In this document: positions 1 through 64,000 of the stretch, in pieces
Layout of the letters: each line of letters starts with the position of its first letter
Numbering within the stretch: the stretch's first letter is position 1
NCBI GenBank assembly: GCA_022563395.1
Contig: JADFNM010000001.1
Coordinates: 178,830 to 242,829, forward strand
Source: Patescibacteria group bacterium
Lineage (GTDB): Bacteria > Patescibacteriota > Minisyncoccia > Minisyncoccales > UBA10102
DNA length: 64,000 bases
Reading direction: 5' to 3'
Made by a program: the position numbers and the translations under genes
Notes under the pieces: model-generated
Told to the model about the DNA's origin: nothing
The model's input: only the letters and a program-made list of their open reading frames with translations
Database searches by the model: none

Positions 1-180
1 AAAACAGCATCAACGAAATTTTCCAAGTGAACTTCTATACTATGAAGCGTACAAATCAAAACAGGCAGCACGAGAAAGAGAAAAGAAGCTTAAATTTTAT
101 GGAAGTGTTTGGAGGACACTCAAGAAACGAATATCAGCTTAGAGGGCGGGGTGTCAGCCTCGCTTGAAAGCTCGGCTTCC

Positions 181-612
181 ATGTTCATAGGTGAATACCG
201 ACATTCTATAGACGAAAAAAAGCGTCTTGCTATTCCTTCTAAGTTCAGAAAGGAGCTTGGGGACGGGGCAGTAATCACAAAAGGACTAGACAATTGTCTG
301 GTTATCTATCCCGTTAAATCTTGGAAAAAGAAGTCTGAAAAATTGGCTCAGCTACCTGAAGCCTCAAAAGAGGCGAGGGGATATGCAAGAACCATTTTGG
401 CTGGGGCCGCAACAGCAGAATTTGACCGCTTGGGGAGAATTCTCATCCCGGAGTATTTGAAAGATTATGCAAAAGTAGAAAAAAACGTAGTTATCATAGG
501 CCTGCATAACCGTTTGGAAGTCTGGTCGGAAAAACTCTGGAATACATACAGAGAAAAAGCTGAAAATAACATAGAAGATTTCGCCTCAAAGCTCAGTGAT
601 TTTGGAATCTAA
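181..612 (+). CDS. mraZ: Division/cell-wall cluster transcriptional regulator MraZ (ORF also opens at an alternative TTG at 109)
   Basis: Translation contains the MraZ motif FIGEYRHSIDEKKRLAIPSKFR and a second half-domain. It is followed directly by rsmH, the conserved mraZ-rsmH order. Confidence 0.85.
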   Translation: MFIGEYRHSIDEKKRLAIPSKFRKELGDGAVITKGLDNCLVIYPVKSWKKKSEKLAQLPEASKEARGYARTILAGAATAEFDRLGRILIPEYLKDYAKVEKNVVIIGLHNRLEVWSEKLWNTYREKAENNIEDFASKLSDFGI

Positions 613-614
613 AC

Positions 615-1496
615 ATGCACATTCCAGTCTTAAAAGACAAAGTCATAGAATACTTAAATCCCAGACCCAATCAAAACTTTATTGACGCAACGCTCGGATA
701 TGGGGGACACACAGTATCTATCCTGGAGAAAACAGCTCCTAAAGGAAAGGTTCTTGCTCTAGACCTCGACGCTACTGCGCTTTCAAGAGTTACAGCAAGA
801 GCGAAAGAGGCAGGGGTGGGGGCAAGGCTTAAGGTGAAAGAAGAGAACTTTGCAAATATAGCGGGTGCTGCAAAAGAAGAAAAGTTTAAGCCCGTACACG
901 GTATACTCTTTGACCTTGGGCTCTCATCTGATCAACTAGAGAACTCGGGGAGAGGATTCTCATTTAAAAAGTCAGAACCTCTCGATATGAGGTACAGCAA
1001 AGAGAGTCCAACCACAGCTGAAAAAATCGTGAACTTCTGGTCAAAGCGGGATCTAGAATACATTTTGAAAGAATATGGGGAGGAAGAGTTTTCAAGGGAA
1101 ATTGCACAAGCCCTTATCCAGACAAGAGCCACAAAGCAGATTACCAAGACCAATCATTTGGTAGAAATCGTGCTGGCGGCCACTCCAAAGTGGTACCACA
1201 AAAAGAAAATCCATCCGGCAACAAAAACCTTTCAGGCATTGAGAATCGCAGTGAACCGAGAACTGGAAAACCTGAAGATAGCATTACCTCAGTCAGTAGA
1301 AATATTAGAAAATCAGGGAACCATCGTGGTCATTTCCTTTCATTCATTGGAAGACCGTATGGTCAAAGACTTTTTTAAAGAGCACTCATCACTCGTCGTT
1401 CTAACCAAAAAGCCCGTTGTGGCTCAGGATGAGGAGGTAAAACAAAATCCAAGGTCAAGATCGGCAAAACTGAGAGCAGCAAGAAAAACTGTATAA
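615..1496 (+). CDS. rsmH: 16S rRNA (cytosine1402-N4)-methyltransferase RsmH/MraW
   Basis: 293 aa with HIPVL start and an SAM-binding DATLGYGGHT motif. Sits immediately after mraZ. Confidence 0.9.
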   Translation: MHIPVLKDKVIEYLNPRPNQNFIDATLGYGGHTVSILEKTAPKGKVLALDLDATALSRVTARAKEAGVGARLKVKEENFANIAGAAKEEKFKPVHGILFDLGLSSDQLENSGRGFSFKKSEPLDMRYSKESPTTAEKIVNFWSKRDLEYILKEYGEEEFSREIAQALIQTRATKQITKTNHLVEIVLAATPKWYHKKKIHPATKTFQALRIAVNRELENLKIALPQSVEILENQGTIVVISFHSLEDRMVKDFFKEHSSLVVLTKKPVVAQDEEVKQNPRSRSAKLRAARKTV

Positions 1497-1499
1497 AGT

Positions 1500-1817
1500 A
1501 TGCGCATGATTGCTTTTGCGACAAAGCCACCAGTAAAAGGAGCAGTACTCCTGGGAGTCTTCTTGGCCGGGCTTCTCCTGCTCTACATCTTTCAGGTAAA
1601 TGCCCTCACCGCCAGTGTCTATCACATGGGAGACCAGGAGAAGCGCTTGAGGCAGCTAAAAGAACAGAGCATTCTTTTTAAGGTACAACATCTTCCAAGC
1701 TTTTCGAGAGCTCGTATGGAAGAGTTGGCACAAGAGATGCATTTTGAACGGGTCCAAGAGGTTTCTTACCTCAGAGTTCTGGGTCCCGCCGTGGCTGCAA
1801 CCACAAACCAGGAATAG
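1500..1817 (+). CDS. FtsL-like cell division protein (single N-terminal TM plus coiled coil)
   Basis: 105 aa with an N-terminal hydrophobic helix followed by a charged coiled-coil stretch. Lies between rsmH and ftsI, as ftsL does in division/cell-wall clusters. Confidence 0.4.
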   Translation: MRMIAFATKPPVKGAVLLGVFLAGLLLLYIFQVNALTASVYHMGDQEKRLRQLKEQSILFKVQHLPSFSRARMEELAQEMHFERVQEVSYLRVLGPAVAATTNQE

Positions 1818-1841
1818 GATTGGGGGATACACCCCAGGGAT

Positions 1842-3503
1842 ATGCGAAATTGGAGACTTCTTCTCATTGTTTTTTTCTTCTTGGCTCTTGGATTTGGGCT
1901 TACAACCCGTCTTGCCATTCTGCAGATTGCAGACCACGGGTTCTATAGGGCCCTGGCACAAGGGCAACAGAGCTTACCTAGGATCGCGGTGGGGAACCGG
2001 GGAGACATCTTCTTTGTAGACAAGAAAGGGACTTTGTATACGGTAGCCACCACCAAAAAACAGCCTTTTGTGTTTGTCACTCCAGTTGAAGTAGAGCAAA
2101 AGGAAGAAACTGCGGCAATCTTGGCCGCCATCCTTGATGTTCAAAAGGATTTTGTTATAGAAAAGCTTTCCAAAGAGGAAAGTCTTTTTGAGGTAGTGAA
2201 AAAGCAACTCAGTTTAGAGGAAACGTATGAGCTCCAAAAACTGGTGCTACCTGGAGTATATATTCAGCAAGAAAGCATACGCTCATACCCGCATGGCGCT
2301 TTGGCGTCTCGCACCTTGGGGTTCGTAAACCAAGACTGGGAAGGCCAATATGCAATAGAGAAGTACTATGAGGAACATTTAAAAGGAAAAGAGGGTTTAG
2401 AAAGAACCGTACGCAATGTGGCAGGATACCTGCTCTCTGAGAACAAAGATACCTTGCAGCATGGAAAAGACCTCGTGCTCACTATTGATTTTAACATTCA
2501 GTCAATGGCTGAATCCTTACTTCTCAAAGCAAAAGAACTCCATAACATTGAAGAGGGGACCATTATCGTAATAGATCCCATGGACGGTTCCATCTTAACT
2601 CTGGCAAACTATCCAAACTTTGACCCCAACACGTATTCTGAGGTTGCGGATTTTGGCGTGTTCCAGAATCCCGCTGTCCAAAAACTCTTTGAGCCAGGCT
2701 CCGTGTTCAAACCCATTACCATGGCTTCTGGCATTGATGCCGGCAAAATTACTCCTTCCACCACCTACCAAGACCAAGGAGTGGTGCGCATTGGAGGATA
2801 CAAAGTTTTAAACTATGACGAGCGAGTATGGGGAGAACGGACCATGACCGAGGTTCTGGAATACTCCATTAACACGGGGGCGGTATTTGCAGAAGCTGAA
2901 ACCGGGCACGCTACCTTTTTAGAATATCTTGAGAGGTTCGGCATATTTAAACCAACTAAAGTAGATATCGCAGGAGAGATCTACTCCGCAAACAAGGAAT
3001 TGAAAAAAGGATATGAGATTACCTACGCTACAGCTTCCTTTGGGCAGGGCATCGAAATGACCGCAATGCAACTCCTGCGGGCATACTCTGCCCTGGCCAA
3101 CGGCGGATATTTGCCGACCCCACATCTGCTAAAGCAGGATATGCCGTTGTCTGCACCTATTATTTCAGAAAGGACGGCCTCCCAGGTAACAGCCATGCTG
3201 GTGTCGGTGACGGAAAATGGATTCGCAAAGTCAGCGCGAGTTCCTGGCTACTACTTAGCCGGTAAAACCGGGACTGCTCAGATTTCGTACTCGGCCCTTG
3301 GGGTGGAAAAACCCGGCTACTCAGATGAAACCGTTCAATCTTTCATTGGATACGCACCGGCTTTTACGCCAAGGTTTTTGGCTTTAGTAACGCTCAAAAA
3401 CCCGCAAACCAAGACCGCAGAATATTCTGCAATCCCTTTGTTCCAAGAACTAGCAAAGTACATCCTGGACTATTACGAAGTTCCCCATGATTACGGGGAA
3501 TAG
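1842..3503 (+). CDS. ftsI: Penicillin-binding protein, transpeptidase (FtsI/PBP3-like)
   Basis: 553 aa with an N-terminal TM and the three PBP active-site motifs: SVFK (SxxK), SIN (SxN) and KTGTA (KTG). Confidence 0.85.
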   Translation: MRNWRLLLIVFFFLALGFGLTTRLAILQIADHGFYRALAQGQQSLPRIAVGNRGDIFFVDKKGTLYTVATTKKQPFVFVTPVEVEQKEETAAILAAILDVQKDFVIEKLSKEESLFEVVKKQLSLEETYELQKLVLPGVYIQQESIRSYPHGALASRTLGFVNQDWEGQYAIEKYYEEHLKGKEGLERTVRNVAGYLLSENKDTLQHGKDLVLTIDFNIQSMAESLLLKAKELHNIEEGTIIVIDPMDGSILTLANYPNFDPNTYSEVADFGVFQNPAVQKLFEPGSVFKPITMASGIDAGKITPSTTYQDQGVVRIGGYKVLNYDERVWGERTMTEVLEYSINTGAVFAEAETGHATFLEYLERFGIFKPTKVDIAGEIYSANKELKKGYEITYATASFGQGIEMTAMQLLRAYSALANGGYLPTPHLLKQDMPLSAPIISERTASQVTAMLVSVTENGFAKSARVPGYYLAGKTGTAQISYSALGVEKPGYSDETVQSFIGYAPAFTPRFLALVTLKNPQTKTAEYSAIPLFQELAKYILDYYEVPHDYGE

Positions 3504-3554
3504 CTCTCTGTAGAGTAGACTTAGCCTATTTCCTATGATATAAGAAAGAATCTT

Positions 3555-3627
3555 GGCCTTATCGTCTAGTGGCTCAGGACGCCGCCCTCTCACGGCGGTA
3601 ACACGGGTTCGACTCCCGTTAAGGCCA
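3555..3627 (+). tRNA. tRNA-Glu (anticodon CTC); CCA not encoded
   Basis: Acceptor pairing GGCCTTA/TAAGGCC, anticodon stem CCGCC/GGCGG with loop CTCTCAC, and T-loop GGTTCGACTCC. Overall it closely resembles bacterial tRNA-Glu. Confidence 0.8.
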
Positions 3628-3662
3628 CACTCGTGAATTTGTCAAACTTCCCGCCTCGCCGC

Positions 3663-3683
3663 TTTGCGGCTCGCCGCGTTCTT
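3663..3683. repeat. Left arm of a GC-rich inverted repeat (TTTGCGGCTCGCCGCGTTCTT) flanking the AT-rich ORF 3790-4302
   Basis: Its reverse complement recurs at 4333-4354. Each arm is also internally palindromic (GCCGC...GCGGC). Confidence 0.6.
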
Positions 3684-3789
3684 CAAAAACTGCCAAAGAA
3701 CCGGAAAAATATCGGCTCAAACCATATTTTGGTAAAAGAAAAATTTTTATATAATAAGGTCGAGATAATTATTAAGTTATATATAAATT

Positions 3790-4302
3790 ATGAATTTAAA
3801 ATACATTACATTTATTATAATTTTACTCACTCTTTTTGTTAGTTATGCGCTTTTTGGTTACCAGGTTGTAGAAGGACAAGAACTTCCCAATCCTTTTAAA
3901 GCACCACCGAAAGATATTGCGGGAGGAATATTTTCTTTGATTTTTAGCTTTGGTTTCGCGGTATTGCTTCCTATCTTGATCTTTTTCCTCATATCTTATT
4001 TCCTTATTTCATTAGGATTTAAGATTCTAAAAATTGAGGGGATAGCAAGATCTAAGATTGTAGTTTATATATTCGTAATGTTTCTAGTGGGTTCTTTCTT
4101 GCAGCCAGTAATTAGTAAATCTCTCGGAGGCGCTGTTAATGTATTCATTCTTTATTTGATAAATAGTCTTATTTCTTTTGGAATAACTTTCGCTCTCCTT
4201 AAATATTACTTTTCACTATCTGGGAAGAAACTTTGGCAATTCTTTCTGTATCTTGTCATCCTAGCTTTAATCTTTTTGGGATTAAGGGCGCTGTTGTTTT
4301 AA
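3790..4302 (+). CDS. Hypothetical polytopic membrane protein (very AT-rich)
   Basis: 170 aa made almost entirely of hydrophobic helices. GC content is far below its neighbours, and it is flanked by inverted repeats. Confidence 0.45.
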   Translation: MNLKYITFIIILLTLFVSYALFGYQVVEGQELPNPFKAPPKDIAGGIFSLIFSFGFAVLLPILIFFLISYFLISLGFKILKIEGIARSKIVVYIFVMFLVGSFLQPVISKSLGGAVNVFILYLINSLISFGITFALLKYYFSLSGKKLWQFFLYLVILALIFLGLRALLF

Positions 4303-4332
4303 CTTGCCGCCAAAGAAAAACTTGAAATTGTC

Positions 4333-4354
4333 AAAGAACGCGGCGAGCCGCAAA
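4333..4354. repeat. Right arm of the inverted repeat (AAAGAACGCGGCGAGCCGCAAA)
   Basis: Reverse complement of 3663-3683. Followed by two tandem GC hairpins at 4440-4500. Confidence 0.6.
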
Positions 4355-4593
4355 TCACGGGGGCTTCTTCTCGCCGCCGTAGGCGGAGAAAAATGTTCGA
4401 GCTAATTTAAGAATAGCCCACATCTCGCAATTTCGCCTGGTTCGCCCCGTCATTCGACGGGGCGCCCCGTGTTTATCACGGGGCGACTCCCCTTGGGGCC
4501 ACCATTGATTGACATCTTTTTTACCCCGTGTACCATAGATAAAACACAGGTGTTTTATGTCTTTGTTGAGCACTTTTTTCCAGGAGGGAGGGT

Positions 4594-4788
4594 ATGGCAA
4601 CCAGCCAGAAGGTTTCCGTCACCAAAACTCCTCCCCCCACTGAGGAGGGATGTAACCATCACTGGGACATTGATACACCAAGTGGTGGTTCAACAAGCTT
4701 GGGACGATGTCGCTTCTGCCGCGAGATCAGGGAATTTCGCAATGCGATGCCGCAATTCGACAAGCGGGGTGAGCGCGAGTACAACTAA
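4594..4788 (+). CDS. Small Cys/His-rich hypothetical protein (possible zinc ribbon)
   Basis: 64 aa with CNHHW...CRFC. It is preceded by a TTGACA -35-like hexamer about 17 nt upstream of ACCATA, and by a GGAGGGAGGG ribosome-binding site. Confidence 0.35.
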   Translation: MATSQKVSVTKTPPPTEEGCNHHWDIDTPSGGSTSLGRCRFCREIREFRNAMPQFDKRGEREYN

Positions 4789-4881
4789 TCCCTCGACCGC
4801 CCCCAACGGTTGATGCAGTACCCCAGGAGCTATACGTACGATGCGTATGGCTCTTTTTCATTTCAGTTCCCATGCGTTTTC

Positions 4882-4889
4882 TGTATAAT
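4882..4889 (+). promoter_or_regulatory. Extended -10 element TGTATAAT only 7 nt upstream of the ATPase ATG, suggesting a leaderless transcript
   Basis: TGTATAAT at 4882-4889 with the ATG at 4896. No Shine-Dalgarno sequence. Confidence 0.35.
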
Positions 4890-4895
4890 ACAAGA

Positions 4896-7493
4896 ATGCA
4901 AACTATTACTGCGTGGCACAGTATTACAACAAAAGAAGCGCTGAGAATTCTCAACTCGAATGCGGAGCTTGGGTTAAAAGAAAAAGAGGTTGAATTGCGA
5001 AAGAGTGAATACGGATTAAATACCCTTCCTGAAGACAAACCATTGTCTCCTCTGGTTCTTTTTTTACGTCAGTTTAAGAGCCCCCTCATCTTTATTCTGG
5101 TAATAGCAGGGAGCGTCACCTTCTGGCTTCAAGAATATACCGACAGCATCGTAATTTTCAGCGCCGTGCTCCTCAACACCGCCATTGGATACTTTCAAGA
5201 AAATAAGGCGAGCAAGGCACTTTTTGAGTTAAAAAAGATTCTCCAACAAAAAGCCTTGGTCGTGCGAGAGGGGACAGAAAGAGAGATACTTCAAGAAGAC
5301 CTGGTGCCGGGAGACCTTATAGTGCTCACGGAGGGAAACAAGGTTCCCGCGGACTGTCGAATCCTAGAATCCTTTGAACTGCGCATTAATGAGGCAGTGC
5401 TTACCGGAGAGTGGCTCGCTTCAGAGAAAAAGCCAATGGTTCTTGAAAGAAAAACTCCCTTAGCTGACCGAGACAACATGGCATACATGGGCAGCGTGGT
5501 GGCAGCAGGAAAGGGAAAAGCCCTTGTTATCGCCACAGCTCAGAGAACAGAGCTTGGTAGGATTTCAAAACTCATATCTGAAGTTAAAGAAGAAAAGACT
5601 CCCTACCAAAAGAAACTTCAGCGCTTCTCTTGGATTATTGGGACTATCATTGCTTTTCTTACCGTGTTCATCTTTGTAGAAGGGGTGGCAACCGGTGGAG
5701 ACATTGTTGAAATGTTCACCATTGCAGTGGCCATTGCGGTGGCTGCCATCCCAGAAGGCCTGCCTGTTGCAATGACCGTGGTACTGGCAGTTGGCATGCA
5801 GCGAATCTTGGCAAAAAAAGGTCTGGTGCGCCATTTAACTTCTGCCGAAACCCTTGGAAGTACCTCAATTATTGTAACCGACAAAACCCTTACCTTAACA
5901 GAAGGCAGAATGAAGGTAGAAGAGGTTGTACCCTTGAAAGCAGGGAACCGAGAAGAGGTCTTGCGAGCCGCTGCCCTTGCCAACGAGGCATTTATTGAAA
6001 ATCCAAAGGCCGCATTGGAAAAGCCAGTGTTAAGGGGCAGACCCACAGACAAGGCCCTGCTCCAAGCTGCCATGGAAGCTGGCATCTCACGACAAAAGAT
6101 TGAAGAGCACGCACCTTGCTTGTTTCGCATTCCCTTTAACTCAAATGAAAAGTACTTGGCCTCCTTTCACAAAGACAAAGAGGCAGTAAAGCTGTATGTC
6201 TCGGGAGCACCAGAAAGAATCATGGAACTCTCCAAGCTTTCTGAAGGAGAAGTCCATCAGGCAGAAAAAAGATTGCAAGAACTCACTTCCCAAGGTCTTA
6301 GAGTGGTTGCGCTTGCCAAAAAAGACATTCTGAATCATCAAGGACCAATGGTAAAAAAAGAGATGCTAAGAAAAGAAATTGTGGGGCTTGAATTTCTCGG
6401 TTTCATTGCCTTAAAAGACCCTATTCGCAAAGGAGTAAAAGAGGCGATAAAACTTGCAAAAGACGCAGGACTCAAAACCATCATTGCAACAGGAGACCAT
6501 CTCTTAACTGCAAAGGCAGTGGCAATGGAACTTAAGATACCCGCAAACGAAGAAAATCTTATGGAGGGAAAAGAGTTGGATGGTTTAACCGACAATGAAC
6601 TTGATTCAAGGCTGGGACACATTTTTGTCTTTGCAAGGGTAGAACCCAAGCACAAGCTCCGTATCATTGAGGCATGGCAAAGAAGGGGTCAAGTTGTTGC
6701 AATGACGGGAGACGGGGTGAACGACGCCCCAGCCCTAAAAAAGGCAGACATTGGTTTGGCCCTGGGCTCTGGAACAGATGTTGCAAAAGAGGCCTCTGAC
6801 TTAATCTTGCTGGCCGACAACTTTGCCATTATTCCAGCTGCCATCAAAGAGGGCAGAGTTATTATAGACAACATCAGAAAGGTCATCACGTACCTCGTAT
6901 CGGGATCCTTCACAGAAACCATATTAATAGGAACCAGTTTGTTGCTGGGGCTCCCGTTGCCTTTGACGGCCCTGCAGATTCTCTGGATCAATCTTGTAGA
7001 AGACGGATTGCCTGGCATGGCTTTGACCTTAGAAAAACCAGAAGGGGATGTTATGGCAAGACCCCCTTTAAAAAAGAACTCTTCCCTGCTTACGCAGGAA
7101 ATGAAGGTCATTATCTTTGGCATTAGCATTATTACCGACGTTCTCTTGTTTGGACTGTTCCTCTGGCTCTTGCAAACGCCCTACACCATACAACACATCC
7201 AAACGGTCATCTTTGTAGGGTTGGGGATTGACTCTTTGTTCTACGTCTTCTCGGTTAGAAGTTTGAGGAGAAACATCTGGCAGTACAACCCCTTTTCCAA
7301 TCTCTGGGTCACGGGAGCTGTGTTCTTGGGCCTTTTGCTGCTGGTATCTGCAGTCTATCTTCCTTTGCTTCAGTTCTTTTTGGGCACGGTAGCCTTAACA
7401 TTGTTTGATTGGACCCTGCTTATTTCGCTTGGGCTCCTCAATGTTCTCCTCATTGAAGCTGTGAAGTGGTACTATATCAGAAAAATGAAGTGA
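4896..7493 (+). CDS. P-type cation-transporting ATPase, P2-type (Ca2+/Mg2+-like); ORF also opens at 4872
   Basis: PEGLP and TGDGVNDAPALKKADIGLA motifs and about 10 TM segments. The phosphorylation motif reads DKTLTLT instead of the canonical DKTGTLT. Confidence 0.85.
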   Translation: MQTITAWHSITTKEALRILNSNAELGLKEKEVELRKSEYGLNTLPEDKPLSPLVLFLRQFKSPLIFILVIAGSVTFWLQEYTDSIVIFSAVLLNTAIGYFQENKASKALFELKKILQQKALVVREGTEREILQEDLVPGDLIVLTEGNKVPADCRILESFELRINEAVLTGEWLASEKKPMVLERKTPLADRDNMAYMGSVVAAGKGKALVIATAQRTELGRISKLISEVKEEKTPYQKKLQRFSWIIGTIIAFLTVFIFVEGVATGGDIVEMFTIAVAIAVAAIPEGLPVAMTVVLAVGMQRILAKKGLVRHLTSAETLGSTSIIVTDKTLTLTEGRMKVEEVVPLKAGNREEVLRAAALANEAFIENPKAALEKPVLRGRPTDKALLQAAMEAGISRQKIEEHAPCLFRIPFNSNEKYLASFHKDKEAVKLYVSGAPERIMELSKLSEGEVHQAEKRLQELTSQGLRVVALAKKDILNHQGPMVKKEMLRKEIVGLEFLGFIALKDPIRKGVKEAIKLAKDAGLKTIIATGDHLLTAKAVAMELKIPANEENLMEGKELDGLTDNELDSRLGHIFVFARVEPKHKLRIIEAWQRRGQVVAMTGDGVNDAPALKKADIGLALGSGTDVAKEASDLILLADNFAIIPAAIKEGRVIIDNIRKVITYLVSGSFTETILIGTSLLLGLPLPLTALQILWINLVEDGLPGMALTLEKPEGDVMARPPLKKNSSLLTQEMKVIIFGISIITDVLLFGLFLWLLQTPYTIQHIQTVIFVGLGIDSLFYVFSVRSLRRNIWQYNPFSNLWVTGAVFLGLLLLVSAVYLPLLQFFLGTVALTLFDWTLLISLGLLNVLLIEAVKWYYIRKMK

Positions 7494-7494
7494 G

Positions 7495-8487
7495 ATGATT
7501 TTCCACGTACTCTTAGTTATCTTTTCTGCCTTCTTGATGTTCCGTGCTGCCAATTGGCTGGTGCAGGGAATCAGCAGGGTTGCACAATATCTTCAGTGGA
7601 GTGAGTTTGTTATCGCCTTTTTTGTTATGGCGATGGGGGGTTCATTGCCCAACCTCTTTGTGGGGCTTTCTTCTGTTGCCCATGGCATTCCAGAGCTCTC
7701 CTTTGGTGACGTTGTGGGGAACAGCGTGGTAGCCCTTACCCTGGTAGCAGCATTAGCTGTGTTTGTCGGCGGTTCTGACCTGTTGGCTGAAGGAAAATTG
7801 ATACAAACCTCTGCCTTTCTCACTATTTCCATTGCCCTTCTGCCGTTGTTGCTTATTCTTGATGGAGTACTGGGAAGGGGAGATGGCATTGCCTTAATAA
7901 TTGTCTTTTTCGGGTATGCCGCCTGGATGTTCACAAAACGCAAATACTATCAGCAGACCCTGGACGAAAGCCAAAAACCACCTCTGAAACAATTCCGAAG
8001 CTTTATGATTGGGCTTTTACAAATTATTGTCGGCGGGGCATTGCTTTTGGCTGCGGCAGAGGGGGTTGTACGTTCTGCCAACTTTTTTGCAAATGAGTTT
8101 TCGCTGCCTATTGCCATAATTGGTATTCTTGGGCTGGGCTTCATGTCTGCGCTTCCAGAACTCTACTTTGCAATAGCCGCAGCGCGCAGAGGAAAAAGCT
8201 GGATTATCTTGGGAGAACTCACGGGCTCCGTCATTATCTTAACCACCCTGGTGTTGGGCATTGTCGCCATTCTCCAGCCCATTGTAATAGTGGACTTTTC
8301 GCCCTTTGCCTTCGCCCGCTTCTTTATGATTCTCGCTGCCTTGTTTTTCTTAATCTTTATTCGCACAGAACGAAAGATTACCAAAAAAGAAGCGCTCTTT
8401 CTCGTTGGTCTCTACCTTGCCTTTGTGGGGGTAGAACTGTTCACTAAAATCTGGTGCGACCCCACCATGATTTTCTGTTTGAGGTAA
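7495..8487 (+). CDS. Ca2+/cation antiporter (CaCA family; Na+/Ca2+ exchanger-like)
   Basis: 330 aa with two alpha-repeat regions: GNSVVALTLVAALAV and GELTGSVIILTTLVLGI. Starts 1 nt after the ATPase stop codon. Confidence 0.7.
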   Translation: MIFHVLLVIFSAFLMFRAANWLVQGISRVAQYLQWSEFVIAFFVMAMGGSLPNLFVGLSSVAHGIPELSFGDVVGNSVVALTLVAALAVFVGGSDLLAEGKLIQTSAFLTISIALLPLLLILDGVLGRGDGIALIIVFFGYAAWMFTKRKYYQQTLDESQKPPLKQFRSFMIGLLQIIVGGALLLAAAEGVVRSANFFANEFSLPIAIIGILGLGFMSALPELYFAIAAARRGKSWIILGELTGSVIILTTLVLGIVAILQPIVIVDFSPFAFARFFMILAALFFLIFIRTERKITKKEALFLVGLYLAFVGVELFTKIWCDPTMIFCLR

Positions 8488-8509
8488 TAAAATGATACAA
8501 TAAAGGCGC

Positions 8510-9544
8510 ATGACAACCGTATTACTTTCAGTCATCATCATTCTTCTCGTTGGCGTGTTTGCATTCCTCTTGTGGCAGCAGCGAAAAAAAGAGGACAGCG
8601 CCAGCTCCCTTATGTTGCAAAACCAAATTGCAGAATTAAATCGTACGCTTGACTTAAAGTTAGGAGAATCAAGCAAGGCGATTCGTGACCAATTTGGTGA
8701 AAGTACAAAAATTATCAAAGAAATCACCCAAGAGCTTGTGAAAGTAGGGGAGGGACAAAAACAGGTGATGGGCGTTACCGACCAACTCAAGAGCTTGCAA
8801 GACATCCTTAAAAACCCAAAACAGCGGGGGGTTCTTGGTGAATACTATCTTGAAACCGTATTAAAAAATGTTCTGCCTCCGGGTGCGTACCAAATGCAGT
8901 ATTCATTTAAGGACGGAACAATTGTAGACGCGGTTGTTATTACCAAAGAAGGTATTATCTCGGTTGACTCCAAGTTTTCTTTGGAAAACTACAACCGTAT
9001 CTTAGAAGCTGCCACACCTGATGAGCGCGAGCGCTATGAAACAGCATTTCGCAACGACCTAAAGACGCGAATTGATGAAACCGCAAAGTATATAAAACCC
9101 CAAGAGGGAACGCTGAGCTTTGCCTTCATGTTCATACCTTCTGAAGCCGTGTACTATGACCTTTTGGTGAATAAAATAGGGGCAGTAAAAACAAATACCC
9201 TCAATCTTATTGAATACGCTGCCGGTCAAAAAAAGGTAATAGTGGTTTCTCCCACAACGTTTCTCGCCTATCTTCAAACCGTACTGCAAGGGCTCAAAGC
9301 TTTAAAGATTGAAGAATCTGCAAAGAAGATAGGGGAACGGGTACAAGCCCTGGGCAGGCATATTGGAAGCTATGAAAGCTACATGAAGAAACTTGGGGCA
9401 CACCTTGGAACCACCGTAAACACCTACAACACCGCGTATAAGGAGCTGGGGAAGATAGATAAGGATGTGCTTCGCATCACAGGCTCCTCCAATGATATTG
9501 AGGCCGTGCAGATTGACCGCCCGCAAACCGAAGACGACGAATAG
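8510..9544 (+). CDS. rmuC: DNA recombination protein RmuC
   Basis: N-terminal TM, a long coiled coil and a C-terminal RmuC nuclease-like domain (FMFIPSEAVYYDL). Confidence 0.8.
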   Translation: MTTVLLSVIIILLVGVFAFLLWQQRKKEDSASSLMLQNQIAELNRTLDLKLGESSKAIRDQFGESTKIIKEITQELVKVGEGQKQVMGVTDQLKSLQDILKNPKQRGVLGEYYLETVLKNVLPPGAYQMQYSFKDGTIVDAVVITKEGIISVDSKFSLENYNRILEAATPDERERYETAFRNDLKTRIDETAKYIKPQEGTLSFAFMFIPSEAVYYDLLVNKIGAVKTNTLNLIEYAAGQKKVIVVSPTTFLAYLQTVLQGLKALKIEESAKKIGERVQALGRHIGSYESYMKKLGAHLGTTVNTYNTAYKELGKIDKDVLRITGSSNDIEAVQIDRPQTEDDE

Positions 9545-9639
9545 TTCCTTAACGAAATTAAGTTATCCACACCTAAATGAGATTTAGTTTTAAGGGATGC
9601 TCTTTACTTTTACTCCATTTTTGGTAGGATAGGGGACGT

Positions 9640-9960
9640 ATGGCAGAGATTGCTGTTATTAAAACCGGAGGCAAGCAATATATTGTGCGCCCCGGGCAAA
9701 AAATCAAGGTAGAAAAACTCCCCAAGAAAGAAGGAGCTGAAGTTGTATTTAGCGAGGTATTGCTTTTGGACGATGGCAAGAAAACAGAGATTGGTACTCC
9801 TAAAGTAACGGGAGCTAAAGTAAAAGGGAAAATACTTAAACAGAGAAAGGCAAAAAAGGTTATCGTCTTTAAGTTTAAGGCAAAGAAACGTGAGCAAACA
9901 AAAAAAGGGCACCGTCAGCCCTATAGCGAAGTAGAAATTCTCAAGATTGAGACAAAGTAA
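9640..9960 (+). CDS. rplU: 50S ribosomal protein L21
   Basis: Begins MAEIAVIKTGGKQYIVRPGQKIKVEKL and has a basic C-terminal half. Confidence 0.9.
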   Translation: MAEIAVIKTGGKQYIVRPGQKIKVEKLPKKEGAEVVFSEVLLLDDGKKTEIGTPKVTGAKVKGKILKQRKAKKVIVFKFKAKKREQTKKGHRQPYSEVEILKIETK

Positions 9961-10012
9961 GAACCCTTCGCTTCGCTCAGGAACCTTGATTTCTCACTTT
10001 GTTCAAAATTGA

Positions 10013-10041
10013 AGAGGGCTGCCTGAAAAGGTCAGCCCTCT
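10013..10041. terminator. Probable bidirectional terminator hairpin (9-bp stem AGAGGGCTG/CAGCCCTCT)
   Basis: Perfect 9-bp stem with an 11-nt loop between the convergent rplU and 10076-10474 genes. Weak T-tract. Confidence 0.45.
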
Positions 10042-10075
10042 AGAGTGCCGTACAGAACGTTACGGAGAGTTAGTG

Positions 10076-10474
10076 TTAATAGAGGGGAACGTCTTTGTAC
10101 GCTGAATCGTCCCTGCGTGCCCGGGCAACAAGCTCAAGCTCAACTGGCTGCCACTCACCTTCTACTCGAGCCACTGCAAAGAAGGTGACCGGCTCATGCC
10201 CAATGAGCATTCCGAATGCACTGCCAGCGGGCACTGGTACCATACACAGGAACGTGGCCCCATCATGCGCAACATATCCCACGTAGCCCTCTTGTAAGGA
10301 TGTAACCCTGAGTATGGCGACGGTCTTCCATCTCCATAGGACGCCCGAGACGATACTCAAGGATCCTGTTGTGGGGCCTACTTTGGGGTCACCGGCACAG
10401 GAAATGCCGTGAACAACGTCTCCCTCGTATTTTTTCCAGTTCCACGGCGAAAGAACTCTCATTACGAACCGCAT
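10076..10474 (-). CDS. Hypothetical protein; GC-rich and compositionally foreign (ORF also opens at TTG 10573)
   Basis: The ATG at 10474 is preceded by GGAGGGAGGGAAG. GC is about 55-58% against about 43% in the neighbours. No recognisable motif. Confidence 0.45.
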   Translation of the reverse strand: MRFVMRVLSPWNWKKYEGDVVHGISCAGDPKVGPTTGSLSIVSGVLWRWKTVAILRVTSLQEGYVGYVAHDGATFLCMVPVPAGSAFGMLIGHEPVTFFAVARVEGEWQPVELELVARARRDDSAYKDVPLY

Positions 10475-10584
10475 ATCTTCCCTCCCTCCTGGGTATTTTC
10501 TTTTTGGCTTTATAACCTTTACATTCTCCAGGTTCGTCAATAAAACACTAGCACTTTTTGTGGTATTTGTCAACCATTAGTGCT

Positions 10585-10623
10585 TAAACGAGATTTAGTT
10601 TGGGAAAACTAAATCTCGTTTAG
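10585..10623. repeat. RPE-like palindromic element (TAAACGAGATTTAGTT...AACTAAATCTCGTTTA)
   Basis: 16-bp inverted arms. Member of the CCTAAACGAGATTTAGG family seen about 15 times in this window. Confidence 0.8.
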
Positions 10624-10629
10624 GAAACA

Positions 10630-11232
10630 TTAGCGGCGATTTTCTAGAGATTGTTTTAGGGTTTCAGGGTCTGCGTACTCAAGCTCACCCCCAATGGGAA
10701 GGCCTCGCCCAAGACGAGTGAGTTTCACATCCATATCTTTAAGTACTCGTTCAACATAAAGGGCAGTTACTTCACCCTCTGTTGTTGGATTTGTTGCAAT
10801 GATGACTTCTTTAATAGGGGAGTGCTGCAGGCGTTCTTTGAGTTCTTTTGTTCTTAGGGTATCTCGCTGTTCCTTTTGCAAGGGGTCTACCGCACCTCCT
10901 AAAATAAAATACAGTCCCTTGTATTCTTTGATTGATTCTAAAGCCTCAAGGTCGCTTTCTTTCTCTACCACGCAAAGAATTTTCTGGTCTCTCGTTGCAT
11001 CCTGGCAAATTACGCAGACCTCTCCTGTTTTTTGGCTTGCATCAAAAGGGGAAAAACACATCTTGCATAAGGCAACCTCGTTTCTGAGCTGTGCTATCGC
11101 TTCAATAATCTCTTTTACATCCCCTTTGGGGGCTTTGAGAATGTGAAATACAAAGCGGGCCGCGGTTCTTTGCCCCACGGTAGGAAACTGAGAGAAGAGT
11201 TGAATGAGGCGCTGGATCTGTTTTGGATACAT
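10630..11232 (-). CDS. recR: Recombination protein RecR
   Basis: 200 aa with an HhH region, a C4 zinc finger (CKMCFSPF...CVIC) and a Toprim domain. Confidence 0.9.
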   Translation of the reverse strand: MYPKQIQRLIQLFSQFPTVGQRTAARFVFHILKAPKGDVKEIIEAIAQLRNEVALCKMCFSPFDASQKTGEVCVICQDATRDQKILCVVEKESDLEALESIKEYKGLYFILGGAVDPLQKEQRDTLRTKELKERLQHSPIKEVIIATNPTTEGEVTALYVERVLKDMDVKLTRLGRGLPIGGELEYADPETLKQSLENRR

Positions 11233-11240
11233 TCATATTG

Positions 11241-11278
11241 CCTAAACGAGATTTAGGAGCTCCTAAATCTCGTTTAGG
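11241..11278. repeat. Perfect 38-bp palindrome CCTAAACGAGATTTAGGAGCTCCTAAATCTCGTTTAGG
   Basis: Lies between the recR start and the dnaB stop. A near-identical copy is at 47768-47805. Confidence 0.85.
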
Positions 11279-11287
11279 CGATAATGG

Positions 11288-12679
11288 TTAAAAGGAGATT
11301 TCTTCGGCTGGTTCTTGATACTCAAGGTCTTTTTTTGCAAGATCGCTAAAACTCACGGTGCGCTCATTAAAGTAGAGTTTTACTGAGCCGACCGGTCCGT
11401 TTCTGTGCTTTGCAATAATAATCTCGGCAATCCCTTGGTTGGTGGGGTCTGCCCTATACTTGTCTTCTCGGTAAATAAACAGTACCACGTCCGCGTCCTG
11501 CTCAATGCTCCCGCTGGTGCGAAGGTCTGAAAGACGTGGACGCTGCGGGGCTCTTTGTTCCACCGCCCTTGAGAGTTGGGACAACGCAAGAACAGGAACG
11601 TTGAGTTCTCTTGCCAAGCCTTTGAGGGAGCGGGAGATTTCTGTCATCTGTTGAACTTCGTTCGTTTGAGCGTTGCGAGGCTCGATAAGTTGGATGTAAT
11701 CAATAATCAACAGGCCGAGCCCCTGGTTTGCCTGCAATCTTCTTGCCATGGCCCGCATTTTCAGCACGTTTTGAAGAGAGCTGTCTTCAATATACAGAGG
11801 GGCTTCAGACAACACTCCCATTGCTTCTTGTATTCTTGCAAAGTCATTATCATCTCCTTGAGAAGAAAGTCTTCCTGTTCTCAGTTTCCAAAGATCAACA
11901 CCTGCTTGGGAGGCGATAAGGCGGTCTATAACCTGGTCTTTGGACATTTCCAAAGAAAACACTCCTACGGGAATCTGTTGCTGGACCGCAACTCTTTTTG
12001 CAATGTCCATTGCCAGGGCTGACTTTCCCAGAGAAGGACGGGCTGCCAAGATAACAAGGTCTGAATTTTGGAGCCCAGAAAGAATGTTGTCTAGGTCTGC
12101 AAATCCCGTGGCAACTCCTCTTGTGCTCTTCTCGTGCTTTGAAAGCATGTCAATTCTCTCAAAGGCCTCTTCTAAGCTGTCTTTTACCTTGGTAAAGTTC
12201 TGAGCAAAGGACTTTTGGGCAATGGCAAAGATGCTGGATTCTGCTTTGTCTAAGAGAAGGTCGGTATCTTCTGCCTCGTCATACCCCATGCTTCCTATCT
12301 CATAGGAGACGGAGATTAAGTCACGCAGGATTCTCTTTTTCTGCACAATCTTGGCATATGCCATGACATGCGAGGCAGTGGGAACAGAGTTGATGAGTTC
12401 GGTTAAATAAGCATTTCCTCCCACCTCTTCTAGTTTTTCTTTTTCTTTGAGTCTGGAGGCAACGGACAGCAAATCAATGGGCTCCCCCTTTTCAAAGAGT
12501 TCTTCTATTGCAAGGTATATTTGCTGATGAATCTTTTTGTAAAAATCTCTGGTTTCCAGAAAATCGCCAACCTTTAAAAAGGCGTCTTTATCCATCATCA
12601 AGCTGCCCAAAAGGGAGGCCTCAGCCTCAATGTTTTGTGGGGGGAGTTTGTCTGGAACAGAGGTTTTTTCTTCTGCCAT
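11288..12679 (-). CDS. dnaB: Replicative DNA helicase DnaB (ORF extends to 12778; ATG at 12679 preferred)
   Basis: Walker A ARPSLGKSALA, a DnaB N-terminal domain, and a RecA-like C-terminal domain with IDYIQLI. Confidence 0.9.
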   Translation of the reverse strand: MAEEKTSVPDKLPPQNIEAEASLLGSLMMDKDAFLKVGDFLETRDFYKKIHQQIYLAIEELFEKGEPIDLLSVASRLKEKEKLEEVGGNAYLTELINSVPTASHVMAYAKIVQKKRILRDLISVSYEIGSMGYDEAEDTDLLLDKAESSIFAIAQKSFAQNFTKVKDSLEEAFERIDMLSKHEKSTRGVATGFADLDNILSGLQNSDLVILAARPSLGKSALAMDIAKRVAVQQQIPVGVFSLEMSKDQVIDRLIASQAGVDLWKLRTGRLSSQGDDNDFARIQEAMGVLSEAPLYIEDSSLQNVLKMRAMARRLQANQGLGLLIIDYIQLIEPRNAQTNEVQQMTEISRSLKGLARELNVPVLALSQLSRAVEQRAPQRPRLSDLRTSGSIEQDADVVLFIYREDKYRADPTNQGIAEIIIAKHRNGPVGSVKLYFNERTVSFSDLAKKDLEYQEPAEEISF

Positions 12680-12830
12680 AGTAGAACTATCATAGCCATT
12701 CTGGAAAGGTTTGGCAAGAACAGTAATCCTTTGTGGATAAATAGCTTGTCGCCATTTGGGGAATGCTGTATGGTACAAAAACAGGTCCTACAATCACCCA
12801 TACGTAAACGCAGACTGAAAGGAGACGGAC

Positions 12831-13619
12831 ATGGCAGAAAAACTATGTAAGCACACCATGCCCATCCTTCAGTGTGCTCTTTGCAACAAGAATCCAATAG
12901 AGCTCAGGAAGGCTGGGATGGACCCGTATCCACGCTCGGTTGTCAGTTTGCCACCAAGTACCACGAAGCAGGTGGCAACGCCAGAGATACCAGAAGAAGG
13001 CGCTTTCGAGCCCAAACCCGAGGGCGAAAAAGAGATCGCTGAGGCAACCATCTTAAGAGAAGAGAGTCTCAGGCCAGCGGAAGACTTGGGAGACGACGGG
13101 GATATGGGAGACACGCCTCCAGAAGATGTGGAGCGAGACATGCAGGAAACCCCTGCAGCCCCTGTACCAACGCCAAAACCCATCAGAGCTTCCACTCCTT
13201 CTTCCAACGGCACAACCTCGCGTGCTCCAATCGTCCATCTGGCAACGGGGCACGAGGAAAGCCCAGATATTTCGCCTCCCGTGACAGAATCCGTAGCGGC
13301 TCCCCATCCTTCTCGCAGGACCATAAGAAAAAAAAGGGCAGCCACATCCCCTCCGCCACCTATCTCCACGGCAAAGAGGCATAGGCCAAAAAGGAGAAAG
13401 AGTGCGATATCAAACAAAAACTCTCCGAAAAGGAGAACCCGAGGAGAGACCATTCTAAGGAAACTTGGGATGCTAAAGAAGCGTCTCGAGAATATGTCTG
13501 GTATGAGCCCGGGGCAGATTTCCTCGATAACGCCGGAGGAGCGAAAAGAAATCGTCCAACAGATTTCGTTCCTCCTATGGGTTCTTCAAAAACTTGGCAT
13601 CAAGTTCTCTCCTGAATGA
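12831..13619 (+). CDS. Hypothetical disordered Pro/Ser/basic-rich protein with an N-terminal Cys cluster
   Basis: AGGAG ribosome-binding site 7 nt upstream. N-terminal CKHTMPILQCALC, then a low-complexity body. An antisense ORF of similar length exists. Confidence 0.4.
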   Translation: MAEKLCKHTMPILQCALCNKNPIELRKAGMDPYPRSVVSLPPSTTKQVATPEIPEEGAFEPKPEGEKEIAEATILREESLRPAEDLGDDGDMGDTPPEDVERDMQETPAAPVPTPKPIRASTPSSNGTTSRAPIVHLATGHEESPDISPPVTESVAAPHPSRRTIRKKRAATSPPPPISTAKRHRPKRRKSAISNKNSPKRRTRGETILRKLGMLKKRLENMSGMSPGQISSITPEERKEIVQQISFLLWVLQKLGIKFSPE

Positions 13620-13637
13620 GAACTCCCAGCCCAGGGC

Positions 13638-15053
13638 TTAGGCTCTGGACTTTTCTTTTGGTTTTAAGCGAGGTCCTTTGGAGGTATCGTCAACCTGCCA
13701 CCCTTTCTTTAAGAGCATTTTTCGTAACTCGTCTGCCTTTTGCCACTGCTTGGCTTTTCGATACTTATCGCGTTGTTCTGCTAACTTAAGAATATCTAAT
13801 GGGATTATAATTTTTGCCTTGGCAAAGAAAATAAATCCAAAAATCTTGTCTGCCTCTTTTAAAAAGGCGAGGATTGCTTTTGAGTCTTTGAAAGAAAGCT
13901 TTCCCGCTGCCATCATGGTGTTGCCGTGGTTTATTAACTCAAAGAGGATAGAAATGGCTTTGGGAGTGTTGAAATCATCTTCCAATGCTTTTTTGAATCT
14001 TTCCCGCACTTCTTTCAAAAACCCAGTGTGTCCTAAATCTCGTTTAGGAGAACTTAGAGCTTTTAATTTATCAACAAACTCATCAATGTGTGCTAGTTCC
14101 CGCTTTGTCTGTAAAAGCAGTTTGTCTGAATAATCAATAGGGGAACGATAATGGGTTTTGAGTACCAGGAGTCGAAGCATTCGGGAAGAATGTGCTTTCA
14201 AGAAGTCTTTGATGGTAATAAAGTTGCCCAGGGATTTGGACATCTTTTCGCCTTCTACTGTCAAAAACCCAGAATGCATCCAGTGCTTTGCCATGGGTTT
14301 TTTGCCAGAGATGGCCTCCATTTGAGCAATCTCTGCTTCATGGTGGGGAAAAATGAGATCTTGAGCCCCCCCGTGCAGCTCGTACTGAACGCCGAAGCGC
14401 TTCTCTGTCATGGCGGTATCTTCAATGTGCCAGCCAGGGCGTCCCCGCCCCCAAGGGCTCGGCCAAGCGGGGTCTGACCCCGCTTTTGCTTCAAATTTCC
14501 ACAAGGCAAAGTCACCCTTATTCCGTTTGTGTATTGATTCATCAATACGGGAAACCGCATCTTCTGCCTGAAGAGAGGTTCTGCCAGAGAGCTTACCGTA
14601 ATCCTTGAACTTTAAGATATCATAATACAAGCCATCTTCCTTAATCTCATAGGCATATCCTTTTTGCACCAACCGCTTTATCTGGGTGATAATCTCTTGG
14701 ATATGTTCGGTGGCCCTGACATACTTGCTTACGCTTTTAATGCCCAGGGCCTTCATGTCTTTTAAGTACTCCTTCTCAAATCTCTTTGCTAAGGCCTTTG
14801 GAGTAACCCTGGTTCTTTTAGCCCGTTGAATAATCTTGTCGTCAATATCGGTAATGTTCTGCAGATAGTCTACCCCGTACCCTTCAAACCTTAAAAACCG
14901 CACAAAAGCGTCAAAAGAGATATAGGTTCTGGCATGACCAAGGTGCGAAAAGTCGTATACGGTGGGGCCACACACAAAAAGAGAGATTTTCTTTTTTGGT
15001 CTGGTTTTTAGGGGCTCTTTTTTTCTTGAAAGCGTGTTGTAGAGCTTTATCAT
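13638..15053 (-). CDS. cysS: Cysteinyl-tRNA synthetase
   Basis: HIGH motif HLGHARTY and KMSKS motif GEKMSKSLGN. Contains an in-frame palindromic element encoding SPKRDLGH. Confidence 0.9.
   Translation of the reverse strand: MIKLYNTLSRKKEPLKTRPKKKISLFVCGPTVYDFSHLGHARTYISFDAFVRFLRFEGYGVDYLQNITDIDDKIIQRAKRTRVTPKALAKRFEKEYLKDMKALGIKSVSKYVRATEHIQEIITQIKRLVQKGYAYEIKEDGLYYDILKFKDYGKLSGRTSLQAEDAVSRIDESIHKRNKGDFALWKFEAKAGSDPAWPSPWGRGRPGWHIEDTAMTEKRFGVQYELHGGAQDLIFPHHEAEIAQMEAISGKKPMAKHWMHSGFLTVEGEKMSKSLGNFITIKDFLKAHSSRMLRLLVLKTHYRSPIDYSDKLLLQTKRELAHIDEFVDKLKALSSPKRDLGHTGFLKEVRERFKKALEDDFNTPKAISILFELINHGNTMMAAGKLSFKDSKAILAFLKEADKIFGFIFFAKAKIIIPLDILKLAEQRDKYRKAKQWQKADELRKMLLKKGWQVDDTSKGPRLKPKEKSRA
14053..14069. 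repeat. CCTAAATCTCGTTTAGG element inserted in frame within cysS
   Basis: 17-bp palindrome core. On the coding strand it reads PKRDLG, in frame with the cysS ORF. Confidence 0.75.
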
Positions 15054-15117
15054 GTTTCACTATTGTATCACAGCACCAAGGTTTGAAAAATGCCTCATTT
15101 TTTGCTAGTATTGCTGC

Positions 15118-16221
15118 ATGGCCACCAATCTTGTGCTCTACCGCAAATACAGGCCCCAAAGCTTCGGAGAGGTTATAGGCCAAGACCACGTGGTTCAGAC
15201 CTTAAAAAATGCAGTGAGGGCTAACCTTATTGCCCACGCCTATCTGTTTTCCGGTCCCAGAGGTTCGGGGAAAACAACCCTGGCCAGGATCTTAGCTAAG
15301 GCGGTAAACTGCAAGAATCCCAAACAAGGAGAGCCAGACAACACGTGTGAGTCTTGCCAAGAGATAAACCAAGGAAGAGCACTGGATTTCATAGAGATTG
15401 ATGCTGCTTCTAACCGAGGCATTGACGAGATTCGAGAATTAAAAGAGGGGATTCGCTTTGTACCCGCAAGGTTAAAATACAAGGTCTTTGTCATAGACGA
15501 GGCACACCAGTTAACCAAAGAGGCCTCTAATGCCCTGTTAAAAACCCTGGAAGAACCTCCTTCCCATGCAATCTTTGTTTTAGCTACTACAGAGGTTCAC
15601 CGCATGATTGGCACCATTGTGTCTCGGTGTCAGCGCTTTGACTTTAGAAGATTGCAGGTTCCAGAAATAGTAGAACGTTTGCAAGATCTTGCAAAAAAAG
15701 AGAAGGCTACAATTGACAAGCAGGCTCTCTTGATTATTGCAGGAAGCGCCGGGGGGTCATTTCGCGACGCAGAGTCACTGCTTGACCGCGTTCTTACTTT
15801 TCATGCAGGAAACAAGATTACGCAAGAAACAGTACAAGAACTCCTTGGCATTGTAGACATTCATATTCTCTCTAAATTTGTAGACCTGCTGTTTTTGAAG
15901 AAAGCGGCTCAACCAGTGGAGTTTTTAAACAAGAAGCTGCAAGAAGGCATGGACCCCCAAGAGTTTGCAAAGAATCTGGTAGAATATTTGCGAAACCTCC
16001 TTATTCTCAAACTCAACCCAGAGCTTAAAGATACCCTTACGCCAAGCTATACCAAAGAACAGCAAGAAAAAATAGCAGAGCAGGCAAAGGCAGTGGAAGG
16101 AAAGTTTTTGACCAATGCCTTAAAACTCTTTATGGCAGCAGAGCGTGACATGAGGTATGCCGATATTGTGCAGCTTCCCTTGGAACTTGCGATTGTAGAG
16201 AGCACAATGAAAGAAGAGTAA
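15118..16221 (+). CDS. dnaX: DNA polymerase III subunit gamma/tau (short form)
   Basis: AAA+ Walker A GPRGSGKTT, a zinc module CESCQEI, and sensor motifs. Confidence 0.85.
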   Translation: MATNLVLYRKYRPQSFGEVIGQDHVVQTLKNAVRANLIAHAYLFSGPRGSGKTTLARILAKAVNCKNPKQGEPDNTCESCQEINQGRALDFIEIDAASNRGIDEIRELKEGIRFVPARLKYKVFVIDEAHQLTKEASNALLKTLEEPPSHAIFVLATTEVHRMIGTIVSRCQRFDFRRLQVPEIVERLQDLAKKEKATIDKQALLIIAGSAGGSFRDAESLLDRVLTFHAGNKITQETVQELLGIVDIHILSKFVDLLFLKKAAQPVEFLNKKLQEGMDPQEFAKNLVEYLRNLLILKLNPELKDTLTPSYTKEQQEKIAEQAKAVEGKFLTNALKLFMAAERDMRYADIVQLPLELAIVESTMKEE

Positions 16222-16343
16222 CGATGCGGGGTCGCCCGCCTAGACTCGACGTCTAGTCGAGGCTGGTCTAACGGCCTGCCTCGCGAAGACTCGTCTCGAG
16301 ACGAAGCGGATAATCTTCAGCAAGTCGAGGCAAGTAGGACTTA

Positions 16344-16598
16344 ATGAAATATATAGTTTACATCCTTCAAAGTCTGTCAGCTAAAAAAAGTTATGTCGGA
16401 GTAACGGATAACATAGAACGCCGCATCAAAGAGCATAACAGCGGAAAACATTTCTATACGAAAAGGCATACTCCGTGGAAAGTAATTCATACAGAAGAGT
16501 ATTCAAACTTTCAAGAAGCACAGAGGCAGGAAAAGTACTTAAAAACCACATCAGGCAGAAGAATCATGAAGAAAATCTTTGACTCAATCAAAACATAA
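16344..16598 (+). CDS. GIY-YIG nuclease domain protein
   Basis: 84 aa with YIVYILQS...YVGVTDNIERRIKEHN. Directly upstream of tRNA-Gln. Confidence 0.7.
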   Translation: MKYIVYILQSLSAKKSYVGVTDNIERRIKEHNSGKHFYTKRHTPWKVIHTEEYSNFQEAQRQEKYLKTTSGRRIMKKIFDSIKT

Positions 16599-16603
16599 TC
16601 ATT

Positions 16604-16677
16604 GCGGGATCGTCTAACGGTAGGACATGGCCCTTTGGAGGCCAGTATCTAGGTTCGAATCCTAGTCCCGCAGCCAA
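16604..16677 (+). tRNA. tRNA-Gln (anticodon TTG), CCA encoded
   Basis: U1-A72 acceptor pair, anticodon loop CTTTGGA, T-loop GGTTCGAATCC, discriminator G, and CCA. Confidence 0.75.
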
Positions 16678-16787
16678 CGTGTACGAACAGAGTCAAGAAC
16701 TTTCTTGCTCTTATAATTAATAACAAGATACGGGGTATTGAAATGGACTTTTCCCTAGTCTAATGGTATAATAACTTACATAAGATT

Positions 16788-17024
16788 ATGCTGGAAAAAG
16801 AATTAAAATATTTTATTGATAATCAAAAAGAACTCGTAGCTAAATACGAGGGAAGATTTTTAGTGATTAGGGACCAAAAAGTTCAAGGTGTTTATAACAC
16901 AGAAATAGAAGCATACAACGAAGCTAAAAATAAGTTTGAACTAGGAACCTTTTTGATACAGAGAGCTCTTTCTGGTAAAGAAGGCTACACCCAGACTTTT
17001 CATTCTCGTGTAAGCTTTCCTTAG
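16788..17024 (+). CDS. Hypothetical 78-aa protein, translationally coupled to the retropepsin-like gene
   Basis: Its stop is 2 nt before the start of the next ORF. No recognisable motif. Confidence 0.45.
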   Translation: MLEKELKYFIDNQKELVAKYEGRFLVIRDQKVQGVYNTEIEAYNEAKNKFELGTFLIQRALSGKEGYTQTFHSRVSFP

Positions 17025-17026
17025 CC

Positions 17027-17590
17027 ATGCAAGATGCCTTTACTACAAGATATAAAGGACTGACACAAGTATTACACACACAAATAGGTGTGTGTTTGCC
17101 TTATACCAAAGAAGAAATAGAAATTAACAAAATTCAACTCAAAGAATATCTTGCAATCTGGGACACAGGAGCAACTCATTCAGCTATAACCAAGAAAGTT
17201 GCAGATGAGCTTGGATTAAAACCAACAGGTCTGGTTGATGTAAGACATGCTAAGGGATTGTCTAAAACCAATACTTACTATGTTAATATTGAGCTACCAA
17301 GCCATCTAATGATTGGCAATGTACGCGTAACAGAGGTTGAACTTATTCCAGACGCTAATACTTCAGATGACCAGCAACCACAAATTTTGATTGGTATGGA
17401 TATCATTGGTTTAGGTGATTTTGCAGTAACTAACTATAAAGGAAATACTATTCTTACATTTCGCACCCCCTCTATTGAAGAGATAGATTTTGTACCAGAG
17501 GCAAAGGAAGACAATATCATGGAAGGTGGAAATAGCCACGCACGTAAAGTTCAAAGAGCTAAAAAACGTAGAAGAGATAAGAAGAGATAA
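17027..17590 (+). CDS. Retropepsin-like aspartic peptidase (clan AA) with a basic C-terminal tail
   Basis: DTGA active-site motif (AIWDTGATHSAIT), an ILIGMDIIGLG flap-like region, and a KRRRDKKR tail. Confidence 0.6.
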   Translation: MQDAFTTRYKGLTQVLHTQIGVCLPYTKEEIEINKIQLKEYLAIWDTGATHSAITKKVADELGLKPTGLVDVRHAKGLSKTNTYYVNIELPSHLMIGNVRVTEVELIPDANTSDDQQPQILIGMDIIGLGDFAVTNYKGNTILTFRTPSIEEIDFVPEAKEDNIMEGGNSHARKVQRAKKRRRDKKR

Positions 17591-17635
17591 ATTCTTTACT
17601 TTCTAATAAACTTGTACTGTAAAAACAATCAAAGA

Positions 17636-17668
17636 ATCGCCAAATAGGCGGTTTTTTGGTAAGGTAGA
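17636..17668 (+). promoter_or_regulatory. Conserved hairpin-T6-GGTARRRT promoter module (ATCGCCAAATAGGCGGTTTTTTGGTAAGGTAGAGT), 4 nt before the ATG
   Basis: One of at least 9 copies of CGCCnnnnnnGGCGGTTTTTTGGTAGAAT located 5-20 nt upstream of start codons. Confidence 0.6.
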
Positions 17669-17671
17669 GTT

Positions 17672-17860
17672 ATGAGGGGCATTTACAGCATAACAAAGGG
17701 ACAATTGATTACACTATGGTTTTTTGGAACTATTGGTTGGCTTTTCGCTGGTCTCGTTTTGCTTAATGAAATTATCAGTGCCCTCCTGTATATTTTTTTG
17801 ATTCCGTTTATTCTTATTTTCTATACTATTGGTTGGAGAAATAGTAAAAAGAAAAAATAG
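17672..17860 (+). CDS. Small membrane protein (62 aa, 2 TM)
   Basis: Hydrophobic 62-aa ORF immediately downstream of the promoter module. Confidence 0.45.
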   Translation: MRGIYSITKGQLITLWFFGTIGWLFAGLVLLNEIISALLYIFLIPFILIFYTIGWRNSKKKK

Positions 17861-17900
17861 TGAATAGCAGAGTAGGGGAGAAATAATCTATTATCTACCT

Positions 17901-18494
17901 ATGAAGAGGAAAACTAAAAAAAGTACAGAGCTTACTACTAAGGAAGATTTGGGTAGCGACGAGGGATACTTGGAAAGTGAAGCGGTAGTAAAGCCTCCAG
18001 AAAAAGATAGTTTATTAAAGAGAATCCTATCGAGATTAGGCATGGGCGCCTTAGTCGTTGGTGGTGGCGCACTCTTTAGTGTAATTACTATTTTACAATT
18101 TTTAGTTACTGCTATCATTGGTTTAGGAATGATATGGTGGGCAGTAGTCTTATTTTTAGACGGCTCCATTATTTTGGGCCTATTGGTTCTTTTAATCGGG
18201 ACCCCAATAGCTATTGGATTAACCCACTTTTTCTTTTTCTTCTTCCTGGCGATAGGAATCCTTGCAACGATAATATGGGGAGTTGCTAACCTATTTGGTG
18301 TCGGTCTTTCTTTTGGTAATGCCTGGGATATTATTTGGCTGGTTATTGAGGTAGTGCTGCTTGGGGGTATGGCTTTTCTGGGAGTAAGTGGATTGATTGA
18401 AGCGATAAAAGAAAAGAGGGTAGCAGAGTTTTTTAAAGGAAATTGGTTCTATCTTTTACTCTTTGCATTTCTTTTTTGGTTATTTTTTCTCTAA
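17901..18494 (+). CDS. Hypothetical polytopic membrane protein
   Basis: 197 aa with a charged N-terminus followed by about 5 TM helices. Confidence 0.45.
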   Translation: MKRKTKKSTELTTKEDLGSDEGYLESEAVVKPPEKDSLLKRILSRLGMGALVVGGGALFSVITILQFLVTAIIGLGMIWWAVVLFLDGSIILGLLVLLIGTPIAIGLTHFFFFFFLAIGILATIIWGVANLFGVGLSFGNAWDIIWLVIEVVLLGGMAFLGVSGLIEAIKEKRVAEFFKGNWFYLLLFAFLFWLFFL

Positions 18495-18518
18495 GAGAAA
18501 CCAGTAAAACATCATAGT

Positions 18519-18830
18519 ATGGTCAAAAAAATCTATAGAGCAAATAATAGAGATGGCATTCTTATTGTGTTTGAGGATGGAAAACAAGTCGGTTTAACTG
18601 ATATAATGCGTGGTGTCCTACAGAACACATTCCGTACCCAGTTGGAGAATATAAAAATGCACCCTATCCCTCAGGAAGAAGGGGCATTAGAGACGAGACC
18701 TGATGAAGTAACAGAGGTTATACAAAAAGAAACTGGCTATTATTTAGAGGTTTCGGGAGATAAAGGGGATTATGATATTTCCGTTTCTCCTGAGGAGCTT
18801 AAAACTCTAATTTTTCTTGATGATAAATAA
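18519..18830 (+). CDS. Hypothetical protein (103 aa)
   Basis: ORF with plausible coding composition. Paired with the next ORF across a 2-nt gap. Confidence 0.35.
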   Translation: MVKKIYRANNRDGILIVFEDGKQVGLTDIMRGVLQNTFRTQLENIKMHPIPQEEGALETRPDEVTEVIQKETGYYLEVSGDKGDYDISVSPEELKTLIFLDDK

Positions 18831-18832
18831 AT

Positions 18833-19060
18833 ATGTATCTTGATATTGTTCTCGGTTTTTATAATCGTGCTGATGGTGGCTATGCACCGTGGTTTATGAT
18901 TTTTGAGCGTGATGGAGGTAATACCAGGGAGATTCCATTTGATTGCAAAGAGACTGCTCAATCAGAAAAAGAAGCAATACGCATTGCAAAAGCACACGCA
19001 CTAAAGATACTGGAAGAAAGATACTCCTCATCCGTCCAAGTTCGCTTTAGAGAAAAGTAG
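18833..19060 (+). CDS. Hypothetical protein (75 aa)
   Basis: Immediately follows the previous ORF. Acidic small protein. Confidence 0.35.
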   Translation: MYLDIVLGFYNRADGGYAPWFMIFERDGGNTREIPFDCKETAQSEKEAIRIAKAHALKILEERYSSSVQVRFREK

Positions 19061-19112
19061 GGGATTATCGCACAAAACTATATGCAAAGGTGAACTTGCC
19101 ACCCAATAAAAG

Positions 19113-19130
19113 GGTTCTAACTTCGTCCAG
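19113..19130. repeat. GGTTCTAACTTCGTCCAG boundary motif (copy 1; about 34 bp near-identical to the copy at 19815)
   Basis: CAATAAAAGGGTTCTAACTTCGTCCAGTGCCCC at 19100-19135 versus the same sequence with one mismatch at 19802-19840. The two copies flank the P-loop kinase gene as direct repeats. Confidence 0.7.
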
Positions 19131-19218
19131 TGCCCCCGGCTGCTAATTTTAAGCTTAGATTCTAAGCACCCTATCGTGGAGTTAGAACTATGGGTGATTT
19201 TTTGATAAAGTGAACAAT

Positions 19219-19725
19219 ATGAAAAAGAAATTGAGATTCATCTTACTAAACGGGCCAATAGGTTCGGGTAAATCCACTACTGCCAATCTTCTGCAAAGCA
19301 AATTGAAAAGAACTGCTATATTGAGTGTGGAAGACATTAGACAACTTATTTCTGATTTCAAGCACAACAGAGAAGACCATCTCCTTACGTGGAAAATTAT
19401 CCATAGTATGTGTGATGAATATTTCAAAAATGGAATAAGTGTGTTGCTTGAACAGTCCTATTGTTCCAAAGATAATGTTAATCAATTTCTGCGTCTTGCA
19501 AAAAAGCACAAGTGCTCCATAGGTTTCTATCATCTTCAAGCACCAAGAAGTATTTTACTTGAAAGAATTAAGCAACGAAAGAAAGACCATAAGACTTCAA
19601 AAGCTAAAATAATAAGTAATATTAAAAAACACGAAGAAACGACCTACCCAGACGCTATTGTTATTGATACTTCTGAAATGAAACCGGTCGAAGTCGCTAA
19701 GCTTATTTTGAATGATTTAAAGTGA
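19219..19725 (+). CDS. P-loop NTPase/kinase (AAA_33/zeta-toxin-like nucleotide kinase fold); ORF also opens at GTG 19210
   Basis: Walker A LNGPIGSGKST and about 170 aa, kinase-sized. Flanked by direct repeats. Confidence 0.5.
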   Translation: MKKKLRFILLNGPIGSGKSTTANLLQSKLKRTAILSVEDIRQLISDFKHNREDHLLTWKIIHSMCDEYFKNGISVLLEQSYCSKDNVNQFLRLAKKHKCSIGFYHLQAPRSILLERIKQRKKDHKTSKAKIISNIKKHEETTYPDAIVIDTSEMKPVEVAKLILNDLK

Positions 19726-19814
19726 TTGGAGAAATAGTGTAACGTGGGGTGGGGTAATTTGTGTTAAGATGAGCTCAAACTATAGGCAAACCCTGACTTT
19801 CCTTGCAATAAAAG

Positions 19815-19832
19815 GGTTCTAACTTCGTCCAG
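19815..19832. repeat. GGTTCTAACTTCGTCCAG boundary motif (copy 2)
   Basis: Direct repeat of 19113-19130. Followed by the palindrome GCTTAAACGAGATTTAAGC at 19849-19867 and a promoter module. Confidence 0.7.
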
Positions 19833-19883
19833 TACCCCCTGCCATGATTGCTTAAACGAGATTTAAGCAATATGAGAAAAAGA

Positions 19884-19916
19884 ATCGCCATGCAGGCGGT
19901 TTTTTGATAGAGTAGG
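19884..19916 (+). promoter_or_regulatory. Hairpin-T6-promoter module (ATCGCCATGCAGGCGGTTTTTTGATAGAGT)
   Basis: Same module as at 17636. The ATG at 19920 follows 3 nt after GATT. Confidence 0.6.
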
Positions 19917-19919
19917 ATT

Positions 19920-20195
19920 ATGAAAAAGATTCATTTCTTCCTAGACGAATTCCACCACGGGGCTGTGAACCATGTGGTACATTTTACTGGCTTTACGCTC
20001 CTTGGATATGGATTAGGCATAGAGAACTGGTGGATTGTTATCCTCTCTCCTTTTGTCATGGAGATGGGTCATCTTTACAACTACTCTACGGGTAGAGACA
20101 GACACCATGCTATTCGCATCATTCCAATGCAGATAATAGCATGGCTCATCTTTGTAGGAATCGTATACTTACTTACAAGATTGTTTAGTTCATAG
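19920..20195 (+). CDS. Small membrane protein (91 aa)
   Basis: Hydrophobic helices, with His/Glu residues inside predicted helices. Confidence 0.4.
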   Translation: MKKIHFFLDEFHHGAVNHVVHFTGFTLLGYGLGIENWWIVILSPFVMEMGHLYNYSTGRDRHHAIRIIPMQIIAWLIFVGIVYLLTRLFSS

Positions 20196-20238
20196 AAGTT
20201 AAATTTGGAATATAAAACTCATCACTTAGCCTTATCCT

Positions 20239-20269
20239 GGTTCTAACGTCGTTCACGACACGCAGCTAG
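20239..20269. repeat. GGTTCTAACGTCGTTCACGACACGCAGCTAG boundary motif (left flank of the HExxH gene)
   Basis: A 31-bp near-identical direct repeat recurs at 21636-21666, on the other side of ORF 20315-21577. Confidence 0.7.
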
Positions 20270-20314
20270 TTTTAGAGGTTTGACGTGTTTGTGGATGCTT
20301 TGGTAAAATGAAAT

Positions 20315-21577
20315 ATGGAAAATAATTTTTATAGTAAAGGGCAAAGTTTAGTTGGTATAGCTATTATTTCAGTCATTATTAGCTTAATAGTAATAGGTGG
20401 TTTATATTTTTATTTTTCAAAACAAATCCCAGAAGTGTCTAAAATTTCCGAAAAACAAGCCGAAGAAATAATTCAACCAGAAGAGGTTATTCTTCCATCT
20501 GAAGAGTTACCCAAAGAAGAAATTGCTCCAGAGAAGAAAGTTGTAGAAATCTCAATTAAGGCTCCCAAGGAAACGGAGCTAGAAGCCCCCGCACCCCAAT
20601 CACCGCGCAAACCCTTTCCACCAACTGTTAGGATTGAGGCAAATCCAAGCACAGTGCCATCTGGAACACCAGTTACTCTTTCTTGGACTTCTGAAAACGC
20701 AGATTCTTGTATTGCAAAAGACGATTGGTCAGGATCGTTGGAGCTTTCTGGGCAAAGAACAGTTACTCCTCCTAGATCCATATCATACTATCCTGTAGAA
20801 TGCCGGAATCCATTCGGTATCGCATCATATTCTGTAACTATATATGTAGAGTCTATTGCACCTTTACCCTCAGAGGATGCGCCATTAACACCTAAAGAAG
20901 GATTTAGTCTACTTGTTGTCTTCACTTACGAAGATACACCACTAGATTCTCAGATTAAAGAGGACTTATGTACCGGATCTGGCACAAATAAGTTTTCCTA
21001 TCTTCCAAAATGGTTCAAACGTGAAGCAAGCAGATACGGCGTTTCATTCTCAATGACGGTACAATGTCTTGATCAACAAGTTGAACTATCGCAGGATGTT
21101 ATTGAGACAACAAACACCTGTAAGGGTGGTCTCGGAGGTACATTCACTTGTCCATATGACAAAACAAAAGCAAAAAGTTATCTCGAACAAACCATTCCAT
21201 TACTACAGAATTATGATGTTGTGACGATTATGCATTATAAGCCTTATTCTTATGAATTTGGGGCTGATTCAGACGGTTCTGGGGGAAAATATAATTATAT
21301 ATACCTCGCAAAAGGCCCAGTTATCGACGGAGTCCAATATTATAACCCCAATGTAGGAAACGAAGGCAACCATGCTTTTGCTGCTGCACATGAAAGTCTC
21401 CATAATCTAGGAGCATCTGACTACTACTTTCAGGGTTCCGGATACAAATGTTTGATAGAATCTGATCCTACTTTAATTTATAATAGCAGGTATATAATGT
21501 GTGCTGCTGCTAGGGAAGATCCTTTTAGTAGTTATGTAATTTCTCCTGAGACTGCAAAAGAACTTGGATGGAGATAA
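20315..21577 (+). CDS. Membrane-anchored protein with a Pro/Glu-rich linker, an Ig/CARDB-like domain and a C-terminal HExxH (zincin-like) domain
   Basis: N-terminal TM, an EEIAPEKK linker, a PSTVPSGTPVTLSWTSENADSC beta-sandwich-like segment, and AAAHESLHNLGASDYY. Confidence 0.5.
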   Translation: MENNFYSKGQSLVGIAIISVIISLIVIGGLYFYFSKQIPEVSKISEKQAEEIIQPEEVILPSEELPKEEIAPEKKVVEISIKAPKETELEAPAPQSPRKPFPPTVRIEANPSTVPSGTPVTLSWTSENADSCIAKDDWSGSLELSGQRTVTPPRSISYYPVECRNPFGIASYSVTIYVESIAPLPSEDAPLTPKEGFSLLVVFTYEDTPLDSQIKEDLCTGSGTNKFSYLPKWFKREASRYGVSFSMTVQCLDQQVELSQDVIETTNTCKGGLGGTFTCPYDKTKAKSYLEQTIPLLQNYDVVTIMHYKPYSYEFGADSDGSGGKYNYIYLAKGPVIDGVQYYNPNVGNEGNHAFAAAHESLHNLGASDYYFQGSGYKCLIESDPTLIYNSRYIMCAAAREDPFSSYVISPETAKELGWR

Positions 21578-21635
21578 ATTCAAGCTATATTAAGAAGTCG
21601 TATGACGAGAATGTGAGCTCCTCACATACCAAAAG

Positions 21636-21666
21636 GGTTCTAACTTCGTCCACGACACGCAGCTAG
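21636..21666. repeat. GGTTCTAACTTCGTCCACGACACGCAGCTAG boundary motif (right flank)
   Basis: Direct repeat of 20239-20269. Confidence 0.7.
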
Positions 21667-21690
21667 CAGTTCTGAATAGCAAAAATCGCA

Positions 21691-22074
21691 ATGCAAGAAA
21701 ACAAACTAACGATTCAAATTAACAAACCTATTGTAGAGGTTTTTGCTTTTACGACGAATCCGCAAAACACGCCTTTGTGGCTTGACTCAGTAGTTACTGA
21801 ACAAGTGAATGAGTGGCCAGCAAGACAAGGGAGTATTTATAAGAATCAAGATACAGATGGAAACTGGTCAGAGTATGTCGTAAGTGAGTGGAGAGAAAAC
21901 GAAATGTTTGTATGGGACAAAAAGAATAGTAATTACCATGTTAGGTATATCTTTACGCCAGTAGACGAAAATATCACAGAACTTGAATACTATGAATGGG
22001 TAGATACAGGAGAGCTTGATAAACCCTTTACCCAGAAAATACTAGAAAAGCTAAAGCGCGTTTTGGAAAATTAG
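21691..22074 (+). CDS. Hypothetical protein, possibly SRPBCC/START-like fold
   Basis: 127 aa, about the size of a small ligand-binding fold. Weak match only. Confidence 0.3.
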   Translation: MQENKLTIQINKPIVEVFAFTTNPQNTPLWLDSVVTEQVNEWPARQGSIYKNQDTDGNWSEYVVSEWRENEMFVWDKKNSNYHVRYIFTPVDENITELEYYEWVDTGELDKPFTQKILEKLKRVLEN

Positions 22075-22240
22075 TTCTAAATGAGACACGAGATACTACG
22101 CCTATCCAGTGTCTCATTTGTCTCATTTTGTGCTAAAATGACCCCGACCGAGACGGGTAGATGAGACACCCCTAGAAAGCCCCAGAATCCCTCTTAAACC
22201 TCATGTTCCAGACCAAGGGTGCTAAAGCCAAACATAAAAC

Positions 22241-22810
22241 ATGATATCTCACCCATCTATCAAGGCCATCTTTATACCAGGAAATGATGGCGGTACAACG
22301 CAGGACCAGTGGTTTCCGTATGCCAAACGTGAACTTAAAAAGCTTGGTCTTGCAGTAAGGGCAGAAACTTTTCCTGACCCCATTCTTGCAAGGGAACAAT
22401 ACTGGATCCCTTTCTTGAAAGAGCTTGGCGCTGACGAGAAGACCATCCTTATAGGACATTCATCGGGAGCAGTCGCTGCAATGAGATTTGCAGAGCAGAA
22501 CAAAATTCTGGGATCGGTGTTGATTGGGGCCTGCTACACTGACCTTAATGACGAGATGGAAAAGAAAAGCGGGTATTACGACCGCCCCTGGGATTGGGAG
22601 GCAATCAAAGCGAATCAAGAGTGGATTATCCAATATGCCTCTATTGACGATCCATACATTCCTGTTGAGGAAGCTCGGCATATCCATACACAACTTGGTA
22701 CAGAATATTACGAGTATAAAGACCAGGGACACTTTGGAGAACCCACAAGGCCTAAACCAGAGTTTCCAGAGATGATAGAGGCAATCAGAAAAAAGCTATC
22801 CCAGGACTAA
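22241..22810 (+). CDS. Alpha/beta hydrolase, RBBP9/YdeN-like serine hydrolase
   Basis: 189 aa with nucleophile-elbow GHSSG (ILIGHSSGAVAA) and downstream Asp/His residues. Confidence 0.6.
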   Translation: MISHPSIKAIFIPGNDGGTTQDQWFPYAKRELKKLGLAVRAETFPDPILAREQYWIPFLKELGADEKTILIGHSSGAVAAMRFAEQNKILGSVLIGACYTDLNDEMEKKSGYYDRPWDWEAIKANQEWIIQYASIDDPYIPVEEARHIHTQLGTEYYEYKDQGHFGEPTRPKPEFPEMIEAIRKKLSQD

Positions 22811-22920
22811 GATTCTCTGCACCAGCATTCACGCAACGGGACATTCGTCTCTGAGAGACTCAGTCTCGATGAGTTCTAACATCGTCCAAGCCCCGCAGCA
22901 TACTAATACAAGAAGCCAAT

Positions 22921-22990
22921 GGTTCCTAAATGAAATTAAGGATTCTTTAATTTCATTTAGGAGATATGCGCTCTAAATAAGGGGGACAAA
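22921..22990. repeat. Type-B palindromic element (GGTTCCTAAATGAAATTAAGGA...TTAATTTCATTTAGGAGATATGCGCTCTAAATAAGGGGGACAAA)
   Basis: Family recurs at 9545, 31388, 33579, 39471 and 44907. The 30 bp upstream (CTAATACAAGAAGCCAATGGTTCC) also matches the copy at 44888. Confidence 0.8.
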
Positions 22991-23108
22991 ACTTGTGTAA
23001 ATCGGATGTGCACAACAAGGATTTTGAGAATATCATTAACTTTTTAGGCAAATGATTTATAATAAAGATGATAGATAAAAATGAACAGGATGATAACAAC
23101 TTAGAAAA

Positions 23109-24422
23109 ATGAGAGCAAAAATCCCCTTTATCTTCATTGTTGTTTCCCTTATGTTTGTCAGCATGTTTGTCGGCGCTTTTTTAGTCGGAGAGGTTAAGGC
23201 GCAGACAAAAGATTCCCAAGAGCTGTCAAAGGTTTTAGTGATTGACATTGAAGGAGAGATTCGCGCCGGCACGGTTCAGTTTGTAAAGCGCGCTTTGACA
23301 AAGGCCCAAGCTGGCGACTTTGAACTTTTTCTTATTCAACTGAACACCCCAGGTGGGCTCTTAAAGGCCACCGAAGAGATCAGCCGGCTTTTGCTGGACA
23401 GCAAAATACAAACCGCCGTGTTTGTTCATAAAAACGGCGGCTGGGCATTTTCGGCCGGCACTTTTATTCTTCTGTCTGCAGAAATTGCAGTTAGCCATCC
23501 CAATGCCTCAATTGGTGCGGCTCAGCCGCGCGCTTTGGGTATTGGGGAAGTCGCGGAGCCTGATGAAAAAATTATTAAAGCCTCAAGCATTTGGATGAAA
23601 TCATTAGCTGAAGCTCGCGGACGAAACCTCGAGGTCGCGGAAAAATTCGTCCTGGAAAATCTAACATTAAGCGGTAAAGAGGCACACGAACAAAATATTA
23701 TTAATTTCACCGCCGTATCTTTGGATGAACTTCTCAACAAGCTTAAATTTAAAGACGCCGCCATAGAAGAAGTAACGCCAAATCTCTTAGAGCAAATCCT
23801 GTCTTTTCTTTCCATTTCTTTTCTAATTCCGCTTTTACTTGGCATTGGGTCTTTAGGGTTGTTCTTTGTATTTCGCACAGGCGAGGTGGAAATTGGAATT
23901 TTCGCTATCGCTGCTCTTCTTTTAGGACTGTGGGGAATGGGGGCTATCAATCTTTCGGTGCTGGGAGCAACGCTTTTGTTCTTTGGTATTGCTCTTATTA
24001 TTCTTGAAATTTTTGTGATGCCCGGATTTGGTGTTTTTGGCATAGCTGGAACCATCGCCTTTCTTTTTGGGATACTCACCTTTGCCCAAGAGCCGTTCTT
24101 ACCAAGCGTTTTTACCAATGCAGCTTTTTGGTTTGTGATGGGGGTGACGTTGGCTGTTTCTGTGTTTTTCATTGTTCTTGGCAGATTGTCGCTTAAAACC
24201 CTAAGGGTAAAGGCCAGGGCTGGTCCGGAGGCTCTCACGGGAGAAACAGCTGTTGTAACCGAAACACTGCATCCCTACGGCAAGGTAAAGATTAACCGTG
24301 AGGACTGGGTGGCAAAAAATATTTCAGATAAAGAAGTTATTGAAGTGGGAGAGAAGGTAAGGGTTGTAAATATCCAGGGAAATACTATAATAGTAAAAGG
24401 GTCGAAAACTAGCATGCTGTAA
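23109..24422 (+). CDS. NfeD-family membrane-bound serine protease (ClpP-class)
   Basis: Signal/TM segment, ClpP-like domain LNTPGG...GWAFSAGTFILLSAE, TM segments, and a C-terminal OB-like beta domain. Confidence 0.75.
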   Translation: MRAKIPFIFIVVSLMFVSMFVGAFLVGEVKAQTKDSQELSKVLVIDIEGEIRAGTVQFVKRALTKAQAGDFELFLIQLNTPGGLLKATEEISRLLLDSKIQTAVFVHKNGGWAFSAGTFILLSAEIAVSHPNASIGAAQPRALGIGEVAEPDEKIIKASSIWMKSLAEARGRNLEVAEKFVLENLTLSGKEAHEQNIINFTAVSLDELLNKLKFKDAAIEEVTPNLLEQILSFLSISFLIPLLLGIGSLGLFFVFRTGEVEIGIFAIAALLLGLWGMGAINLSVLGATLLFFGIALIILEIFVMPGFGVFGIAGTIAFLFGILTFAQEPFLPSVFTNAAFWFVMGVTLAVSVFFIVLGRLSLKTLRVKARAGPEALTGETAVVTETLHPYGKVKINREDWVAKNISDKEVIEVGEKVRVVNIQGNTIIVKGSKTSML

Positions 24423-24437
24423 AAACTTGTAAATATT

Positions 24438-25205
24438 ATGGAATTTTTGTTTAATTTATTTTTCTCAACTGGAGGAATTATTGTTATCGTCGCCATCATT
24501 CTTTTCTCAGCTGTAAAGATTGTCAGGGAATATGAGCGGGCAGTTATTTTTCGCTTGGGACGCTTGGTGGGCACGCGTGGACCCGGTCTTTTTCTGCTTA
24601 TCCCAATGATTGAAAAAATGGTCAAGCTTGATCTTCGGATTATTACCCTTGATGTGCCGGCCCAAGAGGTTATCACCCGCGACAACATACCCATAACGGT
24701 TGACGCGGTGCTGTATTTTAAGGTTTCTGACCCTATTCGTGCAGTGGTTGAGGTTGAAAACTTTCTGAAAGCAACTTCGCAAATCGCCCAGACATCGCTT
24801 AGGGGAGTTGCCGGCGAGGCGGCTTTTGACGAGATTCTGGCCGAGCGTGAGAAGATTAACACCAAGCTTCACAAAATTATTGACATTGCCACGGACCCTT
24901 GGGGAATTAAAGTCTCGGCGGTGGAAATAAAGCACGTTGAGGTGCCAGAAGCCATGCAGCGGGCAATTGCCAAACAGGCGGAAGCTGAGCGGACAAGACG
25001 GGCAAAAGTAATTTTGGCCGAGGGAGAATTTCAGGCGGCTCAAAAACTAAAGGATGCCGGTGAAATTCTCGGCGCCAACCCAATTGTGTTTCGCTATCTT
25101 GAAACCATAGCAGAAGCGGCTAAAGAAAAAAGCAATACCATCATCTTCCCGGCCGAGATGCTTGACTTGGTCAAAAAAATCTCCCGAAAATCGGACATGC
25201 AGTGA
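24438..25205 (+). CDS. SPFH/band-7 protein (stomatin-like), cognate partner of NfeD
   Basis: N-terminal TM, band-7 core (VPAQEVITRDNIPITVDAVLYFKV), and a coiled-coil C-terminus. Classic nfeD-stomatin operon. Confidence 0.8.
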   Translation: MEFLFNLFFSTGGIIVIVAIILFSAVKIVREYERAVIFRLGRLVGTRGPGLFLLIPMIEKMVKLDLRIITLDVPAQEVITRDNIPITVDAVLYFKVSDPIRAVVEVENFLKATSQIAQTSLRGVAGEAAFDEILAEREKINTKLHKIIDIATDPWGIKVSAVEIKHVEVPEAMQRAIAKQAEAERTRRAKVILAEGEFQAAQKLKDAGEILGANPIVFRYLETIAEAAKEKSNTIIFPAEMLDLVKKISRKSDMQ

Positions 25206-25457
25206 AAAACCACTTGAAAAATTAAGTGGCAGAGAAAAATAGAACTTGCTGGTCCTCTTTAGAGACACTACCCCTATCTAGTGTTTCATTTGTCTCATTC
25301 TGCCTTATTTCTTCTTGGTTGAAAGTGCCCCGTCCCCGTCAGAATTAGTTTCTTTAGTAGCCCCAATTTCCCCTTAAAATTCCGAGGGGATAAGGTGCAA
25401 GACTCGCCTAGAGAGCATTAGTGCTTAAACGAGATTTAAGCAAACTCATAATCTAAT

Positions 25458-26033
25458 ATGCACACAGGAGTTCCATTACCATCAAATCCTATGGAAGAAT
25501 TAGAACAAAACAAAAACCTCGCCGAGGCAGCACAGCTTACCAAGCAAGAGCGGAAACAGTTAAAGAAACAGCGTAAGCGAGAAGAGCGTCAACAGGGACG
25601 CAGTCAAGAGAAAATGAAAAAGATAATTACTATTGCTGTAATTATCTTGGTTGTGGGGGGAGGAATCTTTGCTCTGGGCTGGTTTTTCTCAACCGGCCCG
25701 AGCCTGCCGCCAACCTCACAGCTAAATCATTCTGAACTATCGCCGCCAGCTCATATTGTCACAAGTCCTATCCCAGCAGCCATCCAGAAGCATATGCTTG
25801 AACACGCCGATGGAGGAGGCAAGCCCGGGGTTATTATTCAATACAATTGCGAAGATTTTGCATGTGAGCAGGATCTGGTAGACAACTTAACTGAGCTCGT
25901 AAAGCGGTATCCAGCCAACGTATACCTTGCTCCAAATAATTATGACGGAAAGATTATCTTAACCAAGCTTGGCAGGCGACAAATCTTAGAGGAGTTTAAC
26001 CAACGAACAATAGAGGACTTTATTGGACGATAA
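25458..26033 (+). CDS. Membrane-anchored hypothetical protein with HxxEH and CEDFAC motifs
   Basis: Charged N-terminus, one TM helix, then an extracytoplasmic domain containing HMLEHADGGG and YNCEDFACE. Confidence 0.4.
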   Translation: MHTGVPLPSNPMEELEQNKNLAEAAQLTKQERKQLKKQRKREERQQGRSQEKMKKIITIAVIILVVGGGIFALGWFFSTGPSLPPTSQLNHSELSPPAHIVTSPIPAAIQKHMLEHADGGGKPGVIIQYNCEDFACEQDLVDNLTELVKRYPANVYLAPNNYDGKIILTKLGRRQILEEFNQRTIEDFIGR

Positions 26034-26087
26034 ACAGCCTGCAGGGTCGTGCAGGTAAGTTGCATATACGTTAAGGTGAAGTAACAT

Positions 26088-26816
26088 ATGAACAAAACCA
26101 TAATAATCATTATTATTGCTTTAGGAGCAGTTGTCGGGGCATACTTCCTCTTTCAGGGAGGGGATGGGGTTCCACAGGAATCTGGTACGCAAACTCCTGC
26201 GTCGCAAAACCAAGAGCGGATTATATCCATTCGCAACCATCAGATTACAGAACCCACGCTTGTTATCTCAGTTGGTGACACGGTGACCTGGAGAAACCAG
26301 GATAATCTTGCGGGATTCCCGTATGATAATCACTCGCCAACGAGCGGCACGATTGATTCTACGGGCGCTCAGGGCCAAAGAGGCGTGGTTCCCAACAGCG
26401 GAAGCGGCATAGCCGATGGTACGTTTGAGCTTGCTCTGGGTTCTGGTGAGTCACAAAGCTTCACCTTTACTGAAGCTGGCACCTATACTTACTATATCGC
26501 AGAACACCCTTTAGTGAGCGGCGAGGGAAAGATTATTGTGGAGGAAAAGAAGGTACCAGTAAGCATGAGTGCTCGCAGTTTTGCCTTTAGCCCCGAAACG
26601 CTCAAAGCAAGGGTTGGGGAAAGTATAGTGCTTGAGGTGCAGGCAACCGGACAACATACCTTCACCATTGATGAATTGGGCGTGAATGTTTCCCTGCCGC
26701 ATGGCAAAACAACGAGAGTGGAATTTACGCCGTCTCAAACAGGAACCTTCACTTACTACTGCGCCGTTCCCGGCCATCGTAATGCGGGGCAAATCGGCAC
26801 TCTAACGGTCGAATAA
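26088..26816 (+). CDS. Secreted tandem cupredoxin-like protein
   Basis: Signal peptide and two repeats ending in GTYTYYIAEHP and GTFTYYCAVPGHRNAGQ. Only the second keeps the Cys/His copper-ligand positions. Confidence 0.5.
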   Translation: MNKTIIIIIIALGAVVGAYFLFQGGDGVPQESGTQTPASQNQERIISIRNHQITEPTLVISVGDTVTWRNQDNLAGFPYDNHSPTSGTIDSTGAQGQRGVVPNSGSGIADGTFELALGSGESQSFTFTEAGTYTYYIAEHPLVSGEGKIIVEEKKVPVSMSARSFAFSPETLKARVGESIVLEVQATGQHTFTIDELGVNVSLPHGKTTRVEFTPSQTGTFTYYCAVPGHRNAGQIGTLTVE

Positions 26817-26845
26817 CTTATAACTAATAACTCATCACAAACACT

Positions 26846-27058
26846 ATGAAATGGTCACCAATTTTACACGGAGTTGCCGCAGTTTCCGGAGTCGTTGGCT
26901 TTTTGGTCTTAGTCATGTGGTGGATAGTTCTTTTGAGGGAAGGCGCATCGCCTTTTTCGGCAGAACATTTGTATGACGACGCAATAGCTTTACTTTTGCT
27001 CTCAATCGCGTTTGGCATAGGCACTCTTATCCACCAAAAACAGGAGCGACAGCAATAA
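26846..27058 (+). CDS. Small membrane protein (70 aa)
   Basis: Two hydrophobic helices. Confidence 0.35.
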   Translation: MKWSPILHGVAAVSGVVGFLVLVMWWIVLLREGASPFSAEHLYDDAIALLLLSIAFGIGTLIHQKQERQQ

Positions 27059-27064
27059 TACCGT

Positions 27065-28474
27065 ATGTTTTTTCGACCCGTTCTGGGTGTTTTTCTGGTT
27101 TTTGGTCTTCTCGTCCTTGGGGGCTGGTTTGTACTGCAAAAAAAGGGTAACGTTAAAACCCCAGCCGTGGACGATATTCAAGAGAAAGTTCAGGTTGCAG
27201 CCAGCTACTCTTTTTTTGTAACAGTTGACGGGATAGGACTCAATGTTGATGTGGCAGATACGCCAGAGAAAAAGGCCCAAGGGCTTTCTGGAAGAATTGG
27301 CATGGGAGAAGACGAGGGCATGCTGTTTGTGTATGATGCGCCGGGGCTTTATACTTTTTGGATGAAGGATATGCTATTTTCCATTGATATTATTTGGATC
27401 AATGAAAATTACGAAATTGTTGATATCGCAAAAAATGCTTTGCCTGATTCATTTCTTCAGACTTTTCAACCACAAAAACCAGCGCAGTATGTGTTGGAGG
27501 TAAATGCGGGCTTTTCCGATAGAAATAATATCCAAATCGGCAGTAGAGTAGATTTTTCAGAAATTTTTATTGGTAGTAAATTTAAAGAACTTGTTTTTGT
27601 TGTAGATGCCAAAAACGATGAGGTTATTGTTCTAACCAAAGAAGGTGGAATCATAAAACGAATCAAAGTTGATCATAGTCCGCACGATATTGCTCTCTCG
27701 CCCAATAGCAAGTTTATCGTTACGGCTAATTTTCACAGCAATACCATAAACATCATTGATGTTCAGAGTTTATCTTTACAAAAAACCATCGCAACTGGCG
27801 ATGGGGCCCATGGCGTAGTATTCAGCCCGGATGGCAGGTTTCTTTTCGTTGTAAACGCAAGAGAAGACACGCTTTCCATTATTGAAACCGCAACCTTTAC
27901 CCAACAAACTAAGATCAATGTAGGAAGTTATCCAGAATATGTGGGTGTTACCAAAGATGGCTCCAAAGTTTTTACCACCAATCTTAGTGATGGGGGATCA
28001 ATAACCGTATTGCAGAACATTGGCTTTGAATCAAAAGTAATAAAGGAAATATCTTCTGATGTTGATCCTCACGGCTGGGCAATTTCGCCAGATGGCTCAA
28101 AAGTCATTATTACCACGCTGGGCAGTAACTCTGCTTATCTTTATGATAGCAGCACCTTTGAAGAAATAAGCCACTTTGATATTGGTGCGCCCTCAGAGTT
28201 TGCCGCTTTCCGCACGAACAACGAAGTGTGGGTTACCAATATTGGAGCTAATTACATTTCTATTATTGAGATTACGCAGAATACAATTCTTGACCAAATT
28301 GCGGTTGGAGAAACCCCTCACGGCATTTCTTTTTCATCAGACAAAACGCTTGCATTTGTTCCTTTATATCAACCAGGTGAAGTTGTTATAATTGACACGG
28401 TAGAACGAAAAGTAATCAAAAAAGTAAAAGTTGGCGAAGAACTTCATAATGCAGTGGTAGTAAAATCGAGGTAA
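27065..28474 (+). CDS. Secreted DUF192 domain fused to a YVTN-type beta-propeller
   Basis: DUF192-like FVYDAPGLYTFWMKDMLFSIDIIWIN, then repeated 40-residue blades (DIALSPNSKFIVTAN, VVFSPDGRFLFVVN, WAISPDGSKVIITT). Confidence 0.6.
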   Translation: MFFRPVLGVFLVFGLLVLGGWFVLQKKGNVKTPAVDDIQEKVQVAASYSFFVTVDGIGLNVDVADTPEKKAQGLSGRIGMGEDEGMLFVYDAPGLYTFWMKDMLFSIDIIWINENYEIVDIAKNALPDSFLQTFQPQKPAQYVLEVNAGFSDRNNIQIGSRVDFSEIFIGSKFKELVFVVDAKNDEVIVLTKEGGIIKRIKVDHSPHDIALSPNSKFIVTANFHSNTINIIDVQSLSLQKTIATGDGAHGVVFSPDGRFLFVVNAREDTLSIIETATFTQQTKINVGSYPEYVGVTKDGSKVFTTNLSDGGSITVLQNIGFESKVIKEISSDVDPHGWAISPDGSKVIITTLGSNSAYLYDSSTFEEISHFDIGAPSEFAAFRTNNEVWVTNIGANYISIIEITQNTILDQIAVGETPHGISFSSDKTLAFVPLYQPGEVVIIDTVERKVIKKVKVGEELHNAVVVKSR

Positions 28475-28704
28475 CAGCGCTACAATTTAAAGGCGCAGGC
28501 AGGAGATATGCGCCTCTAGGCAAGGAGAGAACAAAACTTGGGGCGGGTCGTCTTAGCGGAGAATCCGGCCCGTGGCCCTACTATTTACACGTACTGTTTT
28601 GTGCTATTATATCAATGTAGAACGATTTGAGATTTAGCAGGCTGTAATAGTAAATAAAAGGTTGAACTGCCTGCTAAGATTGAGTAACTACCACTTAGAA
28701 ATAT

Positions 28705-36526: not shown

Positions 36527-37738
36527 ATGTTTTCCTTGCTGAAGAATAAAAAGATTTTAGCTTGGACTTTCTATGATTTTGCCGATACTGCCCTGGCAGC
36601 TCTTTTCTTTACCTTTTTCTGGCCCTTGCTTATCAAAGAACATTTGGGAGGAAATGAATTCCAGATTGGCCTTGTTATGGGTCTTTCGCTTCTTTTCGTA
36701 GCGCTCTTTGTGCCTTTGATAGGAGCAATATCTGACGCCACTGGCAGACGCATGCCAATTCTTATTATATCTACTTTGCTGACCGCTATTTTTGCAGTTC
36801 TTACCGGATACATGGGTTTAGTTGGAGCTTTAATTCTGGGGTTTCTGGTACGGTTTTTGTTCACCGTTGATATTGATCTCTACGACGCTAAACTGGTTGA
36901 TATTGTTGCGCGTTCCAAAATCGGCTTTGTATCCGGCCTGGGAGTTGCCATTGGATATCTTGGCACAATAGTTGGCCTGGCCGTAGCCTATCCATTGCTG
37001 GAGTATTTTGGCTGGGACACGTTGCTTGGCATTCAAGTGATTTTTATTGAAGGGGCGCTCTTTCTGCTTATTTTCTCTCTTCCTCTTTTCTTGTTGGTTA
37101 AAGATAAACCCCTCAAAGAAAAAATACCCTTTCTGTCTGCTTTTCGCAAAGGTCTTAAAGCACTGAAGTTTACCATTACCAACCTTAAACAATTCCCGGC
37201 CTTTGGCAGGTTCCTGCTTGCTTCTTTTATCTACAACGATGCGGTAAATACCACGCTTATATTTTTAGTGCTGTATGCCACAAGCGTTATTGGCCTTCAA
37301 ATCAAGGAGTTTTTCTTTGTTTTTGTCCTTATGGCTTTGGGAGCTGGAGTTGGAGCACTCATATTTGGGTATCTTTCAGGCAGCTTTAGTCCCAAACGAG
37401 CCCTAATCATTGCTCTTGGAATGTGGATTTTTGTCATTGTTTATCTCCTTTTAATCAAAACCTTTGCCAGCATACTTATTGCCGGAATTATAGGAGGGGC
37501 GGCACTTGGAGGCATCTGGACCGCGAATCGGCATATGGTAGTTCTAATCTCGCCATATCGGAAAATAGCTGAGTTTTTTGGCATTGAAGGGTTAACCGAA
37601 CGCCTCTCCGGGGTCTTGGGACCTATTATTTTTGGCGCAATTGTTGTCACGATTGGATACCAAGTTGCTCTTTTCTTTATCCTCTTTTTGTTCATTGCAG
37701 GCCTTGCTCTTCTTTTGAGAGTGCCGCTAAAAACTTGA
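36527..37738 (+). CDS. MFS-type transporter
   Basis: 12 predicted TM helices, a GAISDATGRR loop motif, and duplicated 6-TM halves. Confidence 0.6.
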   Translation: MFSLLKNKKILAWTFYDFADTALAALFFTFFWPLLIKEHLGGNEFQIGLVMGLSLLFVALFVPLIGAISDATGRRMPILIISTLLTAIFAVLTGYMGLVGALILGFLVRFLFTVDIDLYDAKLVDIVARSKIGFVSGLGVAIGYLGTIVGLAVAYPLLEYFGWDTLLGIQVIFIEGALFLLIFSLPLFLLVKDKPLKEKIPFLSAFRKGLKALKFTITNLKQFPAFGRFLLASFIYNDAVNTTLIFLVLYATSVIGLQIKEFFFVFVLMALGAGVGALIFGYLSGSFSPKRALIIALGMWIFVIVYLLLIKTFASILIAGIIGGAALGGIWTANRHMVVLISPYRKIAEFFGIEGLTERLSGVLGPIIFGAIVVTIGYQVALFFILFLFIAGLALLLRVPLKT

Positions 37739-37860
37739 TTAAATTAAAATGGACATATCTCAATTTGTATCTCTTTTCCATCGTGTTGAGAAAAGATATT
37801 GGCAATTGTTCCCATGAGAGCTATACTATTGGTATGCGCTACAGCGTGAAGGGAACAAAT

Positions 37861-38286
37861 ATGGAACTCACTCCGGAGGTCTCCACGTATATTGAGGAGA
37901 AGATAGGAAGCTTGGATAGGTTTATTAAGCATGTGGATTCTGCAGTGCAAGGATGGGTAGAAGTTGGGCGCATTGGCAAGCATCATCAAACAGGAAAGGT
38001 CTGGAGAGCAGAAGTTCAAATTCATCTGCCAGGCAGGTCAATGAGATCGGAAGCTGTGGCCAAAACCATTTTCCTGGCTATCAATGAAGTGAAAGACAAA
38101 TTGCAACGGGAACTCAAACAATATAAAAGGAAACAAGCCACTAAACAGAAAAAGGGGGCTCGCAGCTTTAAACCGCCTTTCCCTTTGAGAAAACCTCCCC
38201 GTCTCAAGGGAAAGGTTCAGAATGTTGGGATTAAACCAATTCGCAAGAAACCTCGTACTCATATGCCACCAGAAGCCCCTAAATAA
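37861..38286 (+). CDS. hpf: Ribosome hibernation promoting factor / RaiA family (ORF opens at 37735)
   Basis: MELTPEVSTYIEEKIGSLDRF...VEVGRIGKHHQTGKVWRAEVQIHLPG. Basic C-terminal extension. Confidence 0.7.
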   Translation: MELTPEVSTYIEEKIGSLDRFIKHVDSAVQGWVEVGRIGKHHQTGKVWRAEVQIHLPGRSMRSEAVAKTIFLAINEVKDKLQRELKQYKRKQATKQKKGARSFKPPFPLRKPPRLKGKVQNVGIKPIRKKPRTHMPPEAPK

Positions 38287-38317
38287 GGGGCTTTTTGGTT
38301 GCATGGGGAGTGGAGTT

Positions 38318-38348
38318 CAAACTTTTGTTGGTTTTTTGGTAGAATGAG
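38318..38348 (+). promoter_or_regulatory. T6-GGTAGAAT promoter module 3 nt before the ATG at 38352
   Basis: GTTGGTTTTTTGGTAGAATGAGAATATG. Confidence 0.5.
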
Positions 38349-38351
38349 AAT

Positions 38352-38705
38352 ATGAATCCAATAGCATTCGCAGTTCTAGCAGCACCAGCTTTTGGTTTGT
38401 GGACCGTATTCCATAAGCTCGCCGCTCCGTATATCAACCAAGTGTTTGGAGCAATTCTTGTGTCGTTCACTGCTGTCATCTTAGGCAGTATTGTTCTGCT
38501 GCCTAGGATAAAAGACGTCCAACTCTTTAGTGACCCGAAAGGAATAATCTTCCTTGTTCTTGCAGGACTAATGGCCTTTGGAATTGATTTCTTTGCACTT
38601 CAGGCATATTCAAAGGGATTACCTCTCACTGTCGGTGGACCTATCATTATCGGAGGAAGTATCGCCGTCGCCGTTAGTATTGGCTTTGTATTAGGAATTT
38701 TTTAA
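38352..38705 (+). CDS. Small 4-TM membrane protein
   Basis: 117 aa, entirely hydrophobic helices. Confidence 0.4.
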   Translation: MNPIAFAVLAAPAFGLWTVFHKLAAPYINQVFGAILVSFTAVILGSIVLLPRIKDVQLFSDPKGIIFLVLAGLMAFGIDFFALQAYSKGLPLTVGGPIIIGGSIAVAVSIGFVLGIF

Positions 38706-38767
38706 AATATCTGCTAGACTATTAATATTCAAGGTCGGCTAATACTTCATTTACTAATATTTATTCC

Positions 38768-38998
38768 ATGAAAAAAACTACATGCAAGACTATGGGTGGC
38801 GTTTGTGACGAGGAGATCCGTGGGGAAACTGCTGAAGAATTGATGGCCAACGGTAAGCAGCACCTTCATGATGCGGCTGAGACCGGCGACGAAGATCACA
38901 AAGGTGTCATTCAAAAAATGGAACAGATGAGCGAAGAAGATCGCAAAAAGTGGGCTGGAGAACTTACGAATAACTTTGATGCACTGGAAGAGGCTTAA
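38768..38998 (+). CDS. DUF1059-like small metal-binding protein
   Basis: 76 aa with MKKTTCKTMGGVCDEE...HLHDAAETGDEDH, a Cys/His pattern typical of DUF1059. Confidence 0.4.
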   Translation: MKKTTCKTMGGVCDEEIRGETAEELMANGKQHLHDAAETGDEDHKGVIQKMEQMSEEDRKKWAGELTNNFDALEEA

Positions 38999-39108
38999 AG
39001 TTAGATCCCGATAGGTAGGAGGGTGTGATCTCTTATTATACTAACCAATCAATCGCCAAACAGGCGGTTTTTTGGTAGAGTAAGGATGGCGAATTTCAGA
39101 GGAGAGAA

Positions 39109-39339
39109 GTGAACGACAAGCACCCAAGAACAGGGGAGAGGCATATGTATATGTACTGGATGCTCAGGATAGCACCCGTAGTGACGATTCTCGTTGTTAT
39201 CAACCTCCTTGTGTGGCGGTTCACCGAATTTAAGGTGATCTTCGGCCCCGGGCTCTCTGGGGTTCTCCTGATTGCCTCTGTGGGTCTGTGGTTTATTGCC
39301 CTCTATGCTTCACGAAATGCTCGATATCGAGCAAGATGA
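39109..39339 (+). CDS. Small 2-TM membrane protein (ORF opens at GTG; an internal ATG at about 39145 is likely)
   Basis: Hydrophobic ORF downstream of the promoter module at 39046-39080. Confidence 0.3.
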   Translation: MNDKHPRTGERHMYMYWMLRIAPVVTILVVINLLVWRFTEFKVIFGPGLSGVLLIASVGLWFIALYASRNARYRAR

Positions 39340-39402
39340 GGGTTCATACCATGATAGGGCGGTGAGATGATATCAATACCCGCTTTTCTTTTACACAAAA
39401 CA

Positions 39403-39420
39403 GGTTCTAACATCGTCCCA
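39403..39420. repeat. GGTTCTAACATCGTCCCA boundary motif copy
   Basis: Matches the consensus GGTTCTAAC[AT]TCGTCC. Followed by palindromic elements. Confidence 0.6.
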
Positions 39421-39440
39421 TAGGGAGAGCCATTGTTGCT

Positions 39441-39545
39441 TAAACGAGATTTAAGCAATATCCATTGAAGTTAATGGTTCCTTAATTTCATTTAGGAGAT
39501 AATCACTAGAATCAATCATGCTTAAACGAGATTTAAGCAGCATGG
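39441..39545. repeat. Composite of three palindromic elements (type A, type B, type A)
   Basis: GCTTAAACGAGATTTAAGC ... GGTTCCTTAATTTCATTTAGGAGATAATC ... GCTTAAACGAGATTTAAGC. Confidence 0.8.
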
Positions 39546-39552
39546 GGAAAAA

Positions 39553-39588
39553 GAATCGCCAGTACGGCGATTTTTTGGTAGAATCAAA
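39553..39588 (+). promoter_or_regulatory. Hairpin-T6-GGTAGAAT promoter module before acpS
   Basis: ATCGCCAGTACGGCGATTTTTTGGTAGAATCAAAT, then ATG. Confidence 0.6.
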
Positions 39589-39589
39589 T

Positions 39590-39922
39590 ATGATTATGAA
39601 ACTCGGGACTGATATCGTACATATTCCAAGATTTGAAAAGACATTGAGAGAAAGTCGGGAATACTTTGAACAGAATGTGTTCTGCCCCGAAGAATGGGCA
39701 GATTCATCAATAGAGAAATTAGCTGGAAGATTTGCAGCAAAGGAAGCAACACTCAAGGCCTTGGGTATTAAAGCTGGCCGCTGGCAAGAAATTTGCGTCA
39801 AAAATTCAGAAGATGGAAAACCGTTCCTTGCTTCCTTCCTAATGCAGAAAAAATGGAAACATGAACTTTCCATTTCTCACGACGGTGAATACGCAATTGC
39901 TGTCGTAGTATTCTATCGGTGA
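39590..39922 (+). CDS. acpS: Holo-[acyl-carrier-protein] synthase (ORF opens at 39518 inside the repeat)
   Basis: MIMKLGTDIVHIPRF...FAAKEATLKALG...ISHDGEYAIAVVV, the 4'-phosphopantetheinyl transferase signature. Confidence 0.8.
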   Translation: MIMKLGTDIVHIPRFEKTLRESREYFEQNVFCPEEWADSSIEKLAGRFAAKEATLKALGIKAGRWQEICVKNSEDGKPFLASFLMQKKWKHELSISHDGEYAIAVVVFYR

Positions 39923-39944
39923 TTCCCCCATGTTGAGCAGGGAA

Positions 39945-42488
39945 TCACAGGTTTCTTATTTTTTCTTCAATAAAACGGGCAGCTTCTTGATAGGTCATTG
40001 TTTGGTCAATGAGAAAAGGTTTTCCAAAGGTTATCTTGACCCTGTGACGACGAGGCCATCGAAACACAGGAGGCGCTCCTTCGGGTCCCGGTTGGACAAC
40101 CTGTTGGGTTCCTTTTAGTTTGACAGGCACAATGGGAACTCCCATTTCAATTGCCAAGAGTCCGGCACCCCCTTTGAACTCCCTAAGTCTCCCGGTCCTG
40201 GACATGACCCCTTCTGGGAATACCAACACCGAGAAATCACGGTCAATAATGCGCCCAAGATATTCCACGGATGACTTTACCTGCCCGCTGCGTGAGAAAG
40301 GAAACATAACGAAAAGAAATTCTAGAAATCCTTTCGCATACTTAATCCAAGGCGTTTGTGTTTCATACAAAACCTCGGTGGCGGCAGCCACTGCAAGCCG
40401 TTTTCGAATCCTGGCGGGTAGTGCTCCATAGATTACACCTACATCAATCGTACTTAAATGATTTGAGAAAAAGAGAACAGGATGTTTGATGTGCTCTATA
40501 TTCTCTAATCCCTTTATTTCTACGGGGGCAACATACAAAACCAAGGGCTTGAGAAAAAATATCTGAAAAAGTGCTCTCAAGAAGGTGGTATAACTTCCAA
40601 ATGGTCTTGGATTAAATGGATAGAGTATGTGTTTTTGCTTTTTCTCTGTAATCGTTTCCCGTATGTCTCGCACAGTGGTCTGGGGAGTAATTTCAGCTTC
40701 GTCTAAGGCAACAGAAAACTCGCTTTCAATTCTGGCTACGAGCTCAATGCGCTTTAGGGAGTCTAGATTGAAGTCAGCAACAAGCCGCTTCTCGTCTTTA
40801 ACCTCTTGTACAGGAACCTCTGCTACCTTTGCAACAATCTCTTGAAGGATTGAAGGGGTCTTAGAAGGAAGCTCCTCCTTTCTTTTACCTTGAATCTCAG
40901 CTTCAATAACTGGCAGCACTTCATGTTTCTTTACTTTTCTCGTGGGAGTACGGGGAAAATCATCCAAAGACCATACAGAGAAACCTTGAATCCTCTGATA
41001 TGCCATCAATTTGGCATTGACTTTATTAATAATGGTTTGAGGATTGACCTCTGTATCTTTTTTAAGGAGAAGAACTGCGTGTACTTGTTCCTCTCCATTC
41101 CTTTTTAAGCCAAGAACCGTAGAATCAGCCACTCCATGTTCTTTGTTCAGCTCAAACTCAATATCCTCAGGGTATACATTCTCACCAGAGGGCAGTACAA
41201 TCATAAATTTTTTGCGGCCTCTAATGTGAAGGTATCCTTTTCGGTCAAAAAATCCAATGTCTCCGGTCCGAAGCCACCCTTTTTCGTCAAATATTTCTTT
41301 TGTTTTCTGTTCGTCCCTCCAATATCCAGCAAAGATATTTGGGCCTTTCGCAAGTATTTCTCCGTCCCCTGAAAGTTTGAGAGTTACGCCTTGAACTGGC
41401 TTGCCGACAGATGCAATAGTGCGCTCTTGATAGCTGTTGACGGTGAGCACGGGTGAAGTTTCGGTGAGACCGTATCCCTGGAGAATATAGATACCCAAAC
41501 TCTCCCAAAATTCACCCACCTCTTTTGAAAGTGCAGCTCCCCCAGAAGCGATGGTATGCATGTTCCACCCAAACTTTTTATGGATGTTGCGAAAAAAGAG
41601 TCGGCGCAAAGCCATGGATGGGATTGCTTGAGAAATTGAAAGCAGCACTTCCAGCATTCTGAGCTTATGTTTTATTTCAGCTTGGTCTCTGATTCTAAGA
41701 TATATGAGCCGTAAAAATTCCGGCACTGCCAACATGCGGTTTGGTTTATCATCTTGAAATATCCTGCTCAGATGGTTTGGACTCAGAGAAGCCGCATAGC
41801 TTACTTGAGCGCCAGCGGCAAGGGGAACCAGCATGCCTCCCAACTGTTCAAACATGTGAAAAAGCGGAAGAATTGAGACAAATCGCATGGTGTGGTCTAC
41901 GGGGATTGCCTTGCGGGAACCTGCAAGACTGGAAAGAAGGTTTTTATGCGTAAGGATAACACCCTTGGGGTTTCCTGTGGTTCCTGAAGTATATACAATC
42001 TCTGCGATATCATGTTCGCCAAGAGCAGGAAGGGAAGCATGGACTGGCGTACTGGGTTTTGCTATGTCTTCAATAAAAACAATAGGAATAGAAATTCCTT
42101 TGGTTGAGATGGTGCGATTTTTGAAGATACATTTTGCTTGAGTTTGTCTGACTATACCCTGAATAAACTCAGGTTTACTCTCGGGACTGAGAGGCACCGC
42201 TACCGCTCCCCGAAGCTGGATACCAAAGAATGAAGCTACCCAAAAAGGGGAATTAAATCCTATAAGAACTACGCGATCTCCCTTTTGAATGTTGTGTTGC
42301 CCGAGAATATGCGCAAAGGAAACCGCATGATTCCATAAATCTTGGTATGTCCAGCTCAGTGTCCGAAATCTGGGACGATACAGGTATGCGGTTTGAGAAG
42401 TGTATCTTTGGCATACACGAAAAAAGAGTTCTGGAAGGGTCTTTTGTTCCATGCTGTCATTATACCTATGAAAGAAAGGGGTTATCAA
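39945..42488 (-). CDS. Tri-domain acyl-activating enzyme: AMP-dependent acyl-CoA/ACP synthetase + phosphopantetheine carrier domain + PlsC-type acyltransferase (Aas-like)
   Basis: AMP-binding motifs YTSGTTGNPKGV and GWLRTGDIG, carrier motif LGADSLKRIEL-like (FNLDSLKRIELVARIE), and acyltransferase HxxxxD motif FFSNHLSTIDVG. Confidence 0.75.
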   Translation of the reverse strand: MITPFFHRYNDSMEQKTLPELFFRVCQRYTSQTAYLYRPRFRTLSWTYQDLWNHAVSFAHILGQHNIQKGDRVVLIGFNSPFWVASFFGIQLRGAVAVPLSPESKPEFIQGIVRQTQAKCIFKNRTISTKGISIPIVFIEDIAKPSTPVHASLPALGEHDIAEIVYTSGTTGNPKGVILTHKNLLSSLAGSRKAIPVDHTMRFVSILPLFHMFEQLGGMLVPLAAGAQVSYAASLSPNHLSRIFQDDKPNRMLAVPEFLRLIYLRIRDQAEIKHKLRMLEVLLSISQAIPSMALRRLFFRNIHKKFGWNMHTIASGGAALSKEVGEFWESLGIYILQGYGLTETSPVLTVNSYQERTIASVGKPVQGVTLKLSGDGEILAKGPNIFAGYWRDEQKTKEIFDEKGWLRTGDIGFFDRKGYLHIRGRKKFMIVLPSGENVYPEDIEFELNKEHGVADSTVLGLKRNGEEQVHAVLLLKKDTEVNPQTIINKVNAKLMAYQRIQGFSVWSLDDFPRTPTRKVKKHEVLPVIEAEIQGKRKEELPSKTPSILQEIVAKVAEVPVQEVKDEKRLVADFNLDSLKRIELVARIESEFSVALDEAEITPQTTVRDIRETITEKKQKHILYPFNPRPFGSYTTFLRALFQIFFLKPLVLYVAPVEIKGLENIEHIKHPVLFFSNHLSTIDVGVIYGALPARIRKRLAVAAATEVLYETQTPWIKYAKGFLEFLFVMFPFSRSGQVKSSVEYLGRIIDRDFSVLVFPEGVMSRTGRLREFKGGAGLLAIEMGVPIVPVKLKGTQQVVQPGPEGAPPVFRWPRRHRVKITFGKPFLIDQTMTYQEAARFIEEKIRNL

Positions 42489-42575
42489 ATATTTGTTTTT
42501 GTATTAACCTATGGTATAATATGTATTCTCTTGTAAATTAACCATTGGCATCAACTATGATGCTGTTAATATATT

Positions 42576-43781
42576 ATGGATGAAAGCTCGCAACGCGAGC
42601 GGATACGGCTCCGCAAACAATTGCTCAAAGAAATTCAAACCCTCAAAGACCGAAGAGGATTTCTAAGAGCCGGCCTACCCAACTATAATCGTTTATTTGG
42701 AAGAGATTCTTTGATTGCCGCTTGGCAATTATTAGATTGGAATCCGGGAATCTGCAAATCAACTTTAGAAATTCTCTCTCAACATCAGGGTAAACTGTTT
42801 AACGACGAAAGAGAAGAAGAGCCCGGTAAGATAATCCATGAAATGGATTTGGAGGAGAGTTGGCATCCTGACCACTACTTTCCCTTTCCTTACTATGGCT
42901 CTGTTGACTCCACTCTTCTTTACCTGATTCTTTTTGCTTTTTATTTCAAAAAAACAAAAGATCGAAAGTTTCTGCAGGAGCATTGGGAAAATGTCCTCAT
43001 GGCTTTGCACTGGCTAGAAGAATGTGGTGATAAGGATAAGGACTATTTTATTGAGTACAAAAGAAAAAATCCAAACGGACTTTTTCATCAGGGATGGAAA
43101 GATAGTTTTGAGAATCATTTGAAAATAAAGCCACCTGTGGCTATTGTAGAAGTTCAAGGATATCACTACTTGGCCTTAGAAGAGATTGCCAACTTGGCAG
43201 ATGTAAGAAGAGACTTTGATTTGAGAGAGAAACTCAAAGAAAGGGCAGAAAACTTGAAAAAAGAGTTTAATAAAAAATTCTGGATGGATGAGAAAAATTA
43301 CTTTGCATTGGGATTAGACGGAAAAAAGAGACAGAGGAAAGCAATTACTTCCAATCCCGGACGTTGTCTTTTTACGGGTATTATAGATGATGAGAAAAAA
43401 CAGAAAATAGTGGAAAGGCTATTTGAAAAAGATATGTGGACACCTTTTGGCATCCGCACTCATTCAACGCAAGAACCGGATTTTGACCCTCAAGCCTATC
43501 ACCTGGGGTCCGTTTGGCCTCACGATAACTGGATAATAGCTCAAGGTTTGAAGAAATACGGCTTCTTCAATGAATATCAAAAAATAAGACAAGCTTTATT
43601 TGCAGCACACAGAGAACTTGGTTTTCTTCCTGAGCACTACGGGGTAATTGATGGAAAAGTTATTCCAATCTCTACCGCAGCTTACCCCCAGGCTTGGGCA
43701 ACCTGTGCCCTGTTTAACTTTCTCGGTTTGCAGATTCATGAGAAAATCCTCAGGATTCCCTTAAGGATTTTTCGCTGGTAA
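42576..43781 (+). CDS. Glycogen-debranching-enzyme-like (amylo-alpha-1,6-glucosidase, six-hairpin glycosidase fold) protein
   Basis: 401 aa with GFLRAGLPNYNRLFGRDSLI and later W/D/E-rich segments typical of (alpha/alpha)6 glycosidases. Confidence 0.45.
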   Translation: MDESSQRERIRLRKQLLKEIQTLKDRRGFLRAGLPNYNRLFGRDSLIAAWQLLDWNPGICKSTLEILSQHQGKLFNDEREEEPGKIIHEMDLEESWHPDHYFPFPYYGSVDSTLLYLILFAFYFKKTKDRKFLQEHWENVLMALHWLEECGDKDKDYFIEYKRKNPNGLFHQGWKDSFENHLKIKPPVAIVEVQGYHYLALEEIANLADVRRDFDLREKLKERAENLKKEFNKKFWMDEKNYFALGLDGKKRQRKAITSNPGRCLFTGIIDDEKKQKIVERLFEKDMWTPFGIRTHSTQEPDFDPQAYHLGSVWPHDNWIIAQGLKKYGFFNEYQKIRQALFAAHRELGFLPEHYGVIDGKVIPISTAAYPQAWATCALFNFLGLQIHEKILRIPLRIFRW

Positions 43782-43788
43782 TCTTTTT

Positions 43789-44820
43789 TCACCTCTTCTG
43801 ACGGAGAATATCTTTGTACAGTTGCTCATAGTTATCCACCATGGTCTGCATGGAAAAATTCTCGACAACATGTTCACGACAGCGCCGCCTTAAGATAGCG
43901 TGAAGATTCTTTAAGGCTCGAACAGCCTCCTCCTTGGTATCAACAAGAAATCCTGTTTCGCCATCTTTGATTAACTCTGGCATAGCGCCGGATCTCGCAG
44001 CAATAACCGGAGTGCCGCAAGCCATGGCCTCAATAACTACAAGACCAAAGGGTTCTTGTCTTTTAAATACTGGAAAGAGTAAACCTTTTGCTTCCCTAAG
44101 AAGTCTTACTTTCTTTTTAAAATCTGCAACTCCCACAAATTGAATCTGTTTCCCGTCGATTAAAGGTTTGATTCGATACTCAAAGTAGTCTGCACTCCTT
44201 GGAAAGATTGGACCTGCAATTATAAGCTTCTCCCCGGCCATCTTCGCAATTTCAATAGCATCTGGTAACCCCTTGTCAGGAGCAATAAGAGATAACCAAA
44301 GAAGGTAATCTTTTGGTCTCGCATTAAAGCGATACCTAGCAATATCAATACCGTTGTAGATTCTTTTCGCGATATGTAACCCTGGTGCGGATTTCTTCTG
44401 ATCATCCGAAATTGCTACATAATGAATATTCGGGAATTTTTTGTATATAATGGTATTTTCTTCGGTAAGGGGACTATGGATAGTACTGACGACAGGAGGC
44501 CTAAAAAAATTGCTGAAGGGGGCTGTGGAATATTCCCAATGGTCATGAATGATGTCAAATTCATCCTGTCGTTCCAAAAGTTCTTTACAGAGCAAAGCGA
44601 ATACAGCATAGGTATACCAAACACCAGCGTCTTTATAGACACCTGTAGGCCATATGGGGATTAATTTCGCCTTCGTCTTTGAATCGGCGGTAGCGAACAG
44701 GGTTACCTCATGCCCTCTCTTTACTAGCTCCTCAGTAACAAGAGAAGTTATAAGAGTGCTCCCCCCGTAGGTTTGGGGAGGGACCTCAAACCAGAGAGGG
44801 GCTACTTGTGCAATACGCAT
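43789..44820 (-). CDS. Glycosyltransferase family 4
   Basis: GT-B fold with N-terminal GGSTLIT and the C-terminal EPFGLVVIEAMACGTPVIA motif. Confidence 0.75.
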   Translation of the reverse strand: MRIAQVAPLWFEVPPQTYGGSTLITSLVTEELVKRGHEVTLFATADSKTKAKLIPIWPTGVYKDAGVWYTYAVFALLCKELLERQDEFDIIHDHWEYSTAPFSNFFRPPVVSTIHSPLTEENTIIYKKFPNIHYVAISDDQKKSAPGLHIAKRIYNGIDIARYRFNARPKDYLLWLSLIAPDKGLPDAIEIAKMAGEKLIIAGPIFPRSADYFEYRIKPLIDGKQIQFVGVADFKKKVRLLREAKGLLFPVFKRQEPFGLVVIEAMACGTPVIAARSGAMPELIKDGETGFLVDTKEEAVRALKNLHAILRRRCREHVVENFSMQTMVDNYEQLYKDILRQKR

Positions 44821-44906
44821 AAGTTATCACTCATTATGGGGCAGAATGGAATTTTTGTCCACTCTGTGTCCACGGGGATACCAGCACACTAATACAAAAA
44901 GCCAAT

Positions 44907-44958
44907 GGTTCCTTAACGAAATTAAGGAAATATGCGCTTTCTAGATAAGGGGAACAAA
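44907..44958. repeat. Type-B palindromic element copy (overlaps the pcm stop region)
   Basis: GGTTCCTTAACGAAATTAAGGAAATATGCGCTTTCTAGATAAGGGGAACAAA. The upstream 25 bp matches the copy at 22901. Confidence 0.75.
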
Positions 44959-45546
44959 CACAAAGCCCTCAAATCGCTGAATGTCGGGTTCTTTGCCTGG
45001 AACTTTTTGTATGCGCACCACCGCATCCTGCACGGGAAGCACCATGACCCCGTCATCTTTGAGCTGGGAAAGAAGTTCTCTTGGTATCTCTTTACCAACG
45101 GCCGAAACCAGGATTTTATCAAAGGGAGCTTGCCCTGGAAATCCCAAGGTTTCTTTCTTTGCCTGAACAACCTTAGCTGGCAACAAAGCATACTTTGAAA
45201 GATTCTCTTGCCCAAAGCGCACCAAGCCCGGTAACACCTCTGTTCCGTATACCTTTCCTTTGGGACCTGCGGCGTGAGCTAAAAGGGCAGTAGTCCAGGC
45301 GGAACCCGAACCAATATCCAGAATCTTTTCACCTTTTTTTGGCTGCAAAAGCTCCAGCATGAAAGCTACCGTGTAGGGCTGGGAAATAGTTTGGCCAAAG
45401 CCAATAGACAGAGGGTAATCCTCGTATGCCTGATTTTGATATTCTGGCAGCACAAAGTCCTTTCTATCTATCCCCAAAAATGCCTTAACGAGGGCTGGCG
45501 TTTTGAGAACCTCTACTTCTTTTAGGTGTTGCACGAGCTCTTCCAT
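44941..45546 (-). CDS. pcm: Protein-L-isoaspartate O-methyltransferase
   Basis: SAM motif ILDIGSGSAWTTALLA and conserved GQTISQPY. Confidence 0.85.
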   Translation of the reverse strand: MEELVQHLKEVEVLKTPALVKAFLGIDRKDFVLPEYQNQAYEDYPLSIGFGQTISQPYTVAFMLELLQPKKGEKILDIGSGSAWTTALLAHAAGPKGKVYGTEVLPGLVRFGQENLSKYALLPAKVVQAKKETLGFPGQAPFDKILVSAVGKEIPRELLSQLKDDGVMVLPVQDAVVRIQKVPGKEPDIQRFEGFVFVPLI

Positions 45547-45611
45547 GTATGGTATTATTGTAGCATATAAGAACCTGCCTACTGGCAGAACCTTGAAATT
45601 CTTACAGAATT

Positions 45612-46067
45612 ATGAAAGTATTTTTCTTGGGTATAGTTGCCATCTTACTTCTTGGAATTGTAGGGTATGTGTTATCGTTGAGCAAAAGTCCGAAGGAAGA
45701 GACTAATAACCAATCCGAGCAAAAAGAAGAAACTATGGCACCAAGCGAACTTCAAATTGAAGACACTATAGTGGGGGAGGGGAAAGAAGCTACTGCGGGA
45801 AAGATTGTCGTGGTGCACTATACAGGAACCTTGCTTGATGGAACCAAGTTTGACAGTTCTCTTGATCGCGGCACTCCTTTTGAGTTTGTCTTGGGGACAG
45901 GCCAGGTCATTCAAGGATGGGATCAGGGAATTGAAGGAATGAAAGTTGGGGGTAAAAGAAAACTCACCATACCTCCAGAGTTTGGGTATGGAGCAAGTCC
46001 GGGCCACCGTCTGCAAAACGAAACTCTCGTCTTTGAAGTAGAACTCCTGGACGTAAGAGAGCAATAA
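45612..46067 (+). CDS. FKBP-type peptidyl-prolyl cis-trans isomerase (membrane-anchored)
   Basis: N-terminal TM, then [17 protein letters not shown]...[26 protein letters not shown]. Confidence 0.85.
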
Positions 46068-46083
46068 TCATGGCAAATATATT

Positions 46084-46851
46084 ATGAACAATACAACGCT
46101 TAAAAACTACCTTCTTCTTACCGTTATCGGAACCTTAATTGTTTTTGGCTTAAGTATTGTATGGTTTGTAGCATCCTACTCAAAAGCGACAGAGCCAGCT
46201 TCCTTTCGAAGCTTTCAAGTTTTAGGAGAGGGAAGTGTCACCACAATTCCCGACATTGCTCAATTCTCTTTTGGAGTCATCACCCAAGGAGGAATTGACC
46301 TTGCCGTCACTCAAGAAGAAAACACAAGAGAGGTGAATGCCGCCATTGCGTTCCTCAAAGAACAGAACATTGAGGAAAAAGACATCAGCACAAAAGCCTA
46401 CCAGGTTAGTCCTCGCTACCAATACTACATCTGCAACGGAGAAAACGGCCCGTGCCCGCCTGCTGAAATCGTGGGGTACACAGTACAACAAACAGTACAG
46501 GTGAAAGTTCGGGACTTTAGTGTTATAGGGGGCCTGCTTGCCGGGGTGGTAGAAAATGGAGCAAACAGTGTTTCCCAGCTTTCTTTCACCATTGACGACC
46601 CAACACAGGTGCAAAACGAAGCAAGGGCAAAAGCCATTAAAAAAGCAAAAGAGAAGGCACAGGCAATAGCAGAAGCGGGAGGATTTAAGGTAGGGCGCCT
46701 TCTTTCAATCCAAGAAAGTTTCTCACCTTCCTTTGGCTATGTAACGCTCGAAAGTAGCAGGGGAGAAGCACCGAGTCCTCCCGCTCCCAGCATTGAGCCT
46801 GGGTCACAAGAAGTGAGCGTGGTAATGACCCTCAAGTACGAAATCCGATAA
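46084..46851 (+). CDS. SIMPL/DUF541 periplasmic protein
   Basis: N-terminal TM and the DUF541 pattern (ITQGGIDLAV...AKAIKKAKEKAQAIAEAGG...EVSVVMTLKYEI). Confidence 0.65.
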   Translation: MNNTTLKNYLLLTVIGTLIVFGLSIVWFVASYSKATEPASFRSFQVLGEGSVTTIPDIAQFSFGVITQGGIDLAVTQEENTREVNAAIAFLKEQNIEEKDISTKAYQVSPRYQYYICNGENGPCPPAEIVGYTVQQTVQVKVRDFSVIGGLLAGVVENGANSVSQLSFTIDDPTQVQNEARAKAIKKAKEKAQAIAEAGGFKVGRLLSIQESFSPSFGYVTLESSRGEAPSPPAPSIEPGSQEVSVVMTLKYEIR

Positions 46852-46862
46852 GCCGATTTCCT

Positions 46863-47192
46863 ATGGACCCCATTGTCATTCAAAGAAAAGAAGAAACGGA
46901 CAAGGGCTGGCGGTTCATAGTAGAAGTGGGAAGGCAAGCGGAATACAGGGTTGGCTTTTCGGTGAGCGTTGACAAGGACTACTGGCAAAAACTCACTCTA
47001 GGCAAACATTCTTCAGAACGTCTCGTCCAGGAAAGTTTTCGATTCCTCTTGGCAAAAGAAACAACAAAGACGGCTCTTATACGAGAAATCGGCCACTCTT
47101 TTAACTTGAGAGACCTTCCCAATACCTACTACAGCTACGAGAGGCGAATGAAGATGGCATTGTTCGGCACAGAGTACCCTGAGATTAAGTGA
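46863..47192 (+). CDS. Hypothetical protein (109 aa)
   Basis: ORF with coding-like composition. No motif. Confidence 0.35.
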   Translation: MDPIVIQRKEETDKGWRFIVEVGRQAEYRVGFSVSVDKDYWQKLTLGKHSSERLVQESFRFLLAKETTKTALIREIGHSFNLRDLPNTYYSYERRMKMALFGTEYPEIK

Positions 47193-47756
47193 TTACTGCA
47201 CTCTTCTTACGTATTCACTCGTTTGTGTGTTTACCTCAATTTCGTCCCCGGTGTCCACAAACAGGGGAACTTGAATCACAGCTCCCGTTTCCAAGATAGC
47301 AGTCTTAGTGCCACCCACAGCACGATCACCCTTTATACCAGGGGGAGCTTCTTTCACCTTAAGATTCATTTTAATGGGGAGCGCAATGGTTAAAATCTCA
47401 CCTTGAAAGCGCACCCCTTCCATTTCGGTGCTTTGAATCAAAAACTCCACTTGAGATCCAATCTGTTTCTTTGTAAGCTCGAAACGCTTTGAGGGACTGT
47501 TTGTTTCTGCAAAGACATACTTTTCTTGGTTCTCATAAATAAACTTGACCTGCAGCTTTTCTAACTCCGCTTCCTCAAACTCGTCTCCCGTGTGAAAAGT
47601 GCGGCTCAGAACGTTTCCGTTCTTTAGGTTTCGCAGCTTTACCTGCATCACAGAGCTTCCCCGTCCTTTGAACATTAAAGAATGCTCAAGAACTAAGCAG
47701 GGGGCTCCTTCATACACGAAATAAGTTCCTTTTTTTAGCTCAACATGGGAAAGCAT
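47193..47756 (-). CDS. efp: Translation elongation factor P
   Basis: 187 aa with KPGKGSA-like loop (FKGRGSSVMQVKLRNLKNG) and three OB domains. Confidence 0.85.
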   Translation of the reverse strand: MLSHVELKKGTYFVYEGAPCLVLEHSLMFKGRGSSVMQVKLRNLKNGNVLSRTFHTGDEFEEAELEKLQVKFIYENQEKYVFAETNSPSKRFELTKKQIGSQVEFLIQSTEMEGVRFQGEILTIALPIKMNLKVKEAPPGIKGDRAVGGTKTAILETGAVIQVPLFVDTGDEIEVNTQTSEYVRRVQ

Positions 47757-47767
47757 AAGCGCTTTTT

Positions 47768-47805
47768 CCTAAATGAGATTTAGGAGCTCCTAAATCTCAT
47801 TTAGG
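47768..47805. repeat. 38-bp palindrome CCTAAATGAGATTTAGGAGCTCCTAAATCTCATTTAGG
   Basis: Variant (CAT vs CGT) of the 11241 copy. Lies between the efp start and the fmt stop. Confidence 0.85.
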
Positions 47806-48745
47806 CAAGTATTGTGCCAAGAAAATCTTTATGGCCTAAGAGAAAGTCTTTTGCGGGCATGGGTTTTCCTCCTTCAAGCTGAAGCTCTTCAATGCTAAGT
47901 ACTCCCTCTCCGGTGTGTACTGCAATTTTTCCATCAACCGCAAAGGTTGTGCCCGGTACTTTCTTCTCGTCTCCTAAGTTTAGCTTAGGAGAACTGACTT
48001 TTAATATTTTAAGAAACTTTCCGTTCCAGGAGGTATAGGTGCCGGGCCAAGGGTGAAAGGCCCGAATCTGCCTTGCAATATACTCAGCTTCCCGGTTCCA
48101 GTCAATCCTCCCATCTTCTTTTGTTATTTTCTTGGTAAAGGTGGCTTTGCTGTGGTCTTGCTCTTTTGGTTCAATCTTGCCCTCTAACCAAAGGGGCAAA
48201 GTTTTTACCAACAGTTCACCTCCTATCTCTCCAAGCTTTGCGTGGAGTTCTTCGTGCCGCATGTCTTCTGGAATAACAAACTCTTCTTTTGCTAAGATTG
48301 GGCCATGGTCTACTTTGTCATCTAACAGGATAATAGTGACTCCTGTTATTTTCTCGCCTTTAAGCAAGGTAAAGCGTTCTGGGGCCGGTCCCCGGTACTT
48401 TGGAAGCAAAGAAGGATGCACGTTCAAAACTCCTTTGGGAGGCAACTCCACCAATTCTTTTGACAGGATGTTCCCGTATGCACCCAATACAAAGAGTTCA
48501 GCCTCCTTGAGTTCCTTTCTCTCTAAAAGTTCTGCTGGGTTTTCGGGTTGCGCTACAGGAAGATTGTGCCTTAAAGCAACTTCCTTTACCGGTGATGATG
48601 TGGGTTCCTGTTTTCTTCCAGCTTTTCTGTCTGGCGCAGTCACCACCAAAGAAGGGGAATATCCTGCATTCAAAAGACGCTTTAACACTTTTGCTGCGAG
48701 CTCTCTTGTTCCAAAAAATACAAAGTTAAGGTCTTGACTTGTCAT
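47801..48745 (-). CDS. fmt: Methionyl-tRNA formyltransferase (ORF extends to 48793)
   Basis: N-terminal formyltransferase domain (HPSLLPKYRGPAP) and a C-terminal Fmt domain. Confidence 0.85.
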   Translation of the reverse strand: MTSQDLNFVFFGTRELAAKVLKRLLNAGYSPSLVVTAPDRKAGRKQEPTSSPVKEVALRHNLPVAQPENPAELLERKELKEAELFVLGAYGNILSKELVELPPKGVLNVHPSLLPKYRGPAPERFTLLKGEKITGVTIILLDDKVDHGPILAKEEFVIPEDMRHEELHAKLGEIGGELLVKTLPLWLEGKIEPKEQDHSKATFTKKITKEDGRIDWNREAEYIARQIRAFHPWPGTYTSWNGKFLKILKVSSPKLNLGDEKKVPGTTFAVDGKIAVHTGEGVLSIEELQLEGGKPMPAKDFLLGHKDFLGTILA

Positions 48746-48969
48746 AATGTAATGGTATAAAGAAGATGTCCGTGGCTTAGGCAAAGCTCTCAAATCAGCC
48801 TCGGTGTAAGGGAGCTGCTCTGGAGAAATCCAGAGAAGGGAATAGAGGAGGTGCCACTCCTATTCCGAAAGAGGGATTGAGCCCCGCGGCTGCCGCAGCT
48901 TTTGCTCCGGCGTGCTCTCCCTCTCACTTTACTTTGCAAGGCGAGCTCTTCTCGGGCTCGCGTTTTCTT

Positions 48970-49650
48970 TTAGGGAACAATGCGCCACTCAATGTCCTTT
49001 TCTTCTGCCGCAAACTCCAGCCATTCGCCTTCGGGTGTCACCACAAACCATTTCTTCTTTCGTTCATCCCATATCATAGGATCTCCCCGAAAGAAGGCTT
49101 TTTTGACGGCTTCTTTCGGTTTGAGCTGTTCTAACTCCGGCCAACGTTTTATCACCGTATCAAGCGTGTAATCAAGCTTTCTGGAGTTTGCCCATTCTGC
49201 AACTTTCTTTATTGCACTCTCCGCCTTTTTTAAAGAACCTGCAAGCAAGAGAAGTTCGCGCGCTGACTTTGCATACTTTCCGTATACGATTTTCTCTGCT
49301 TTTGCCTTTCTTTTAAGCTCCACGAGTGAGACGCCCTTTGTTATAAAATAGTACGTGACAATCTGACGAAGTACGGTCTTGCGCCAGAGTTCATCGCGAT
49401 ATGCAATCTTCCTGGTACCAATATACTCCTCAATCTTTTGAGCAATGCTCACGCCGATGCCCCGTATCTTCTTTACTCCCGAAAGCCCTTCTCTCCTGTA
49501 TATTCTCCCTACGCTTTCTTTAAGTTCCTCAAGGGCAAGGGCGGCTTTTTGGTATGCCCGTGGCTTATGTTTGGTTCCCTGAAGTTCCTCTAAATATGCA
49601 ATCTCCCGCAGTATCTCAACCAACTTTTTGTTTTTTTCTTCTTTTGGCAT
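48970..49650 (-). CDS. PolX-family N-terminal (lyase/HhH) domain protein lacking a polymerase palm
   Basis: MPKEEKNKKLVEILREIAYLEELQG resembles the PolX 8-kDa domain. HhH motif IRGIGVSIAQKI. Only 226 aa. Confidence 0.45.
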   Translation of the reverse strand: MPKEEKNKKLVEILREIAYLEELQGTKHKPRAYQKAALALEELKESVGRIYRREGLSGVKKIRGIGVSIAQKIEEYIGTRKIAYRDELWRKTVLRQIVTYYFITKGVSLVELKRKAKAEKIVYGKYAKSARELLLLAGSLKKAESAIKKVAEWANSRKLDYTLDTVIKRWPELEQLKPKEAVKKAFFRGDPMIWDERKKKWFVVTPEGEWLEFAAEEKDIEWRIVP

Positions 49651-49689
49651 TACAGTTTCATTTTACCTTATTTATGCTACTATTCAATC

Positions 49690-50235
49690 ATGTTGCATCG
49701 GATTTTTCTCGCCATAAACCTGCCAGAGAAGACAAGAAAAGAGCTTCTGGGATACAAGGAAAAGTGGCTTAAACTCCCTGCACGCTGGATAACACCAGAG
49801 AATCTCCATGTCACCTTGGTGTTTCTTGGCAATACGTCTGATAAAGAACTTCTGGAAGTACAGAGAATTGCAAGAGAAATTGCAGCAAAACACAAACAAT
49901 TTTCTTTCTTCCTTCAAAAGATTGCATACGGGCCCTCAGAAAAACAGCCTAGGATGATATGGACGAAGGGGACAATGTCAAAAGAACTCTTGTCTTTGCA
50001 AAAAGACTTGGCAGGGGCGCTGGGATACCAAGAGGAACGCCCATTCTCTTTGCACATTACATTGGCTAGATTGAATGAATGGGAATTCCGAATGATAGAG
50101 CCAGAAGAGCGCCCTGAAGTCAATGAGGAAATATCCCTTAAGATTCCTGTCTCTTCTTTGCAAGTCATGGAAAGCAGGCTCAAACGAACGGGCGCACAAT
50201 ACAGCGTGATAGAATCTATACCATTATCTCCTTAA
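49690..50235 (+). CDS. thpR: RNA 2',3'-cyclic phosphodiesterase (2H phosphoesterase, LigT/ThpR)
   Basis: Two H-x-T-x motifs: HVTLVFLG and HITLARL. Confidence 0.8.
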   Translation: MLHRIFLAINLPEKTRKELLGYKEKWLKLPARWITPENLHVTLVFLGNTSDKELLEVQRIAREIAAKHKQFSFFLQKIAYGPSEKQPRMIWTKGTMSKELLSLQKDLAGALGYQEERPFSLHITLARLNEWEFRMIEPEERPEVNEEISLKIPVSSLQVMESRLKRTGAQYSVIESIPLSP

Positions 50236-51614
50236 TGAAAAAGCGAATACATTTTATTGGTATTGGGGGAATAGGGGTTTCTGCCCTGGCAAAGTACTAC
50301 CTAAAAAAAGGATGGCAGGTTTTGGGTTCTGACCTGACAGCAAGCGAGATTACCATACAAATGAAAAACCTGGGGGCAAAGGTACACATTGGAAAACCAA
50401 AGGCCTCCTTGATTACGACAAAAATAGAAAAAGTTATTTTCAGCCCTGCAGTTCCAAGGAATCATCCAGAGCGCATGGCTGCAAGAAAAAAGAAGATACA
50501 AGAACTCTCCTACCCTAAAGCCTTAGGAGAGCTTACTAAAAAACACTACACCATTGCGGTTTCTGGCACTCATGGGAAGTCCACTACCACTGCCATGCTC
50601 GGACTGTTGCTCACCAAAGCAGGGCTGGATCCCACGGTCATTGTGGGCACCAGGTTAAAAGAGTTTGGCAACAGCAACTGCAGGGTGGGAAAGAGCAAAT
50701 ACCTGGTTATTGAAGCTGACGAACACTTTGCCTCGTTTTTAAACTATCGCCCCCAAATCATTATCTTGACTTCTTTGGAAGCTGATCACTTAGACTTTTA
50801 CAAAACATTGGAAAACCTTATCAAAACCTTCAAAAAGTATGTTCGCCTTTTGCCAAAAGACGGAATAGTAGTAGCAAACAGAGACGACAAAAACGTTCAA
50901 AAGGTACTCAAGGGTTTTAAAAAAGAGATTATCTGGTATTCAAAAAAGCATAAGGGGGCTAAAAAGGTAAAGTCTGCGCTCTGGATACCAGGAGAACATA
51001 ATGTTTCAAACGCACTTTCCGTCCTTAAGGTCGCAAGACTTCTGAATGTTCCAGACAAGAAAAGTTTGGAGGCGCTTTCTCAATTCAAAGGTTCCTGGCG
51101 CAGGTTTGAACTGTTTTCCCTCAAAAAGCCCAAACCCTATACCTTGGTATCAGACTATGGTCACCACCCAACAGAGATTAAGGTAACAATAGAGGCCACG
51201 CGAGAGAAATGGCCTAAAAAGAACATCTGGCTTGTATACCAACCCCACCAGTATCAAAGGACGTTCTATCTTTTCAAAGATTTTGTGAGGGTGCTTTCCC
51301 GCCTTCCCATTCAAAAACTTCTCTTAATGGATATTTATGACGTGGCAGGCAGAGAAGAAAAAGCAATCAGGGGCAAAGTGTCCTCTCAGAAACTCATAGA
51401 GAAAATCCAGATGATGCCTAAACGGATGATGCCTAAACGAGATTTAGGATTTCCTAAATCTCGTTTAGGAGCCCCAAAAGAAGTTCTGTACATCCCCACT
51501 GCTGACCAGGTTAAAGCGTATCTTAAAAGAAACCTCACGGGAGGAGAGGTTGTTGTAGTTATGGGAGCTGGAGATATCTACCAAAATCTGACCCTTCGAC
51601 TATGCTCAGGGTAA
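50235..51614 (+). CDS. murC: UDP-N-acetylmuramate--L-alanine ligase, carrying an in-frame palindromic-element insertion
   Basis: GIGGIGVSALA Rossmann start and Mur ligase P-loop VSGTHGKSTTTAM. The C-terminal domain holds the inserted peptide MMPKRMMPKRDLGFPKSRLGAP. Confidence 0.85.
   Translation: MKKRIHFIGIGGIGVSALAKYYLKKGWQVLGSDLTASEITIQMKNLGAKVHIGKPKASLITTKIEKVIFSPAVPRNHPERMAARKKKIQELSYPKALGELTKKHYTIAVSGTHGKSTTTAMLGLLLTKAGLDPTVIVGTRLKEFGNSNCRVGKSKYLVIEADEHFASFLNYRPQIIILTSLEADHLDFYKTLENLIKTFKKYVRLLPKDGIVVANRDDKNVQKVLKGFKKEIIWYSKKHKGAKKVKSALWIPGEHNVSNALSVLKVARLLNVPDKKSLEALSQFKGSWRRFELFSLKKPKPYTLVSDYGHHPTEIKVTIEATREKWPKKNIWLVYQPHQYQRTFYLFKDFVRVLSRLPIQKLLLMDIYDVAGREEKAIRGKVSSQKLIEKIQMMPKRMMPKRDLGFPKSRLGAPKEVLYIPTADQVKAYLKRNLTGGEVVVVMGAGDIYQNLTLRLCSG
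51417..51469. repeat. Palindromic element (CCTAAACGAGATTTAGGATTTCCTAAATCTCGTTTAGG) plus a 14-bp duplicated flank ATGATGCCTAAACG, inserted in frame in murC
   Basis: Seen directly in the sequence. Frame preserved. Confidence 0.8.
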
Positions 51615-51735
51615 ACCTTGCGATTGACCCCTCCCTTTCTTAGTCTTTTTAGGAAAGGGAGGGGTTGACACGCCCCATACTAAAAGAGGACAATAGAAAA
51701 AGAGGTCGAGACTGTATAAATAACCAACCACATTC

Positions 51736-52215
51736 ATGCCATTTCTTTTAATAATCGTAATCATCATCGTGGTAGCAGCAGTGGCGTGGTACTTTGTAAT
51801 GAGCAGGGGAAAGGGGAAAAGTCCAAAGCCTCAAGGCCCACAGCCTCCTTCCTTCAAAACCCCTCAGGGGCCACCACCTTCACCACCGCCTCCCGTGAGG
51901 CCAGAACCCCCGAGGCCAACTCCGCCTTCGCCTCCTCCGGTACTGCCAAAGCAACCAACACCTCCTGCGCCGCCACCTCCACCTCCCACGCGGCCAACTC
52001 CGCCTTCGCCTCCTCCGGTACTGCCAAAGCAACCAACACCTCCTGCGCCGCCACCTCCACCTCCTCCCACGCGGCCAACTCCGCCTTCGCCTCCTCCGGT
52101 ACCGCCAAAGCAACCAACACCTCCTGCGCCGCCACCTCCACCTCCACCTCCTCCCACGCGGCCAACTCCGCCTCCACCACCGCCTCCGGTGGGAGGAGAT
52201 ACAGGAATGATGTAG
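51736..52215 (+). CDS. Membrane-anchored proline-rich tandem-repeat protein
   Basis: N-terminal TM then three repeats of PTPPSPPPVLPKQPTPPAPPPPPPTR, each with a longer poly-Pro run than the last. Confidence 0.55.
   Translation: MPFLLIIVIIIVVAAVAWYFVMSRGKGKSPKPQGPQPPSFKTPQGPPPSPPPPVRPEPPRPTPPSPPPVLPKQPTPPAPPPPPPTRPTPPSPPPVLPKQPTPPAPPPPPPPTRPTPPSPPPVPPKQPTPPAPPPPPPPPPTRPTPPPPPPPVGGDTGMM
51912..52190. repeat. Tandem DNA repeat, about 78/81/87-bp units (ACGCGGCCAACTCCGCCTTCGCCTCCTCCGGTACTGCCAAAGCAACCAACACCTCCTGCGCCGCCACCTCCACCTCC...)
   Basis: Three consecutive copies with CCT/CCACCT expansions. Both alternative frames and the opposite strand are also open; these are treated as artefacts. Confidence 0.8.
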
Positions 52216-52269
52216 CATTAGAGGAGATTCTTCAGTACTCATTTACCGCCCTCTTGAATCTCCTTATAA

Positions 52270-53283
52270 GTGGCCTTCTTGGGTTTTTTGTATACTCACA
52301 AAATCAAAAGAGTATTATCAACAGAACATTCACCCGTCATTGTGACCAAACGGCTTTTTGTCATTCGTGTCGTCTTGACCCAAATGCTGGTTGGCATCAT
52401 TTCCGTGCTCCTTTTTATCAACCTCGTTCTTTCTAGAACCGCTTTTGAATACTTCTGGAAAGGGGGACTGCTCATAGCGTTCTTGGCAGCTGGCTACCTG
52501 TTTGTGAAAAGCGTGATAAATGAAATCAAGCAGCGCCAAGAACTGGAGCGAGCCCATGTGAAGTTAAAGGAGCTGGACGAGGCAAAGTCGGAGTTTGTTT
52601 CTATTGCTTCCCACCAGTTGAGAACTCCACTCACTGCCATTAAGGGATATATCTCCATGCTTATGGAAGGAAGCTACGGCAAGCTTTCTTCAAAGCAAAA
52701 AAAACCAATAACAAACATCTACGACTCCAATGAACGCTTAATTCGCCTGGTCAATGATCTTCTTAATATCTCTCGCATTGAGTCAGGCAGAATCAAGATG
52801 GAACCACAAAAAGCAAAGCTTCAAGAGGTACTGCAAGGAGTAGTTGACGAACTTAAGATTAAGGCGAAACAAAAGAATCTAAAACTCGTTTTGCGAAAAC
52901 CCAAACTTCCCCTGCCTTCTTTCAACCTAGATCCTGCCAAGATGAGGAACGTTGTCTTGAACATCATTGATAATGCCATTCGCTATACTGCCAAGGGCTC
53001 CATTACGCTTCGGCTCACGCCCCAGCCTGAAAACCGCAACCTTCAAACCAAAAGCGTACTCATAACCATTAAAGACACGGGGGAAGGAATGTCCAAAGAA
53101 GAACTGCAGCACCTCTTTGAGAGTTTTACGCGAGGCAAAACAGGTACTAAGATGTGGACAGAAGGAGCGGGACTGGGTCTCTATATTGCAAAGCAGTTCG
53201 TGCAAATGCATAAAGGCAAGATCTGGGCAAAATCACCAGGCAAGGGGAAAGGCAGCACTTTCTTTATAGAGTTACCTGTATAA
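52270..53283 (+). CDS. Sensor histidine kinase (membrane-bound, HisKA + HATPase_c)
   Basis: H-box SIASHQLRTPLTAIKGY, N-box NIIDNAIRYT, G-boxes DTGEGM and GAGLGL. Confidence 0.85.
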   Translation: MAFLGFLYTHKIKRVLSTEHSPVIVTKRLFVIRVVLTQMLVGIISVLLFINLVLSRTAFEYFWKGGLLIAFLAAGYLFVKSVINEIKQRQELERAHVKLKELDEAKSEFVSIASHQLRTPLTAIKGYISMLMEGSYGKLSSKQKKPITNIYDSNERLIRLVNDLLNISRIESGRIKMEPQKAKLQEVLQGVVDELKIKAKQKNLKLVLRKPKLPLPSFNLDPAKMRNVVLNIIDNAIRYTAKGSITLRLTPQPENRNLQTKSVLITIKDTGEGMSKEELQHLFESFTRGKTGTKMWTEGAGLGLYIAKQFVQMHKGKIWAKSPGKGKGSTFFIELPV

Positions 53284-53288
53284 TTAGG

Positions 53289-53402
53289 TATGGCAAAGAA
53301 AAACCAGATATTGTTCTTTTGGACATTCTTCTCTTTGACGGCCATGGCATTGAGTATTTGAGAACGAAGAAATCTGAAATAGGGAAGAACAAAGGCTTTT
53401 GA
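53289..53402 (+). pseudogene. Truncated response-regulator receiver-domain fragment (EKPDIVLLDILLFDGHGIEYLR...)
   Basis: Frame +3 encodes the conserved receiver alpha3-beta3 motif PDIVLLDI-L-DG-GIE. The N-terminal about 45 aa (phospho-acceptor region) and everything after about 35 aa are missing. Confidence 0.5.
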
Positions 53403-53494
53403 GTTGCCGTGATTTTATGCTATCCTACCTCAAGGATAGTTTTTATTTGTATTACAAGAAATCTGTGGATTTCCTTACAAATAACCGCAATTAT

Positions 53495-54913
53495 ATGGAA
53501 CGAATTCTCGCAAGAGAAACTCCAGAGAAAGTGGCAAAGAAGGTAAAATTAGCTGGGTGGGTACAGACACGCCGCGACCATGGAAAACTGGTTTTTTTAG
53601 ATTTAAGAGACCGAACAGGAATAGTTCAGGTTGTGTTCAAAGCGTCAAAAGAGGTTGAGCCTGTTCGCCCAGAATGGGTCGTAGAAATAGAGGGGGAAGT
53701 AAAAGAACGCCCCGAGAACATGAAAAACCCCGAACTCCCCACGGGGTCTATTGAGGTGGTAGCCCTCAAGCTCACCGTACTTTCAAAAGCCAAGCCCCTA
53801 CCTTTTCCCATTGATACTGCGGGGTATGACATTGAAGAGGAGCTGAGATTGAAATATCGCTATCTTGATCTGAGGAGACCGAGGCTGCAGCGAAACATCA
53901 AAGTAAGGTCTGAATACATCAAAGCAGTAAGGGAATACCTCTTTTCAAAAGAGTTTGTGGAAATTGAGACCCCCATGCTCACCAAATCTACGCCAGAGGG
54001 CTCCAGGGATTTTGTTGTTCCCAGCAGAATTTACCCTGGCAAGTTCTTTGCCTTACCCCAGAGTCCCCAGCAATACAAGCAATTACTCATGACCGCCGGC
54101 TTTGAGCGGTATTTCCAAATTGCCAGAGCCATCCGGGACGAAGACCCCAGGGCAGACCGAGCTTTTGAGCACAGCCAGGTGGACCTTGAGATGAGCTTTG
54201 TTAATAGGGAAGACGTCATGGCTGTTGTGGAAGAGATGACTGTATTTGCCATAGAGAAGATAGGAGGAAAGATTGCAAAAAAACCCTTTCCCGTCATTAC
54301 CTATAAGGAAGCAGTGAAAAAGTATGGGACAGACAAGTTTGACCTAAGAACAAAAAAAGAAAAGGAGGAAGGAATATTGGCTTTTGCCTGGGTTGTGGAC
54401 TTTCCCTTTTTTGAGAAAACTAAGGAGGGTAAGTGGACCTTTACCCACAATCCCTTTTCAGCTCCTTTAAAAGAAGAGCAAGAGCAATGGCTTCTGGAAG
54501 GAAAAAACATTGAGAAGATCATAACTTCCCAATACGACTTGGTGTGCAATGGCCTAGAGATTGCAGGAGGAAGCATCAGGACGCACAAACCAGAGATACT
54601 GCAAGCTACTTTCCGGGTCTTGGGATACAAGGATAAAGAAATAGAAGAGGAGTTTTCACACATGCTGGAGGCCTTTGAATATGGAACTCCTCCGCACGGC
54701 GGGTGCGCCCAAGGCTTTGAGCGACTACTCATGGCATTTCTTGGAGAGGAGTATATACGGGAAGTACAGGCCTTTCCCCAAACAGGACAAGGGAGAACTT
54801 CTGTCATGGCAGCTCCCTCAGAACTCAACGCAACCCAATTAAAAGAACTGCATCTTGAGATAAAGAAGCCCGCCTCATCGGCGGGTGCGCCGAGGAGGCG
54901 CAAGAAAAAATGA
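53495..54913 (+). CDS. aspS: Aspartyl-tRNA synthetase (class IIb; ORF opens at TTG 53399)
   Basis: OB anticodon-binding N-terminus (LAGWVQTRRDHGKLVFLDLRD) and class II motifs FRDE and GGSIR(TH). Confidence 0.85.
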   Translation: MERILARETPEKVAKKVKLAGWVQTRRDHGKLVFLDLRDRTGIVQVVFKASKEVEPVRPEWVVEIEGEVKERPENMKNPELPTGSIEVVALKLTVLSKAKPLPFPIDTAGYDIEEELRLKYRYLDLRRPRLQRNIKVRSEYIKAVREYLFSKEFVEIETPMLTKSTPEGSRDFVVPSRIYPGKFFALPQSPQQYKQLLMTAGFERYFQIARAIRDEDPRADRAFEHSQVDLEMSFVNREDVMAVVEEMTVFAIEKIGGKIAKKPFPVITYKEAVKKYGTDKFDLRTKKEKEEGILAFAWVVDFPFFEKTKEGKWTFTHNPFSAPLKEEQEQWLLEGKNIEKIITSQYDLVCNGLEIAGGSIRTHKPEILQATFRVLGYKDKEIEEEFSHMLEAFEYGTPPHGGCAQGFERLLMAFLGEEYIREVQAFPQTGQGRTSVMAAPSELNATQLKELHLEIKKPASSAGAPRRRKKK

Positions 54914-55884
54914 CAGGGAATCTCAAAATATTTCTCGGGGTGTTTCTCTTGAGTCTTCCTTTTTGGTGGACTTTAAATGTTTTTAGCCAGCATATGGAAG
55001 ATTTCTTTTTGTTCTCAGAACTCGCACGAAACCCCCAAATATTCACCGCACAGGCAGCTTTGGAAGCTAAGGTTCAAGAGGTGCTTCCACTGCAAAAGGG
55101 AAATACTGCTTCCTTGGAATTGAGCAGCGCATCTCTACTCACGGTATTTGTGAATGGGAAAACCCAAGAAAGCAAGGCTTTGTTTGAAAAGGATACAGAA
55201 AAGAAACTTGCCATTGCTTCCTTGACTAAGCTCATGGGGTCTTTGGTGATTGTGCGCCATTATCCTTTAGACGAGGAAATTACAATCTCAAGGGCTGCTG
55301 TATTGGAAGAAGAGAACTTTGGGCAACTCAGGGAGGGGGACAGGTTTTGGCCGCGAGACCTTTTGTATCCATTGCTCATGGAATCTTCCAACGATGCCTC
55401 AGCTGCCTTCGCCTTGGAGGTTGGGATGTCAAACTTTCTGGATCTCATGAACCAAGAAGCAGAGTTTCTTGGCCTTAAAAATACCTTTTTTGTGAACCAC
55501 GCAGGCCTTGACCCTGACATTAAAGGGGGGGCAATAAACTATTCCACCACACAGGATCTATTCCTTTTGACACAGTACCTCAAAACATTCCATCCCTCCG
55601 TCTTTGAGATTCTGGGACTTCAAAGTTACCCCCTGCACACCAGTGATGGCAAGTTCCATCACACCATGGAAAACACCAATGAGCTCTTGTCTTTGAATGG
55701 ATGGCCCACCAAAGTCTTGGGGGGAAAGACCGGCTGGACCCCGGAAGCTAAAGGAGCTCTTGTTTTGGTATTGGAAAGTCCCAAAGGAAAGGGATATTTG
55801 GTAAACGTGGTGTTGGGTTCGAGCAAAAGATTTCAAGACATGAGAGAGCTGGTCAACTGGGTTTTTGACTCTTATACCTTCTAG
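54910..55884 (+). CDS. D-alanyl-D-alanine carboxypeptidase (serine-type, PBP5/DacA-like)
   Basis: SxxK ASLTKLMG, SxN SSND, and KTG KTGWT. Confidence 0.75.
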   Translation: MTGNLKIFLGVFLLSLPFWWTLNVFSQHMEDFFLFSELARNPQIFTAQAALEAKVQEVLPLQKGNTASLELSSASLLTVFVNGKTQESKALFEKDTEKKLAIASLTKLMGSLVIVRHYPLDEEITISRAAVLEEENFGQLREGDRFWPRDLLYPLLMESSNDASAAFALEVGMSNFLDLMNQEAEFLGLKNTFFVNHAGLDPDIKGGAINYSTTQDLFLLTQYLKTFHPSVFEILGLQSYPLHTSDGKFHHTMENTNELLSLNGWPTKVLGGKTGWTPEAKGALVLVLESPKGKGYLVNVVLGSSKRFQDMRELVNWVFDSYTF

Positions 55885-55887
55885 CGC

Positions 55888-56991
55888 ATGATCCCATTAC
55901 TTTCCTTTTCTGTTATTAAGATTGCTCTTATGGTTTCAGCCGGCTTTTTGGTTGCTCTTTTCTTGACCCCGGGGCTTACCAACATTCTCTACAAATACAA
56001 GCTCTGGCGAAAATCAGTAAGGCAAACTGCCATGGGGGGCGGGGAACTCCCCATTTTTAAAAAGTTTCACCAGGAAGGGGAGGTGAAAACCCCTCGCTTT
56101 GGGGGAGTATTAATCTGGGTTACACCCCCATTTTTAGCCCTATTCTTTTTTTTGTTGTCAAAAACGGGGAATCCCTGGCTTGAGGGTTTCAACTTCCTTT
56201 CCAGGTCCCAAACCTGGCTGCCTTTGGCAACTTTGGTTGCGGCCTCCACAGTGGGTTTTTTGGATGATATTCTTCAAGTTCTTTCGGCCCCCACAAACAT
56301 TTTTTTGCGGTCTTTATGGGAAAGGATAAACAAATACACTGCAGGGGGACTTTCTTTAAAACTGCGCTTCACCTTGGTTTTTCTTATTGGTTTGGTGGGG
56401 GCTTGGTGGTTTTTCTCAAAGCTCGGCTGGGACACCGTATTTGTTCCTGGGATAGGAGATGTATTTTTGGGATTTGCCATGATTCCCTTCTTTGTTATAG
56501 TCATGCTTGCCACCTATTCTGGGGGAGTCATTGACGGCATTGACGGCTTGTCTGGCGGTACTTTTGCTTCCATCTTTACCGCCTATGGGTTAATTGCCTT
56601 TGCGCAAGGGCAAATTGACTTGGCGACCTTGTGCTTTGCCATTGTGGGGGCGCTGCTGGCTTTTTTGTGGTTTAATATCCCTCCAGCCCGTTTTTACATG
56701 GGTGAAACCGGGATTATGGGACTGACTGCAACCTTAACAGTGGTTGCCTTTCTCACCGACTCTGTCATGGTATTGCCGATTATTGGCATACTCTTGGTTG
56801 CAGAATCCGCATCGGTCATTATTCAGGTTGCCTCAAAGAAACTACGAAAGGGAAAAAAGGTGTTTCTCGCAGCCCCCATACACCATCACTTTGAAGGCAT
56901 GGGCTGGCCTTCCACCAAGGTGACCATGCGATTCTGGGTAATCGGAGTTGTCGCAGCTTTCGTAGGAGTTGCTGTCAGACTACTCGGATAG
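55888..56991 (+). CDS. mraY: Phospho-N-acetylmuramoyl-pentapeptide transferase
   Basis: 10-TM GT4 family member with DD motif LDDILQV, and the DG/ID segments VIDGIDGLSGG and HHHFE. Confidence 0.85.
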   Translation: MIPLLSFSVIKIALMVSAGFLVALFLTPGLTNILYKYKLWRKSVRQTAMGGGELPIFKKFHQEGEVKTPRFGGVLIWVTPPFLALFFFLLSKTGNPWLEGFNFLSRSQTWLPLATLVAASTVGFLDDILQVLSAPTNIFLRSLWERINKYTAGGLSLKLRFTLVFLIGLVGAWWFFSKLGWDTVFVPGIGDVFLGFAMIPFFVIVMLATYSGGVIDGIDGLSGGTFASIFTAYGLIAFAQGQIDLATLCFAIVGALLAFLWFNIPPARFYMGETGIMGLTATLTVVAFLTDSVMVLPIIGILLVAESASVIIQVASKKLRKGKKVFLAAPIHHHFEGMGWPSTKVTMRFWVIGVVAAFVGVAVRLLG

Positions 56992-57014
56992 CTTCTTAGT
57001 GAAACTAAGTTTCT

Positions 57015-58349
57015 ATGAAGATAGAGGTGTTGAGAAAAAAATATCCGAAGTTTTTCTATCGGGGGTATACCTACAAGCGTTCTGGGGGAGATCTCTGCAT
57101 CTCTTTTGAGTTTGCGGTACCCCGCACCGTCGCCAAAGCGGCTATGGCGCGTCGGCGACCAGACATCTCCTTTCGCCCAACAATAGTGGTAAAGAACATA
57201 CCAAAAAAGCATCCAAACATTGAGAACATTATCTTTCATCTTGGATTACTTGAGATGATAAGCTACTGGAAGGCAACAGCCTCGCCCAAGATTGTTATTG
57301 AAGCGGGGCATCTTACAAAAGAGCAGATTGCCTGGTTTAAAGATCTCATCTTTCAAGGAATGGGAGAGTACTTTTTTCAAAACAAGATAGACTTTACCCA
57401 GAAAAACTTCCTTACAATAACCTCCACCGGAAGTTTTCCTAAACGAGATTTAGGAACTCCTAAATCTCGTTTAAGCAACAGGACATTGGTGCCTGTGGGC
57501 GGGGGAAAGGATGCGGTGGTAACGCTTGAGCTGTTCAAAAAAGCAAAGCTTTTGCTGCGCCCCCTTCTCTTGAACCCAAAAAAAGAACAGCTTCGTATCC
57601 TTAGTCTAACTAAGACAGGGAAACCAATTGTGGTAGAACGCACCATTGATCCAGAGCTTTTGAAACTAAATCGTAAGGGATACCTCAATGGACACACGCC
57701 TTTTTCTGCTTATCTTGCGTTCCTGACAGTTCTCTGTGCAGCTCTTTTTGACTACAAATACATAGCTCTTTCCAACGAACGGAGCTCAAATGAAGGAAAT
57801 GTAAAATACCAAGGCAAGATCATCAATCATCAGTATTCCAAGACCTATGATTTTGAAAAGAAGTTTCGGGCATATACAAAGAAATATCTTCTCAAAGATG
57901 TTGAATACTTTAGTTTCTTACGTCCCTTGTACGAATTGCAGATAGCAAAGCTCTTTTCGAGATACCCAAAGTACTTCCCTGTGTTCTTGAGCTGCAACGA
58001 AGCCTACAAAACAAAATCAGGAAGCAAAAAACCAACAGGGGAGTGGTGCGGGAAATGTGCCAAATGTCTCTTTGTGTTCCTTTCCTTGTATCCTTTTATA
58101 GGTCAGAAACGGACGATTGCTATCTTTAAAAAGAATCTTCTCAAGGAAAAGAAACTACAGCCACTCTTAGAAGAACTCACAGGCAAGAAGAGATTTAAGC
58201 CCTTTGAGTGTGTAGGCACTATAGCAGAAAGTAGGGCTTTGCTTGCATTGCAAAAGAAGAAAGACCACCTCATGCTGTATGCCTGGAATAAAATGCATTT
58301 CCTCCCCAAAAAGTTTGAACAAATACTCAAGAAAGCGCTTACTCCTTAA
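57015..58349 (+). CDS. Hypothetical PP-loop-like protein with a C-terminal Cys cluster, inserted between mraY and murD; carries an in-frame palindromic element
   Basis: LVPVGGGKDAVV resembles the SGGxDS PP-loop. C-terminal CGKCAKC. Contains the inserted peptide FPKRDLGTPKSRLS. Confidence 0.4.
   Translation: MKIEVLRKKYPKFFYRGYTYKRSGGDLCISFEFAVPRTVAKAAMARRRPDISFRPTIVVKNIPKKHPNIENIIFHLGLLEMISYWKATASPKIVIEAGHLTKEQIAWFKDLIFQGMGEYFFQNKIDFTQKNFLTITSTGSFPKRDLGTPKSRLSNRTLVPVGGGKDAVVTLELFKKAKLLLRPLLLNPKKEQLRILSLTKTGKPIVVERTIDPELLKLNRKGYLNGHTPFSAYLAFLTVLCAALFDYKYIALSNERSSNEGNVKYQGKIINHQYSKTYDFEKKFRAYTKKYLLKDVEYFSFLRPLYELQIAKLFSRYPKYFPVFLSCNEAYKTKSGSKKPTGEWCGKCAKCLFVFLSLYPFIGQKRTIAIFKKNLLKEKKLQPLLEELTGKKRFKPFECVGTIAESRALLALQKKKDHLMLYAWNKMHFLPKKFEQILKKALTP
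57438..57476. repeat. Palindromic element CCTAAACGAGATTTAGGAACTCCTAAATCTCGTTTAAGC, in frame within ORF 57015-58349
   Basis: Seen directly in the sequence. Frame preserved. Confidence 0.8.
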
Positions 58350-58364
58350 TTTCATTTAGTTGCT

Positions 58365-59621
58365 ATGTATATCAGTGAATTGAAAAGCAAGAAGCTTCTG
58401 ATCCTTGGCTTTGCAAGAGAGGGGAGAGACACCTATAAGTTTTTGAGAAAGCATTTTCCCAATAAAGTATTTGGCATTGCAGATCAAAAGGAATCCCTGC
58501 CTAATCTTCCAAAGAAACGAGTAAGGCTTCATCTGGGCCGAAATTACCTAAAAGCAATGAGGCAGTATGACGTTGTAATAAAAAGTCCTGGCATTCCTTT
58601 AAGAATAGTGAAACCCTTGCTCAAAAAAGAACAGCATCTTACCTCAGAGACAGATATCTTTTTTTCAGAGTGCCAAGGCGCCATTGTGGGAATAACGGGC
58701 AGCAAAGGAAAGAGCACCACGGCTTCCCTTATCTGTTCCATGCTCAAAAAAGGAGGAAAGAAGGCAAAGCTGGTAGGAAACATTGGCACGCCCGCTCTCC
58801 AGTTTCTTTCAAAGCAAACTCCAGAAGATATCTTTGTTTATGAACTTTCGAGCTTTCAGTTAGAACATTTAAACAAAAGTCCTCACATTGCAGTATTCTT
58901 GAACCTGTACGAAGAACACTTAAACCACCACGGCAGCTTTGCTGCCTACAAGAAAGCAAAAGCAAACATCACCCTTTTTCAGACCTCAACAGATTTTCTT
59001 ATCTACAACGCAAAAGACAATGAGGTTTCAAAGATTGCAAAGAAAAGCAGAGCACAAAAGATTCCCTTCGCTCCAGAAACAGTTTCAAAGAACCCGTCTT
59101 TTATCGCCCCAATAGAACCCGCCTTGCTTGTGGGCAAACTCTTTGGCATTACACCCTCAGCAATGAAAGAAGCGATAAAGAGCTTCAAGCCTTTACCTCA
59201 TAGATTAGAAAGGATTGGGATGTTCAAGGGCATTGTCTTTGTAAACGATTCCCTCGCCACCATACCTGAAGCCACAATTTTAGCATTGGATGCTTTGAGC
59301 AATACTGTTACAACGTTAATCGCAGGAGGCTTTGACAGGGGAGTGAGTGTTACAAAATTGGCAAGAAGAATTGAACAAAGTAAGATAAAAACCCTTATTC
59401 TTTTTCCCACAACCGGAGAAACAATCTTCAAATCCTTAAAGAAGAAACCAAAGAACATATTTTTTGTCAAAAGCATGAAAGAGGCAGTACAACTCGCTTA
59501 CCTGCACACAAAAACTGGGAAGATCTGCCTTCTTTCGCCCGCTGCCTCCAGCTTTAACCTGTTTTATGACTACCAAGACAGGGGAAACCAGTTTAAGGGG
59601 TTTGTGAAACGGTATGGATAG
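58365..59621 (+). CDS. murD: UDP-N-acetylmuramoylalanine--D-glutamate ligase
   Basis: Mur ligase P-loop GITGSKGKSTT and MurD-type N-terminal Rossmann domain. Confidence 0.85.
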   Translation: MYISELKSKKLLILGFAREGRDTYKFLRKHFPNKVFGIADQKESLPNLPKKRVRLHLGRNYLKAMRQYDVVIKSPGIPLRIVKPLLKKEQHLTSETDIFFSECQGAIVGITGSKGKSTTASLICSMLKKGGKKAKLVGNIGTPALQFLSKQTPEDIFVYELSSFQLEHLNKSPHIAVFLNLYEEHLNHHGSFAAYKKAKANITLFQTSTDFLIYNAKDNEVSKIAKKSRAQKIPFAPETVSKNPSFIAPIEPALLVGKLFGITPSAMKEAIKSFKPLPHRLERIGMFKGIVFVNDSLATIPEATILALDALSNTVTTLIAGGFDRGVSVTKLARRIEQSKIKTLILFPTTGETIFKSLKKKPKNIFFVKSMKEAVQLAYLHTKTGKICLLSPAASSFNLFYDYQDRGNQFKGFVKRYG

Positions 59622-60774
59622 GAGAAGGAGAAAGAAATGGGGGGTTGACCCCGTACTTCTCGGCACTATTGTGCTGCTTGTGTTTTTGGGCATCCTTATT
59701 TTGGCCTCAGTGTCTGCTTCTTTCTCTTTGCAGACCTTTGGCACCACCTACTACTTTTTGAACCATCAAATCCTCTTGGGCCTTCTTCCCGGGCTTCTTG
59801 TTGGGGCCATGGCGTTCTTTTTTGTTTCTCCTGAAATGATAAAGAAGTGGAGCTTTGCTCTGCTCTTGGCCAACATTCTCTTGTTGATTCTGGTGTTCTT
59901 GCCTGGTATCGGGAGTCCAGAGGGAGCCCACCGCTGGATCTATATAGGATCCCAGTCCTTTCAGCCCTCAGAACTCCTAAAACTCACCTTCATTCTCTAC
60001 CTTGCTTCTTTGCTGGCAGCCAAGGTTACAAAACACAGTGAAACCAGCAAGAAAAAGGAAGGAATGATACATCACCTCTTAAAAGGAAAGGAGGCATTGT
60101 TTCCTTTTGTCGTGGTCACAGGAATCATCAGCTTTCTCTTAATCCAGCAACCAGACGCCTCCACATTAGGGGTCATTGGCCTGACTGGCATTATCATGTA
60201 CTTTGTTGCGGGAACCCCTTTGTGGCATACACCCCTCATAATCTTTTCGGGACTGGGACTTTTCTATTTCTTGATTAAGATTGCACCCTACCGATTCTCG
60301 CGCATTCAAGTGTTTTTCGACCCTTTACTTGACCCCTTGGGCCAAGGATATCAGATAAAGCAGGCGTTAATCGGCATTGGCTCTGGGGGGTTAACAGGCA
60401 TTGGTCTGGGTCTAAGTTTTCAAAAGTTCGGGTTTTTACCAGAGCCCATCTCTGACTCCATTTTTGCTGTGGTGGCAGAGGAACTGGGATTTATTGGAGC
60501 TGTCTTTCTCGTGATGCTCTTTTTGTTCTTTGCCTGGCGCAGCTTTGCTTTAGCAAGAAAAATTGAGGACCCATTTGCAAAAATTGCAACGGTGGGTATT
60601 GCTTCCTGGATTACCCTGCAGGCATTCATCAACATGGGGTCCATTACAGGACTCTTGCCCTTGACCGGTATTCCCTTGCCCTTCATATCCTATGGTGGCT
60701 CTGCCTTGGTGGTAGAACTCATTGCAATGGGCATTCTACTGAAATTAACCTCAAAATCATATACAATGAGATAA
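59614..60774 (+). CDS. ftsW: Peptidoglycan glycosyltransferase FtsW (SEDS family)
   Basis: 10-TM SEDS protein with conserved GSxxFQPSE and PLPFISYGGSA. Confidence 0.85.
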   Translation: MDRRRRKKWGVDPVLLGTIVLLVFLGILILASVSASFSLQTFGTTYYFLNHQILLGLLPGLLVGAMAFFFVSPEMIKKWSFALLLANILLLILVFLPGIGSPEGAHRWIYIGSQSFQPSELLKLTFILYLASLLAAKVTKHSETSKKKEGMIHHLLKGKEALFPFVVVTGIISFLLIQQPDASTLGVIGLTGIIMYFVAGTPLWHTPLIIFSGLGLFYFLIKIAPYRFSRIQVFFDPLLDPLGQGYQIKQALIGIGSGGLTGIGLGLSFQKFGFLPEPISDSIFAVVAEELGFIGAVFLVMLFLFFAWRSFALARKIEDPFAKIATVGIASWITLQAFINMGSITGLLPLTGIPLPFISYGGSALVVELIAMGILLKLTSKSYTMR

Positions 60775-60775
60775 C

Positions 60776-61933
60776 ATGAAGATTCTGTTTACAGGAGGAG
60801 GAACAGGAGGACATATCCTACCTATCATAGCCCTTACGCGAGAGATACGAGCGCAGGCAGACCTGCCCGCCGAAGCCTCGGCGAAGGAGGGGGATACACC
60901 TTTGGAGTTTTTTTACATGGGTCCAAAAGATGAATTTTCTGAAATGCTCTCGTCTCAAGAAGGAATAAAAACCTACCATATCTTTTCTGGCAAGATACGG
61001 CGCTATGAGTTTTTAAAGTCCTTGCCAAAGAATCTCCTTGATGTTTTTGTCAAAGTACCTCTTGGCATCATACAGGCATTCTTTCGTATCTTTTTTTTGG
61101 GCCCAGACATTATCTTTTCAAAGGGTGGATACGGGTCTGTTCCTTCTACCATTGCAGGATGGATTCTTCGCGTACCCATTATACTGCATGAATCCGACAT
61201 TGTTCCTGGCATGGCAAACAAAATCGTAGCAAGGTTTGCTTCTGAAATCTTTGTGTCTTTCCCAAACACCAAAGAGTTTCCCAAAAACAAGGTTGTGGAG
61301 GTGGGTAACCCTATTCGAAAAGATATACTTACGGGTTCTAAAGAAGAAGCAAAGCGGCTCTTTAACTTACAGGGAACAAAACCCGTACTCTTGCTGCTGG
61401 GGGGCTCTCAGGGAGCTCAGCGGGTCAACGATATGCTTTTGGTTATATTAGATGAAGCACTAAAAGATTATGAAATCATCCATCAGACAGGGGAAAAGAA
61501 CTTTTCTCAGGTAAAGGCAGAGGCAGAAGTAATTGTGGCAAAAGAGAGAAGGGGATTATACCATCCTTTTGCCTTTCTTAAAGAAACAGAGCTGCGCCAT
61601 ATGTATGCTGCAACAGACCTCATCATAAGCAGGGCAGGATCGGGGTCGGTGTTTGAGATTGCTGCCCTGGGTAAACCCTCCATTTTAATTCCCCTGCCAG
61701 AATCTGCCCAAAACCACCAAATAGAGAATGCCTATGCCTACCAAAAAACAGGCGCGTGCATTGTGCTGGAAGAAAACAACCTTACCCCACACTTCTTTTT
61801 AGAACGGGTACACTCCCTCTTTGCCAATAAAGCAGAACTCCAGAAGATGTCAGAGGCAGCAAAGAACTTTGCCAAACCAGAAGCGGGCAGAGTCATAGCA
61901 AAATACATAATTGAGTCTCTGTCAATCTCGTGA
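60776..61933 (+). CDS. murG: UDP-N-acetylglucosamine--N-acetylmuramyl-(pentapeptide) pyrophosphoryl-undecaprenol GlcNAc transferase
   Basis: GGTGGHILP N-terminal motif and GT28 C-terminal domain (GGSQGA...SRAGSGS). Confidence 0.85.
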   Translation: MKILFTGGGTGGHILPIIALTREIRAQADLPAEASAKEGDTPLEFFYMGPKDEFSEMLSSQEGIKTYHIFSGKIRRYEFLKSLPKNLLDVFVKVPLGIIQAFFRIFFLGPDIIFSKGGYGSVPSTIAGWILRVPIILHESDIVPGMANKIVARFASEIFVSFPNTKEFPKNKVVEVGNPIRKDILTGSKEEAKRLFNLQGTKPVLLLLGGSQGAQRVNDMLLVILDEALKDYEIIHQTGEKNFSQVKAEAEVIVAKERRGLYHPFAFLKETELRHMYAATDLIISRAGSGSVFEIAALGKPSILIPLPESAQNHQIENAYAYQKTGACIVLEENNLTPHFFLERVHSLFANKAELQKMSEAAKNFAKPEAGRVIAKYIIESLSIS

Positions 61934-61945
61934 TAGGCTGAATCA

Positions 61946-63532
61946 ATGAGAGTAAGAACGAGATTTGCGCCATCGCCCACAGGGCCCCTGCACATGGGAA
62001 ACGCCAGGACTGCCCTGTTCTCTTACCTCTTTGCCAAAAAAGAAAGAGGGGATTTTGTGGTGCGGGTAGAAGATACGGCCAAGGAGCGCTCAAAACCAGA
62101 GTGGGAGAAAGACGTGTTAGAAAACCTGGAATGGCTGGGGCTGAGTTGGGACGAAGGGCCAACCAAAGCAGGGGATAAAGGAAGCTTTGGCCCCTACCGG
62201 CAGTCTGAAAGAACCAAGATATACAAGGAATACCTTGAAAAACTCCTTAAAGAAAAGAAAGCATACTGGTGTTTTTGCACACAAGAAGAACTGGAAGCTC
62301 AGCGCCAGGATCAAACCAGCAGGGGAGAAACCCCAAGGTATTCTGGGAGATGCAGAACTCTCTCTTTAAAAGAACAAGAGCAGAACAAAAAAACCGGAAA
62401 ACCTGCTGCTATTCGTTTTGTAGTGGAACCCAAAAAAATTACCTTCAAAGACCTTATTCGGGGTGAGGTTTCTTTTGATATGACTTTGTCTGGTGACATT
62501 GTGATTGCAAAGAACCTAAAAACCCCGTTGTATAATTTTACTGTGGTGGTGGACGACGAGTTAATGCGCATCACCCATGTTATCCGGGGAGAAGACCATA
62601 TTTCCAACACACCAAAGCAGCAGCTTATAAGAAAAGCTCTGGGGTTTAAACAAGAAATCAAGTACGCCCACCTTCCGCTCATTCTTGGAGAAGACAAGAC
62701 CAAGCTTTCAAAGCGCCACGGAGACAACTCCGTCACCAGGTTCAGGAAAGAAGGATACCTGCCAGAAGCAATCGTGAACTTTCTTGCCCTGCTTGGTTGG
62801 AACCCAGGGGATGAGCGGGAAATCTTTTCTTTGCAAGGGTTGGTCAAGGAGTTTTCTTTAGACCGGGTACAAAAGGGGAATGCCGTGTTTAACCTGCAAC
62901 GCTTAGACTGGATTAACGGCTTTTACCTAAGGCAAAAAGACAAGAAAACCTTGGTAAAACTGGCAATTCCTTACTTAAAAGAGGCAGGGCTGCTGGAGGT
63001 AAATGGAAATGGAGAGCAAAAGAAGTTTTCCTTGCGAATGCAAAAATCCCACCCCTATGCCGTAAAAGAAACAGGGGAGGGGATTGGCCCTGAGTTTTTG
63101 GGTGAAGTGGTTAATCTATACCAAGAGCGCCTAAAAAAGCTTTCTGAGATAGCGGAGCTGGCTGACTTTTTCTTTAAAAAAGAGTTGAACTACGAAAAAG
63201 AACTCTTGCGCTGGAAAAACATGGAAGAACAAGAAATTGCAGAATCGCTGGAAAAATCCCACGAGCTTCTCTTAGGCCTCAAAGAAGGGGACTGGAATAA
63301 AGAAAAGATAGAACAGATATTGCTTAAGGAAGCCGAAGCGGGAGGCAAGGGAAAACTTTTATGGCCTCTGCGTGTTGCTCTTACGGGTAAGAAAGCTTCG
63401 GCCGGACCTTTTGAGGTGGCTTCGGTTCTTGGCAAAGAAAAGACGCTGCAGAGAATCAAGCAGGCAATGGCAAAACTCCAACAAACACAGAAACCATCCA
63501 TGACCAACAATACTAACAATTTTAACTTCTAA
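61946..63532 (+). CDS. gltX: Glutamyl-tRNA synthetase
   Basis: HIGH motif PTGPLHMGNART and KMSKS motif KLSKRHG. Catalytic core plus anticodon-binding domain. Confidence 0.85.
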   Translation: MRVRTRFAPSPTGPLHMGNARTALFSYLFAKKERGDFVVRVEDTAKERSKPEWEKDVLENLEWLGLSWDEGPTKAGDKGSFGPYRQSERTKIYKEYLEKLLKEKKAYWCFCTQEELEAQRQDQTSRGETPRYSGRCRTLSLKEQEQNKKTGKPAAIRFVVEPKKITFKDLIRGEVSFDMTLSGDIVIAKNLKTPLYNFTVVVDDELMRITHVIRGEDHISNTPKQQLIRKALGFKQEIKYAHLPLILGEDKTKLSKRHGDNSVTRFRKEGYLPEAIVNFLALLGWNPGDEREIFSLQGLVKEFSLDRVQKGNAVFNLQRLDWINGFYLRQKDKKTLVKLAIPYLKEAGLLEVNGNGEQKKFSLRMQKSHPYAVKETGEGIGPEFLGEVVNLYQERLKKLSEIAELADFFFKKELNYEKELLRWKNMEEQEIAESLEKSHELLLGLKEGDWNKEKIEQILLKEAEAGGKGKLLWPLRVALTGKKASAGPFEVASVLGKEKTLQRIKQAMAKLQQTQKPSMTNNTNNFNF

Positions 63533-63536
63533 CGGG

Positions 63537-64000
63537 GTGAAAATCACCAAGGCGTCAGGCAAACAAGAAACCTACAGCAGACAAAAGCTCTGCAACTCTC
63601 TCTTAGCAGCTGGTGCTCCAAAGGCGCTGGTGAATCGGGTATGCCGCACGGTGGAAAAGGAGATTAGCCCCGGCATGACGACAAAAGAGATATATGAGAA
63701 GACCAAAAGGCACCTTGCAAAGGAAAACCCGGCTCTTGCAGCAAAATATTCTCTAAAACAAGGCATAATGGAGTTGGGACCTGCGGGCTTTCTGTTTGAG
63801 AGATATGTTGCAGCCATTCTCCAGGAATACGGCTATACGACAAAGACCAACCAGATAATGAAGGGGGAGTGCGTATCACACGAGATAGACATCTTGGCTT
63901 TCACCAAAGATAACCACTACATAGTTGAGACAAAATACCACAACACCAGGGGGATCAAGTCAGACGTGCGGGTTGCTATGTACCTGTATGCCAGGCTTCT
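63537..64000 (+). CDS. ATP-cone domain + Mrr/restriction-endonuclease-like domain protein (partial; GTG start; runs off the window)
   Basis: N-terminal ATP-cone-like KITKASGKQETYSRQKLCNSL, then GFLFERYVAAILQEYGY...ECVSHEIDILAF, the Mrr-cat D-(x)n-E-x-K pattern. Confidence 0.5.
   Translation, partial: MKITKASGKQETYSRQKLCNSLLAAGAPKALVNRVCRTVEKEISPGMTTKEIYEKTKRHLAKENPALAAKYSLKQGIMELGPAGFLFERYVAAILQEYGYTTKTNQIMKGECVSHEIDILAFTKDNHYIVETKYHNTRGIKSDVRVAMYLYARL

Follow-up and report, generated by a model that had tools for sequence, protein, structure and literature searches.

An AT-rich orphan gene and a probable replacement tRNA at a tRNA-Glu site in an uncultured Patescibacteria genome

The genomes of CPR/Patescibacteria are very small. 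Descriptions of mobile elements from these bacteria are few, and the exchange of accessory genes among them is poorly known. In the uncultured Patescibacteria genome considered here, an AT-rich gene for a membrane protein lies directly after a tRNA-Glu gene and between the arms of an inverted repeat. Is this gene an insertion at the tRNA site and, if so, where does the inserted DNA begin and end? The features of the locus are listed below, with positions in the window (the whole 64-kb stretch of DNA that was analysed).

3555-3628, + strand: tRNA-Glu(CTC), probable xenologous replacement of the resident tRNA-Glu of the clade (ARAGORN; Rfam tRNA, 63.9 bits)
3629-3662, + strand: left junction segment, directly 3' of the tRNA; MAFFT homology to the sequence after tRNA-Ala in L007
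3663-3683, + strand: left arm of the inverted repeat, 21 nt, perfect
3684-3789, + strand: conserved 5' non-coding region of the cassette; aligns with L007, L015 and partly L006
3790-4302, + strand: ORF of 170 aa with five predicted helices (ORF call, homologues, AF2 model)
4303-4333, + strand: conserved 3' non-coding end of the cassette (GCCGCCAAAGAAAAACTTGAAATTGTCA); kept in L007, L015 and partly L006
4334-4354, - strand: right arm of the inverted repeat; terminator-like score when the minus strand is read
4402-4418, + strand: relic of the ancestral tRNA-Glu 3' trailer (CTAATTTAAGAATAGCC), by local alignment to the L019 trailer CTGATTTAAAGAATAGCC
4444-4484, + strand: two tandem GC hairpins (sequence, fold); the second reaches into the ancestral tRNA relic with its 3' arm
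4475-4502, + strand: relic of the ancestral tRNA-Glu 3' end (ATCACGGGGCGACTCCCCTTGGGGCCAC), by local alignment; right boundary of the inserted DNA
4594-4788, + strand: small Cys-rich (Zn-ribbon-like) ORF, native flank outside the insertion (tblastn against relatives)

The tRNA-Glu site is occupied by approximately 0.9 kb of foreign DNA, which comprises a replacement tRNA-Glu gene and the AT-rich orphan membrane-protein gene. In kind, this tRNA-site insertion is ordinary; a few of its details are unusual. The best reading, with a probability of roughly 0.6, is that a tRNA integration hotspot has received a non-autonomous, att-scarred islet. The original prediction had proposed a small insertion ending at the inverted repeats. 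The features it named were all found, at coordinates that are exact or at most 1 nt off, and they are not due to chance; the insertion is supported, but its boundaries differ from those first given.

The AT-rich gene and its protein family

The GC content of the ORF is 0.322, compared with 0.444 +/- 0.027 for the 36 long ORFs of the window (z = -4.6); its site is the lowest-GC 500-nt stretch of the 64 kb. GC3 is 0.29 versus 0.44. A codon-usage comparison, proposed as a check on the predicted compositional contrast, was run against the same 36 ORFs and bears it out: the distance of the ORF is greater than that of every control. GC2 is also low, in keeping with a hydrophobic protein. Two nearby membrane proteins have a GC of 0.46-0.47, so that hydrophobicity is not a sufficient explanation of the composition. 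Family members have approximately 28-32% GC in every host, including hosts of approximately 30% GC.

The protein family comprises 56 clusters among 1.84 billion protein representatives, none of which matches a known family. It is met solely in Patescibacteria-type contigs and is absent from the viral contigs, phage records and plasmid records searched. Pfam gave no significant match for the window's protein (best, Bestrophin_2 with E 0.16, far below the cut-off), and there was no match in PHROGs, NCBIfam, PADLOC or PDB sequences. The AF2 model has a pLDDT of 77; a Foldseek search of this model against PDB returned nothing at E <= 0.001.

Turnover of tRNA-Glu and the limits of the foreign DNA

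The gene order PBP, tRNA-Glu, Zn-ribbon ORF, P-type ATPase is common to relatives of the strain, whose PBP is 75-81% identical. The Zn-ribbon-like ORF (tblastn E 2e-8 in L020, 1.5e-7 in L016 and 1.3e-6 in L018) is kept upstream of the P-type ATPase in relatives; a promoter-like site precedes it at 4509-4536. Comparison of the tRNA-Glu locus in relatives, also proposed with the original prediction, yields sites which lack the ORF and hold other genes and a different tRNA-Glu: L016, L018, L019 and L020 all keep the flanking genes and have other content at the site. Absence from relatives with the same gene order, deviant composition and homologues in unrelated contexts agree with the prediction that the ORF is foreign to the locus. 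Five independent assemblies of the strain (the window and four others) all carry the insertion, in the same orientation and with essentially identical sequence. The strain is present in the samples ERZ24945681, ERZ23499034, ERZ27267519 and ERZ27267515.

The ancestral tRNA-Glu, which begins GGCCCCA, is intact in three of these relatives (L016, L018 and L019). The tRNA-Glu now present in the window differs from it along the whole length and in every stem; in the acceptor, anticodon and T stems the changes are compensated. Because the difference covers the whole length, the present tRNA-Glu is taken to be part of the incoming DNA, and probably arrived with, or before, the cassette. In the viral contigs, a 36-nt core of the new tRNA-Glu has five exact matches. 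These are ordinary tRNA-Glu(CTC) genes of high-GC bacteria with other acceptor stems, so all they reveal is a canonical bacterial anticodon arm.

The resident tRNA-Glu has left a stump. The relic at 4475-4502 aligns with a score of 42 (no other place in the flanks scores above 14), and its last 19 nt (4484-4502) are identical at 19/19 positions to the tRNA-Glu 3' end of L016, L018 and L019. The two tRNA 3' ends, 3610-3628 and 4484-4502, form a direct repeat with 16/19 matches, which the original prediction missed. The trailer piece at 4402-4418 has an alignment score that was reached by none of 300 shuffles. Since the last 19 nt of the relatives' tRNA-Glu and a piece of its trailer are both found downstream of the ORF, the resident tRNA-Glu was displaced here; its last 28 nt and the trailer piece remain. 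The 5' half of the old tRNA was looked for upstream of the new tRNA and not found. No further tRNAs were found by ARAGORN with introns allowed, and the Rfam search gave nothing above threshold except two tRNAs. By eye, a T-loop-like GTTCGAGCT lies at 4392-4400, just before the trailer relic.

A third tRNA-Glu variant lies between fragments of the same ancestral tRNA in L020, an independent replacement. In this Wildermuthbacteria-like clade of Patescibacteria, the site of tRNA-Glu, downstream of the PBP (ftsI-like) gene, is probably an integration hotspot. With the ancestral stump present, three relatives intact and one independent replacement, the locus is a clean, datable example, in which the gain of genes at a hotspot and the turnover of tRNA genes can be traced stepwise.

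Two tandem GC hairpins adjoin and partly overlap the relic. The first is GCCCCGTC-ATTC-GACGGGGC (4444-4463) and the second GCCCCGTG-TTTAT-CACGGGGC (4464-4484); their fold has a z-score of -4.1 and no T run follows them. The motif CCCCGT..ACGGGG is unique to this spot within the window. Related CCCCGTACC..GGTACGGGG hairpins occur at the disrupted tRNA-Glu of L020.

The inverted repeat and cassettes beside other tRNAs

The arms of the inverted repeat (3663-3683 and 4334-4354) are 21 nt long, 100% complementary and 650 nt apart. The right arm had originally been given as 4333-4354; the 21-nt pairing is real, but the 22nd base (4333) is unpaired. A search of the 64-kb window for further copies of the arm with up to 3 mismatches, another of the proposed checks, found 0 (chance expectation 0), and the arm core GCGGCTCGCCGC is limited to the same two places. 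The possible objection that the repeat is a generic terminator therefore fails, and so does a REP-like element: within the 64 kb, the repeat and the hairpin motif are both confined to this locus. An 18-mer of the arm has five matches in viral contigs, all in DNA of GC 0.54-0.68 with dissimilar flanks, and these are chance matches. The short direct repeats noted around the ORF are real too, but they are parts of longer repeats: TGAAWTTGTCAAA at 3634-3646 and 4323-4335, and GCCAAAGAA at 3692-3700 and 4309-4317. Of the former, one copy (TGAATTTGTCAAA) lies in the left junction segment, together with the 5' half of a small GC hairpin; the second (TGAAATTGTCAAA) begins in the 3' non-coding end of the cassette.

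The original claim that the arms are the termini of the insertion is not supported, on several counts. The right boundary is the tRNA relic at 4475-4502, approximately 120 nt past the right arm. On the left, cassette-type sequence starts immediately past the tRNA end (3628); the same flank follows tRNA-Ala in L007, so that the left arm lies inside a flank which is homologous there after another tRNA. Counted on the alignment, 15/21 positions of the left arm are kept in L007. No target-site duplication lies beside the arms (flanks ...CCTCGCCGC| and |TCACGGGGG), and a 75%-identical cassette, L015, has no arms. The perfect 21-nt inverted repeat is present inside foreign DNA delimited by tRNA relics and by homology to L007; it is probably an internal feature that brackets the core of the cassette, not an insertion end.

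Adjacency to a tRNA recurs in the family. Scans of genome and metagenome contigs gave 5 family loci, one a duplicate and 4 new. Among 12 independent family loci, 5 have a tRNA gene or 3' end at most 270 nt upstream on the same strand (binomial P ~3e-5), namely of tRNA-Glu, tRNA-Val, tRNA-Ala and one unidentified tRNA; in 3 more, tRNA-3'-like repeats flank or follow the gene. The adjacency emphasised in the original prediction is thus meaningful, but the window's tRNA-Glu is not a passive neighbour: it was itself probably brought in.

Homologues with 71-75% identity follow tRNA-Ala (L007), tRNA-Val (L006) and another tRNA 3' end (L015), and the non-coding flanks of these three cassettes are homologous to those in the window; near-identical cassette flanks follow other tRNAs in other genomes. 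In L006, two extra copies of the tRNA-Val 3' end flank the gene. The left junction segment of the window resembles, by eye, the sequence after the tRNA-Val 3' fragment in L006. The 3' end of the cassette has no match in viral contigs. Saccharibacteria homologues (L008/L012) also follow tRNA-Val.

The homologues in L008/L012 and L027 are likewise bracketed by long inverted repeats, whose arm sequences are unrelated to those of the window. In three lineages, then, the homologous gene lies between inverted repeats that differ in sequence but are placed at similar distances. By eye, the arms contain dyad symmetry, GCGG-CTCG-CCGC in the window and AATAG-GTTCGA-CTATT in L008. The L008 arm resembles a tRNA-like repeat unit which follows the gene at other loci. 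At most family loci the repeats are direct, or long repeats are missing altogether.

Routes of entry and related systems

The AT-rich single-gene cassette (approximately 0.7 kb) and the complete foreign tRNA-Glu(CTC) sit upstream of the relics. Judged from these scars, site-specific recombination would have brought in the foreign DNA, with the T-loop/3' end of the tRNA as its target. A tblastn search with XerD, lambda Int and Hin found no recombinase of the tyrosine or serine type in the 64 kb and the cassette has one ORF, in line with the predicted non-autonomous character. Since no recombinase is encoded here, a helper element or the host would have supplied it. Because the trailer relic precedes the tRNA-end relic, at least two successive events would be needed; they would have left att-like scars in tandem, a pattern shared with tRNA-proximal additive islands. 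Once the resident copy was destroyed, the incoming tRNA-Glu would have met the need of the cell.

Some details do not follow from tRNA-site integration. A simple crossover within the tRNA predicts a chimera with the old 5' part and the new 3' part; here the whole tRNA is new. As there is neither a chimera nor an old 5' fragment upstream, an extra deletion or an element that carries a tRNA must be assumed. Nor does the model account for the inverted repeats. A similar end state could also result from homology-facilitated illegitimate recombination of transformed DNA.

Inheritance of the gene within the lineage would attribute its AT-richness to a membrane protein rich in Phe, Ile, Leu and Lys and the repeats to ordinary terminators. 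The low GC of the family in all hosts and the low GC2 fit this, but it is very hard to credit: the gene is missing from relatives with the same gene order, a relic of the ancestral tRNA lies downstream, GC3 is low as well, the two other polytopic proteins of the window do not share the low GC, and the repeats are unique in the window. The relatives and the relic already contradict it. It is also unlikely that the arms act at the RNA level, where the ORF would be co-transcribed with tRNA-Glu, the arms would pair as a 21-bp stem round it (processing site or stabiliser) and the GC hairpins would serve as terminators or 3' protection. Selection for pairing only would keep the position of the arms and not their sequence, as is seen in three lineages; the + strand from tRNA-Glu to the ORF gave no sigma-70-like promoter, and promoter-like sequences upstream of the left arm in L008 and L027 (by eye) also count in favour. 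However, arms are absent at most family loci, and apart from the GC hairpins, which lack a T run, the flanks show no unusually stable local folds.

The original prediction resembles a MITE-like or IS-derived transposon, with the arms as TIRs for a transposase acting in trans and the membrane-protein gene as captured cargo. A perfect 21-nt inverted repeat beyond chance, and the long inverted repeats around the L008/L012 and L027 homologues, would suit a transposon. This origin is improbable given that target-site duplication and a second arm copy in the 64 kb are lacking, arm sequences are unrelated among homologous cassettes, the cassette occurs in L015 with no arms, the left arm is part of a stretch in common with L007 whose start coincides with the tRNA end, and the tRNA-relic boundaries lie outside the arms. 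Alternatively, the arms could be inversely oriented sites for a host Xer-like recombinase or an invertase, by which the gene could be inverted or swapped, a mechanism suggested for pdif modules of Acinetobacter plasmids or for invertons. Unrelated inverted repeats at similar distances round the gene in three lineages, the dyad symmetry of each arm and the likeness of the L008 arm to the tRNA-like unit are all consistent with such a module; its probability is nonetheless low, as the five assemblies show a single orientation, no recombinase was found in the window, the dyad has a central spacer of 2-4 nt compared with 6-8 nt in dif-type sites, and direct repeats, or an absence of long repeats, are the rule in the family.

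A classification concerning tRNA-targeting integrative elements is reportedly due to Williams (2002). In the tycheposon island model, partial tRNAs are att scars, elements occur in tandem and degenerate remnants lie beside tRNAs (bioRxiv 10.1101/2020.12.28.424599). Tycheposon integrases are specific to one tRNA (bioRxiv 10.1101/2020.12.28.424599), whereas the closely related cassettes here occur at tRNA-Glu, tRNA-Ala and tRNA-Val. The att-scarred islet shares with such tRNA-proximal additive islands the site directly 3' of a tRNA, distal partial tRNA scars in tandem, content that varies among close relatives, and a cargo-only degenerate remnant without integrase. It differs in that no integrase or other hallmark gene is present, it is less than 1 kb with one ORF, the whole tRNA gene and not the 3' end alone is replaced, and it has an internal 21-nt inverted repeat.

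An archaeal tRNA-Thr gene disrupted by a mobile element with its own tRNA copy is described by Sugahara et al. 2012 (PMC3293823). There too, part of the resident tRNA has been displaced, and the inserted DNA adjoins another version of it. That insert is 1.8 kb and encodes a recombinase, introns are involved, and the displaced fragment is the 5' one (PMC3293823); the present locus is bacterial, has no recombinase and has a displaced 3' end.

The cassette also resembles other recombinase-less units, at least in outline. Known from Streptococcus thermophilus, cis-mobilisable elements (CIMEs) are att-flanked derivatives of integrative elements without a recombinase; they are several kb long and demonstrably ICE-derived, with matching att sites. 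Both they and the cassette have flanking att-like repeats, lack recombination and transfer genes and presumably depend on a helper; unlike CIMEs, the cassette has no known parent element or helper. The pdif modules of Acinetobacter plasmids and invertons are small gene modules between inversely oriented short sites, with no recombinase of their own. The window's gene is bracketed in the same manner, but the arms lack the 11-6-11 dif architecture, the locus is chromosomal and tRNA-linked, and no orientation variants occur in five assemblies.

Integron cassettes are similarly small single-ORF units, and in the relatives L028 and L005 the family gene is part of same-strand arrays with a conserved repeat of approximately 60-100 nt between genes. 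In contrast to integrons, no IntI was found, the repeat aligns to the tRNA-Gln 3' end, mostly without paired R''/R' boxes, and the window's cassette is not beside such a unit. No RYYYAAC/GTTRRRY pair flanking the ORF was seen by eye, and the tblastn search of the 64 kb gave no tyrosine recombinase.

More generally, it is conceivable, though rather doubtful, that Patescibacteria have a stock of single-gene cassettes without integrase, which move among tRNA 3' ends (Glu, Val, Ala, Gln) via tRNA-derived attachment sites, sometimes with a complete replacement tRNA nested in or beside the wreck of the resident. A trans-acting recombinase would shuffle them at T-loop/3'-end sites in an integron-like manner, with the inverted repeats as copies of the site in inverse orientation. 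The orphan gene recurs beside different tRNAs with tRNA-derived repeats; if one recombination system is responsible, this would be a compact route for single-gene transfer. Otherwise, the locus would amount to an ordinary degenerate islet, with the membrane protein as one more orphan accessory gene.

The tRNA-Gln-like unit flanks the gene on both sides in L005 and L028 and follows it in L013. Near 3555-4500 there is no copy (model R1). One copy in the window (19113-19190) has GGTTCTAAC...GTTAGAAC, as in an attC-type site; this idea was dropped because other copies lack the second box. The unit is also scattered in intergenic regions of the window, far from any tRNA, which could make it a repeat family or an RNA motif instead of the scars of integration.

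Foreign DNA at the tRNA-Glu locus

The host is an uncultured Patescibacteria (CPR) bacterium; by PBP, its closest named relatives are Candidatus Wildermuthbacteria. The gene order is mraZ, rsmH, ftsL-like, PBP, tRNA-Glu(CTC), a 170-aa ORF, a Cys-rich ORF, P-type ATPase, Na/Ca exchanger and RmuC. The same strain is found in four other metagenome assemblies, in which 3401-4900 is identical except for one SNP, and the locus has one orientation in all five assemblies.

Features of the locus (window positions)
1842-3503: PBP gene
3555-3628: tRNA-Glu(CTC)
3634-3646 and 4323-4335: direct repeat TGAAWTTGTCAAA
3663-3683 and 4334-4354: arms of a perfect 21-nt inverted repeat
3692-3700 and 4309-4317: direct repeat GCCAAAGAA
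3790-4302: 170-aa ORF
4444-4463 and 4464-4484: GC hairpins
4594-4788: Cys-rich ORF, 64 aa
4872-7493: P-type ATPase gene

The inverted repeat, hairpins, direct repeats and AT-rich ORF at tRNA-Glu described in the original prediction are all present in the sequence; the short direct repeats are real but are parts of TGAAWTTGTCAAA and GCCAAAGAA. No further copy of the inverted repeat (up to 3 mismatches; chance expectation 0) occurs in the 64 kb. The hairpins have a fold z of -4.1 against shuffles, and their CCCCGT..ACGGGG motif was not found elsewhere in the window. GC content of the ORF is 0.322, compared with 0.444 +/- 0.027 for 36 long ORFs (z = -4.6), and GC3 is 0.29 versus 0.44. The ORF sits within the lowest-GC 500-nt stretch of the whole window, and its codon-usage distance is greater than that of every control. 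Two neighbouring polytopic proteins have a GC content of 0.46-0.47.

Four relatives (contigs L016, L018, L019 and L020) all retain the PBP gene and tRNA-Glu. The Cys-rich ORF is detected in L016, L018 and L020 (tblastn E 1e-6 to 2e-8) and the ATPase in L018 and L020; the L019 contig stops short of this region. In three relatives, the interval between tRNA-Glu and the Cys-rich ORF contains a gene whose product, of 160-190 aa, has a hydrophobic N-terminal helix (55-67% mutual identity); the L016 interval has an extra 324-aa ORF.

Genes for the 160-190-aa protein in relatives
L016 7566-8123, minus strand
L018 7173-7745, minus strand
L020 6957-7445, minus strand

A homologue of this protein is absent from the 64-kb window, and the 170-aa ORF is absent from all four relatives. 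Given this differing content, the interval is a variable hotspot; within the clade, the 170-aa ORF is therefore specific to this strain.

The Cys-rich ORF encodes a Zn-ribbon-like CxHHW...CxxC protein without a Pfam match. It has a strong Shine-Dalgarno sequence and a promoter-like site (TTGACA-16-TACCAT, 4509-4536), and is kept directly upstream of the ATPase in relatives.

Besides a hydrophobic helix at its N-terminus, the 170-aa protein has four more helices (AlphaFold2, 19 sequences, pLDDT 77). Searches of Pfam, PHROGs, NCBIfam, PADLOC, PDB sequences and PDB folds gave no significant match, and no relatives were found in phage records, plasmid records or viral contigs. Among 1.84 billion cluster representatives, a profile search identified only 56 family members. 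The conserved portion is approximately the C-terminal 115 residues (LLKYYFxLSGKKLWQFxLYL); N-termini are variable, and in some members (P0010, P0014, P0016-P0023) the C-terminal membrane module is fused to an FtsH_ext-like (PF06480) transmembrane/periplasmic domain. These fusions hint at a possible connection of the family with FtsH complexes. All that can be said of the cargo is that it is a predicted small integral membrane accessory protein.

Replacement and scars of tRNA-Glu

A repeat finder revealed a direct repeat of the tRNA 3' end that had gone unnoticed in the original prediction: CGACTCCCGTTAAGGCCAC (3610-3628) versus CGACTCCCCTTGGGGCCAC (4484-4502). L016, L018 and L019 (PBP 78-81% identical) carry a different tRNA-Glu(CTC), GGCCCCATCG...CAGGGGTTCGACTCCCCTTGGGGCCAC, directly 3' of the PBP gene. 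Window positions 4484-4502 match the 3' end of this tRNA at 19/19 positions; the match stretches over 4475-4502 if one small indel is allowed. The local alignment score of this relic is 42, against 14 or less for the rest of the flanks. In addition, 17 nt of the trailer that follows the relatives' tRNA, CTGATTTAAAGAATAGCC, recur at 4402-4418 (score attained by 0/300 shuffles). The window tRNA-Glu differs from that of the relatives in the acceptor, anticodon and T stems, and every change is compensated; consequently, it is a separate gene and not a mutated copy.

L020 (PBP 75% identical) has a third tRNA-Glu variant amid fragments of the same ancestral tRNA (GGCCCCATCG, TCTAGTGGCCTA ... CCCCTTGGGACCAC), and the junctions carry long CCCCGTACC..GGTACGGGG hairpins. 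The GGCCCCA-type tRNA-Glu is, by parsimony, ancestral for the clade, with two independent replacements, one of them in this genome. At L020 6700-6905, a perfect hairpin with a 16-bp stem, CCCCGTACCATCCGCC-TAC-GGCGGATGGTACGGGG, interrupts one ancestral fragment; the arms of this hairpin are similar to the two hairpins of the window.

Recurrence next to tRNAs and the inverted repeat

Twelve independent family loci were recovered; across them the cassette is mobile and favours tRNA neighbours. Five have a same-strand tRNA gene or tRNA 3' end 130-270 nt upstream of the family gene: tRNA-Glu in the window, tRNA-Ala in L007, tRNA-Val in L006 and in L008/L012 (Saccharibacteria contigs), and a tRNA 3' end at the contig edge in L015. 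Against a background of about 2 tRNAs per 60 genes in this window, this gives P ~ 3e-5. Non-coding homology between the window and L007 starts at the first base past the tRNA, despite the different tRNAs; the sequence 3' of the middle tRNA-Val fragment in L006 is similar by eye. The 3' non-coding end GCCGCCAAAGAAAAACTTGAAATTGTCA is common to the window, L007 and L015. Two additional copies of the tRNA-Val 3' terminus (12-15 nt) flank the L006 gene.

In L005 and L028, the family gene lies between direct repeats of 64-70 nt (91% identity); L013 has the same repeat unit 3' of the gene. The unit aligns to the tRNA-Gln 3' end with a 5-nt T-loop insertion (MAFFT), and six copies are found within 4.7 kb downstream of tRNA-Gln in L028. 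A 19-nt palindrome, CTGCCTGCCGGCAGRCAGG, is present in the unrelated contigs L006 (3654-3672) and L014 (about 1375-1395), at an identical position within a tRNA-3'-like unit downstream of the family gene.

A complete tRNA is nested between the halves of an older tRNA in L008 (2219-2437, Val; same in L012) and L011 (1-175, minus strand, Thr). The older halves refold to a valid cloverleaf once joined by a 7-nt loop, and the old anticodon stem is extended by a 7-9 bp inverted repeat flanking the insert. We know of no bacterial precedent for this arrangement.

The core that the window shares with L015 spans 3684-4333, and the 21-nt arms directly abut it on both sides. They had been proposed as insertion termini; their position within the foreign DNA, the lack of a target-site duplication and their absence from L015 show that they are not. 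The insertion with a membrane-protein cargo holds; its inverted termini do not. The arms are not meaningless, as homologous genes are similarly bracketed in L008/L012 (32 nt, 97%) and in contig L027 (about 150 nt, about 90%). The arm sequences of the three are mutually unrelated. The whole L027 unit lies between the two copies of a 139-nt direct repeat (96%), which is a duplicated upstream-gene end plus promoter-like site.

Homologues bracketed by inverted repeats
L008 2552-3423
L027 2594-4023

Three roles are possible for the arms. They may be inversely oriented recombination sites; each contains a small internal palindrome, and the L008 arm resembles by eye a tRNA-like unit found 3' of the gene elsewhere. 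They may be outside-in terminators; the right arm scores as terminator-like when read on the minus strand. They may also form a 5'-3' RNA stem in a transcript shared by tRNA and mRNA; between tRNA and ORF, no sigma-70-like promoter was detected.

Mode of entry and known systems

The insert is tRNA-proximal, with partial tRNA copies distal to it, tandem relics, content that varies among close relatives and no recombinase in cis. A preprint on tycheposons describes such a pattern for additive islands that arise from tRNA-targeting integrative elements and degenerate remnants of these. The foreign nature of the DNA, the tRNA scars and the repeated occurrence at tRNAs are shown by the data; from the pattern, 3555-4474 is read as foreign DNA that would have entered at the resident tRNA-Glu. 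We infer site-specific recombination at the T-loop/3' end of that tRNA. The number and order of events are likewise inferred: at least two would be represented, by relic A (4392-4418) and relic B (4475-4502), between which lie only the two hairpins. Because a tblastn search of the 64 kb detected no tyrosine or serine recombinase, a helper would have provided the recombinase in trans.

This reading is weakened by the state of the tRNA: one crossover within the gene should leave a chimera, yet the whole tRNA is new. No 5' fragment of the old tRNA-Glu remains. Either a complete tRNA-Glu came with the incoming DNA or a later deletion would have occurred; L020, L008 and L011 each show a complete tRNA brought in with the insert.

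In the way it works, the locus resembles a degenerate, cis-mobilisable islet sitting at a tRNA hotspot. Lacking an integrase, it falls outside the families of integrase-bearing elements. A MITE is unlikely given the lack of target-site duplication, the lack of other copies in the 64 kb and the position of the arms inside the insert; an integron cassette is ruled out by the absence of attC at the ORF and of IntI in the 64 kb. Unusual features are the very small size, replacement of the entire tRNA gene, recurrent inverted-repeat bracketing and near-identical cassette flanks at different tRNA species.

A second AT-rich block (16677-20300, GC 0.33-0.34) lies directly 3' of tRNA-Gln(TTG) (16603-16676), with a GIY-YIG ORF (16344-16598) just upstream of this tRNA. 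Its small, same-strand ORFs encode DUF5678, a retropepsin-like Asp protease, an AAA_33/zeta-toxin-like kinase and several small membrane proteins. It looks like another tRNA-anchored accessory island. Some of these ORFs are separated by a recurring terminator, AAAGAATCGCCANNNAGGCGGTTTTTTG, and by a repeat of about 45 nt that is dispersed through intergenic regions, AAAACAGGTTCTAAC.TCGTCCA.GACCCGCAGC.

Copies of the dispersed repeat in the window
19103-19146, 19804-19847, 20230-20271, 21628-21665, 22873-22902 and 39393-39422, plus strand
31313-31346 and 32351-32377, plus strand, weaker copies

This repeat aligns to the tRNA-Gln 3' end with a 5-nt T-loop insertion (MAFFT), occurs six times in L028 and at least four times in L005, and has no Rfam match. 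It could represent att scars, a family of repeats derived from a tRNA, or an RNA motif of 3' UTRs. Further modular intergenic repeats are GCTTAAACGAGATTTAAGCAATAT (about 19850 and 39440) and GGTTCCTAAATTTCATTTAGGAGATATGCG-like hairpins (about 22950, 31420 and 39470), which suggest that the intergenic regions of this genome are a mosaic of repeat modules.

Follow-up and report, generated by a model that had tools for sequence, protein, structure and literature searches.

Short palindromic repeats in a Patescibacteria genome: a family in which the tail of some copies corresponds to the 3' end of pcm

The type-B repeat, detected in a 64,000-nucleotide stretch of a Patescibacteria genome (hereafter the window), is real but fairly ordinary, and is not a small-RNA gene. 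By its sequence, it is a variant of a single, apparently lineage-specific family of palindromes to which the previously described type A also belongs. In our preferred reading (probability approximately 0.55), it is a palindromic repeat of REP/REPIN- or MITE-like type, and DNA from a tRNA-Gln/pcm junction hitch-hiked with it when it was duplicated on a few occasions. The sequence examined comprised approximately 84 kb (the window plus 20 kb of flanks), out of a genome whose size is at least 671 kb.

A first-pass annotation had described a CCTTAA-N5-TTAAGG palindrome shared by dispersed copies. Matches to CCTTAANNNNNTTAAGG with at most one mismatch were found at six positions in the window (9547, 22925, 31392, 33603, 39480, and 44911), versus 0.32 expected, and six matches were reached in 0/100 shuffles, thus substantiating the shared palindrome. 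It represents one variant, with the stem CCTTAA and the loop YGAAA as type-B signature, of a family of 17-bp palindromic units with the pattern CCTWAR-N5-YTWAGG. This family is strongly over-represented, with 24 units in the window versus 3.85 (~3.9) expected, and most of its units fall in intergenic sequence, which makes up approximately 12% of the window. Some units stand alone and others are paired head to head, in doublets that fold as a 37-40-bp hairpin. The copies at 22921, 33579, and 31388 are inverted doublets of two 17-bp units rather than single palindromes, and those at 9545, 39471, and 58340 are bare single units. Type B had been regarded as a family apart from type A. However, doublets of both types have one common architecture and hybrid copies occur at 9547/9572 and at L160:9019. 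In the 10 kb added on each side of the window (L160, L164), one B/A hybrid doublet was found, at the ClpB stop codon.

A full type-B composite (22890..22995, + strand; nhmmer E = 2e-31) is located upstream of the NfeD-SPFH operon. It comprises a remnant resembling the tRNA-Gln 3' end plus flank (22872-22922), a first arm (22925-22941), the spacer ATT, a second arm (22945-22961), and a pcm-derived tail (22960-22990). Its long hairpin has 17/17 pairs and a fold of -26.6 kcal/mol (z = -3.7), and orthologues of this copy are present in the relatives L151 and L169. A full doublet with tail (33563..33651, +; E = 8e-27), located upstream of an SPFH gene, has arms at 33583-33599 and 33603-33619, the tail at 33618-33648, and a fold of -31.2 kcal/mol (z = -5.3). 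The doublet at 31372..31445 (+; arms 31392-31408 and 31412-31428) carries a tail limited to its first 12 nt (GGAGATATGCGT) and is directly followed by a terminator-plus-promoter module (31451-31480). At 44882..44958 (+), a single unit (44911-44927) is accompanied by both the upstream flank (44888-44908) and the tail (44926-44958). A copy at 28501..28540 (+; AGGAGATATGCGCCTCTAGGCAAGGAGAGAACAAAAC), overlooked in the earlier annotation, consists of the tail without palindrome and is like an 'empty' version of the flanks. Among the single units, that at 9547-9563 is joined by TTATCCACA to a single type-A unit at 9572-9588 (together 9547..9588, +). The unit at 39480..39496 (+) is flanked on both sides by type-A' palindromes and lies between a D10 module (see below) and a terminator-plus-promoter module. 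The unit at 58344..58360 (+), located in the 15-nt MurL/MurD gap and previously listed as a partial copy at 58340, is real, with one mismatch to the family pattern.

The proposal that a composite longer than the palindrome had been copied was borne out: 22890-22995 and 44882-44958 share both flanks, 33563-33651 carries the whole tail, and nhmmer E-values for the longer copies ranged from 1e-13 to 1e-31. The upstream flank reported for 22902 and 44888 is 20/21 identical, reaches approximately 31 nt, and also occurs in L151 and L169. The tail, which had been described as common to the copies, is complete at 22960-22990, 33618-33648, and 44926-44958, but is shortened at 31388, reduced to GGAGATA at 39471, and absent from 9545 and 58340. 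No further tail copies were found in the 10-kb flanks on either side of the window (L160, L164).

All copies had also been described as intergenic, a claim that needs qualification. The tail of the 44907 copy overlaps the last five codons and stop of pcm (44941-44958), and the TAA of the 58344 unit (58347-58349) serves as MurL stop codon. The TAG stop of RmuC (9542-9544) falls within the 5' flank of the 9545 element, which reads AATAG here and AATGG in other copies. Family units were, moreover, found inside the coding sequences of MurC, MurL, CysRS, and Fmt. One loop of MurC contains a type-A doublet as an in-frame insertion of 21 aa; this insertion is absent from the nine closest MurC representatives and the loop site is filled only in the window. 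A 5-row profile of the one open reading frame of type B, with natural flanks, did not retrieve the corresponding peptide from 5.8 billion called proteins. Type B is not known from coding sequence, whereas its sister type A is, in MurC.

The origin of the tail could be traced to pcm, which encodes protein-L-isoaspartate O-methyltransferase (44941..45546, - strand; Pfam PCMT, 6.5e-48). The tail is made up of the last 18 nt of this gene and 15 nt of its 3' flank. On the minus strand it corresponds to TTTGTTCCCCTTATCTAG, the native pcm 3' end, with the translation F V P L I stop. With the exception of one truncated sequence, all of the 120 Patescibacteria PCMT homologues had an FVPL C-terminus (motif GF.FVPL). 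In the relative L167, pcm ends in the same way and AAAGCGCATGTCTCC is also present, but the type-B hairpin is absent. The locus 44882..44958 corresponds to the native end of pcm together with its 3' flank and is the probable source of the tail. Homology between the pcm locus and the other copies ends 18 nt inside pcm, and tblastn and blastn searches of the window revealed no pcm fragments beyond the 18-nt tail. Between the window and L169 orthologues, the tail differs at 5/31 positions (16%), compared to 17% at third codon positions. It diverges at the rate of synonymous sites and therefore shows no sign of constraint.

The upstream flank follows a remnant of a tRNA-Gln 3' end, with which it starts at 22872-22901. 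The intact tRNA-Gln(UUG) gene is located at 16603..16676 (+), and several type-B copies are preceded by D10 modules, which are degenerate versions of the 3' half of this gene. The flanks are distributed among the copies as a mosaic, which includes the tail-only copy at 28501. The long flanks appear not to be part of a functional element, and the tail is presumably a pcm remnant without a function of its own. Small open reading frames begun by the tail (AAGGGG-N7-TTG) encode unrelated peptides at 22990 and 28538, and a shared coding function was rejected.

Comparison with relatives revealed how the arms evolve. The NfeD coding sequence of the window shows 90.4% identity to that of L169 (83% at third positions); in the copy upstream of NfeD, identity is approximately 97% for the upstream flank, 84% for the tail, and 68% for the arms. 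The arm half-sites were changed at 11/34 positions, and five changes are fully compensated in the long hairpin. Across 10 doublets, 92% of cells in the long hairpin were paired and 8/19 pairs were altered on both sides, including columns that form the 'loop' of the short hairpin; the observed value was reached in 0/500 shuffles. These results demonstrated that paired changes preserve the doublet hairpin even as its sequence drifts approximately neutrally. The compensated changes could reflect palindrome correction at the DNA level rather than selection, and are no proof of function.

In close relatives, the unit is present at some orthologous sites and missing from others. The site upstream of NfeD is filled in the window, L151, and L169, and type B is absent from it in L152, L149, L150, and L153. 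Similarly, the 3' flank of pcm carries type B in the window but not in L167, nor in L166 and L168, where an ordinary terminator is found. Two observations count against the preferred reading: the NfeD copy predates the split of the three lineages in which it occurs, so it has not moved recently, and contigs of other samples, 99.9% identical over approximately 22 kb, showed no insertion/deletion polymorphism. No relatives of the repeat were found outside a narrow clade. A scan of a genome collection with GGTTCYTWAMNGAAATTAAG yielded 23 single scattered matches, approximately the chance level, of which the sole Patescibacteria match (L016) was in unrelated sequence. A metagenome scan with the pattern AGGARATATGCGCN{0,2}TCTA, which was too loose, gave at least 120 loci that were rejected as chance matches lacking the palindrome or the rest of the tail. 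Scans of viral contigs for type B and type A gave three chance matches each.

As a near-perfect 37-40-bp palindrome, the doublet could fold in single-stranded DNA or in a transcript. According to the preferred reading, a hairpin would formerly have been located between convergent tRNA-Gln and pcm genes, and the spacer, along with a small number of nucleotides from both genes, would have been duplicated to two to four other intergenic sites. Segmental rearrangement, or recombination or gene conversion seeded by the palindrome with varying tract lengths, may have been the route by which the flanks were copied. In a transcribed copy, the role of the hairpin would not go beyond that of a 3'-end stem-loop or bidirectional terminator.

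REP sequences of Pseudomonas and E. coli form doublets (REPINs) that fold as hairpins and are mobilised by RAYT transposases (Bertels and Rainey, 2011; PMC3116915). The family described here shares with them short palindromic units at high density and mainly extragenic location, inverted doublets with a short spacer and a long hairpin, compensatory changes on both sides, single units that resemble decayed doublets, and vertical persistence at orthologous sites. It differs in having 17-bp AT-rich units which start with CCTWAR and, in the aligned copies, lack a conserved GTAG-type 5' tetranucleotide, a defining feature of REP sequences. Also unlike REP/REPIN systems, some units lie in frame within essential genes, the host has an ultra-small Patescibacteria genome, and no RAYT was found in the 84 kb examined of the at least 671-kb genome. 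No transposase, RAYT, or Y1_Tnp was found among window ORFs and genes called in the 20 kb of flanks, which counts against the preferred reading.

Rickettsia palindromic elements of 100-150 bp are tolerated as in-frame insertions in conserved proteins. The 21-aa MurC insertion and the units in MurL, CysRS, and Fmt are reminiscent of these elements, but the unit is only 17 bp and the doublet 38 bp, and the type-B peptide occurs in none of the 5.8 billion called proteins. MITEs such as the Correia elements of Neisseria and pneumococcal RUP/BOX, which may carry or disrupt promoters or terminators, are similar in being small, non-coding intergenic inverted repeats with filled and empty orthologous sites. 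In contrast to MITEs, the family has no known parent IS, and its long common flanks are host DNA (pcm end, tRNA-Gln downstream region) rather than element termini. Target-site duplication was likewise not seen: none was consistent at the doublets at 11241, 47768, 51432, 57438, and L160:7030, where the adjacent bases merely lengthen the palindrome. Paired DNA uptake sequences (Neisseria DUS, Pasteurellaceae USS) can act as terminators, and Patescibacteria are thought to depend on DNA uptake. Like these sequences, the family motif is short, over-represented in both orientations, often arranged as inverted pairs at gene ends, and sometimes intragenic. However, it is not conserved among the window, L169, and L151, as a receptor-recognised uptake signal should be, and the MurC copy is an insertion rather than a recoded stretch.

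A literature search yielded no relevant report of REP- or MITE-like repeats or integrons in Patescibacteria, and streamlined genomes of approximately 1 Mb, like those of the candidate phyla radiation, would not be expected to contain dense dispersed repeats. If confirmed genome-wide, the family would provide a marker for strain or rearrangement history in an uncultivated lineage and a clean case of a palindrome kept perfect by paired changes despite sequence drift. It would also call for caution in annotation, as units supply stop codons and add loops to MurC and MurL, and as gene-end fragments carried by units mimic conserved non-coding motifs.

An unlikely alternative is that the repeats are remnants of att-like recombination sites, with hairpin and flanks marking the distal junction of cassettes or islands that integrate at the tRNA-Gln 3' end and the palindromes acting as recombinase-binding inverted repeats. 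Consistent with such integration, the number of genes between tRNA-Gln and the NfeD type-B copy varies from 0 in L169 and 2 in L151 to approximately 11 in the window. In addition, D10 modules follow single genes at 19113, 19815, 20239, 21636, and 22872, and are also located 30-70 nt before the type-B copies at 22921, 31388, and 39471. Against it, the window yielded no integrase, and the closest tyrosine recombinase, approximately 4 kb past its end, is of the Xer type. Moreover, family units lie in MurC, MurL, CysRS, and Fmt and between unrelated genes without a nearby D10 module, and arm sequences differ between orthologues, whereas recombinase core sites are usually conserved. D10 was also considered as an integron attC site (GTTCTAAC...TCGTCCA plus one closing GTTAGAAC) and, in the light of L169, rejected in favour of a tRNA-Gln 3'-half remnant, with which it aligns better. 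The RYYYAAC ... GTTRRRY pair by which attC sites close their imperfect hairpin, 3' of a cassette ORF, was limited to a closing GTTAGAAC at the D10 copy at 19113-19190, with none in the type-B composites. Quite unlikely, in our estimate, is a bolder scheme in which types A and B form an active lineage-specific DNA family that has its hairpins kept perfect by a hairpin-recognising enzyme, that inserts in frame into essential genes, and that, with D10 repeats, delimits single-gene cassettes accumulating between tRNA-Gln and NfeD. If true, palindromes and D10 would constitute a cassette-capture system unrelated to integrons.

Both of the fullest copies lie upstream of SPFH-family operons, preceding NfeD-SPFH (23109-25205) and an SPFH gene (33706-34512), as would be predicted if the palindrome were a dimer-binding operator for a regulator of a small regulon of membrane-stress (NfeD/SPFH) genes. 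The tail of the 33579 copy overlaps with the -35 box predicted for the SPFH gene, within a promoter-like TAGACA-16-TGnTACAAT at 33632-33659. An operator is nevertheless improbable: the 11/34 half-site changes occurred between orthologues with 97%-identical flanks, the same operons lack the element in L152, L149, L150, and L153 (and in L167 for SPFH), other copies follow RmuC, MurL, ClpB, and pcm in either orientation, and 24 units per 64 kb are too many for a specific regulator.

According to the first-pass annotation, a small RNA or binding site could be encoded by the tail. That hairpin and tail together form a structured small RNA or cis-regulatory RNA is decidedly improbable, even though the folding check gave stable hairpins (z = -3.7 to -5.3) with covariation. 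Only the hairpin is maintained, the tail being neutral, reversed pcm coding sequence, and both strands fold approximately equally well. Loop orientation relative to transcription, scored by eye, is mixed (7 vs 5 single units), promoter and terminator context differs from copy to copy, and Rfam gave no match at any type-B copy at gathering score or E ≤ 1. The main value of the tail result is negative: explained as a pcm remnant, the tail is not worth pursuing as a small RNA.

Very improbable is a purely ancestral set of terminators that arose independently, without copying, at gene ends: copies do lie between stop codons and the next promoter, the 44907 hairpin on the pcm transcript is enclosed by AAAGC/GCUUU followed by a U-rich stretch, and L167 has a terminator-like hairpin plus T-run at that place, but identical 20-33-nt non-hairpin flanks that include pcm codons at several loci leave no room for independent origin, and family units also occur within coding sequences. 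Type-B stems are AT-rich without an adjacent T-run, versus the GC-rich stem plus T-run of an intrinsic terminator, and were not called by the terminator scan. Canonical terminators are separate: they adjoin the copies at 31388 and 39471, and the terminator of the gene upstream of copy 33579 lies at 33340-33372, approximately 200 nt before it.

The host is an uncultivated member of the Patescibacteria (candidate phyla radiation), with Patescibacteria group bacterium AH-259-L07 as the best named relative of its NfeD (78% identity); contigs from other samples matched the window at 99.9% identity across approximately 22 kb. The generalised palindromic unit CCTWAR-N5-YTWAGG occurred 24 times in the window versus 3.85 expected, a number attained in 0 of 100 shuffles. 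Type B (CCTTAA-N5-TTAAGG) had been described in the first-pass annotation as a second family, distinct from type A (CCTAAA-CGAGA-TTTAGG). However, both types comprised single units as well as doublets, and type B/type A hybrid copies at 9547/9572 and at position 9019 of the 10-kb extension directly upstream of the window (L160) indicated a single family. Among the type-B copies, 22921, 33579 and 31388 were inverted doublets with arms 3 nt apart, in which arm 2 was the reverse complement of arm 1 and each arm by itself formed CCTTAA-N5-TTAAGG; copies 44907, 39471, 9545 and 58344 were single units. A profile search (nhmmer) recovered four substantial copies in the window (22890-22995, 33563-33651, 31372-31445 and 44882-44958) and one immediately ahead of it (L160:9003-9054), as well as a previously overlooked tail-only copy at 28501-28540. 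At no more than one mismatch, CCTTAANNNNNTTAAGG was found six times in the window (0.32 expected) and GGAGATATGCGC at 22960, 28502, 31427, 33618 and 44926.

Across 10 doublets, 92% of cells were paired in the long hairpin of arm 1 with arm 2, and both sides had changed in 8 of 19 pairs, including columns that form the loops of the two short hairpins; the observed value was unmatched in 500 shuffles (0/500). The short hairpins within each arm were likewise supported. Plus and minus strands folded approximately equally well, and by our own tabulation the loop orientation of single units relative to the transcribed strand was mixed (7 versus 5), which counts against a strand-specific RNA function. 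No Rfam family matched the type-B copies. The palindromic repeat is a real feature that behaves like REP/REPIN (definition from PMC3116915) or MITE repeats. The GTAG feature of REPINs was not seen in the aligned copies and no RAYT was found in the window or 20 kb of flanking sequence, so that REPIN membership cannot be claimed.

The conserved tail 3' of the palindrome had been proposed to be a small RNA or a binding site. On the minus strand, the tail of copy 44907 (TTTGTTCCCCTTATCTAG) reads F V P L I stop and is the end of pcm (44941-45546, minus strand), encoding a PCMT (Pfam, 6.5e-48). Of the 120 closest PCMT homologues, only P0147 lacked the C-terminal motif ...GF.FVPL, being truncated ahead of it. 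This near-universal occurrence indicated that the tail coding sequence belonged ancestrally to pcm. The pcm 3' end has thus been copied at 22960 (tail FVPLI-stop), 33618 (tail FVPHV-stop) and 28502 (degenerate tail), and likewise in the related loci L151 and L169 from other genomes. In a third related locus, L167, the same pcm end was followed by AAAGCGCATGTCTCC and a terminator-like hairpin with a T-run, with no type-B unit; L166 and L168 showed an ordinary terminator 3' of pcm. Tail homology ended 18 nt into pcm, and the window contained no further pcm fragments. The tail is thus a gene-end remnant rather than a binding site or a small-RNA gene.

The upstream flank was traced to tRNA-Gln. 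L169, with a 90% identical NfeD, carries tRNA-Gln and, approximately 25 nt downstream, a second tRNA-Gln 3' half, which is incomplete; its end, ...GAATCCTAGTCCCGCAGCA, is directly followed by TACTAATACAAAAAGCCAATGG and a type-B doublet. The window counterpart of this remnant is the D10 module (a degenerate copy of the tRNA-Gln 3' half) at 22872, and copy 44907 retains the last few nucleotides of the remnant (CCAGCAC). Copies 22921 and 44907 thus have exactly a spacer in common, bordered by a few tRNA nucleotides and, at its opposite end, by 18 nt of pcm. In the simplest history, the hairpin would once have sat between convergent tRNA-Gln and pcm, and this junction would then have been duplicated, one copy losing pcm and the other the tRNA. 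Copies 33579, 31388 and 28501 share shorter, unequal stretches of these flanks, and such mosaic sharing is better accounted for by tracts of recombination or gene conversion than by an element whose ends are fixed. The proposal of a composite element copied as a unit was partly right, but its tail is a gene end; the observation itself was partly confirmed, as the full tail occurred in only three copies and the 25-nt upstream flank in two.

The T-loop of the partial tRNA-Gln 3' half in L169 (176-236) holds a 30-nt insertion in which CTCGCCAGAGGCGAG and TCCGCCTTTGGCGGA each form a small GC-rich hairpin. The window interval from tRNA-Gln to NfeD (16603-22901) contains approximately 11 small genes of low GC content (38%), most of them preceding a GGTTCTAACnTCGTCCA...GCAGC module alignable to the 3' half of tRNA-Gln. 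Such D10 modules were located at 19113, 19815, 20239, 21636 and 22872, and also at 31315, 32356 and 39403. The interval holds 0 genes in L169 (77-250) and two in L151 (209-1519). It has the appearance of a tRNA-derived site acting as a hot spot for the build-up of single-gene cassettes; neither transposase nor integrase was encoded within the window.

Between the window and L169, identity was 90.4% for the NfeD coding sequence (83% at third codon positions), approximately 97% for the upstream flank, 84% for the tail (5 of 31 positions differing) and 68% for arms plus spacer. The tail thus evolves like synonymous sites. Five arm differences were exactly offset by the complementary change on the opposite side of the long hairpin (CCTAAATGAAATTAAGG/CTTTAATTTCATTTAGG in the window, CCTTAGCGAGACTAAGG/CCTTAGTCTCGCTAAGG in L169). 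Counted as events, arm changes occurred at approximately the neutral rate, indicating that complementarity, not sequence, was kept. Such drift would be unexpected of a sequence-specific operator; the arm pattern fits hairpin selection and palindrome-correcting repair equally well. The 125 nt from tail to NfeD start (window 22991-23108, L169:330-442, also L151) were 96.8% identical despite the 83% at third positions, which indicated a strongly constrained NfeD leader; it could contain a TTG-started ORF of 20 codons (LCKSDVHNKDFENIINFLGK), or else a regulatory RNA.

No type-B copy was present upstream of NfeD in L152 (91% identical), L149, L150 or L153, and 21 kb of L149 and L150 contained zero family units. 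Beyond a narrow clade, genome-collection and viral scans and, among the matches listed, a metagenome scan gave only chance matches, and no protein among 5.8 billion carried the type-B frame.

Type-B copies had a stop codon on one side and the next promoter on the other, in an inconsistent arrangement. Copies 31388 and 39471 had a separate canonical terminator-plus-promoter module downstream; the real terminator of the gene preceding 33579 lay 200 nt upstream of that copy, which overlaps the predicted -35 box of the following promoter; and 44907 was flanked by pcm and a glycosyltransferase promoter.

More interesting as leads are the insertions within reading frames and the apparent cassette hot spot at tRNA-Gln. 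Units of the same family lie in frame within essential genes: a MurC-like gene (50235-51614; unit 51429-51475), MurL (57435-57475, 57599-57615), CysRS (14032-14048) and Fmt (47973-47989). In MurC, a type-A doublet together with a 15-nt duplication accounts for a 21-aa in-frame insertion (MMPKRMMPKRDLGFPKSRLGA) in a surface loop, which lacked a counterpart in the nine closest representatives; the Fmt unit lies in a variable loop 3 aa longer than that of L167. Stop codons of MurL (58347-58349), RmuC (9542-9544) and ClpB (L160:9022-9024) fall within a unit or its conserved flank, in CTCCTTAA (twice) and AATAGTTCC (once), which suggests that palindromic units have replaced or trimmed the ends of these genes.

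Other repeats were observed nearby. In a 45-nt module lying immediately 5' of genes (17631-17675, 19879-19923, 29968-30012, 31445-31489, 39047-39091 and 39550-39594), a T-run and an extended -10 box (TTTTTTGGTAGAAT) are combined with a terminator hairpin (TCGCC-N4-5-GGCG); the module is a conserved terminator-plus-promoter cassette. The perfect DnaA-box 9-mer TTATCCACA (three in the window versus 0.48 expected) forms the spacer adjoining palindromic units (AAGTTATCCACACCTAAAT) at 9563-9571, 29929-29937 and L160:9051, and imperfectly at L160:5741; it may be a further repeat module instead of a DnaA site. An ORF at 51736-52215, without a Pfam match, is internally repetitive (51829-52193; periodicity 39 and 78-81 nt, 6-11 copies), and a short-repeat cluster (ATGTTAGACATCGGATGTCTAACATACGATGTCTAAGATACTAACATACG) lies at 33500-33560, just 5' of copy 33579.

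Follow-up and report, generated by a model that had tools for sequence, protein, structure and literature searches.

A REP/REPIN-like palindromic repeat family with in-frame copies in essential genes of a Parcubacteria (CPR) genome and its probable link to a RAYT-like Y1 transposase

REP/REPIN-RAYT systems, known from E. coli and Pseudomonas fluorescens, combine short imperfect palindromes, high in copy number and mostly extragenic, with a Y1/HUH gene, apparently single-copy and inherited vertically, that has flanking repeats. The palindromes frequently form inverted pairs that fold as one long hairpin, symmetrical changes preserve their pairing, and the repeat sequences are species-specific. 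E. coli BIMEs are REP pairs with a host-factor site, e.g. for IHF, in the linker. Rickettsia palindromic elements (RPEs) are 100-150 nt long and occur in Rickettsiales; essential protein genes tolerate them in frame, and the encoded proteins thereby gain surface peptides. We know of no transposase for them. REPs that lie within genes or provide stop codons have already been described in other phyla (PMC3733652), and the in-gene behaviour reported below is therefore not in itself new.

We analysed a 64-kb stretch of DNA (the window) from a CPR bacterium whose genome measures ~0.7 Mb and found a repeat family that resembles REP/REPIN-RAYT systems in all of these respects, down to the occasional intragenic and stop-supplying copies. 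It differs in that the units are just 17 nt long with A/T-rich stems and lack the classical GTAG/CGTC tag, a nonamer, TTATCC(A/C)CA, being placed between units in the hairpin loop instead. A high share of the sites lies in essential genes (4/17). The candidate transposase also differs, being a protein of ~238 aa with extra helices whose NCBIfam RayT score of 18 bits falls short of the cut-off of 80. Because a single-copy transposase of the type that accompanies such repeats in ordinary bacteria is encoded by the genome and its relatives, we regard the repeats as a variant of a known system. Our best explanation, which we consider probable, is a REP/REPIN-like population linked to a conserved, apparently single-copy RAYT-like Y1 (HUH) transposase.

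The original prediction of a dispersed palindromic repeat family held up well. With up to 3 mismatches, CCTAAACGAGATTTAGG matched 21 times in the window against 0.17 expected, a count reached by none of 100 shuffles, and it is the element core that provides the window's commonest 10-mers and 12-mers. Perfect hairpins with a stem of at least 5 bp and a YGARA loop numbered 23, compared to 0.5 in shuffles. At E <= 0.03 a covariance model detected 27 units, which become 29, spread over 17 sites in 64 kb, once two weaker partners are counted; over 84 kb of the source species the density is ~1 unit per 2.5 kb. Every position listed earlier holds a copy, except that the one in CysS lies at 14032-14048 and not at 14053-14069. 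Where independent assemblies of the same species cover the window (parts of it, 40235-61623), they agree with it at 99.9-100% identity, and further same-species contigs give model matches at positions corresponding to the window's elements; the repeats are no assembly artefact. Among strains at 99.9% identity we found no element polymorphism and no pair of empty and filled sites between near-identical strains.

The basic unit, 17 nt long, forms a hairpin from a stem of 6-8 bp and the 5-nt loop YGARA. Inverted pairs, 38-45 nt long, fold as one long hairpin and are joined either by 3-4 nt, which yields a perfect or near-perfect palindrome, or by the conserved nonamer. The family proved broader than the earlier core, with stem variants CCTAAA, CTTAAA, CCTTAA and CTTAG and loop variants CGAGA, TGAGA, CGAAA and TGAAA. 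Stem variants still pair and leave the YGARA loop unchanged; 5 of 6 stem positions have changed on both sides, a count that is partly circular because the sequences were picked as hairpins. Element presence varies among relatives. An Rfam search of the elements gave no family match, and among 185,579 representative genomes the exact core returned just 16 single hits, all isolated and without any repeated pattern.

Thirteen of the 17 sites are intergenic, in a window that is 91.6% coding and ~8% non-coding (binomial p = 1.7e-11). The recR-dnaB gap holds a perfect 38-bp palindrome of two units with an AGCT spacer (11241..11278), whose hairpin, folded as DNA, reaches -20.3 kcal/mol (z = -9.7). 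Another perfect 38-bp palindrome, in the efp-fmt gap (47768..47805), carries the mirrored variant TGAGA/TCTCA in both units and supplies the fmt stop codon; in relatives this site is occupied by another stem variant (L018) or by a different 17-nt hairpin (L021, L023). Further inverted pairs were found at 10581..10626, where a pair with a degenerate 9-10-nt spacer fills the 56-nt gap from ORF 10076-10573 to recR (both minus strand), at 22925..22962 (CCTAAATGAAATTAAGG-ATT-CTTTAATTTCATTTAGG) and at 33583..33621 (CCTTAA type). Between rmuC and rplU, a plus-strand composite (9545..9590) consists of unit CCTTAA-CGAAA-TTAAG, linker TTATCCACA (9563-9571) and unit CCTAAA-TGAGA-TTTAG, a layout that matches the one beside the Y1 gene in relatives. 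The same linker precedes unit CCTAAA-TCTCG-TTTAAG at 29929..29956, where the left unit is degenerate. Three units each are present at 31340..31430, as a 17-bp-stem hairpin with loop TTTCG (31340-31378) plus an inverted pair (31392-31428), and at 39437..39539 (+, -, +), upstream of a plus-strand phosphopantetheinyl transferase gene with a Pfam ACPS match. Plus-strand single units lie at 19847..19871 (10-bp stem, ATTGCTTAAA-CGAGA-TTTAAGCAAT), at 25422..25442 (TGCTTAAA-CGAGA-TTTAAGCA), at 44909..44929 between two minus-strand genes (TTCCTTAA-CGAAA-TTAAGGAA) and at 56994..57010 in the mraY-murL gap (TCTTAG-TGAAA-CTAAGT).

Within genes, the reading frames confirmed the in-frame copies claimed for CysS, MurC and the 57015 ORF. 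The last of these had been called PP-loop-like and is instead the UDP-MurNAc-L-Ala-L-Glu epimerase MurL, by NCBIfam (E 1.5e-82) and, for the identical gene, by Pfam MurL_N/MurL_epimerase_C. The single unit in cysS (14032..14048, minus strand) encodes PKRDLG (residues 336-341), and the protein carries SPKRDLG; its sub-clade shows the degraded forms SKRDLR, PRRDLG, LKRDLR and PKRNPG, and more distant CysS proteins have none. In murC (51410..51469, plus strand), a tandem duplication followed by an inverted unit pair encodes MMPKRMMPKRDLGFPKSRLG, and MurC carries MMPKR-MMPKRDLG-F-PKSRLG. The duplication, earlier given as 14 bp of flank, proved to be a perfect tandem repeat of 15 bp (GATGATGCCTAAACG x2, 51410-51439) that joins 7 nt of flank to the initial 8 nt of the unit. 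Consistent with the expected surface loop, the AlphaFold model of MurC drops below a pLDDT of 50 only at residues 398-412, which are the insert. The inverted pair in murL (57438..57475, plus strand) encodes PKRDLGTPKSRLS, and MurL carries PKRDLG-T-PKSRLS; this site holds different unit variants in three lineages, and in L021 and L023 these include an in-frame linker TTATCCACA. A candidate old in-frame unit in fmt (SSPKLNLGD; 47971..47991, minus strand; model E = 0.008) is uncertain and sits in a variable segment common to L018. Another copy lies in a ClpB-like gene of the source species just beyond the window. CCTAAA- and CTTAAA-type units, the types found in genes, have one stop-free frame per orientation, and all coding copies use it, in the window (CysS, MurC, MurL), in the ClpB-like gene and in DprA of a relative.

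Relatives at 75-85% identity share the unit in CysS and the first one in MurC, and distant MurC and CysS orthologs are without the peptides, which are lineage-specific and not ancestral, as had been proposed. Orthologs at 85% identity have neither the second, 21-nt unit of MurC nor the 15-bp duplication, both of which were gained after that split. Most coding copies are old and not recent, vertically inherited and still changing.

The dprA copy is an exact 38-bp element with an AGCT spacer, in frame, in L045/L049. (Because L018 and L049 stem from the same two samples, we assumed them to be one organism.) An ORF of 239 aa at a distance of ~760 bp matches Pfam Y1_Tnp (26.2 bits vs a threshold of 23) and has unit-TTATCC(A/C)CA-unit composites on both sides. 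Homologous Y1 genes in L052 and L053-55 are flanked likewise, and that of L056 has single units on both sides without the linker. In 151 kb, the nonamer is flanked by units at 11 of 13 occurrences, two such composites being in the window, and the hairpins that carry it in their loop fold at -11 to -20 kcal/mol. This arrangement of two inverted repeats around a conserved linker motif is also that of BIMEs; the linker here matches a consensus DnaA box in sequence, not an IHF site. The AlphaFold model of the Y1 protein (pLDDT 86.8) has as its best PDB match 4ER8, the E. coli RAYT with a REP hairpin (E 4.4e-6, TM 0.71), followed by IS608 and ISDra2 TnpA. No Y1 gene was found within the 64-kb window; its contig (671,501 bp) encodes a member, MCH7828631.1, whose annotation is 60 residues short at the N-terminus. 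The gene is apparently single-copy (one per contig examined), keeps its synteny in four lineages and adjoins comF-dprA-comM in all lineages examined. We retrieved 4437 homologs at E <= 1e-5, of which the best 120 are 62-85% identical; these identities and the synteny are consistent with vertical inheritance.

We propose that the Y1 enzyme recognises unit hairpins on single-stranded DNA and copied the units around the genome, with the nonamer as a possible recognition or cleavage site. The window's most perfect pairs are without the nonamer, and the proposed recognition site is therefore missing from the youngest-looking copies. Purifying selection would retain only harmless copies, in gaps between genes, often right after a stop codon, or in variable surface linkers of proteins, where CCTAAA-type units might survive only in the stop-free frame of each orientation (PKRDLG or PKSRLG). 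Inserted copies would be long-lived, be passed on vertically and retain pairing via symmetrical changes; later local hairpin-associated events may include partial tandem duplication, gain of a second inverted unit and linker loss. IS200/IS605 elements and their MITE derivatives (PATE) share the Y1 HUH enzyme, the presumed hairpin recognition on single-stranded DNA and a gene between hairpin-bearing ends on the same strand. In contrast to them, the system here has no tnpB and its repeats are far shorter than IS ends, and since synteny is kept across lineages, its Y1 gene is not hopping.

An alternative that we judge unlikely holds that the units are structural hairpins selected by the host, acting in RNA or DNA as mRNA 3'-end stabilisers, weak terminators, or processing or protein-binding sites, and held at fixed sites by selection and made uniform by gene conversion, without transposition, the Y1 gene being an unrelated neighbour. 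The efp-fmt, MurC, MurL and CysS sites are indeed occupied in lineages ~25% diverged in protein sequence, and where efp-fmt lacks a YGARA element, a different hairpin of 17 nt overlies the fmt stop codon. Units lie mainly 3' of co-directional genes, the two-sided changes keep pairing, and the old, vertical coding copies (CysS, first MurC unit, MurL site) would be compatible as well. However, single units occur in either orientation to transcription (5 sense, 2 antisense), and essential coding regions are an odd location for terminators. Identical 17-21-mers recur at unlinked loci, paralogous intergenic modules hold 0, 1, 2 or 3 units, the Y1 gene is consistently flanked by units at four relatives' loci, and the lack of an Rfam match also speaks against such structural elements. 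Membership in, or direct analogy to, the RPE families, the label first given to the repeats, is the least credible reading. It captures the in-frame insertion in predicted surface loops of essential genes; lengths of 17-45 nt against 100-150 nt effectively rule out membership, and the RAYT-like candidate transposase and the isolated core matches argue against it too, the closest kind being REP/REPIN with a RAYT-type Y1.

It is also improbable that the units are DNA uptake signals (USS/DUS-like), enriched by biased uptake and recombination and tolerated in permissive frames, even though they are dense and short, form inverted pairs after genes and have frame-restricted coding copies. Competence genes are established in Patescibacteria, and the Y1 gene's comF-dprA-comM neighbourhood would fit. 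Yet there is no single invariant core: several stems occur side by side in one genome, and only the 5-nt loop is common to relatives. In Haemophilus most USS copies lie within genes, and the concentration of sites in non-coding DNA is a far stronger bias here. The defining, conserved feature is a hairpin with variable stems, whose pairing a receptor for double-stranded DNA would not need. We give similarly little credence to a local origin by replication template switching at quasi-palindromes and slippage, with no copying between loci and the resemblance due to convergence on A/T-rich hairpins. Such events cannot yield the same 17-21-nt sequence, AGCT spacer or nonamer at many loci that are unlinked or belong to different genomes. 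In their favour are the mirrored changes in both units of the 47768 pair, the second MurC unit that arose beside an existing one, and the partial tandem duplications beside units, which measure 15 bp in murC, 8 bp in L053 vs L054 and ~24 nt in the L021 murL.

We observed that a short palindromic element recurs throughout the window. The 17-mer CCTAAACGAGATTTAGG has 21 matches with at most 3 mismatches, compared to 0.17 expected, and the commonest 10-mers and 12-mers in the window come from the element core. A scan independent of this core found 23 perfect hairpins with a YGARA loop and a stem of at least 5 bp, compared to 0.5 in shuffled sequence, which bears out the dispersed palindromic repeat family of the original prediction. 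Trained on the units, a covariance model recovered 27 of them in the window at E ≤ 0.03, and adding two weaker partner units brought this to 29 units at 17 sites. Units are 17–21 nt long, begin with CCT, CTT or TGC, and combine CCTAAA, CTTAAA, CCTTAA or CTTAG stems with CGAGA, TGAGA, CGAAA or TGAAA loops. Neither GTAG nor CGTC is present in the units or in the nonamer linker, TTATCC(A/C)CA, that joins some of them. Inverted pairs of 38–45 nt occupy 9 of the 17 sites, three of them perfect 38-bp palindromes, and fold as DNA with −13.6 to −20.3 kcal/mol (z −7 to −12). Both units of the pair at 47768 carry mirrored T/A changes.

Independent same-species assemblies are 99.9–100% identical across window positions 40235–61623, and on other same-species contigs the model matches at positions equivalent to the window's elements; the repeats are therefore no assembly artefacts. 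Across this interval no unit was gained or lost among four same-species assemblies. Their sole length change is in an unrelated 78–81-nt tandem repeat, of which two assemblies (L027 and L028) have one copy fewer; in the window, a tandem repeat of this period (3.3 copies) lies at 51907–52173, between murC and a histidine-kinase gene. Separately, the same-species assembly L057 shows no called gene at 11203–13110, opposite the window's PBP transpeptidase gene (1842–3503), and this may reflect an assembly gap or a pseudogene. The window's MurC is identical to MCH7828507.1 (Patescibacteria group bacterium; 671,501-bp contig), and its relatives are Parcubacteria, for example Wildermuthbacteria.

Intergenic sequence holds 13 of the 17 sites despite a non-coding share of only 8.4% (coding fraction 91.6%; p = 1.7e-11). 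Several elements take up the whole gap between co-directional genes (recR-dnaB, efp-fmt and ORF 10076-recR), the efp-fmt copy also providing the stop codon of fmt. Intergenic stretches of the accessory region (19–40 kb) are paralogous modules in which a GGTTCTAAC motif precedes 0 to 3 units and a promoter-like module follows. Because unit number varies between these modules, the units behave as variable inserts. An Rfam search of the window placed only two tRNAs above the gathering threshold, and gave no credible match at E ≤ 1 within 19–23.2 kb.

The remaining copies include in-frame insertions in protein genes. Among the units in genes, those of the CCTAAA and CTTAAA types have only one stop-free frame per orientation (PKRDL or PKSRL), and all coding copies use this open frame. 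They lie in CysS, MurC and MurL in the window, in a ClpB-like gene of the same species 10 kb upstream of it, where the insert is a further pair, and in the DprA of a relative, which holds the exact 38-bp element; Fmt contains a candidate old unit. The CysS copy is at 14032–14048, not at 14053–14069 as previously placed, and the 57015 ORF, previously described as PP-loop-like, is MurL, within the dcw cluster. The latter identification comes from NCBIfam and precomputed Pfam matches, the local Pfam copy giving none. This MurL homolog (57015–58349) adjoins murD, which implies that this CPR lineage makes peptidoglycan by the MurD2/MurL L-Glu epimerase route.

Comparison with orthologs shows how these copies are distributed. 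At the MurC element site, orthologs of 85% identity have one degraded unit (MMLKRDLE), a relative of 77% identity has CCTAGG-CGAAA-TCTAGG (PRRNLG), and more distant orthologs in the alignment have nothing. The window's murC gained its second inverted unit (21 nt) and a 15-bp duplication later, after the split from the 85% orthologs. A flank duplication had been described here at 14 bp; the duplication is real, but it measures 15 bp, as a perfect tandem repeat spanning 51410–51439. The CysS unit is common to a sub-clade in decaying form (SKRDLR, PRRDLG, LKRDLR, PKRNPG) whereas the other ~45 orthologs lack it and show a variable linker at that site. At the MurL site, three lineages carry different unit variants, among them a AAACTTAG-CCGAG-CTAAGTTT pair in one relative (L023) and CTTGGT-type units with the linker TTATCCACA, translated in frame as NYPH, in another (L021). 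A further L021 match at 16269 in murL was rejected as a unit, as it falls in the conserved protein segment ILSLAKT and is taken to be a chance match. In the AlphaFold model of MurC (mean pLDDT 89.6), values fall below 50 only at residues 398–412, within the element-encoded peptide 395–412, which has a helix on one side and a strand on the other. Thus, as anticipated, the peptides in CysS, MurC and MurL are lineage-specific and sit in variable linkers, and in the model the MurC insert forms a loop below pLDDT 50. However, the coding copies are for the most part long-standing insertions passed on by inheritance, rather than recent jumps. A different insert, NSTHSTxSGLTLSNVEG, is found in frame at a single site of MurC, sporadically across scattered lineages (orthologs P0005, P0013, P0021, P0023 and P0028; alignment A1, columns ~185–210), and suggests that Parcubacteria have a second family of repeats inserting in frame.

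The exact 17-mer is repeated in no genome or dataset among 185,579 representative genomes (GTDB species representatives, the source genome itself not included), JGI metagenomes and IMG/VR, which gave isolated single matches only. Most of these are apparently chance or conserved sequence, such as 'MLPKSRLG' in ribosomal protein L13 and one Acholeplasma intergenic hairpin. The informative exception is a metagenome locus, L045, with an exact pair and AGCT spacer. About 760 bp from this pair is a 239-aa ORF with the HUH motif NHFHLLL, which scores 26.2 bits against Pfam Y1_Tnp, above the 23-bit cut-off; against NCBIfam REP_Tyr_transpos the Y1 protein scores 18 bits, below the 80-bit cut-off. Composites of the form unit-TTATCC(A/C)CA-unit are present on both flanks of the ORF, and 17-nt units flank the Y1 gene in all four relatives' loci examined (L045/L049, L052, L053–55 and L056). 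The Y1 protein has 4437 homologs at E ≤ 1e-5; the best 120 of the 4437 are 62–85% identical, and many of the source-named homologs among these 120 are from Parcubacteria lineages. The gene order Y1-comF-dprA-comM-UPF0102-TPR-TPR-rpoB is complete in L049 and L052, and in L053–56 at minimum comF is directly downstream of Y1. The AlphaFold model of the Y1 protein (pLDDT 86.8) best matches 4ER8, the E. coli RAYT with REP hairpin (E 4.4e-6, TM 0.71), with ISDra2 and IS608 TnpA ranking behind. No Y1 homolog was found within the window by tblastn; its contig encodes the Y1 member MCH7828631.1, annotated as 179 aa with its start at family residue 61, and another assembly has a near-identical full-length version.

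In L052 (6710–6790), the 5′ end of the Y1 gene is present in a duplicated fragment, MIRKKFEQGNIYHVYNRGVEKRDVF followed by a stop, that lies upstream of the intact gene, separated from it by several units and a TTATCCCCA composite. Strain-level differences in the composite 5′ of the Y1 gene distinguish L053/L055 from L054: an 8-nt tandem duplication (AAACTTAG), and TTATCCCCA versus TTATCCACA.

In 151 kb of sequence from the window and relatives, TTATCC(A/C)CA is flanked by units at 11 of 13 occurrences. Two such composites are in the window, at 9545–9590 and at 29929. With the units inverted, the nonamer, whose sequence is that of a consensus DnaA box, falls within the loop of a long hairpin (−11 to −20 kcal/mol). 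A replication origin or DnaA-box cluster was rejected, with 14 matches to TTATCCACA at ≤1 mismatch versus 15 expected; the exact DnaA boxes adjoining units are the element's linker.

REP and REPIN elements are imperfect palindromes of ~20–40 nt, present in many copies and mainly extragenic, whose inverted pairs (REPIN/BIME) form a long hairpin. A GTAG (or CGTC) tetranucleotide is conserved at the hairpin foot, and the repeats flank a single-copy Y1/HUH gene, whose RAYT-clade product mobilizes them. The units described here resemble them in being many short, mostly intergenic palindromes, close to the lower size limit with their 17–21 nt, and in forming inverted pairs that fold into a long hairpin, but they do not have the tetranucleotide tag. 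RPEs are ~100–150 bp long, have family consensus sequences and insert in frame into protein genes, leaving the ORF open. The copies in CysS, MurC, MurL, ClpB-like and DprA genes share this last behaviour; their units of 17 nt and pairs of 38–45 nt fall short of the RPE length, however, and membership of the RPEs fails on this point. Intragenic and stop-supplying behaviour is not new, since REPs inside genes and REPs supplying stop codons have already been documented (PMC3733652).

The best-supported model is a REP/REPIN-RAYT-like system in Parcubacteria. The Y1 enzyme would act on ssDNA hairpins and would have spread the units, selection would retain copies in gene gaps and, where the frame is open, in permissive protein loops, and copies would then persist vertically. 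Symmetrical changes, as in the mirrored 47768 pair, would preserve the long hairpin, and hairpin slippage and template switching could generate partial duplications and second units. We infer the mobilization of units by Y1, the ssDNA substrate and a role for the nonamer. Several observations count against this model: coding copies comparable with close orthologs are old, strains show no insertion polymorphism, the GTAG tag is absent, the window's most perfect pairs have no linker, and this genome's Y1 gene, annotated as N-terminally short, may not be intact. The main rival, RNA or DNA hairpins kept by selection without mobility, would fit sites conserved across lineages, but we consider it improbable in view of mixed unit orientation, copies inside coding regions, varying unit number in paralogous modules and the association with the Y1 gene.

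Less probable still is that the Y1 enzyme and hairpins are a domesticated system for processing ssDNA hairpins, conserved across Parcubacteria, and not a selfish remnant. This reading draws on the synteny of Y1 with comF-dprA-comM, genes for processing transforming DNA, and on a hairpin loop whose nonamer matches the consensus DnaA box exactly; if true, the repeats could mark or process incoming or replicating ssDNA, or titrate DnaA, and the peptides in essential proteins would be a side effect. USS/DUS mark DNA that is taken up preferentially, and in them one invariant 9–12-nt core dominates its variants, whereas here several stems coexist in one genome and relatives share the loop only. An uptake-sequence reading is unlikely because an invariant core is absent. 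Three further ideas were discarded. Purely local palindrome genesis cannot account for unlinked loci sharing the same units, spacers and linkers; a 'dialect' of one stem variant per genome conflicts with a TARA relative that has CCTAAA, ACTAGG, CCTAGG and CCTTAA together; and a dimeric operator site is at odds with half-sites that co-vary in a single genome around a conserved asymmetric centre.

Few bacterial genomes are as small and streamlined as those of CPR/Patescibacteria, and persistent repeat populations are unexpected in them. If a REP/RAYT-like system is conserved across Parcubacteria, these replicators would have a wider range than known so far, here in a minimal form of 17-nt units without the GTAG tag and with a conserved loop nonamer. 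No paper tying REP or RAYT to CPR/Patescibacteria was found in the literature searched, and the CPR host group, the minimal untagged 17-nt unit, the conserved loop nonamer with consensus DnaA box sequence and the constant placement of the Y1 gene beside transformation genes all appear to be new. The transposase of REP elements is known, and we know of no mechanism by which RPE-type palindromes are written into essential proteins; the present family offers a link between the two, so far treated apart. In practice, the repeats may break short-read assemblies (many Y1 contigs are only 1–2 kb), and lineage-specific peptides in MurC, MurL, CysS, ClpB and DprA can mislead alignments and annotation.

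The window contains further repeated motifs. The promoter-like module AATCGCC-N5-GGCGGTTTTTTGGTAGAAT is present on the + strand at 17647, 19895, 29984, 31056, 31461, 38327, 39063 and 39566 (8 versus 0.02 expected); it consists of a GC hairpin, a T-run and an extended −10-like box, with start codons shortly downstream. Seven + strand copies of GGTTCTAACTTCGTCC (19113, 19815, 20239, 21636, 22872, 31315 and 39403), a motif without an Rfam family match, lie just 3′ of accessory-region ORFs. At 19113–19195, GGTTCTAACTTCGTCC pairs with a downstream GGAGTTAGAAC, with a small hairpin between them, an arrangement loosely similar to integron attC sites with their inverse-core and core ends. Intergenic modules are densest in a stretch of lower GC (0.38–0.41) at 16000–24000, whose small accessory genes encode a zeta-toxin-like kinase, a polyketide-cyclase-like protein, a hydrolase and NfeD/SPFH.

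Follow-up and report, generated by a model that had tools for sequence, protein, structure and literature searches.

Related systems

Elements of the staphylococcal SCC/SCCmec type, which use the large serine recombinases (LSRs) CcrAB or CcrC, insert site-specifically into the 3′ terminus of a conserved gene without disrupting it. The site is regenerated, and further elements can stack in tandem. SCC arrays include recombinase-less units (pseudo-SCC), for which recombinases are supplied in trans, and their cargo is accessory. As we read it, the locus described here shares LSR-driven 3′-end insertion, tandem stacking, recombinase-less units and accessory cargo with SCC, a likeness of layout and behaviour. 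Unlike SCC, which targets rlmH, it has a tRNA gene as its target, the recombinase gene spans attP and would be split by integration, the scar is a coding stub and not a short direct repeat, and the host is a CPR bacterium.

For archaeal integrases of the SSV1 type (Fuselloviridae), the integrase gene itself contains attP. When the element enters a tRNA gene, the integrase gene is cut into two parts that flank the element, and excision makes the gene whole again. The present case resembles them in having attP within the integrase gene and a gene split by integration into a tRNA. However, the SSV1 enzymes are tyrosine recombinases and a large part of their gene is split off, whereas here a serine recombinase would lose only its last 25-30 codons, the frame of the remainder staying open into the tRNA antisense strand. 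In the integration-dependent immunity of mycobacteriophages, attP lies inside a phage gene and integration alters the C-terminus of the product. A changed C-terminus is common to both cases, but in the phages the gene is a repressor and the integrase a tyrosine recombinase. A regulatory role for the LSR tail swap would be pure conjecture.

Tandem tRNA islands of tyrosine integrases (Islander/TIGER type; principle in PMC7192596) share with this locus, as interpreted here, the tRNA 3′ end as target, the regenerated tRNA, tandem arrays and integrase decay. They differ in recombinase family, and the far end here is marked by coding sequence and a tRNA mimic that carries a 5-bp insertion, not by a displaced tRNA fragment, except for one 17-nt repeat at 30986. 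As of 2020, a tRNA serving as attB of a large serine integrase had “not been reported previously” (14 of 297 predicted cases; PMC7192596). Integrons and CALINs have in common with the locus that mostly small accessory genes stand in order and in one orientation, with a recombination-related repeat behind each, and that core words resemble R″/R′. Unlike them, the locus lacks IntI, regular attC hairpins and a common Pc promoter; its repeat is a gene fragment, its junctions lie elsewhere and it contains large multigene blocks.

A hypervariable island at tRNA-Gln

The window analysed was a stretch of 64,000 nucleotides from a Patescibacteria (CPR) genome. It contains a hypervariable pile-up of probably acquired genes, not an integron, with the following borders.

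16603..16676, + strand: tRNA-Gln(UUG), detected by ARAGORN and Rfam; island anchor and putative attB, 3′ end ..GGTTCGAATCCTAGTCCCGCAGC|CA
16677..44940, no strand: hypervariable island from tRNA-Gln to pcm, 28.3 kb, delimited by synteny of both flanks
44941-45546: pcm (PCMT), right border of the island

Synteny covered ATPase, RmuC, L21, RecR, DnaB, CysRS and dnaX on the left and pcm, FKBP, efp, fmt and a murC-like gene on the right. The interval from dnaX/tRNA-Gln to pcm measured 28.7 kb in the window; counted from the end of dnaX, it was 3.8 and 5 kb, respectively, in L118 and L119, two relatives with DnaX 82-85% identical, and its content differed. The region is accessory: its size and content are wholly different in relatives. 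The orthologous tRNA-Gln comes after dnaX in L118, L119 and L082, and GC content was 38% at 16-22 kb and 44-46% elsewhere. The initial annotation had placed an accessory array built from tRNA-derived att remnants at 16.3-39.6 kb. The variable region is real and is anchored on a tRNA gene, but its true span runs from 16677 to about 44940. The predicted cassette shuffling was not seen: same-species contigs from six samples were colinear, with no sign of shuffling or present activity.

The repeated motif is the 3′ end of a recombinase gene

The motif GGTTCTAAC occurred in seven exact copies (19113, 19815, 20239, 21636, 31315, 32356 and 39403), all on the + strand, against 0.40 expected, and no shuffled sequence had seven. 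A near copy at 22872 was found with the 16-mer GGTTCTAACTTCGTCC (up to 3 mismatches). Together they span 19.1 to 39.4 kb, and no copy was present elsewhere in the window or in the flanking DNA of the same genome (about 20 kb). Each copy lies 11-90 nt from the preceding + strand stop codon and is co-oriented with the upstream gene.

On the minus strand, every copy belongs to the closing part of a conserved frame (..LDEVRTLLLQGKSAFSYSFA*), with GTT AGA ACC coding for V-R-T. This frame, with its stop 19-30 codons past V-R-T, was present in about 70 unique elements of other contigs and in the window copies at 19113, 19815 and 21636. Because the related loci were gathered with an exact 18-mer, part of the core's apparent invariance reflects ascertainment. 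Differences at codon positions 1, 2 and 3 numbered 2911, 2430 and 5014 among 42 unique type 1/2 stubs, a sign of coding constraint, and across three stub subtypes the peptide was kept and the fold was not. In L058, L073 and L052, ORFs with Resolvase, Recombinase and Zn_ribbon_recom domains continue in frame into the stub. In 74 of the 120 best database LSR homologues (67-100% identity, annotated as Patescibacteria) the tail is the translated reverse complement of a tRNA T-arm ((D/E)SN(P/S/L)), and 8 have the native LLDEVRT-type tail. The GGTTCTAAC repeats are the last part of an LSR gene, probably detached by integration. The conserved element thus codes for protein, on the strand opposite to the motif.

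At least eight such stubs lie in the window, two intact, one partly conserved and five degenerate.

19065..19142, - strand: stub 1, intact LSR C-terminal frame QPGALDEVRTLLLGGKFTFAYSFVR*; motif 19113-19121 encodes V-R-T
19144..19211, + strand: trailer after stub 1, with inverted core GTGGA-GTTAGAAC (19176-19188), T-run and promoter-like GATAAAGT
19764..19845, - strand: stub 2, intact frame ..WQGVLDEVRTLLLQGKSGFAYSLSSS*
20185..20266, - strand: stub 3, degenerate (LRVVNDVRTRIRLSDEF..); tail CACGACACGCAGC ends 28 nt from GGTTC
21585..21663, - strand: stub 4, partly conserved (LRVVDEVRTLLVCEELTFSSYDFLI*); tail ends ..CGCAGC
22860..22899, - strand: stub 5, truncated (..MLRGLDDVRTHRD*); tail CCCCGCAGC mimics the tRNA-Gln end
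31279..31342, - strand: stub 6, degenerate (..WLCLLNEVRTCSVDLLLLKTF*)
32323..32385, - strand: stub 7, degenerate (..QVWKNVRTSVISMGTVYL*)
39391..39430, - strand: stub 8, truncated (..WLSLWDDVRTCFV*)

Stub 1 shares 90-92% identity with the L026/L082 element beside the orthologous tRNA-Gln, and stub 4 shares 89% with the second L026/L082 element. Repeat families D16 and D17 cover the stub 1 trailer. Contigs of two other assemblies appear to end about 40 nt past stub 8.

Junctions and proposed integration mechanism

Three islands were excised virtually: L091 (12.5 kb, tRNA-Asn), L119 (2.9 kb, tRNA-Gln) and L027 (3.2 kb, tRNA-Gln). In all three the LSR frame was rejoined (..ARSPVM|L.VLDEVRTLLLQGKS.FSYSF..*), and in L091 and L027 excision put ..AGC|CA back at the tRNA. 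The junction ..AGC|ATTACTGGA.. recurred after tRNA-Asn, tRNA-Gln and a stub. Elements of types 1 and 2 sit downstream of tRNA-Gln or tRNA-Asn and those of type 3 downstream of tRNA-Glu, in each case on the strand of the tRNA, and their tails match its type. At the orthologous locus of L119, an LSR C-terminal half (71% identical to that of L091) follows tRNA-Gln directly, and a stub lies 2.9 kb further on.

The distance from GGTTC to the junction was 28 nt in stubs and 23 nt in tRNAs, which gives the T-loop-like 9-mer of the stub a spacing 5 bp greater than in the tRNA. The window stubs at 20239, 21636 and 22872 likewise have ..CGCAGC ending at 28 nt. For serine integrase att sites of the Listeria phage A118/LI type, Rutherford et al. 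(2013, PMC3783163) showed that the outer 9-bp motif, to which the zinc ribbon domain binds, sits 5 bp nearer the central crossover in attB than it does in attP. Judged from sequence, the stub/tRNA offset matches this published geometry, with GGTTCGAAT of the tRNA 23 nt and GGTTCTAAC of the stub 28 nt from the putative junction; unlike A118/LI-type sites, attB here would be a tRNA.

We consider it probable (roughly 75%) that integrative elements using LSRs built up this region as a composite genomic island at the tRNA-Gln 3′ end. In a Patescibacteria-wide LSR family, the recombinase gene would read across its own attP, with the crossover about 25-30 codons ahead of the stop. The complement of this segment would mimic a tRNA 3′ half, with a T-loop-like 9-mer (GGTTCTAAC), an acceptor-like tail and CCA, a Trp codon on the LSR strand. 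The attB would be the real 3′ end of tRNA-Gln, tRNA-Asn or tRNA-Glu. After integration the LSR body would remain adjacent to the tRNA, its substitute tail being translated from the tRNA antisense strand, and the native last 25-30 codons would end up as a stub at the island's far end. With the tRNA end regenerated, more elements could enter and form a tandem array, the newest probably nearest the tRNA. LSR bodies may later have decayed or been deleted, leaving cargo genes and short stubs. The window's own stubs probably arose through such integrations, and the crossover is placed tentatively to within about 3 nt; the proposed order and number of events are likewise tentative.

The motif probably marks former recombination junctions, and the earlier idea of recombination-driven accretion at tRNA-like att remnants was broadly right. 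The likeness to a tRNA 3′ half also stood, but the stubs are not displaced tRNA fragments as had been supposed. Their tRNA likeness is mimicry inside attP, with the exception of a 17-nt true tRNA-Gln repeat (30986-31002).

Several observations fit this mechanism poorly. No LSR gene or recognisable LSR fragment was found in the window with tblastn, so eight independent LSR losses sparing the cargo are needed. The sequence right after the window tRNA-Gln bears no resemblance to the LSR 3′ region that follows the tRNA in L119, L091 and L027. The five units in 19.1-22.9 kb are 0.4-1.4 kb each, far smaller than LSR-bearing islands elsewhere. The exact 17-nt repeat is not predicted by the LSR crossover.

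Alternative explanations

The repeat and its surroundings were as follows.

30986..31002, + strand: exact 17-nt repeat of the tRNA-Gln 3′ end (AATCCTAGTCCCGCAGC), 2 matches against 0.06 expected
31003..31074, + strand: trailer 2, with inverted core GTGGA-GTTAGAAC (31039-31051) in a terminator-like hairpin, then T6 and GGTAGAAT

The repeat is either a displaced ancestral tRNA end or a truncated second copy. A direct repeat of a tRNA 3′ end is the textbook signature of tyrosine-integrase islands (principle in PMC7192596). The block 16675-30985 could be one classical tRNA-targeting island (tyrosine integrase, T-loop crossover) or the remnant of a truncated second tRNA-Gln copy, the inner stubs having been imported with the block. 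We regard this as rather doubtful. The repeat runs from T-loop to acceptor end, GC content is lower at 16-22 kb, and to the right of 30986 the layout is colinear with L118 starting at its tRNA-Gln (behind the tRNA come a trailer, a small gene and a stub, with the orthologous hydrolase at a greater distance). However, the window contains no tyrosine recombinase, the nearest Xer-like gene lying 2.4 kb past its end, no second example was found in relatives, and the repeat abuts the stop codon of the gene at 30020-30982, which fits a deletion equally well.

It is unlikely, but compatible with the LSR-island explanation, to which it would add, that the small units, as cassettes with cargo and an attP-like end but no LSR, are moved by an LSR acting in trans from another locus, a functionally integron-like or pseudo-SCC-like arrangement anchored at a tRNA. 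Single-gene units without LSR debris lie between stubs at 19.1-22.9 and 31.0-32.4 kb, and the stub frames still intact at 19113 and 19815 point to recent events or to selection. A layout of tRNA, trailer of about 50 nt ending in (T)GGAC-GTTAGAACC, one variable gene and stub recurs with different cargo each time (L012, L048, L058, L069 (tRNA-Glu) and L118 (tRNA-Gln)). L037 has three such sites in 2.5 kb, and about a dozen loci have at least two core copies within 8 kb. But the trailers are unlike the P′ side of LSR-bearing elements, so that a complete attP is not recognisable, no cassette was met in two different contexts, and the six samples of the species showed no variation. LSR deletion from ordinary islands can give the same picture; in L119 the LSR gene is half-deleted in place.

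A structured RNA acting at the RNA level (tRNA-like 3′ UTR, processing signal or terminator) is highly improbable. A T-loop-like sequence and acceptor-like tail, the invariable co-orientation with the upstream gene, the long hairpin followed by a T-run that could form where the inverted core is present, and the enrichment of the region in terminator-like sites (35 against 18.5 +/- 4.7) would suit it. But there was no Rfam match at gathering or permissive threshold and no consistent tail/upstream covariation in the alignment as read by eye, substitutions are codon-periodic on the opposite strand, and the peptide, not the fold, is kept across the subtypes.

The integron-like array of the initial annotation, or a CALIN with attC sites recombined by IntI, can be dismissed as contradicted on the defining features tested, for although GGTTCTAAC and GTTAGAACC fit the R″ (RYYYAAC) and R′ (GTTRRRY) consensus and a minority of sites have boxes 75-80 nt apart, a second paired block (GTCCA/TGGAC) and a 3-nt bulge, and although there is a superficial likeness to the attC of aadA7, no signature of IntI or another tyrosine recombinase was detected in the window or among 486 ORFs from the 490 kb that surround about 80 related elements, an inverted partner occurs in only about 6-8 of 63 unique elements and at 2 of the 9 window junctions, copy homology breaks at the end of the tRNA-like tail and not at G|TT, and the conserved 75-90 nt are coding on the other strand.

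Palindromes, promoter modules and cargo

A recurring order of gene, motif, palindrome, hairpin-T6, promoter and next gene had been proposed. It is complete at 19815-19920, 31316-31488 and 39403-39590, but partial at 22873-23109 and 32357-32461, where the hairpin-T6 is missing, and no palindrome accompanies three other motif copies (19113, 20239, 21636). Single-gene units do not extend throughout, as multigene blocks occupy most of 23-31 kb and 32.5-39.3 kb. Nor are the palindromes unit parts. With up to 3 mismatches, CTTAAACGAGATTTAAG gave 18 matches, 11 of them beyond 16.3-39.6 kb (at 10.6, 11.2, 14.0, 47.8, 51.4 and 57.4 kb); the palindromes are genome-wide repeats unrelated to the stubs.

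Many units do have a terminator and promoter of their own. The promoter word GGTAGAAT by itself was not significant (5 matches against 1.6 expected), but the longer module TCGCC-N5-GGCGGTTTTTTGRTA was repeated 6-7 times, in the window only between 17.6 and 39.6 kb. Outside the window there was one copy in the same genome and none in other genomes.

17631..17675, + strand: hairpin-T6-extended -10 module (AAAGAATCGCC-N5-GGCGGTTTTTTGGTAAGGT), family D3; predicted terminator and promoter, species-specific repeat
19879..19923, + strand: terminator/promoter module (hairpin-T6-extended -10)
29968..30012, + strand: terminator/promoter module (hairpin-T6-extended -10)
31445..31489, + strand: terminator/promoter module (hairpin-T6-extended -10)
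39047..39091, + strand: terminator/promoter module (hairpin-T6-extended -10)
39550..39594, + strand: terminator/promoter module (hairpin-T6-extended -10)

Among the cargo listed in the initial annotation, two zinc proteases, CcdA and a pilin-like protein lacked Pfam support; only one of the claimed zinc proteases, a 420-aa protein, has HExxH. The retropepsin-like protease, NfeD with SPFH, a second SPFH protein, the cupredoxin, the DUF192-beta-propeller protein, three alpha/beta hydrolases and the MFS transporter were confirmed. About half of the products have hydrophobic N-termini.

Repeated motif and associated sequences

The motif GGTTCTAAC occurred seven times in the window, on the plus strand only and between 19113 and 39411, against 0.40 copies expected and with no shuffled sequence giving seven, so the repetition pointed out in the initial annotation was upheld. 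A longer word, GGTTCTAACTTCGTCC, yielded one further copy at 22872 when up to three mismatches were allowed. Each copy was preceded, 11-90 nt upstream, by the stop codon of a plus strand gene. The order of gene, motif, palindromes and promoter that had been proposed as a repeating unit was complete at three of the five places cited for it and incomplete at the other two.

The palindromes (CTTAAACGAGATTTAAG and relatives) gave 18 matches, many of them inverted pairs at convergent or consecutive genes. Since 11 of the 18 lay outside 16.3-39.6 kb, we regard them as dispersed, genome-wide intergenic REP-like repeats and not as parts of the units. REP-like palindromes of the forms CCTAAATCTCGTTTAGG and GCTTAAACGAGATTTAAGC, frequently as inverted pairs, were scattered across intergenic regions of the entire window, and a second type was also recorded.

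Palindromic repeats in the window
CCTAAATCTCGTTTAGG/GCTTAAACGAGATTTAAGC, REP-like: 10575-10633, 11233-11308, 14028-14057, 19849-19869, 25416-25454, 29938-29963
CCTAAATCTCGTTTAGG/GCTTAAACGAGATTTAAGC, REP-like, continued: 31340-31434, 39431-39540, 47765-47835, 51429-51499, 57435-57505
GGTTCCTTAATGAAATTAAGGA.., second type: 9540, 22918, 31385, 33576, 39466, 44904

The promoter word GGTAGAAT, also assigned to the units, was by itself not significant in the window. A 45-nt module, AAAGAATCGCC-N5-GGCGGTTTTTTGGTAGART, was present in 6-7 copies from 17.6 to 39.6 kb. It was species-specific, with one extra copy elsewhere in the same genome, and its sequence resembles that of an intrinsic terminator with an extended -10 promoter downstream. 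The region was enriched in terminator-like sites (35 vs 18.5 +/- 4.7), and many units had a predicted hairpin-T6-extended -10 module or TTGACA-17-TATAAT promoter of their own.

Identity of the motif-bearing element

The motif belonged to a longer element. Its 18-mer GGGTTCTAACTTCGTCCA was found in 23 species-representative genomes, 20 of them Patescibacteria from distant classes (Saccharibacteria, Yanofsky-, Sungii-, Zambryskii- and Jorgensenbacteria, Paceibacterota), and in 69 metagenome stretches, many of which had contig termini at or near the element. Related loci were collected by exact match to this 18-mer, so the invariance of the core is partly an effect of ascertainment; the window's own copies include variants. 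Conservation extended about 55 nt upstream of the 18-mer, in three subtypes. The conserved part was followed by a short variable tail resembling the 3′ strand of a tRNA acceptor with its discriminator and often CCA, and in many loci a tRNA gene lay upstream on the same strand (tRNA-Gln or tRNA-Asn for types 1 and 2, tRNA-Glu for type 3). Read on the minus strand, the element was the end of an open reading frame.

Minus strand reading frames of the element
Type 1: ..W-L-G-V-L-D-E-V-R-T-L-L-L-Q-G-K-S-A-F-S-Y-S-F-A-x-stop
Type 2: ..LDEVRTLLLEGQSEFYYRCPAFA..stop
Type 3: ..RGLDEVRTHLMQLTGYSPFAIVRSW-stop

In these frames V-R-T is encoded by GTT AGA ACC, the complement of the motif, and W by the complement of CCA. 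The peptide was retained across types that differ in DNA, and among 42 unique type 1 and 2 sequences the differences at codon positions 1, 2 and 3 numbered 2911, 2430 and 5014. Large serine recombinase (LSR) ORFs, matching Resolvase, Recombinase and Zn_ribbon_recom, adjoined the element or the tRNA on the opposite strand, with the 3′ end always towards it. Such ORFs were present in the related contigs L091, L058, L083 and L073, with fragments in L052, L027/L072, L076 and L119, and in L058, L073 and L052 the LSR frame ran on into the element. We are confident that the element is a stub, the detached 3′ end of an LSR gene, whose native tail reads ..LDEVRTLLLQGKSAFSYSFA.

Other readings of the element were given up. 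The initial annotation had taken the motif for a tRNA-derived att remnant, which was not sustained: the T-loop of the window tRNA-Gln matches it at only 7 of 9 positions, the element is unable to form a T-arm, and ARAGORN reported no tRNA or tmRNA at the element in the window or the fetched loci. With Rfam 15, two tRNAs alone reached the gathering threshold in the window, and the element was unmatched in 12 loci at E<=1. tmRNA, SRP RNA, RNase P and group II intron domain V, compared by eye with their consensus sequences, found no support: the Rfam result was negative, and the AGC..GUU pairing breaks in types 2 and 3. A small plus strand ORF (MKKPIFLAGEGF followed by a stop) was disrupted or start-less in many copies, including that at 19113 in the window. 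Long-range base pairing between the tail and the 5′ flank (GGGG..GCAC/GTGC..CCCC), seen at 19113 and in L026, was no general feature, and the coding constraint on the opposite strand accounts for it.

Rejoining of the split recombinase

Three contigs contained both ends of an island, and these ends were joined in silico. The LSR frame was restored in all three cases, and the tRNA end ..AGC/CA (the slash marking the junction) was regained in L091 and L027.

Islands with both ends on one contig
L091: tRNA-Asn, 12.5 kb, type I R-M cargo; rejoined frame ..ARSPVM/LRVLDEVRTLLLQGKSSFSYSFAL, then stop
L119: tRNA-Gln, 2.9 kb
L027: tRNA-Gln, 3.2 kb, a reverse transcriptase among the cargo

An identical P′ sequence, ATTACTGGAC.., followed a tRNA-Asn, a tRNA-Gln and a stub, which locates the crossover where the tRNA ends on its 3′ side. 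The island ends attL and attR had in common just ..(C)GGAGC or ..AGC, with the exception of a 17-nt repeat at 30986 in the window. A crossover at the near-palindrome GGTT-CT-AACC was discarded, as the same P′ followed three left contexts directly past ..AGC and homologues diverged after the tail. An apparent junction at GGTTCTAAC in L031 proved to be not site-specific but the product of a deletion that joined the 3′ region of the LSR gene to the gene of a conserved 111-aa protein. In every case this 111-aa protein lay immediately before type 2 stubs.

The LSR of L058 had thousands of homologues. The best 120 were 67-100% identical to it, carried a Patescibacteria annotation wherever named, and were alike up to ..LVAERSEA..L.FP.W and divergent beyond. 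Tails of the type (D/E)SN(P/S/L), the translated reverse complement of the tRNA T-arm (GAA TCG AAC CC = E S N P), were carried by 74 of these 120, against 8 with the native ..LLDE(V/I)RT(F/H)F.. tail, and we therefore take most deposited LSR genes to be in the integrated state beside a tRNA. This single family of thousands of database members thus shows tRNA targeting in its protein sequences. In annotation terms, many of the family's deposited LSR proteins are chimeras whose C-termini may be spurious, and the stubs are left without annotation. Among the database entries P0122-P0240, most proteins had chimeric C-termini that are antisense translations of the adjoining tRNA gene (..W/T.RESNP..), whether through faulty annotation or as true alternative tails. 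In IMG/VR, the 16-mer gave three probable chance matches and the LSR four distant matches, all at contig ends.

The cargo of LSR islands in other Patescibacteria (L091, L013, L016, L024, L028, L044, L052, L057, L083, L027) consisted mostly of defence and DNA-handling genes, namely type I HsdR/HsdM, type III Res helicases, Dcm, reverse transcriptase and NUDIX.

Geometry of the attachment sites

In L091 and L027, GGTTCGAAT of the tRNA started 23 nt from the junction and GGTTCTAAC of the stub 28 nt from it. The window stubs at 20239, 21636 and 22872 had ..CGCAGC ending at 28 nt, and the window tRNA-Gln (3′ end ..TCCCGCAGC/CA) had it at 23 nt. For one serine integrase, the 9-bp motif of the zinc-ribbon domain was shown to lie 5 bp nearer the centre in attB than in attP (Rutherford et al. 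2013, PMC3783163). With 28 against 23 nt, the stub looks like a P half-site that imitates the B half-site of the tRNA but is longer by the diagnostic 5 bp, and such mimicry would explain the tRNA-like word read in the initial annotation. An attP that is a tRNA mimic within a recombinase ORF, with its 5-bp offset, gives the Van Duyne model (Rutherford et al. 2013) a compact natural example. The L091 type had an inner dyad, GTCCAG-N14-CTGGAC, and the outer part of P′ was weakly symmetric.

The flank of tRNA-Gln at 16677-16700 (CAACGTGTACGAACAGAG) contained an inverted T-loop-like TACGAAC, about 5 nt nearer the tRNA end than in the post-stub LSR 3′ regions of L083 and L091. It could conceivably be a B′-type half-site, in which case the window tRNA-Gln might present an intact attB. 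After tRNA-Glu (3555-3628), positions 3676-3757 were 75-85% identical to stretches of L058, L070 and L079 beside type 3 stubs or LSR genes, so this tRNA may mark another attachment region, empty or decayed.

The locus in relatives and within the species

Two relatives, L118 and L119 (DnaX 85% and 82% identical to that of the window), shared the left flank (P-type ATPase, Na/Ca exchanger, RmuC, L21, RecR, DnaB, CysRS, dnaX, tRNA-Gln) and the right flank (pcm, FKBP, (SIMPL), efp, fmt, LigT, Mur ligase). The interval between the flanks measured 28.7 kb in the window, 3.8 kb in L118 and 5 kb in L119.

Contents of the interval in relatives
L118: trailer (the segment directly after a stub or tRNA), 76-aa gene, stub, two further genes, and a hydrolase sharing 86% identity with window 34589-35455
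L119: C-terminal half of an LSR, 159-aa gene, stub, helicase, 117-aa gene

In the more distant L026/L082 (74% nucleotide identity in dnaX), two elements were 89-92% identical to the window stubs at 19113 and 21636, with other small genes between them and then GIY-YIG and obg. These differences mark the region between dnaX/tRNA-Gln and pcm as a hot spot for gene flux. The initial annotation anticipated cassette gain, loss and shuffling; size and content differed among relatives, and contigs from six samples of the species were colinear over about 16.55-39.47 kb, with no variation or shuffling. The right limit at 39.6 kb had to be moved, the border being pcm at 44.9 kb.

Several of the six-sample assemblies broke at about 16.55, 18.65-19.1, 21.9-22.3 and 39.47 kb, at or near tRNA-Gln or stubs, with similar coverage of the broken pieces where contig names state it. 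This suggests strain-level branch points beyond the reach of short reads.

Between dnaX and tRNA-Gln, at 16225-16598, lay a GIY-YIG gene (16344-16598) preceded by a degenerate copy of the 5′ part of tRNA-Gln (TGCGGGGTCG, 31 nt, GTCTAACGG). The same arrangement, with a cleaner pseudo-5′ half, was present in L119 (11135-11435), and both features were absent from L118 and L082. The arrangement suggests that a GIY-YIG cassette entered the tRNA-Gln gene, whose 5′ half became duplicated.

Cargo of the island

Pfam confirmed most of the cargo named in the initial annotation (the retropepsin-like protein, NfeD/SPFH, a second SPFH protein, the cupredoxin, the DUF192-propeller protein, three hydrolases and the MFS transporter) and likewise identified HPF, but the "zinc proteases", CcdA and the pilin were left unconfirmed. 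Many cargo products had hydrophobic N-termini.

Units of the island in the window, following tRNA-Gln (16603-16676)
Unit 1, 16.7-19.14 kb: DUF5678, retropepsin-like protein, four small ORFs; closes with stub 1
Unit 2: Zeta/AAA_33 kinase; closes with stub 2
Unit 3: 91-aa ORF; closes with stub 3
Unit 4: 420-aa HExxH membrane protein; closes with stub 4
Unit 5: SRPBCC protein and serine hydrolase; closes with stub 5
Unit 6, 22.9-31.0 kb: NfeD/SPFH, copper module, 320-aa protein; closes with the 17-nt tRNA-Gln repeat
Unit 7: DUF2007; closes with stub 6
Unit 8: 285-aa protein; closes with stub 7
Unit 9, 32.4-39.4 kb; closes with stub 8
Last stretch, 39.4-44.9 kb; without a stub

The stub frame was full in stubs 1 and 2, partial in stub 4 and decayed in the others. 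Beyond 39.6 kb the island held a PPTase, an AMP-binding/ACP/acyltransferase gene, a glycoside hydrolase and a GT4 gene, which belong to the variable region because its right border is pcm.

The genes at 25458-29874 (DUF3105-like, two-domain cupredoxin, 70-aa membrane protein, DUF192-beta-propeller fusion, two membrane proteins) are a copper-handling module. Propeller homologues in L106 and L107 lay amid multicopper oxidase, DsbD, VKOR, YHS, CopA and CsoR genes. The DUF192-propeller homologues had been considered as a sign of cassette mobility; this was dropped, as they pointed to the copper module instead.

Formation of the array

LSR-mediated integrations, one after another, would each have used the regenerated tRNA end, with later loss of the recombinase genes. 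We put the probability that serial LSR integration at tRNA-Gln followed by LSR loss explains the window at roughly 75%. The LSR gene was present at the element end in L091, L058, L083 and L073, partial in L119, L052 and L027, and absent from the window, where no LSR sequence was left. At the same tRNA-Gln site in L119, LSR loss was under way, the C-terminal half remaining. The exact 17-nt tRNA-Gln repeat at 30986, the single occurrence of such a far-end direct repeat, suggests that 16675-30985 arrived as one block by another route or that a second tRNA copy was truncated.

The very small units might be recombinase-less cassettes mobilised in trans, which we consider doubtful. An inverted core copy shorter by 3 nt, (T)GGAC-GTTAGAAC(C), was found 45-52 nt past genuine tRNAs, usually with a T-run downstream.

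Occurrences of the inverted core, (T)GGAC-GTTAGAACC
After tRNAs: tRNA-Glu in L012, L048, L058 and L069; tRNA-Gln in L118
After stubs: window 19176-19188; L032, L037 (twice), L088
After the 17-nt tRNA repeat: window 31039-31051

Its excessive distance from the crossover excluded it as a P′ or B′ half-site. It could serve as an accessory site or belong to a terminator, or else form the left boundary of cassettes that lack a recombinase. Apart from this core, the trailers had no homologues found outside their own lineage. A wider proposal, of a very large Patescibacteria serine-integrase family with tRNA 3′ ends as attB and attP in its own frame as an antisense tRNA mimic, integration swapping the C-terminal 25-30 residues and stub-ended recombinase-less cassettes being mobilised in trans, seems to us unlikely as a whole. 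If true, the C-terminal swap could be an inbuilt switch between an integrating and a resident form, and there would be tRNA-anchored cassette arrays, integron-like in working and based on serine-recombinase chemistry, of which the window would be the largest in this analysis.

The integron-like array of the initial annotation did not hold: there was no IntI and no regular attC, both of which an integron has, and the conserved part of the element is coding on the opposite strand. Of the 9 window junctions, 2 had an inverted partner, as did about 6-8 of the 63 unique elements. For a classical tRNA island, no tyrosine integrase was found in Pfam scans (no Phage_integrase match among 52 ORFs at 15.1-49.7 kb), and the 17-nt tRNA repeat was present once; the HxLRH / LLGH..Y signature was absent from all 486 ORFs around related elements. 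Across about 104 kb of this genome a single Y-recombinase was encountered, a XerC/D-like protein of 316 aa (L108 11696-12646, 2.4 kb past the window end), which is probably encoded by a housekeeping gene.

Comparison with known systems

Serial LSR integration finds its closest analogue in working principle in the composite SCC island, where an LSR targets the 3′ end of a conserved gene, elements stack in tandem and some units lack a recombinase. However, SCC uses rlmH and Ccr, whereas the target here is tRNA-Gln and ccr genes are absent, so the likeness is one of analogy and not of membership. The same applies to SSV1-type elements, in which the integrase ORF contains attP and integration partitions the gene, as in the three rejoinings here; the SSV-family enzyme is a tyrosine recombinase, unlike the serine recombinase of these islands. 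The site geometry agrees with the A118/LI serine-integrase model. tRNA genes as targets of large serine integrases had not previously been reported as of 2020 and were predicted for 14 of 297 elements (PMC7192596). Our literature search, which is not proof of absence, found no description of the motif, the LSR family, its tRNA mimicry, CPR integrons or arrays, or tRNA-targeting LSRs in CPR.

Serial integration would explain a hypervariable locus in reduced CPR genomes, whose routes of gene gain are poorly known. The ..LDEVRT.. stub past tRNA-Gln, tRNA-Asn or tRNA-Glu offers a simple marker to delimit islands and explain contig breaks in metagenomes, and the LSRs are candidate integrases with highly conserved tRNA ends as landing pads. 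Outside the island, the ORF at 51736-52215 contained GC-rich tandem repeats of about 39 nt, with a 31-nt core present 11 times, and its product is probably a repetitive low-complexity protein.
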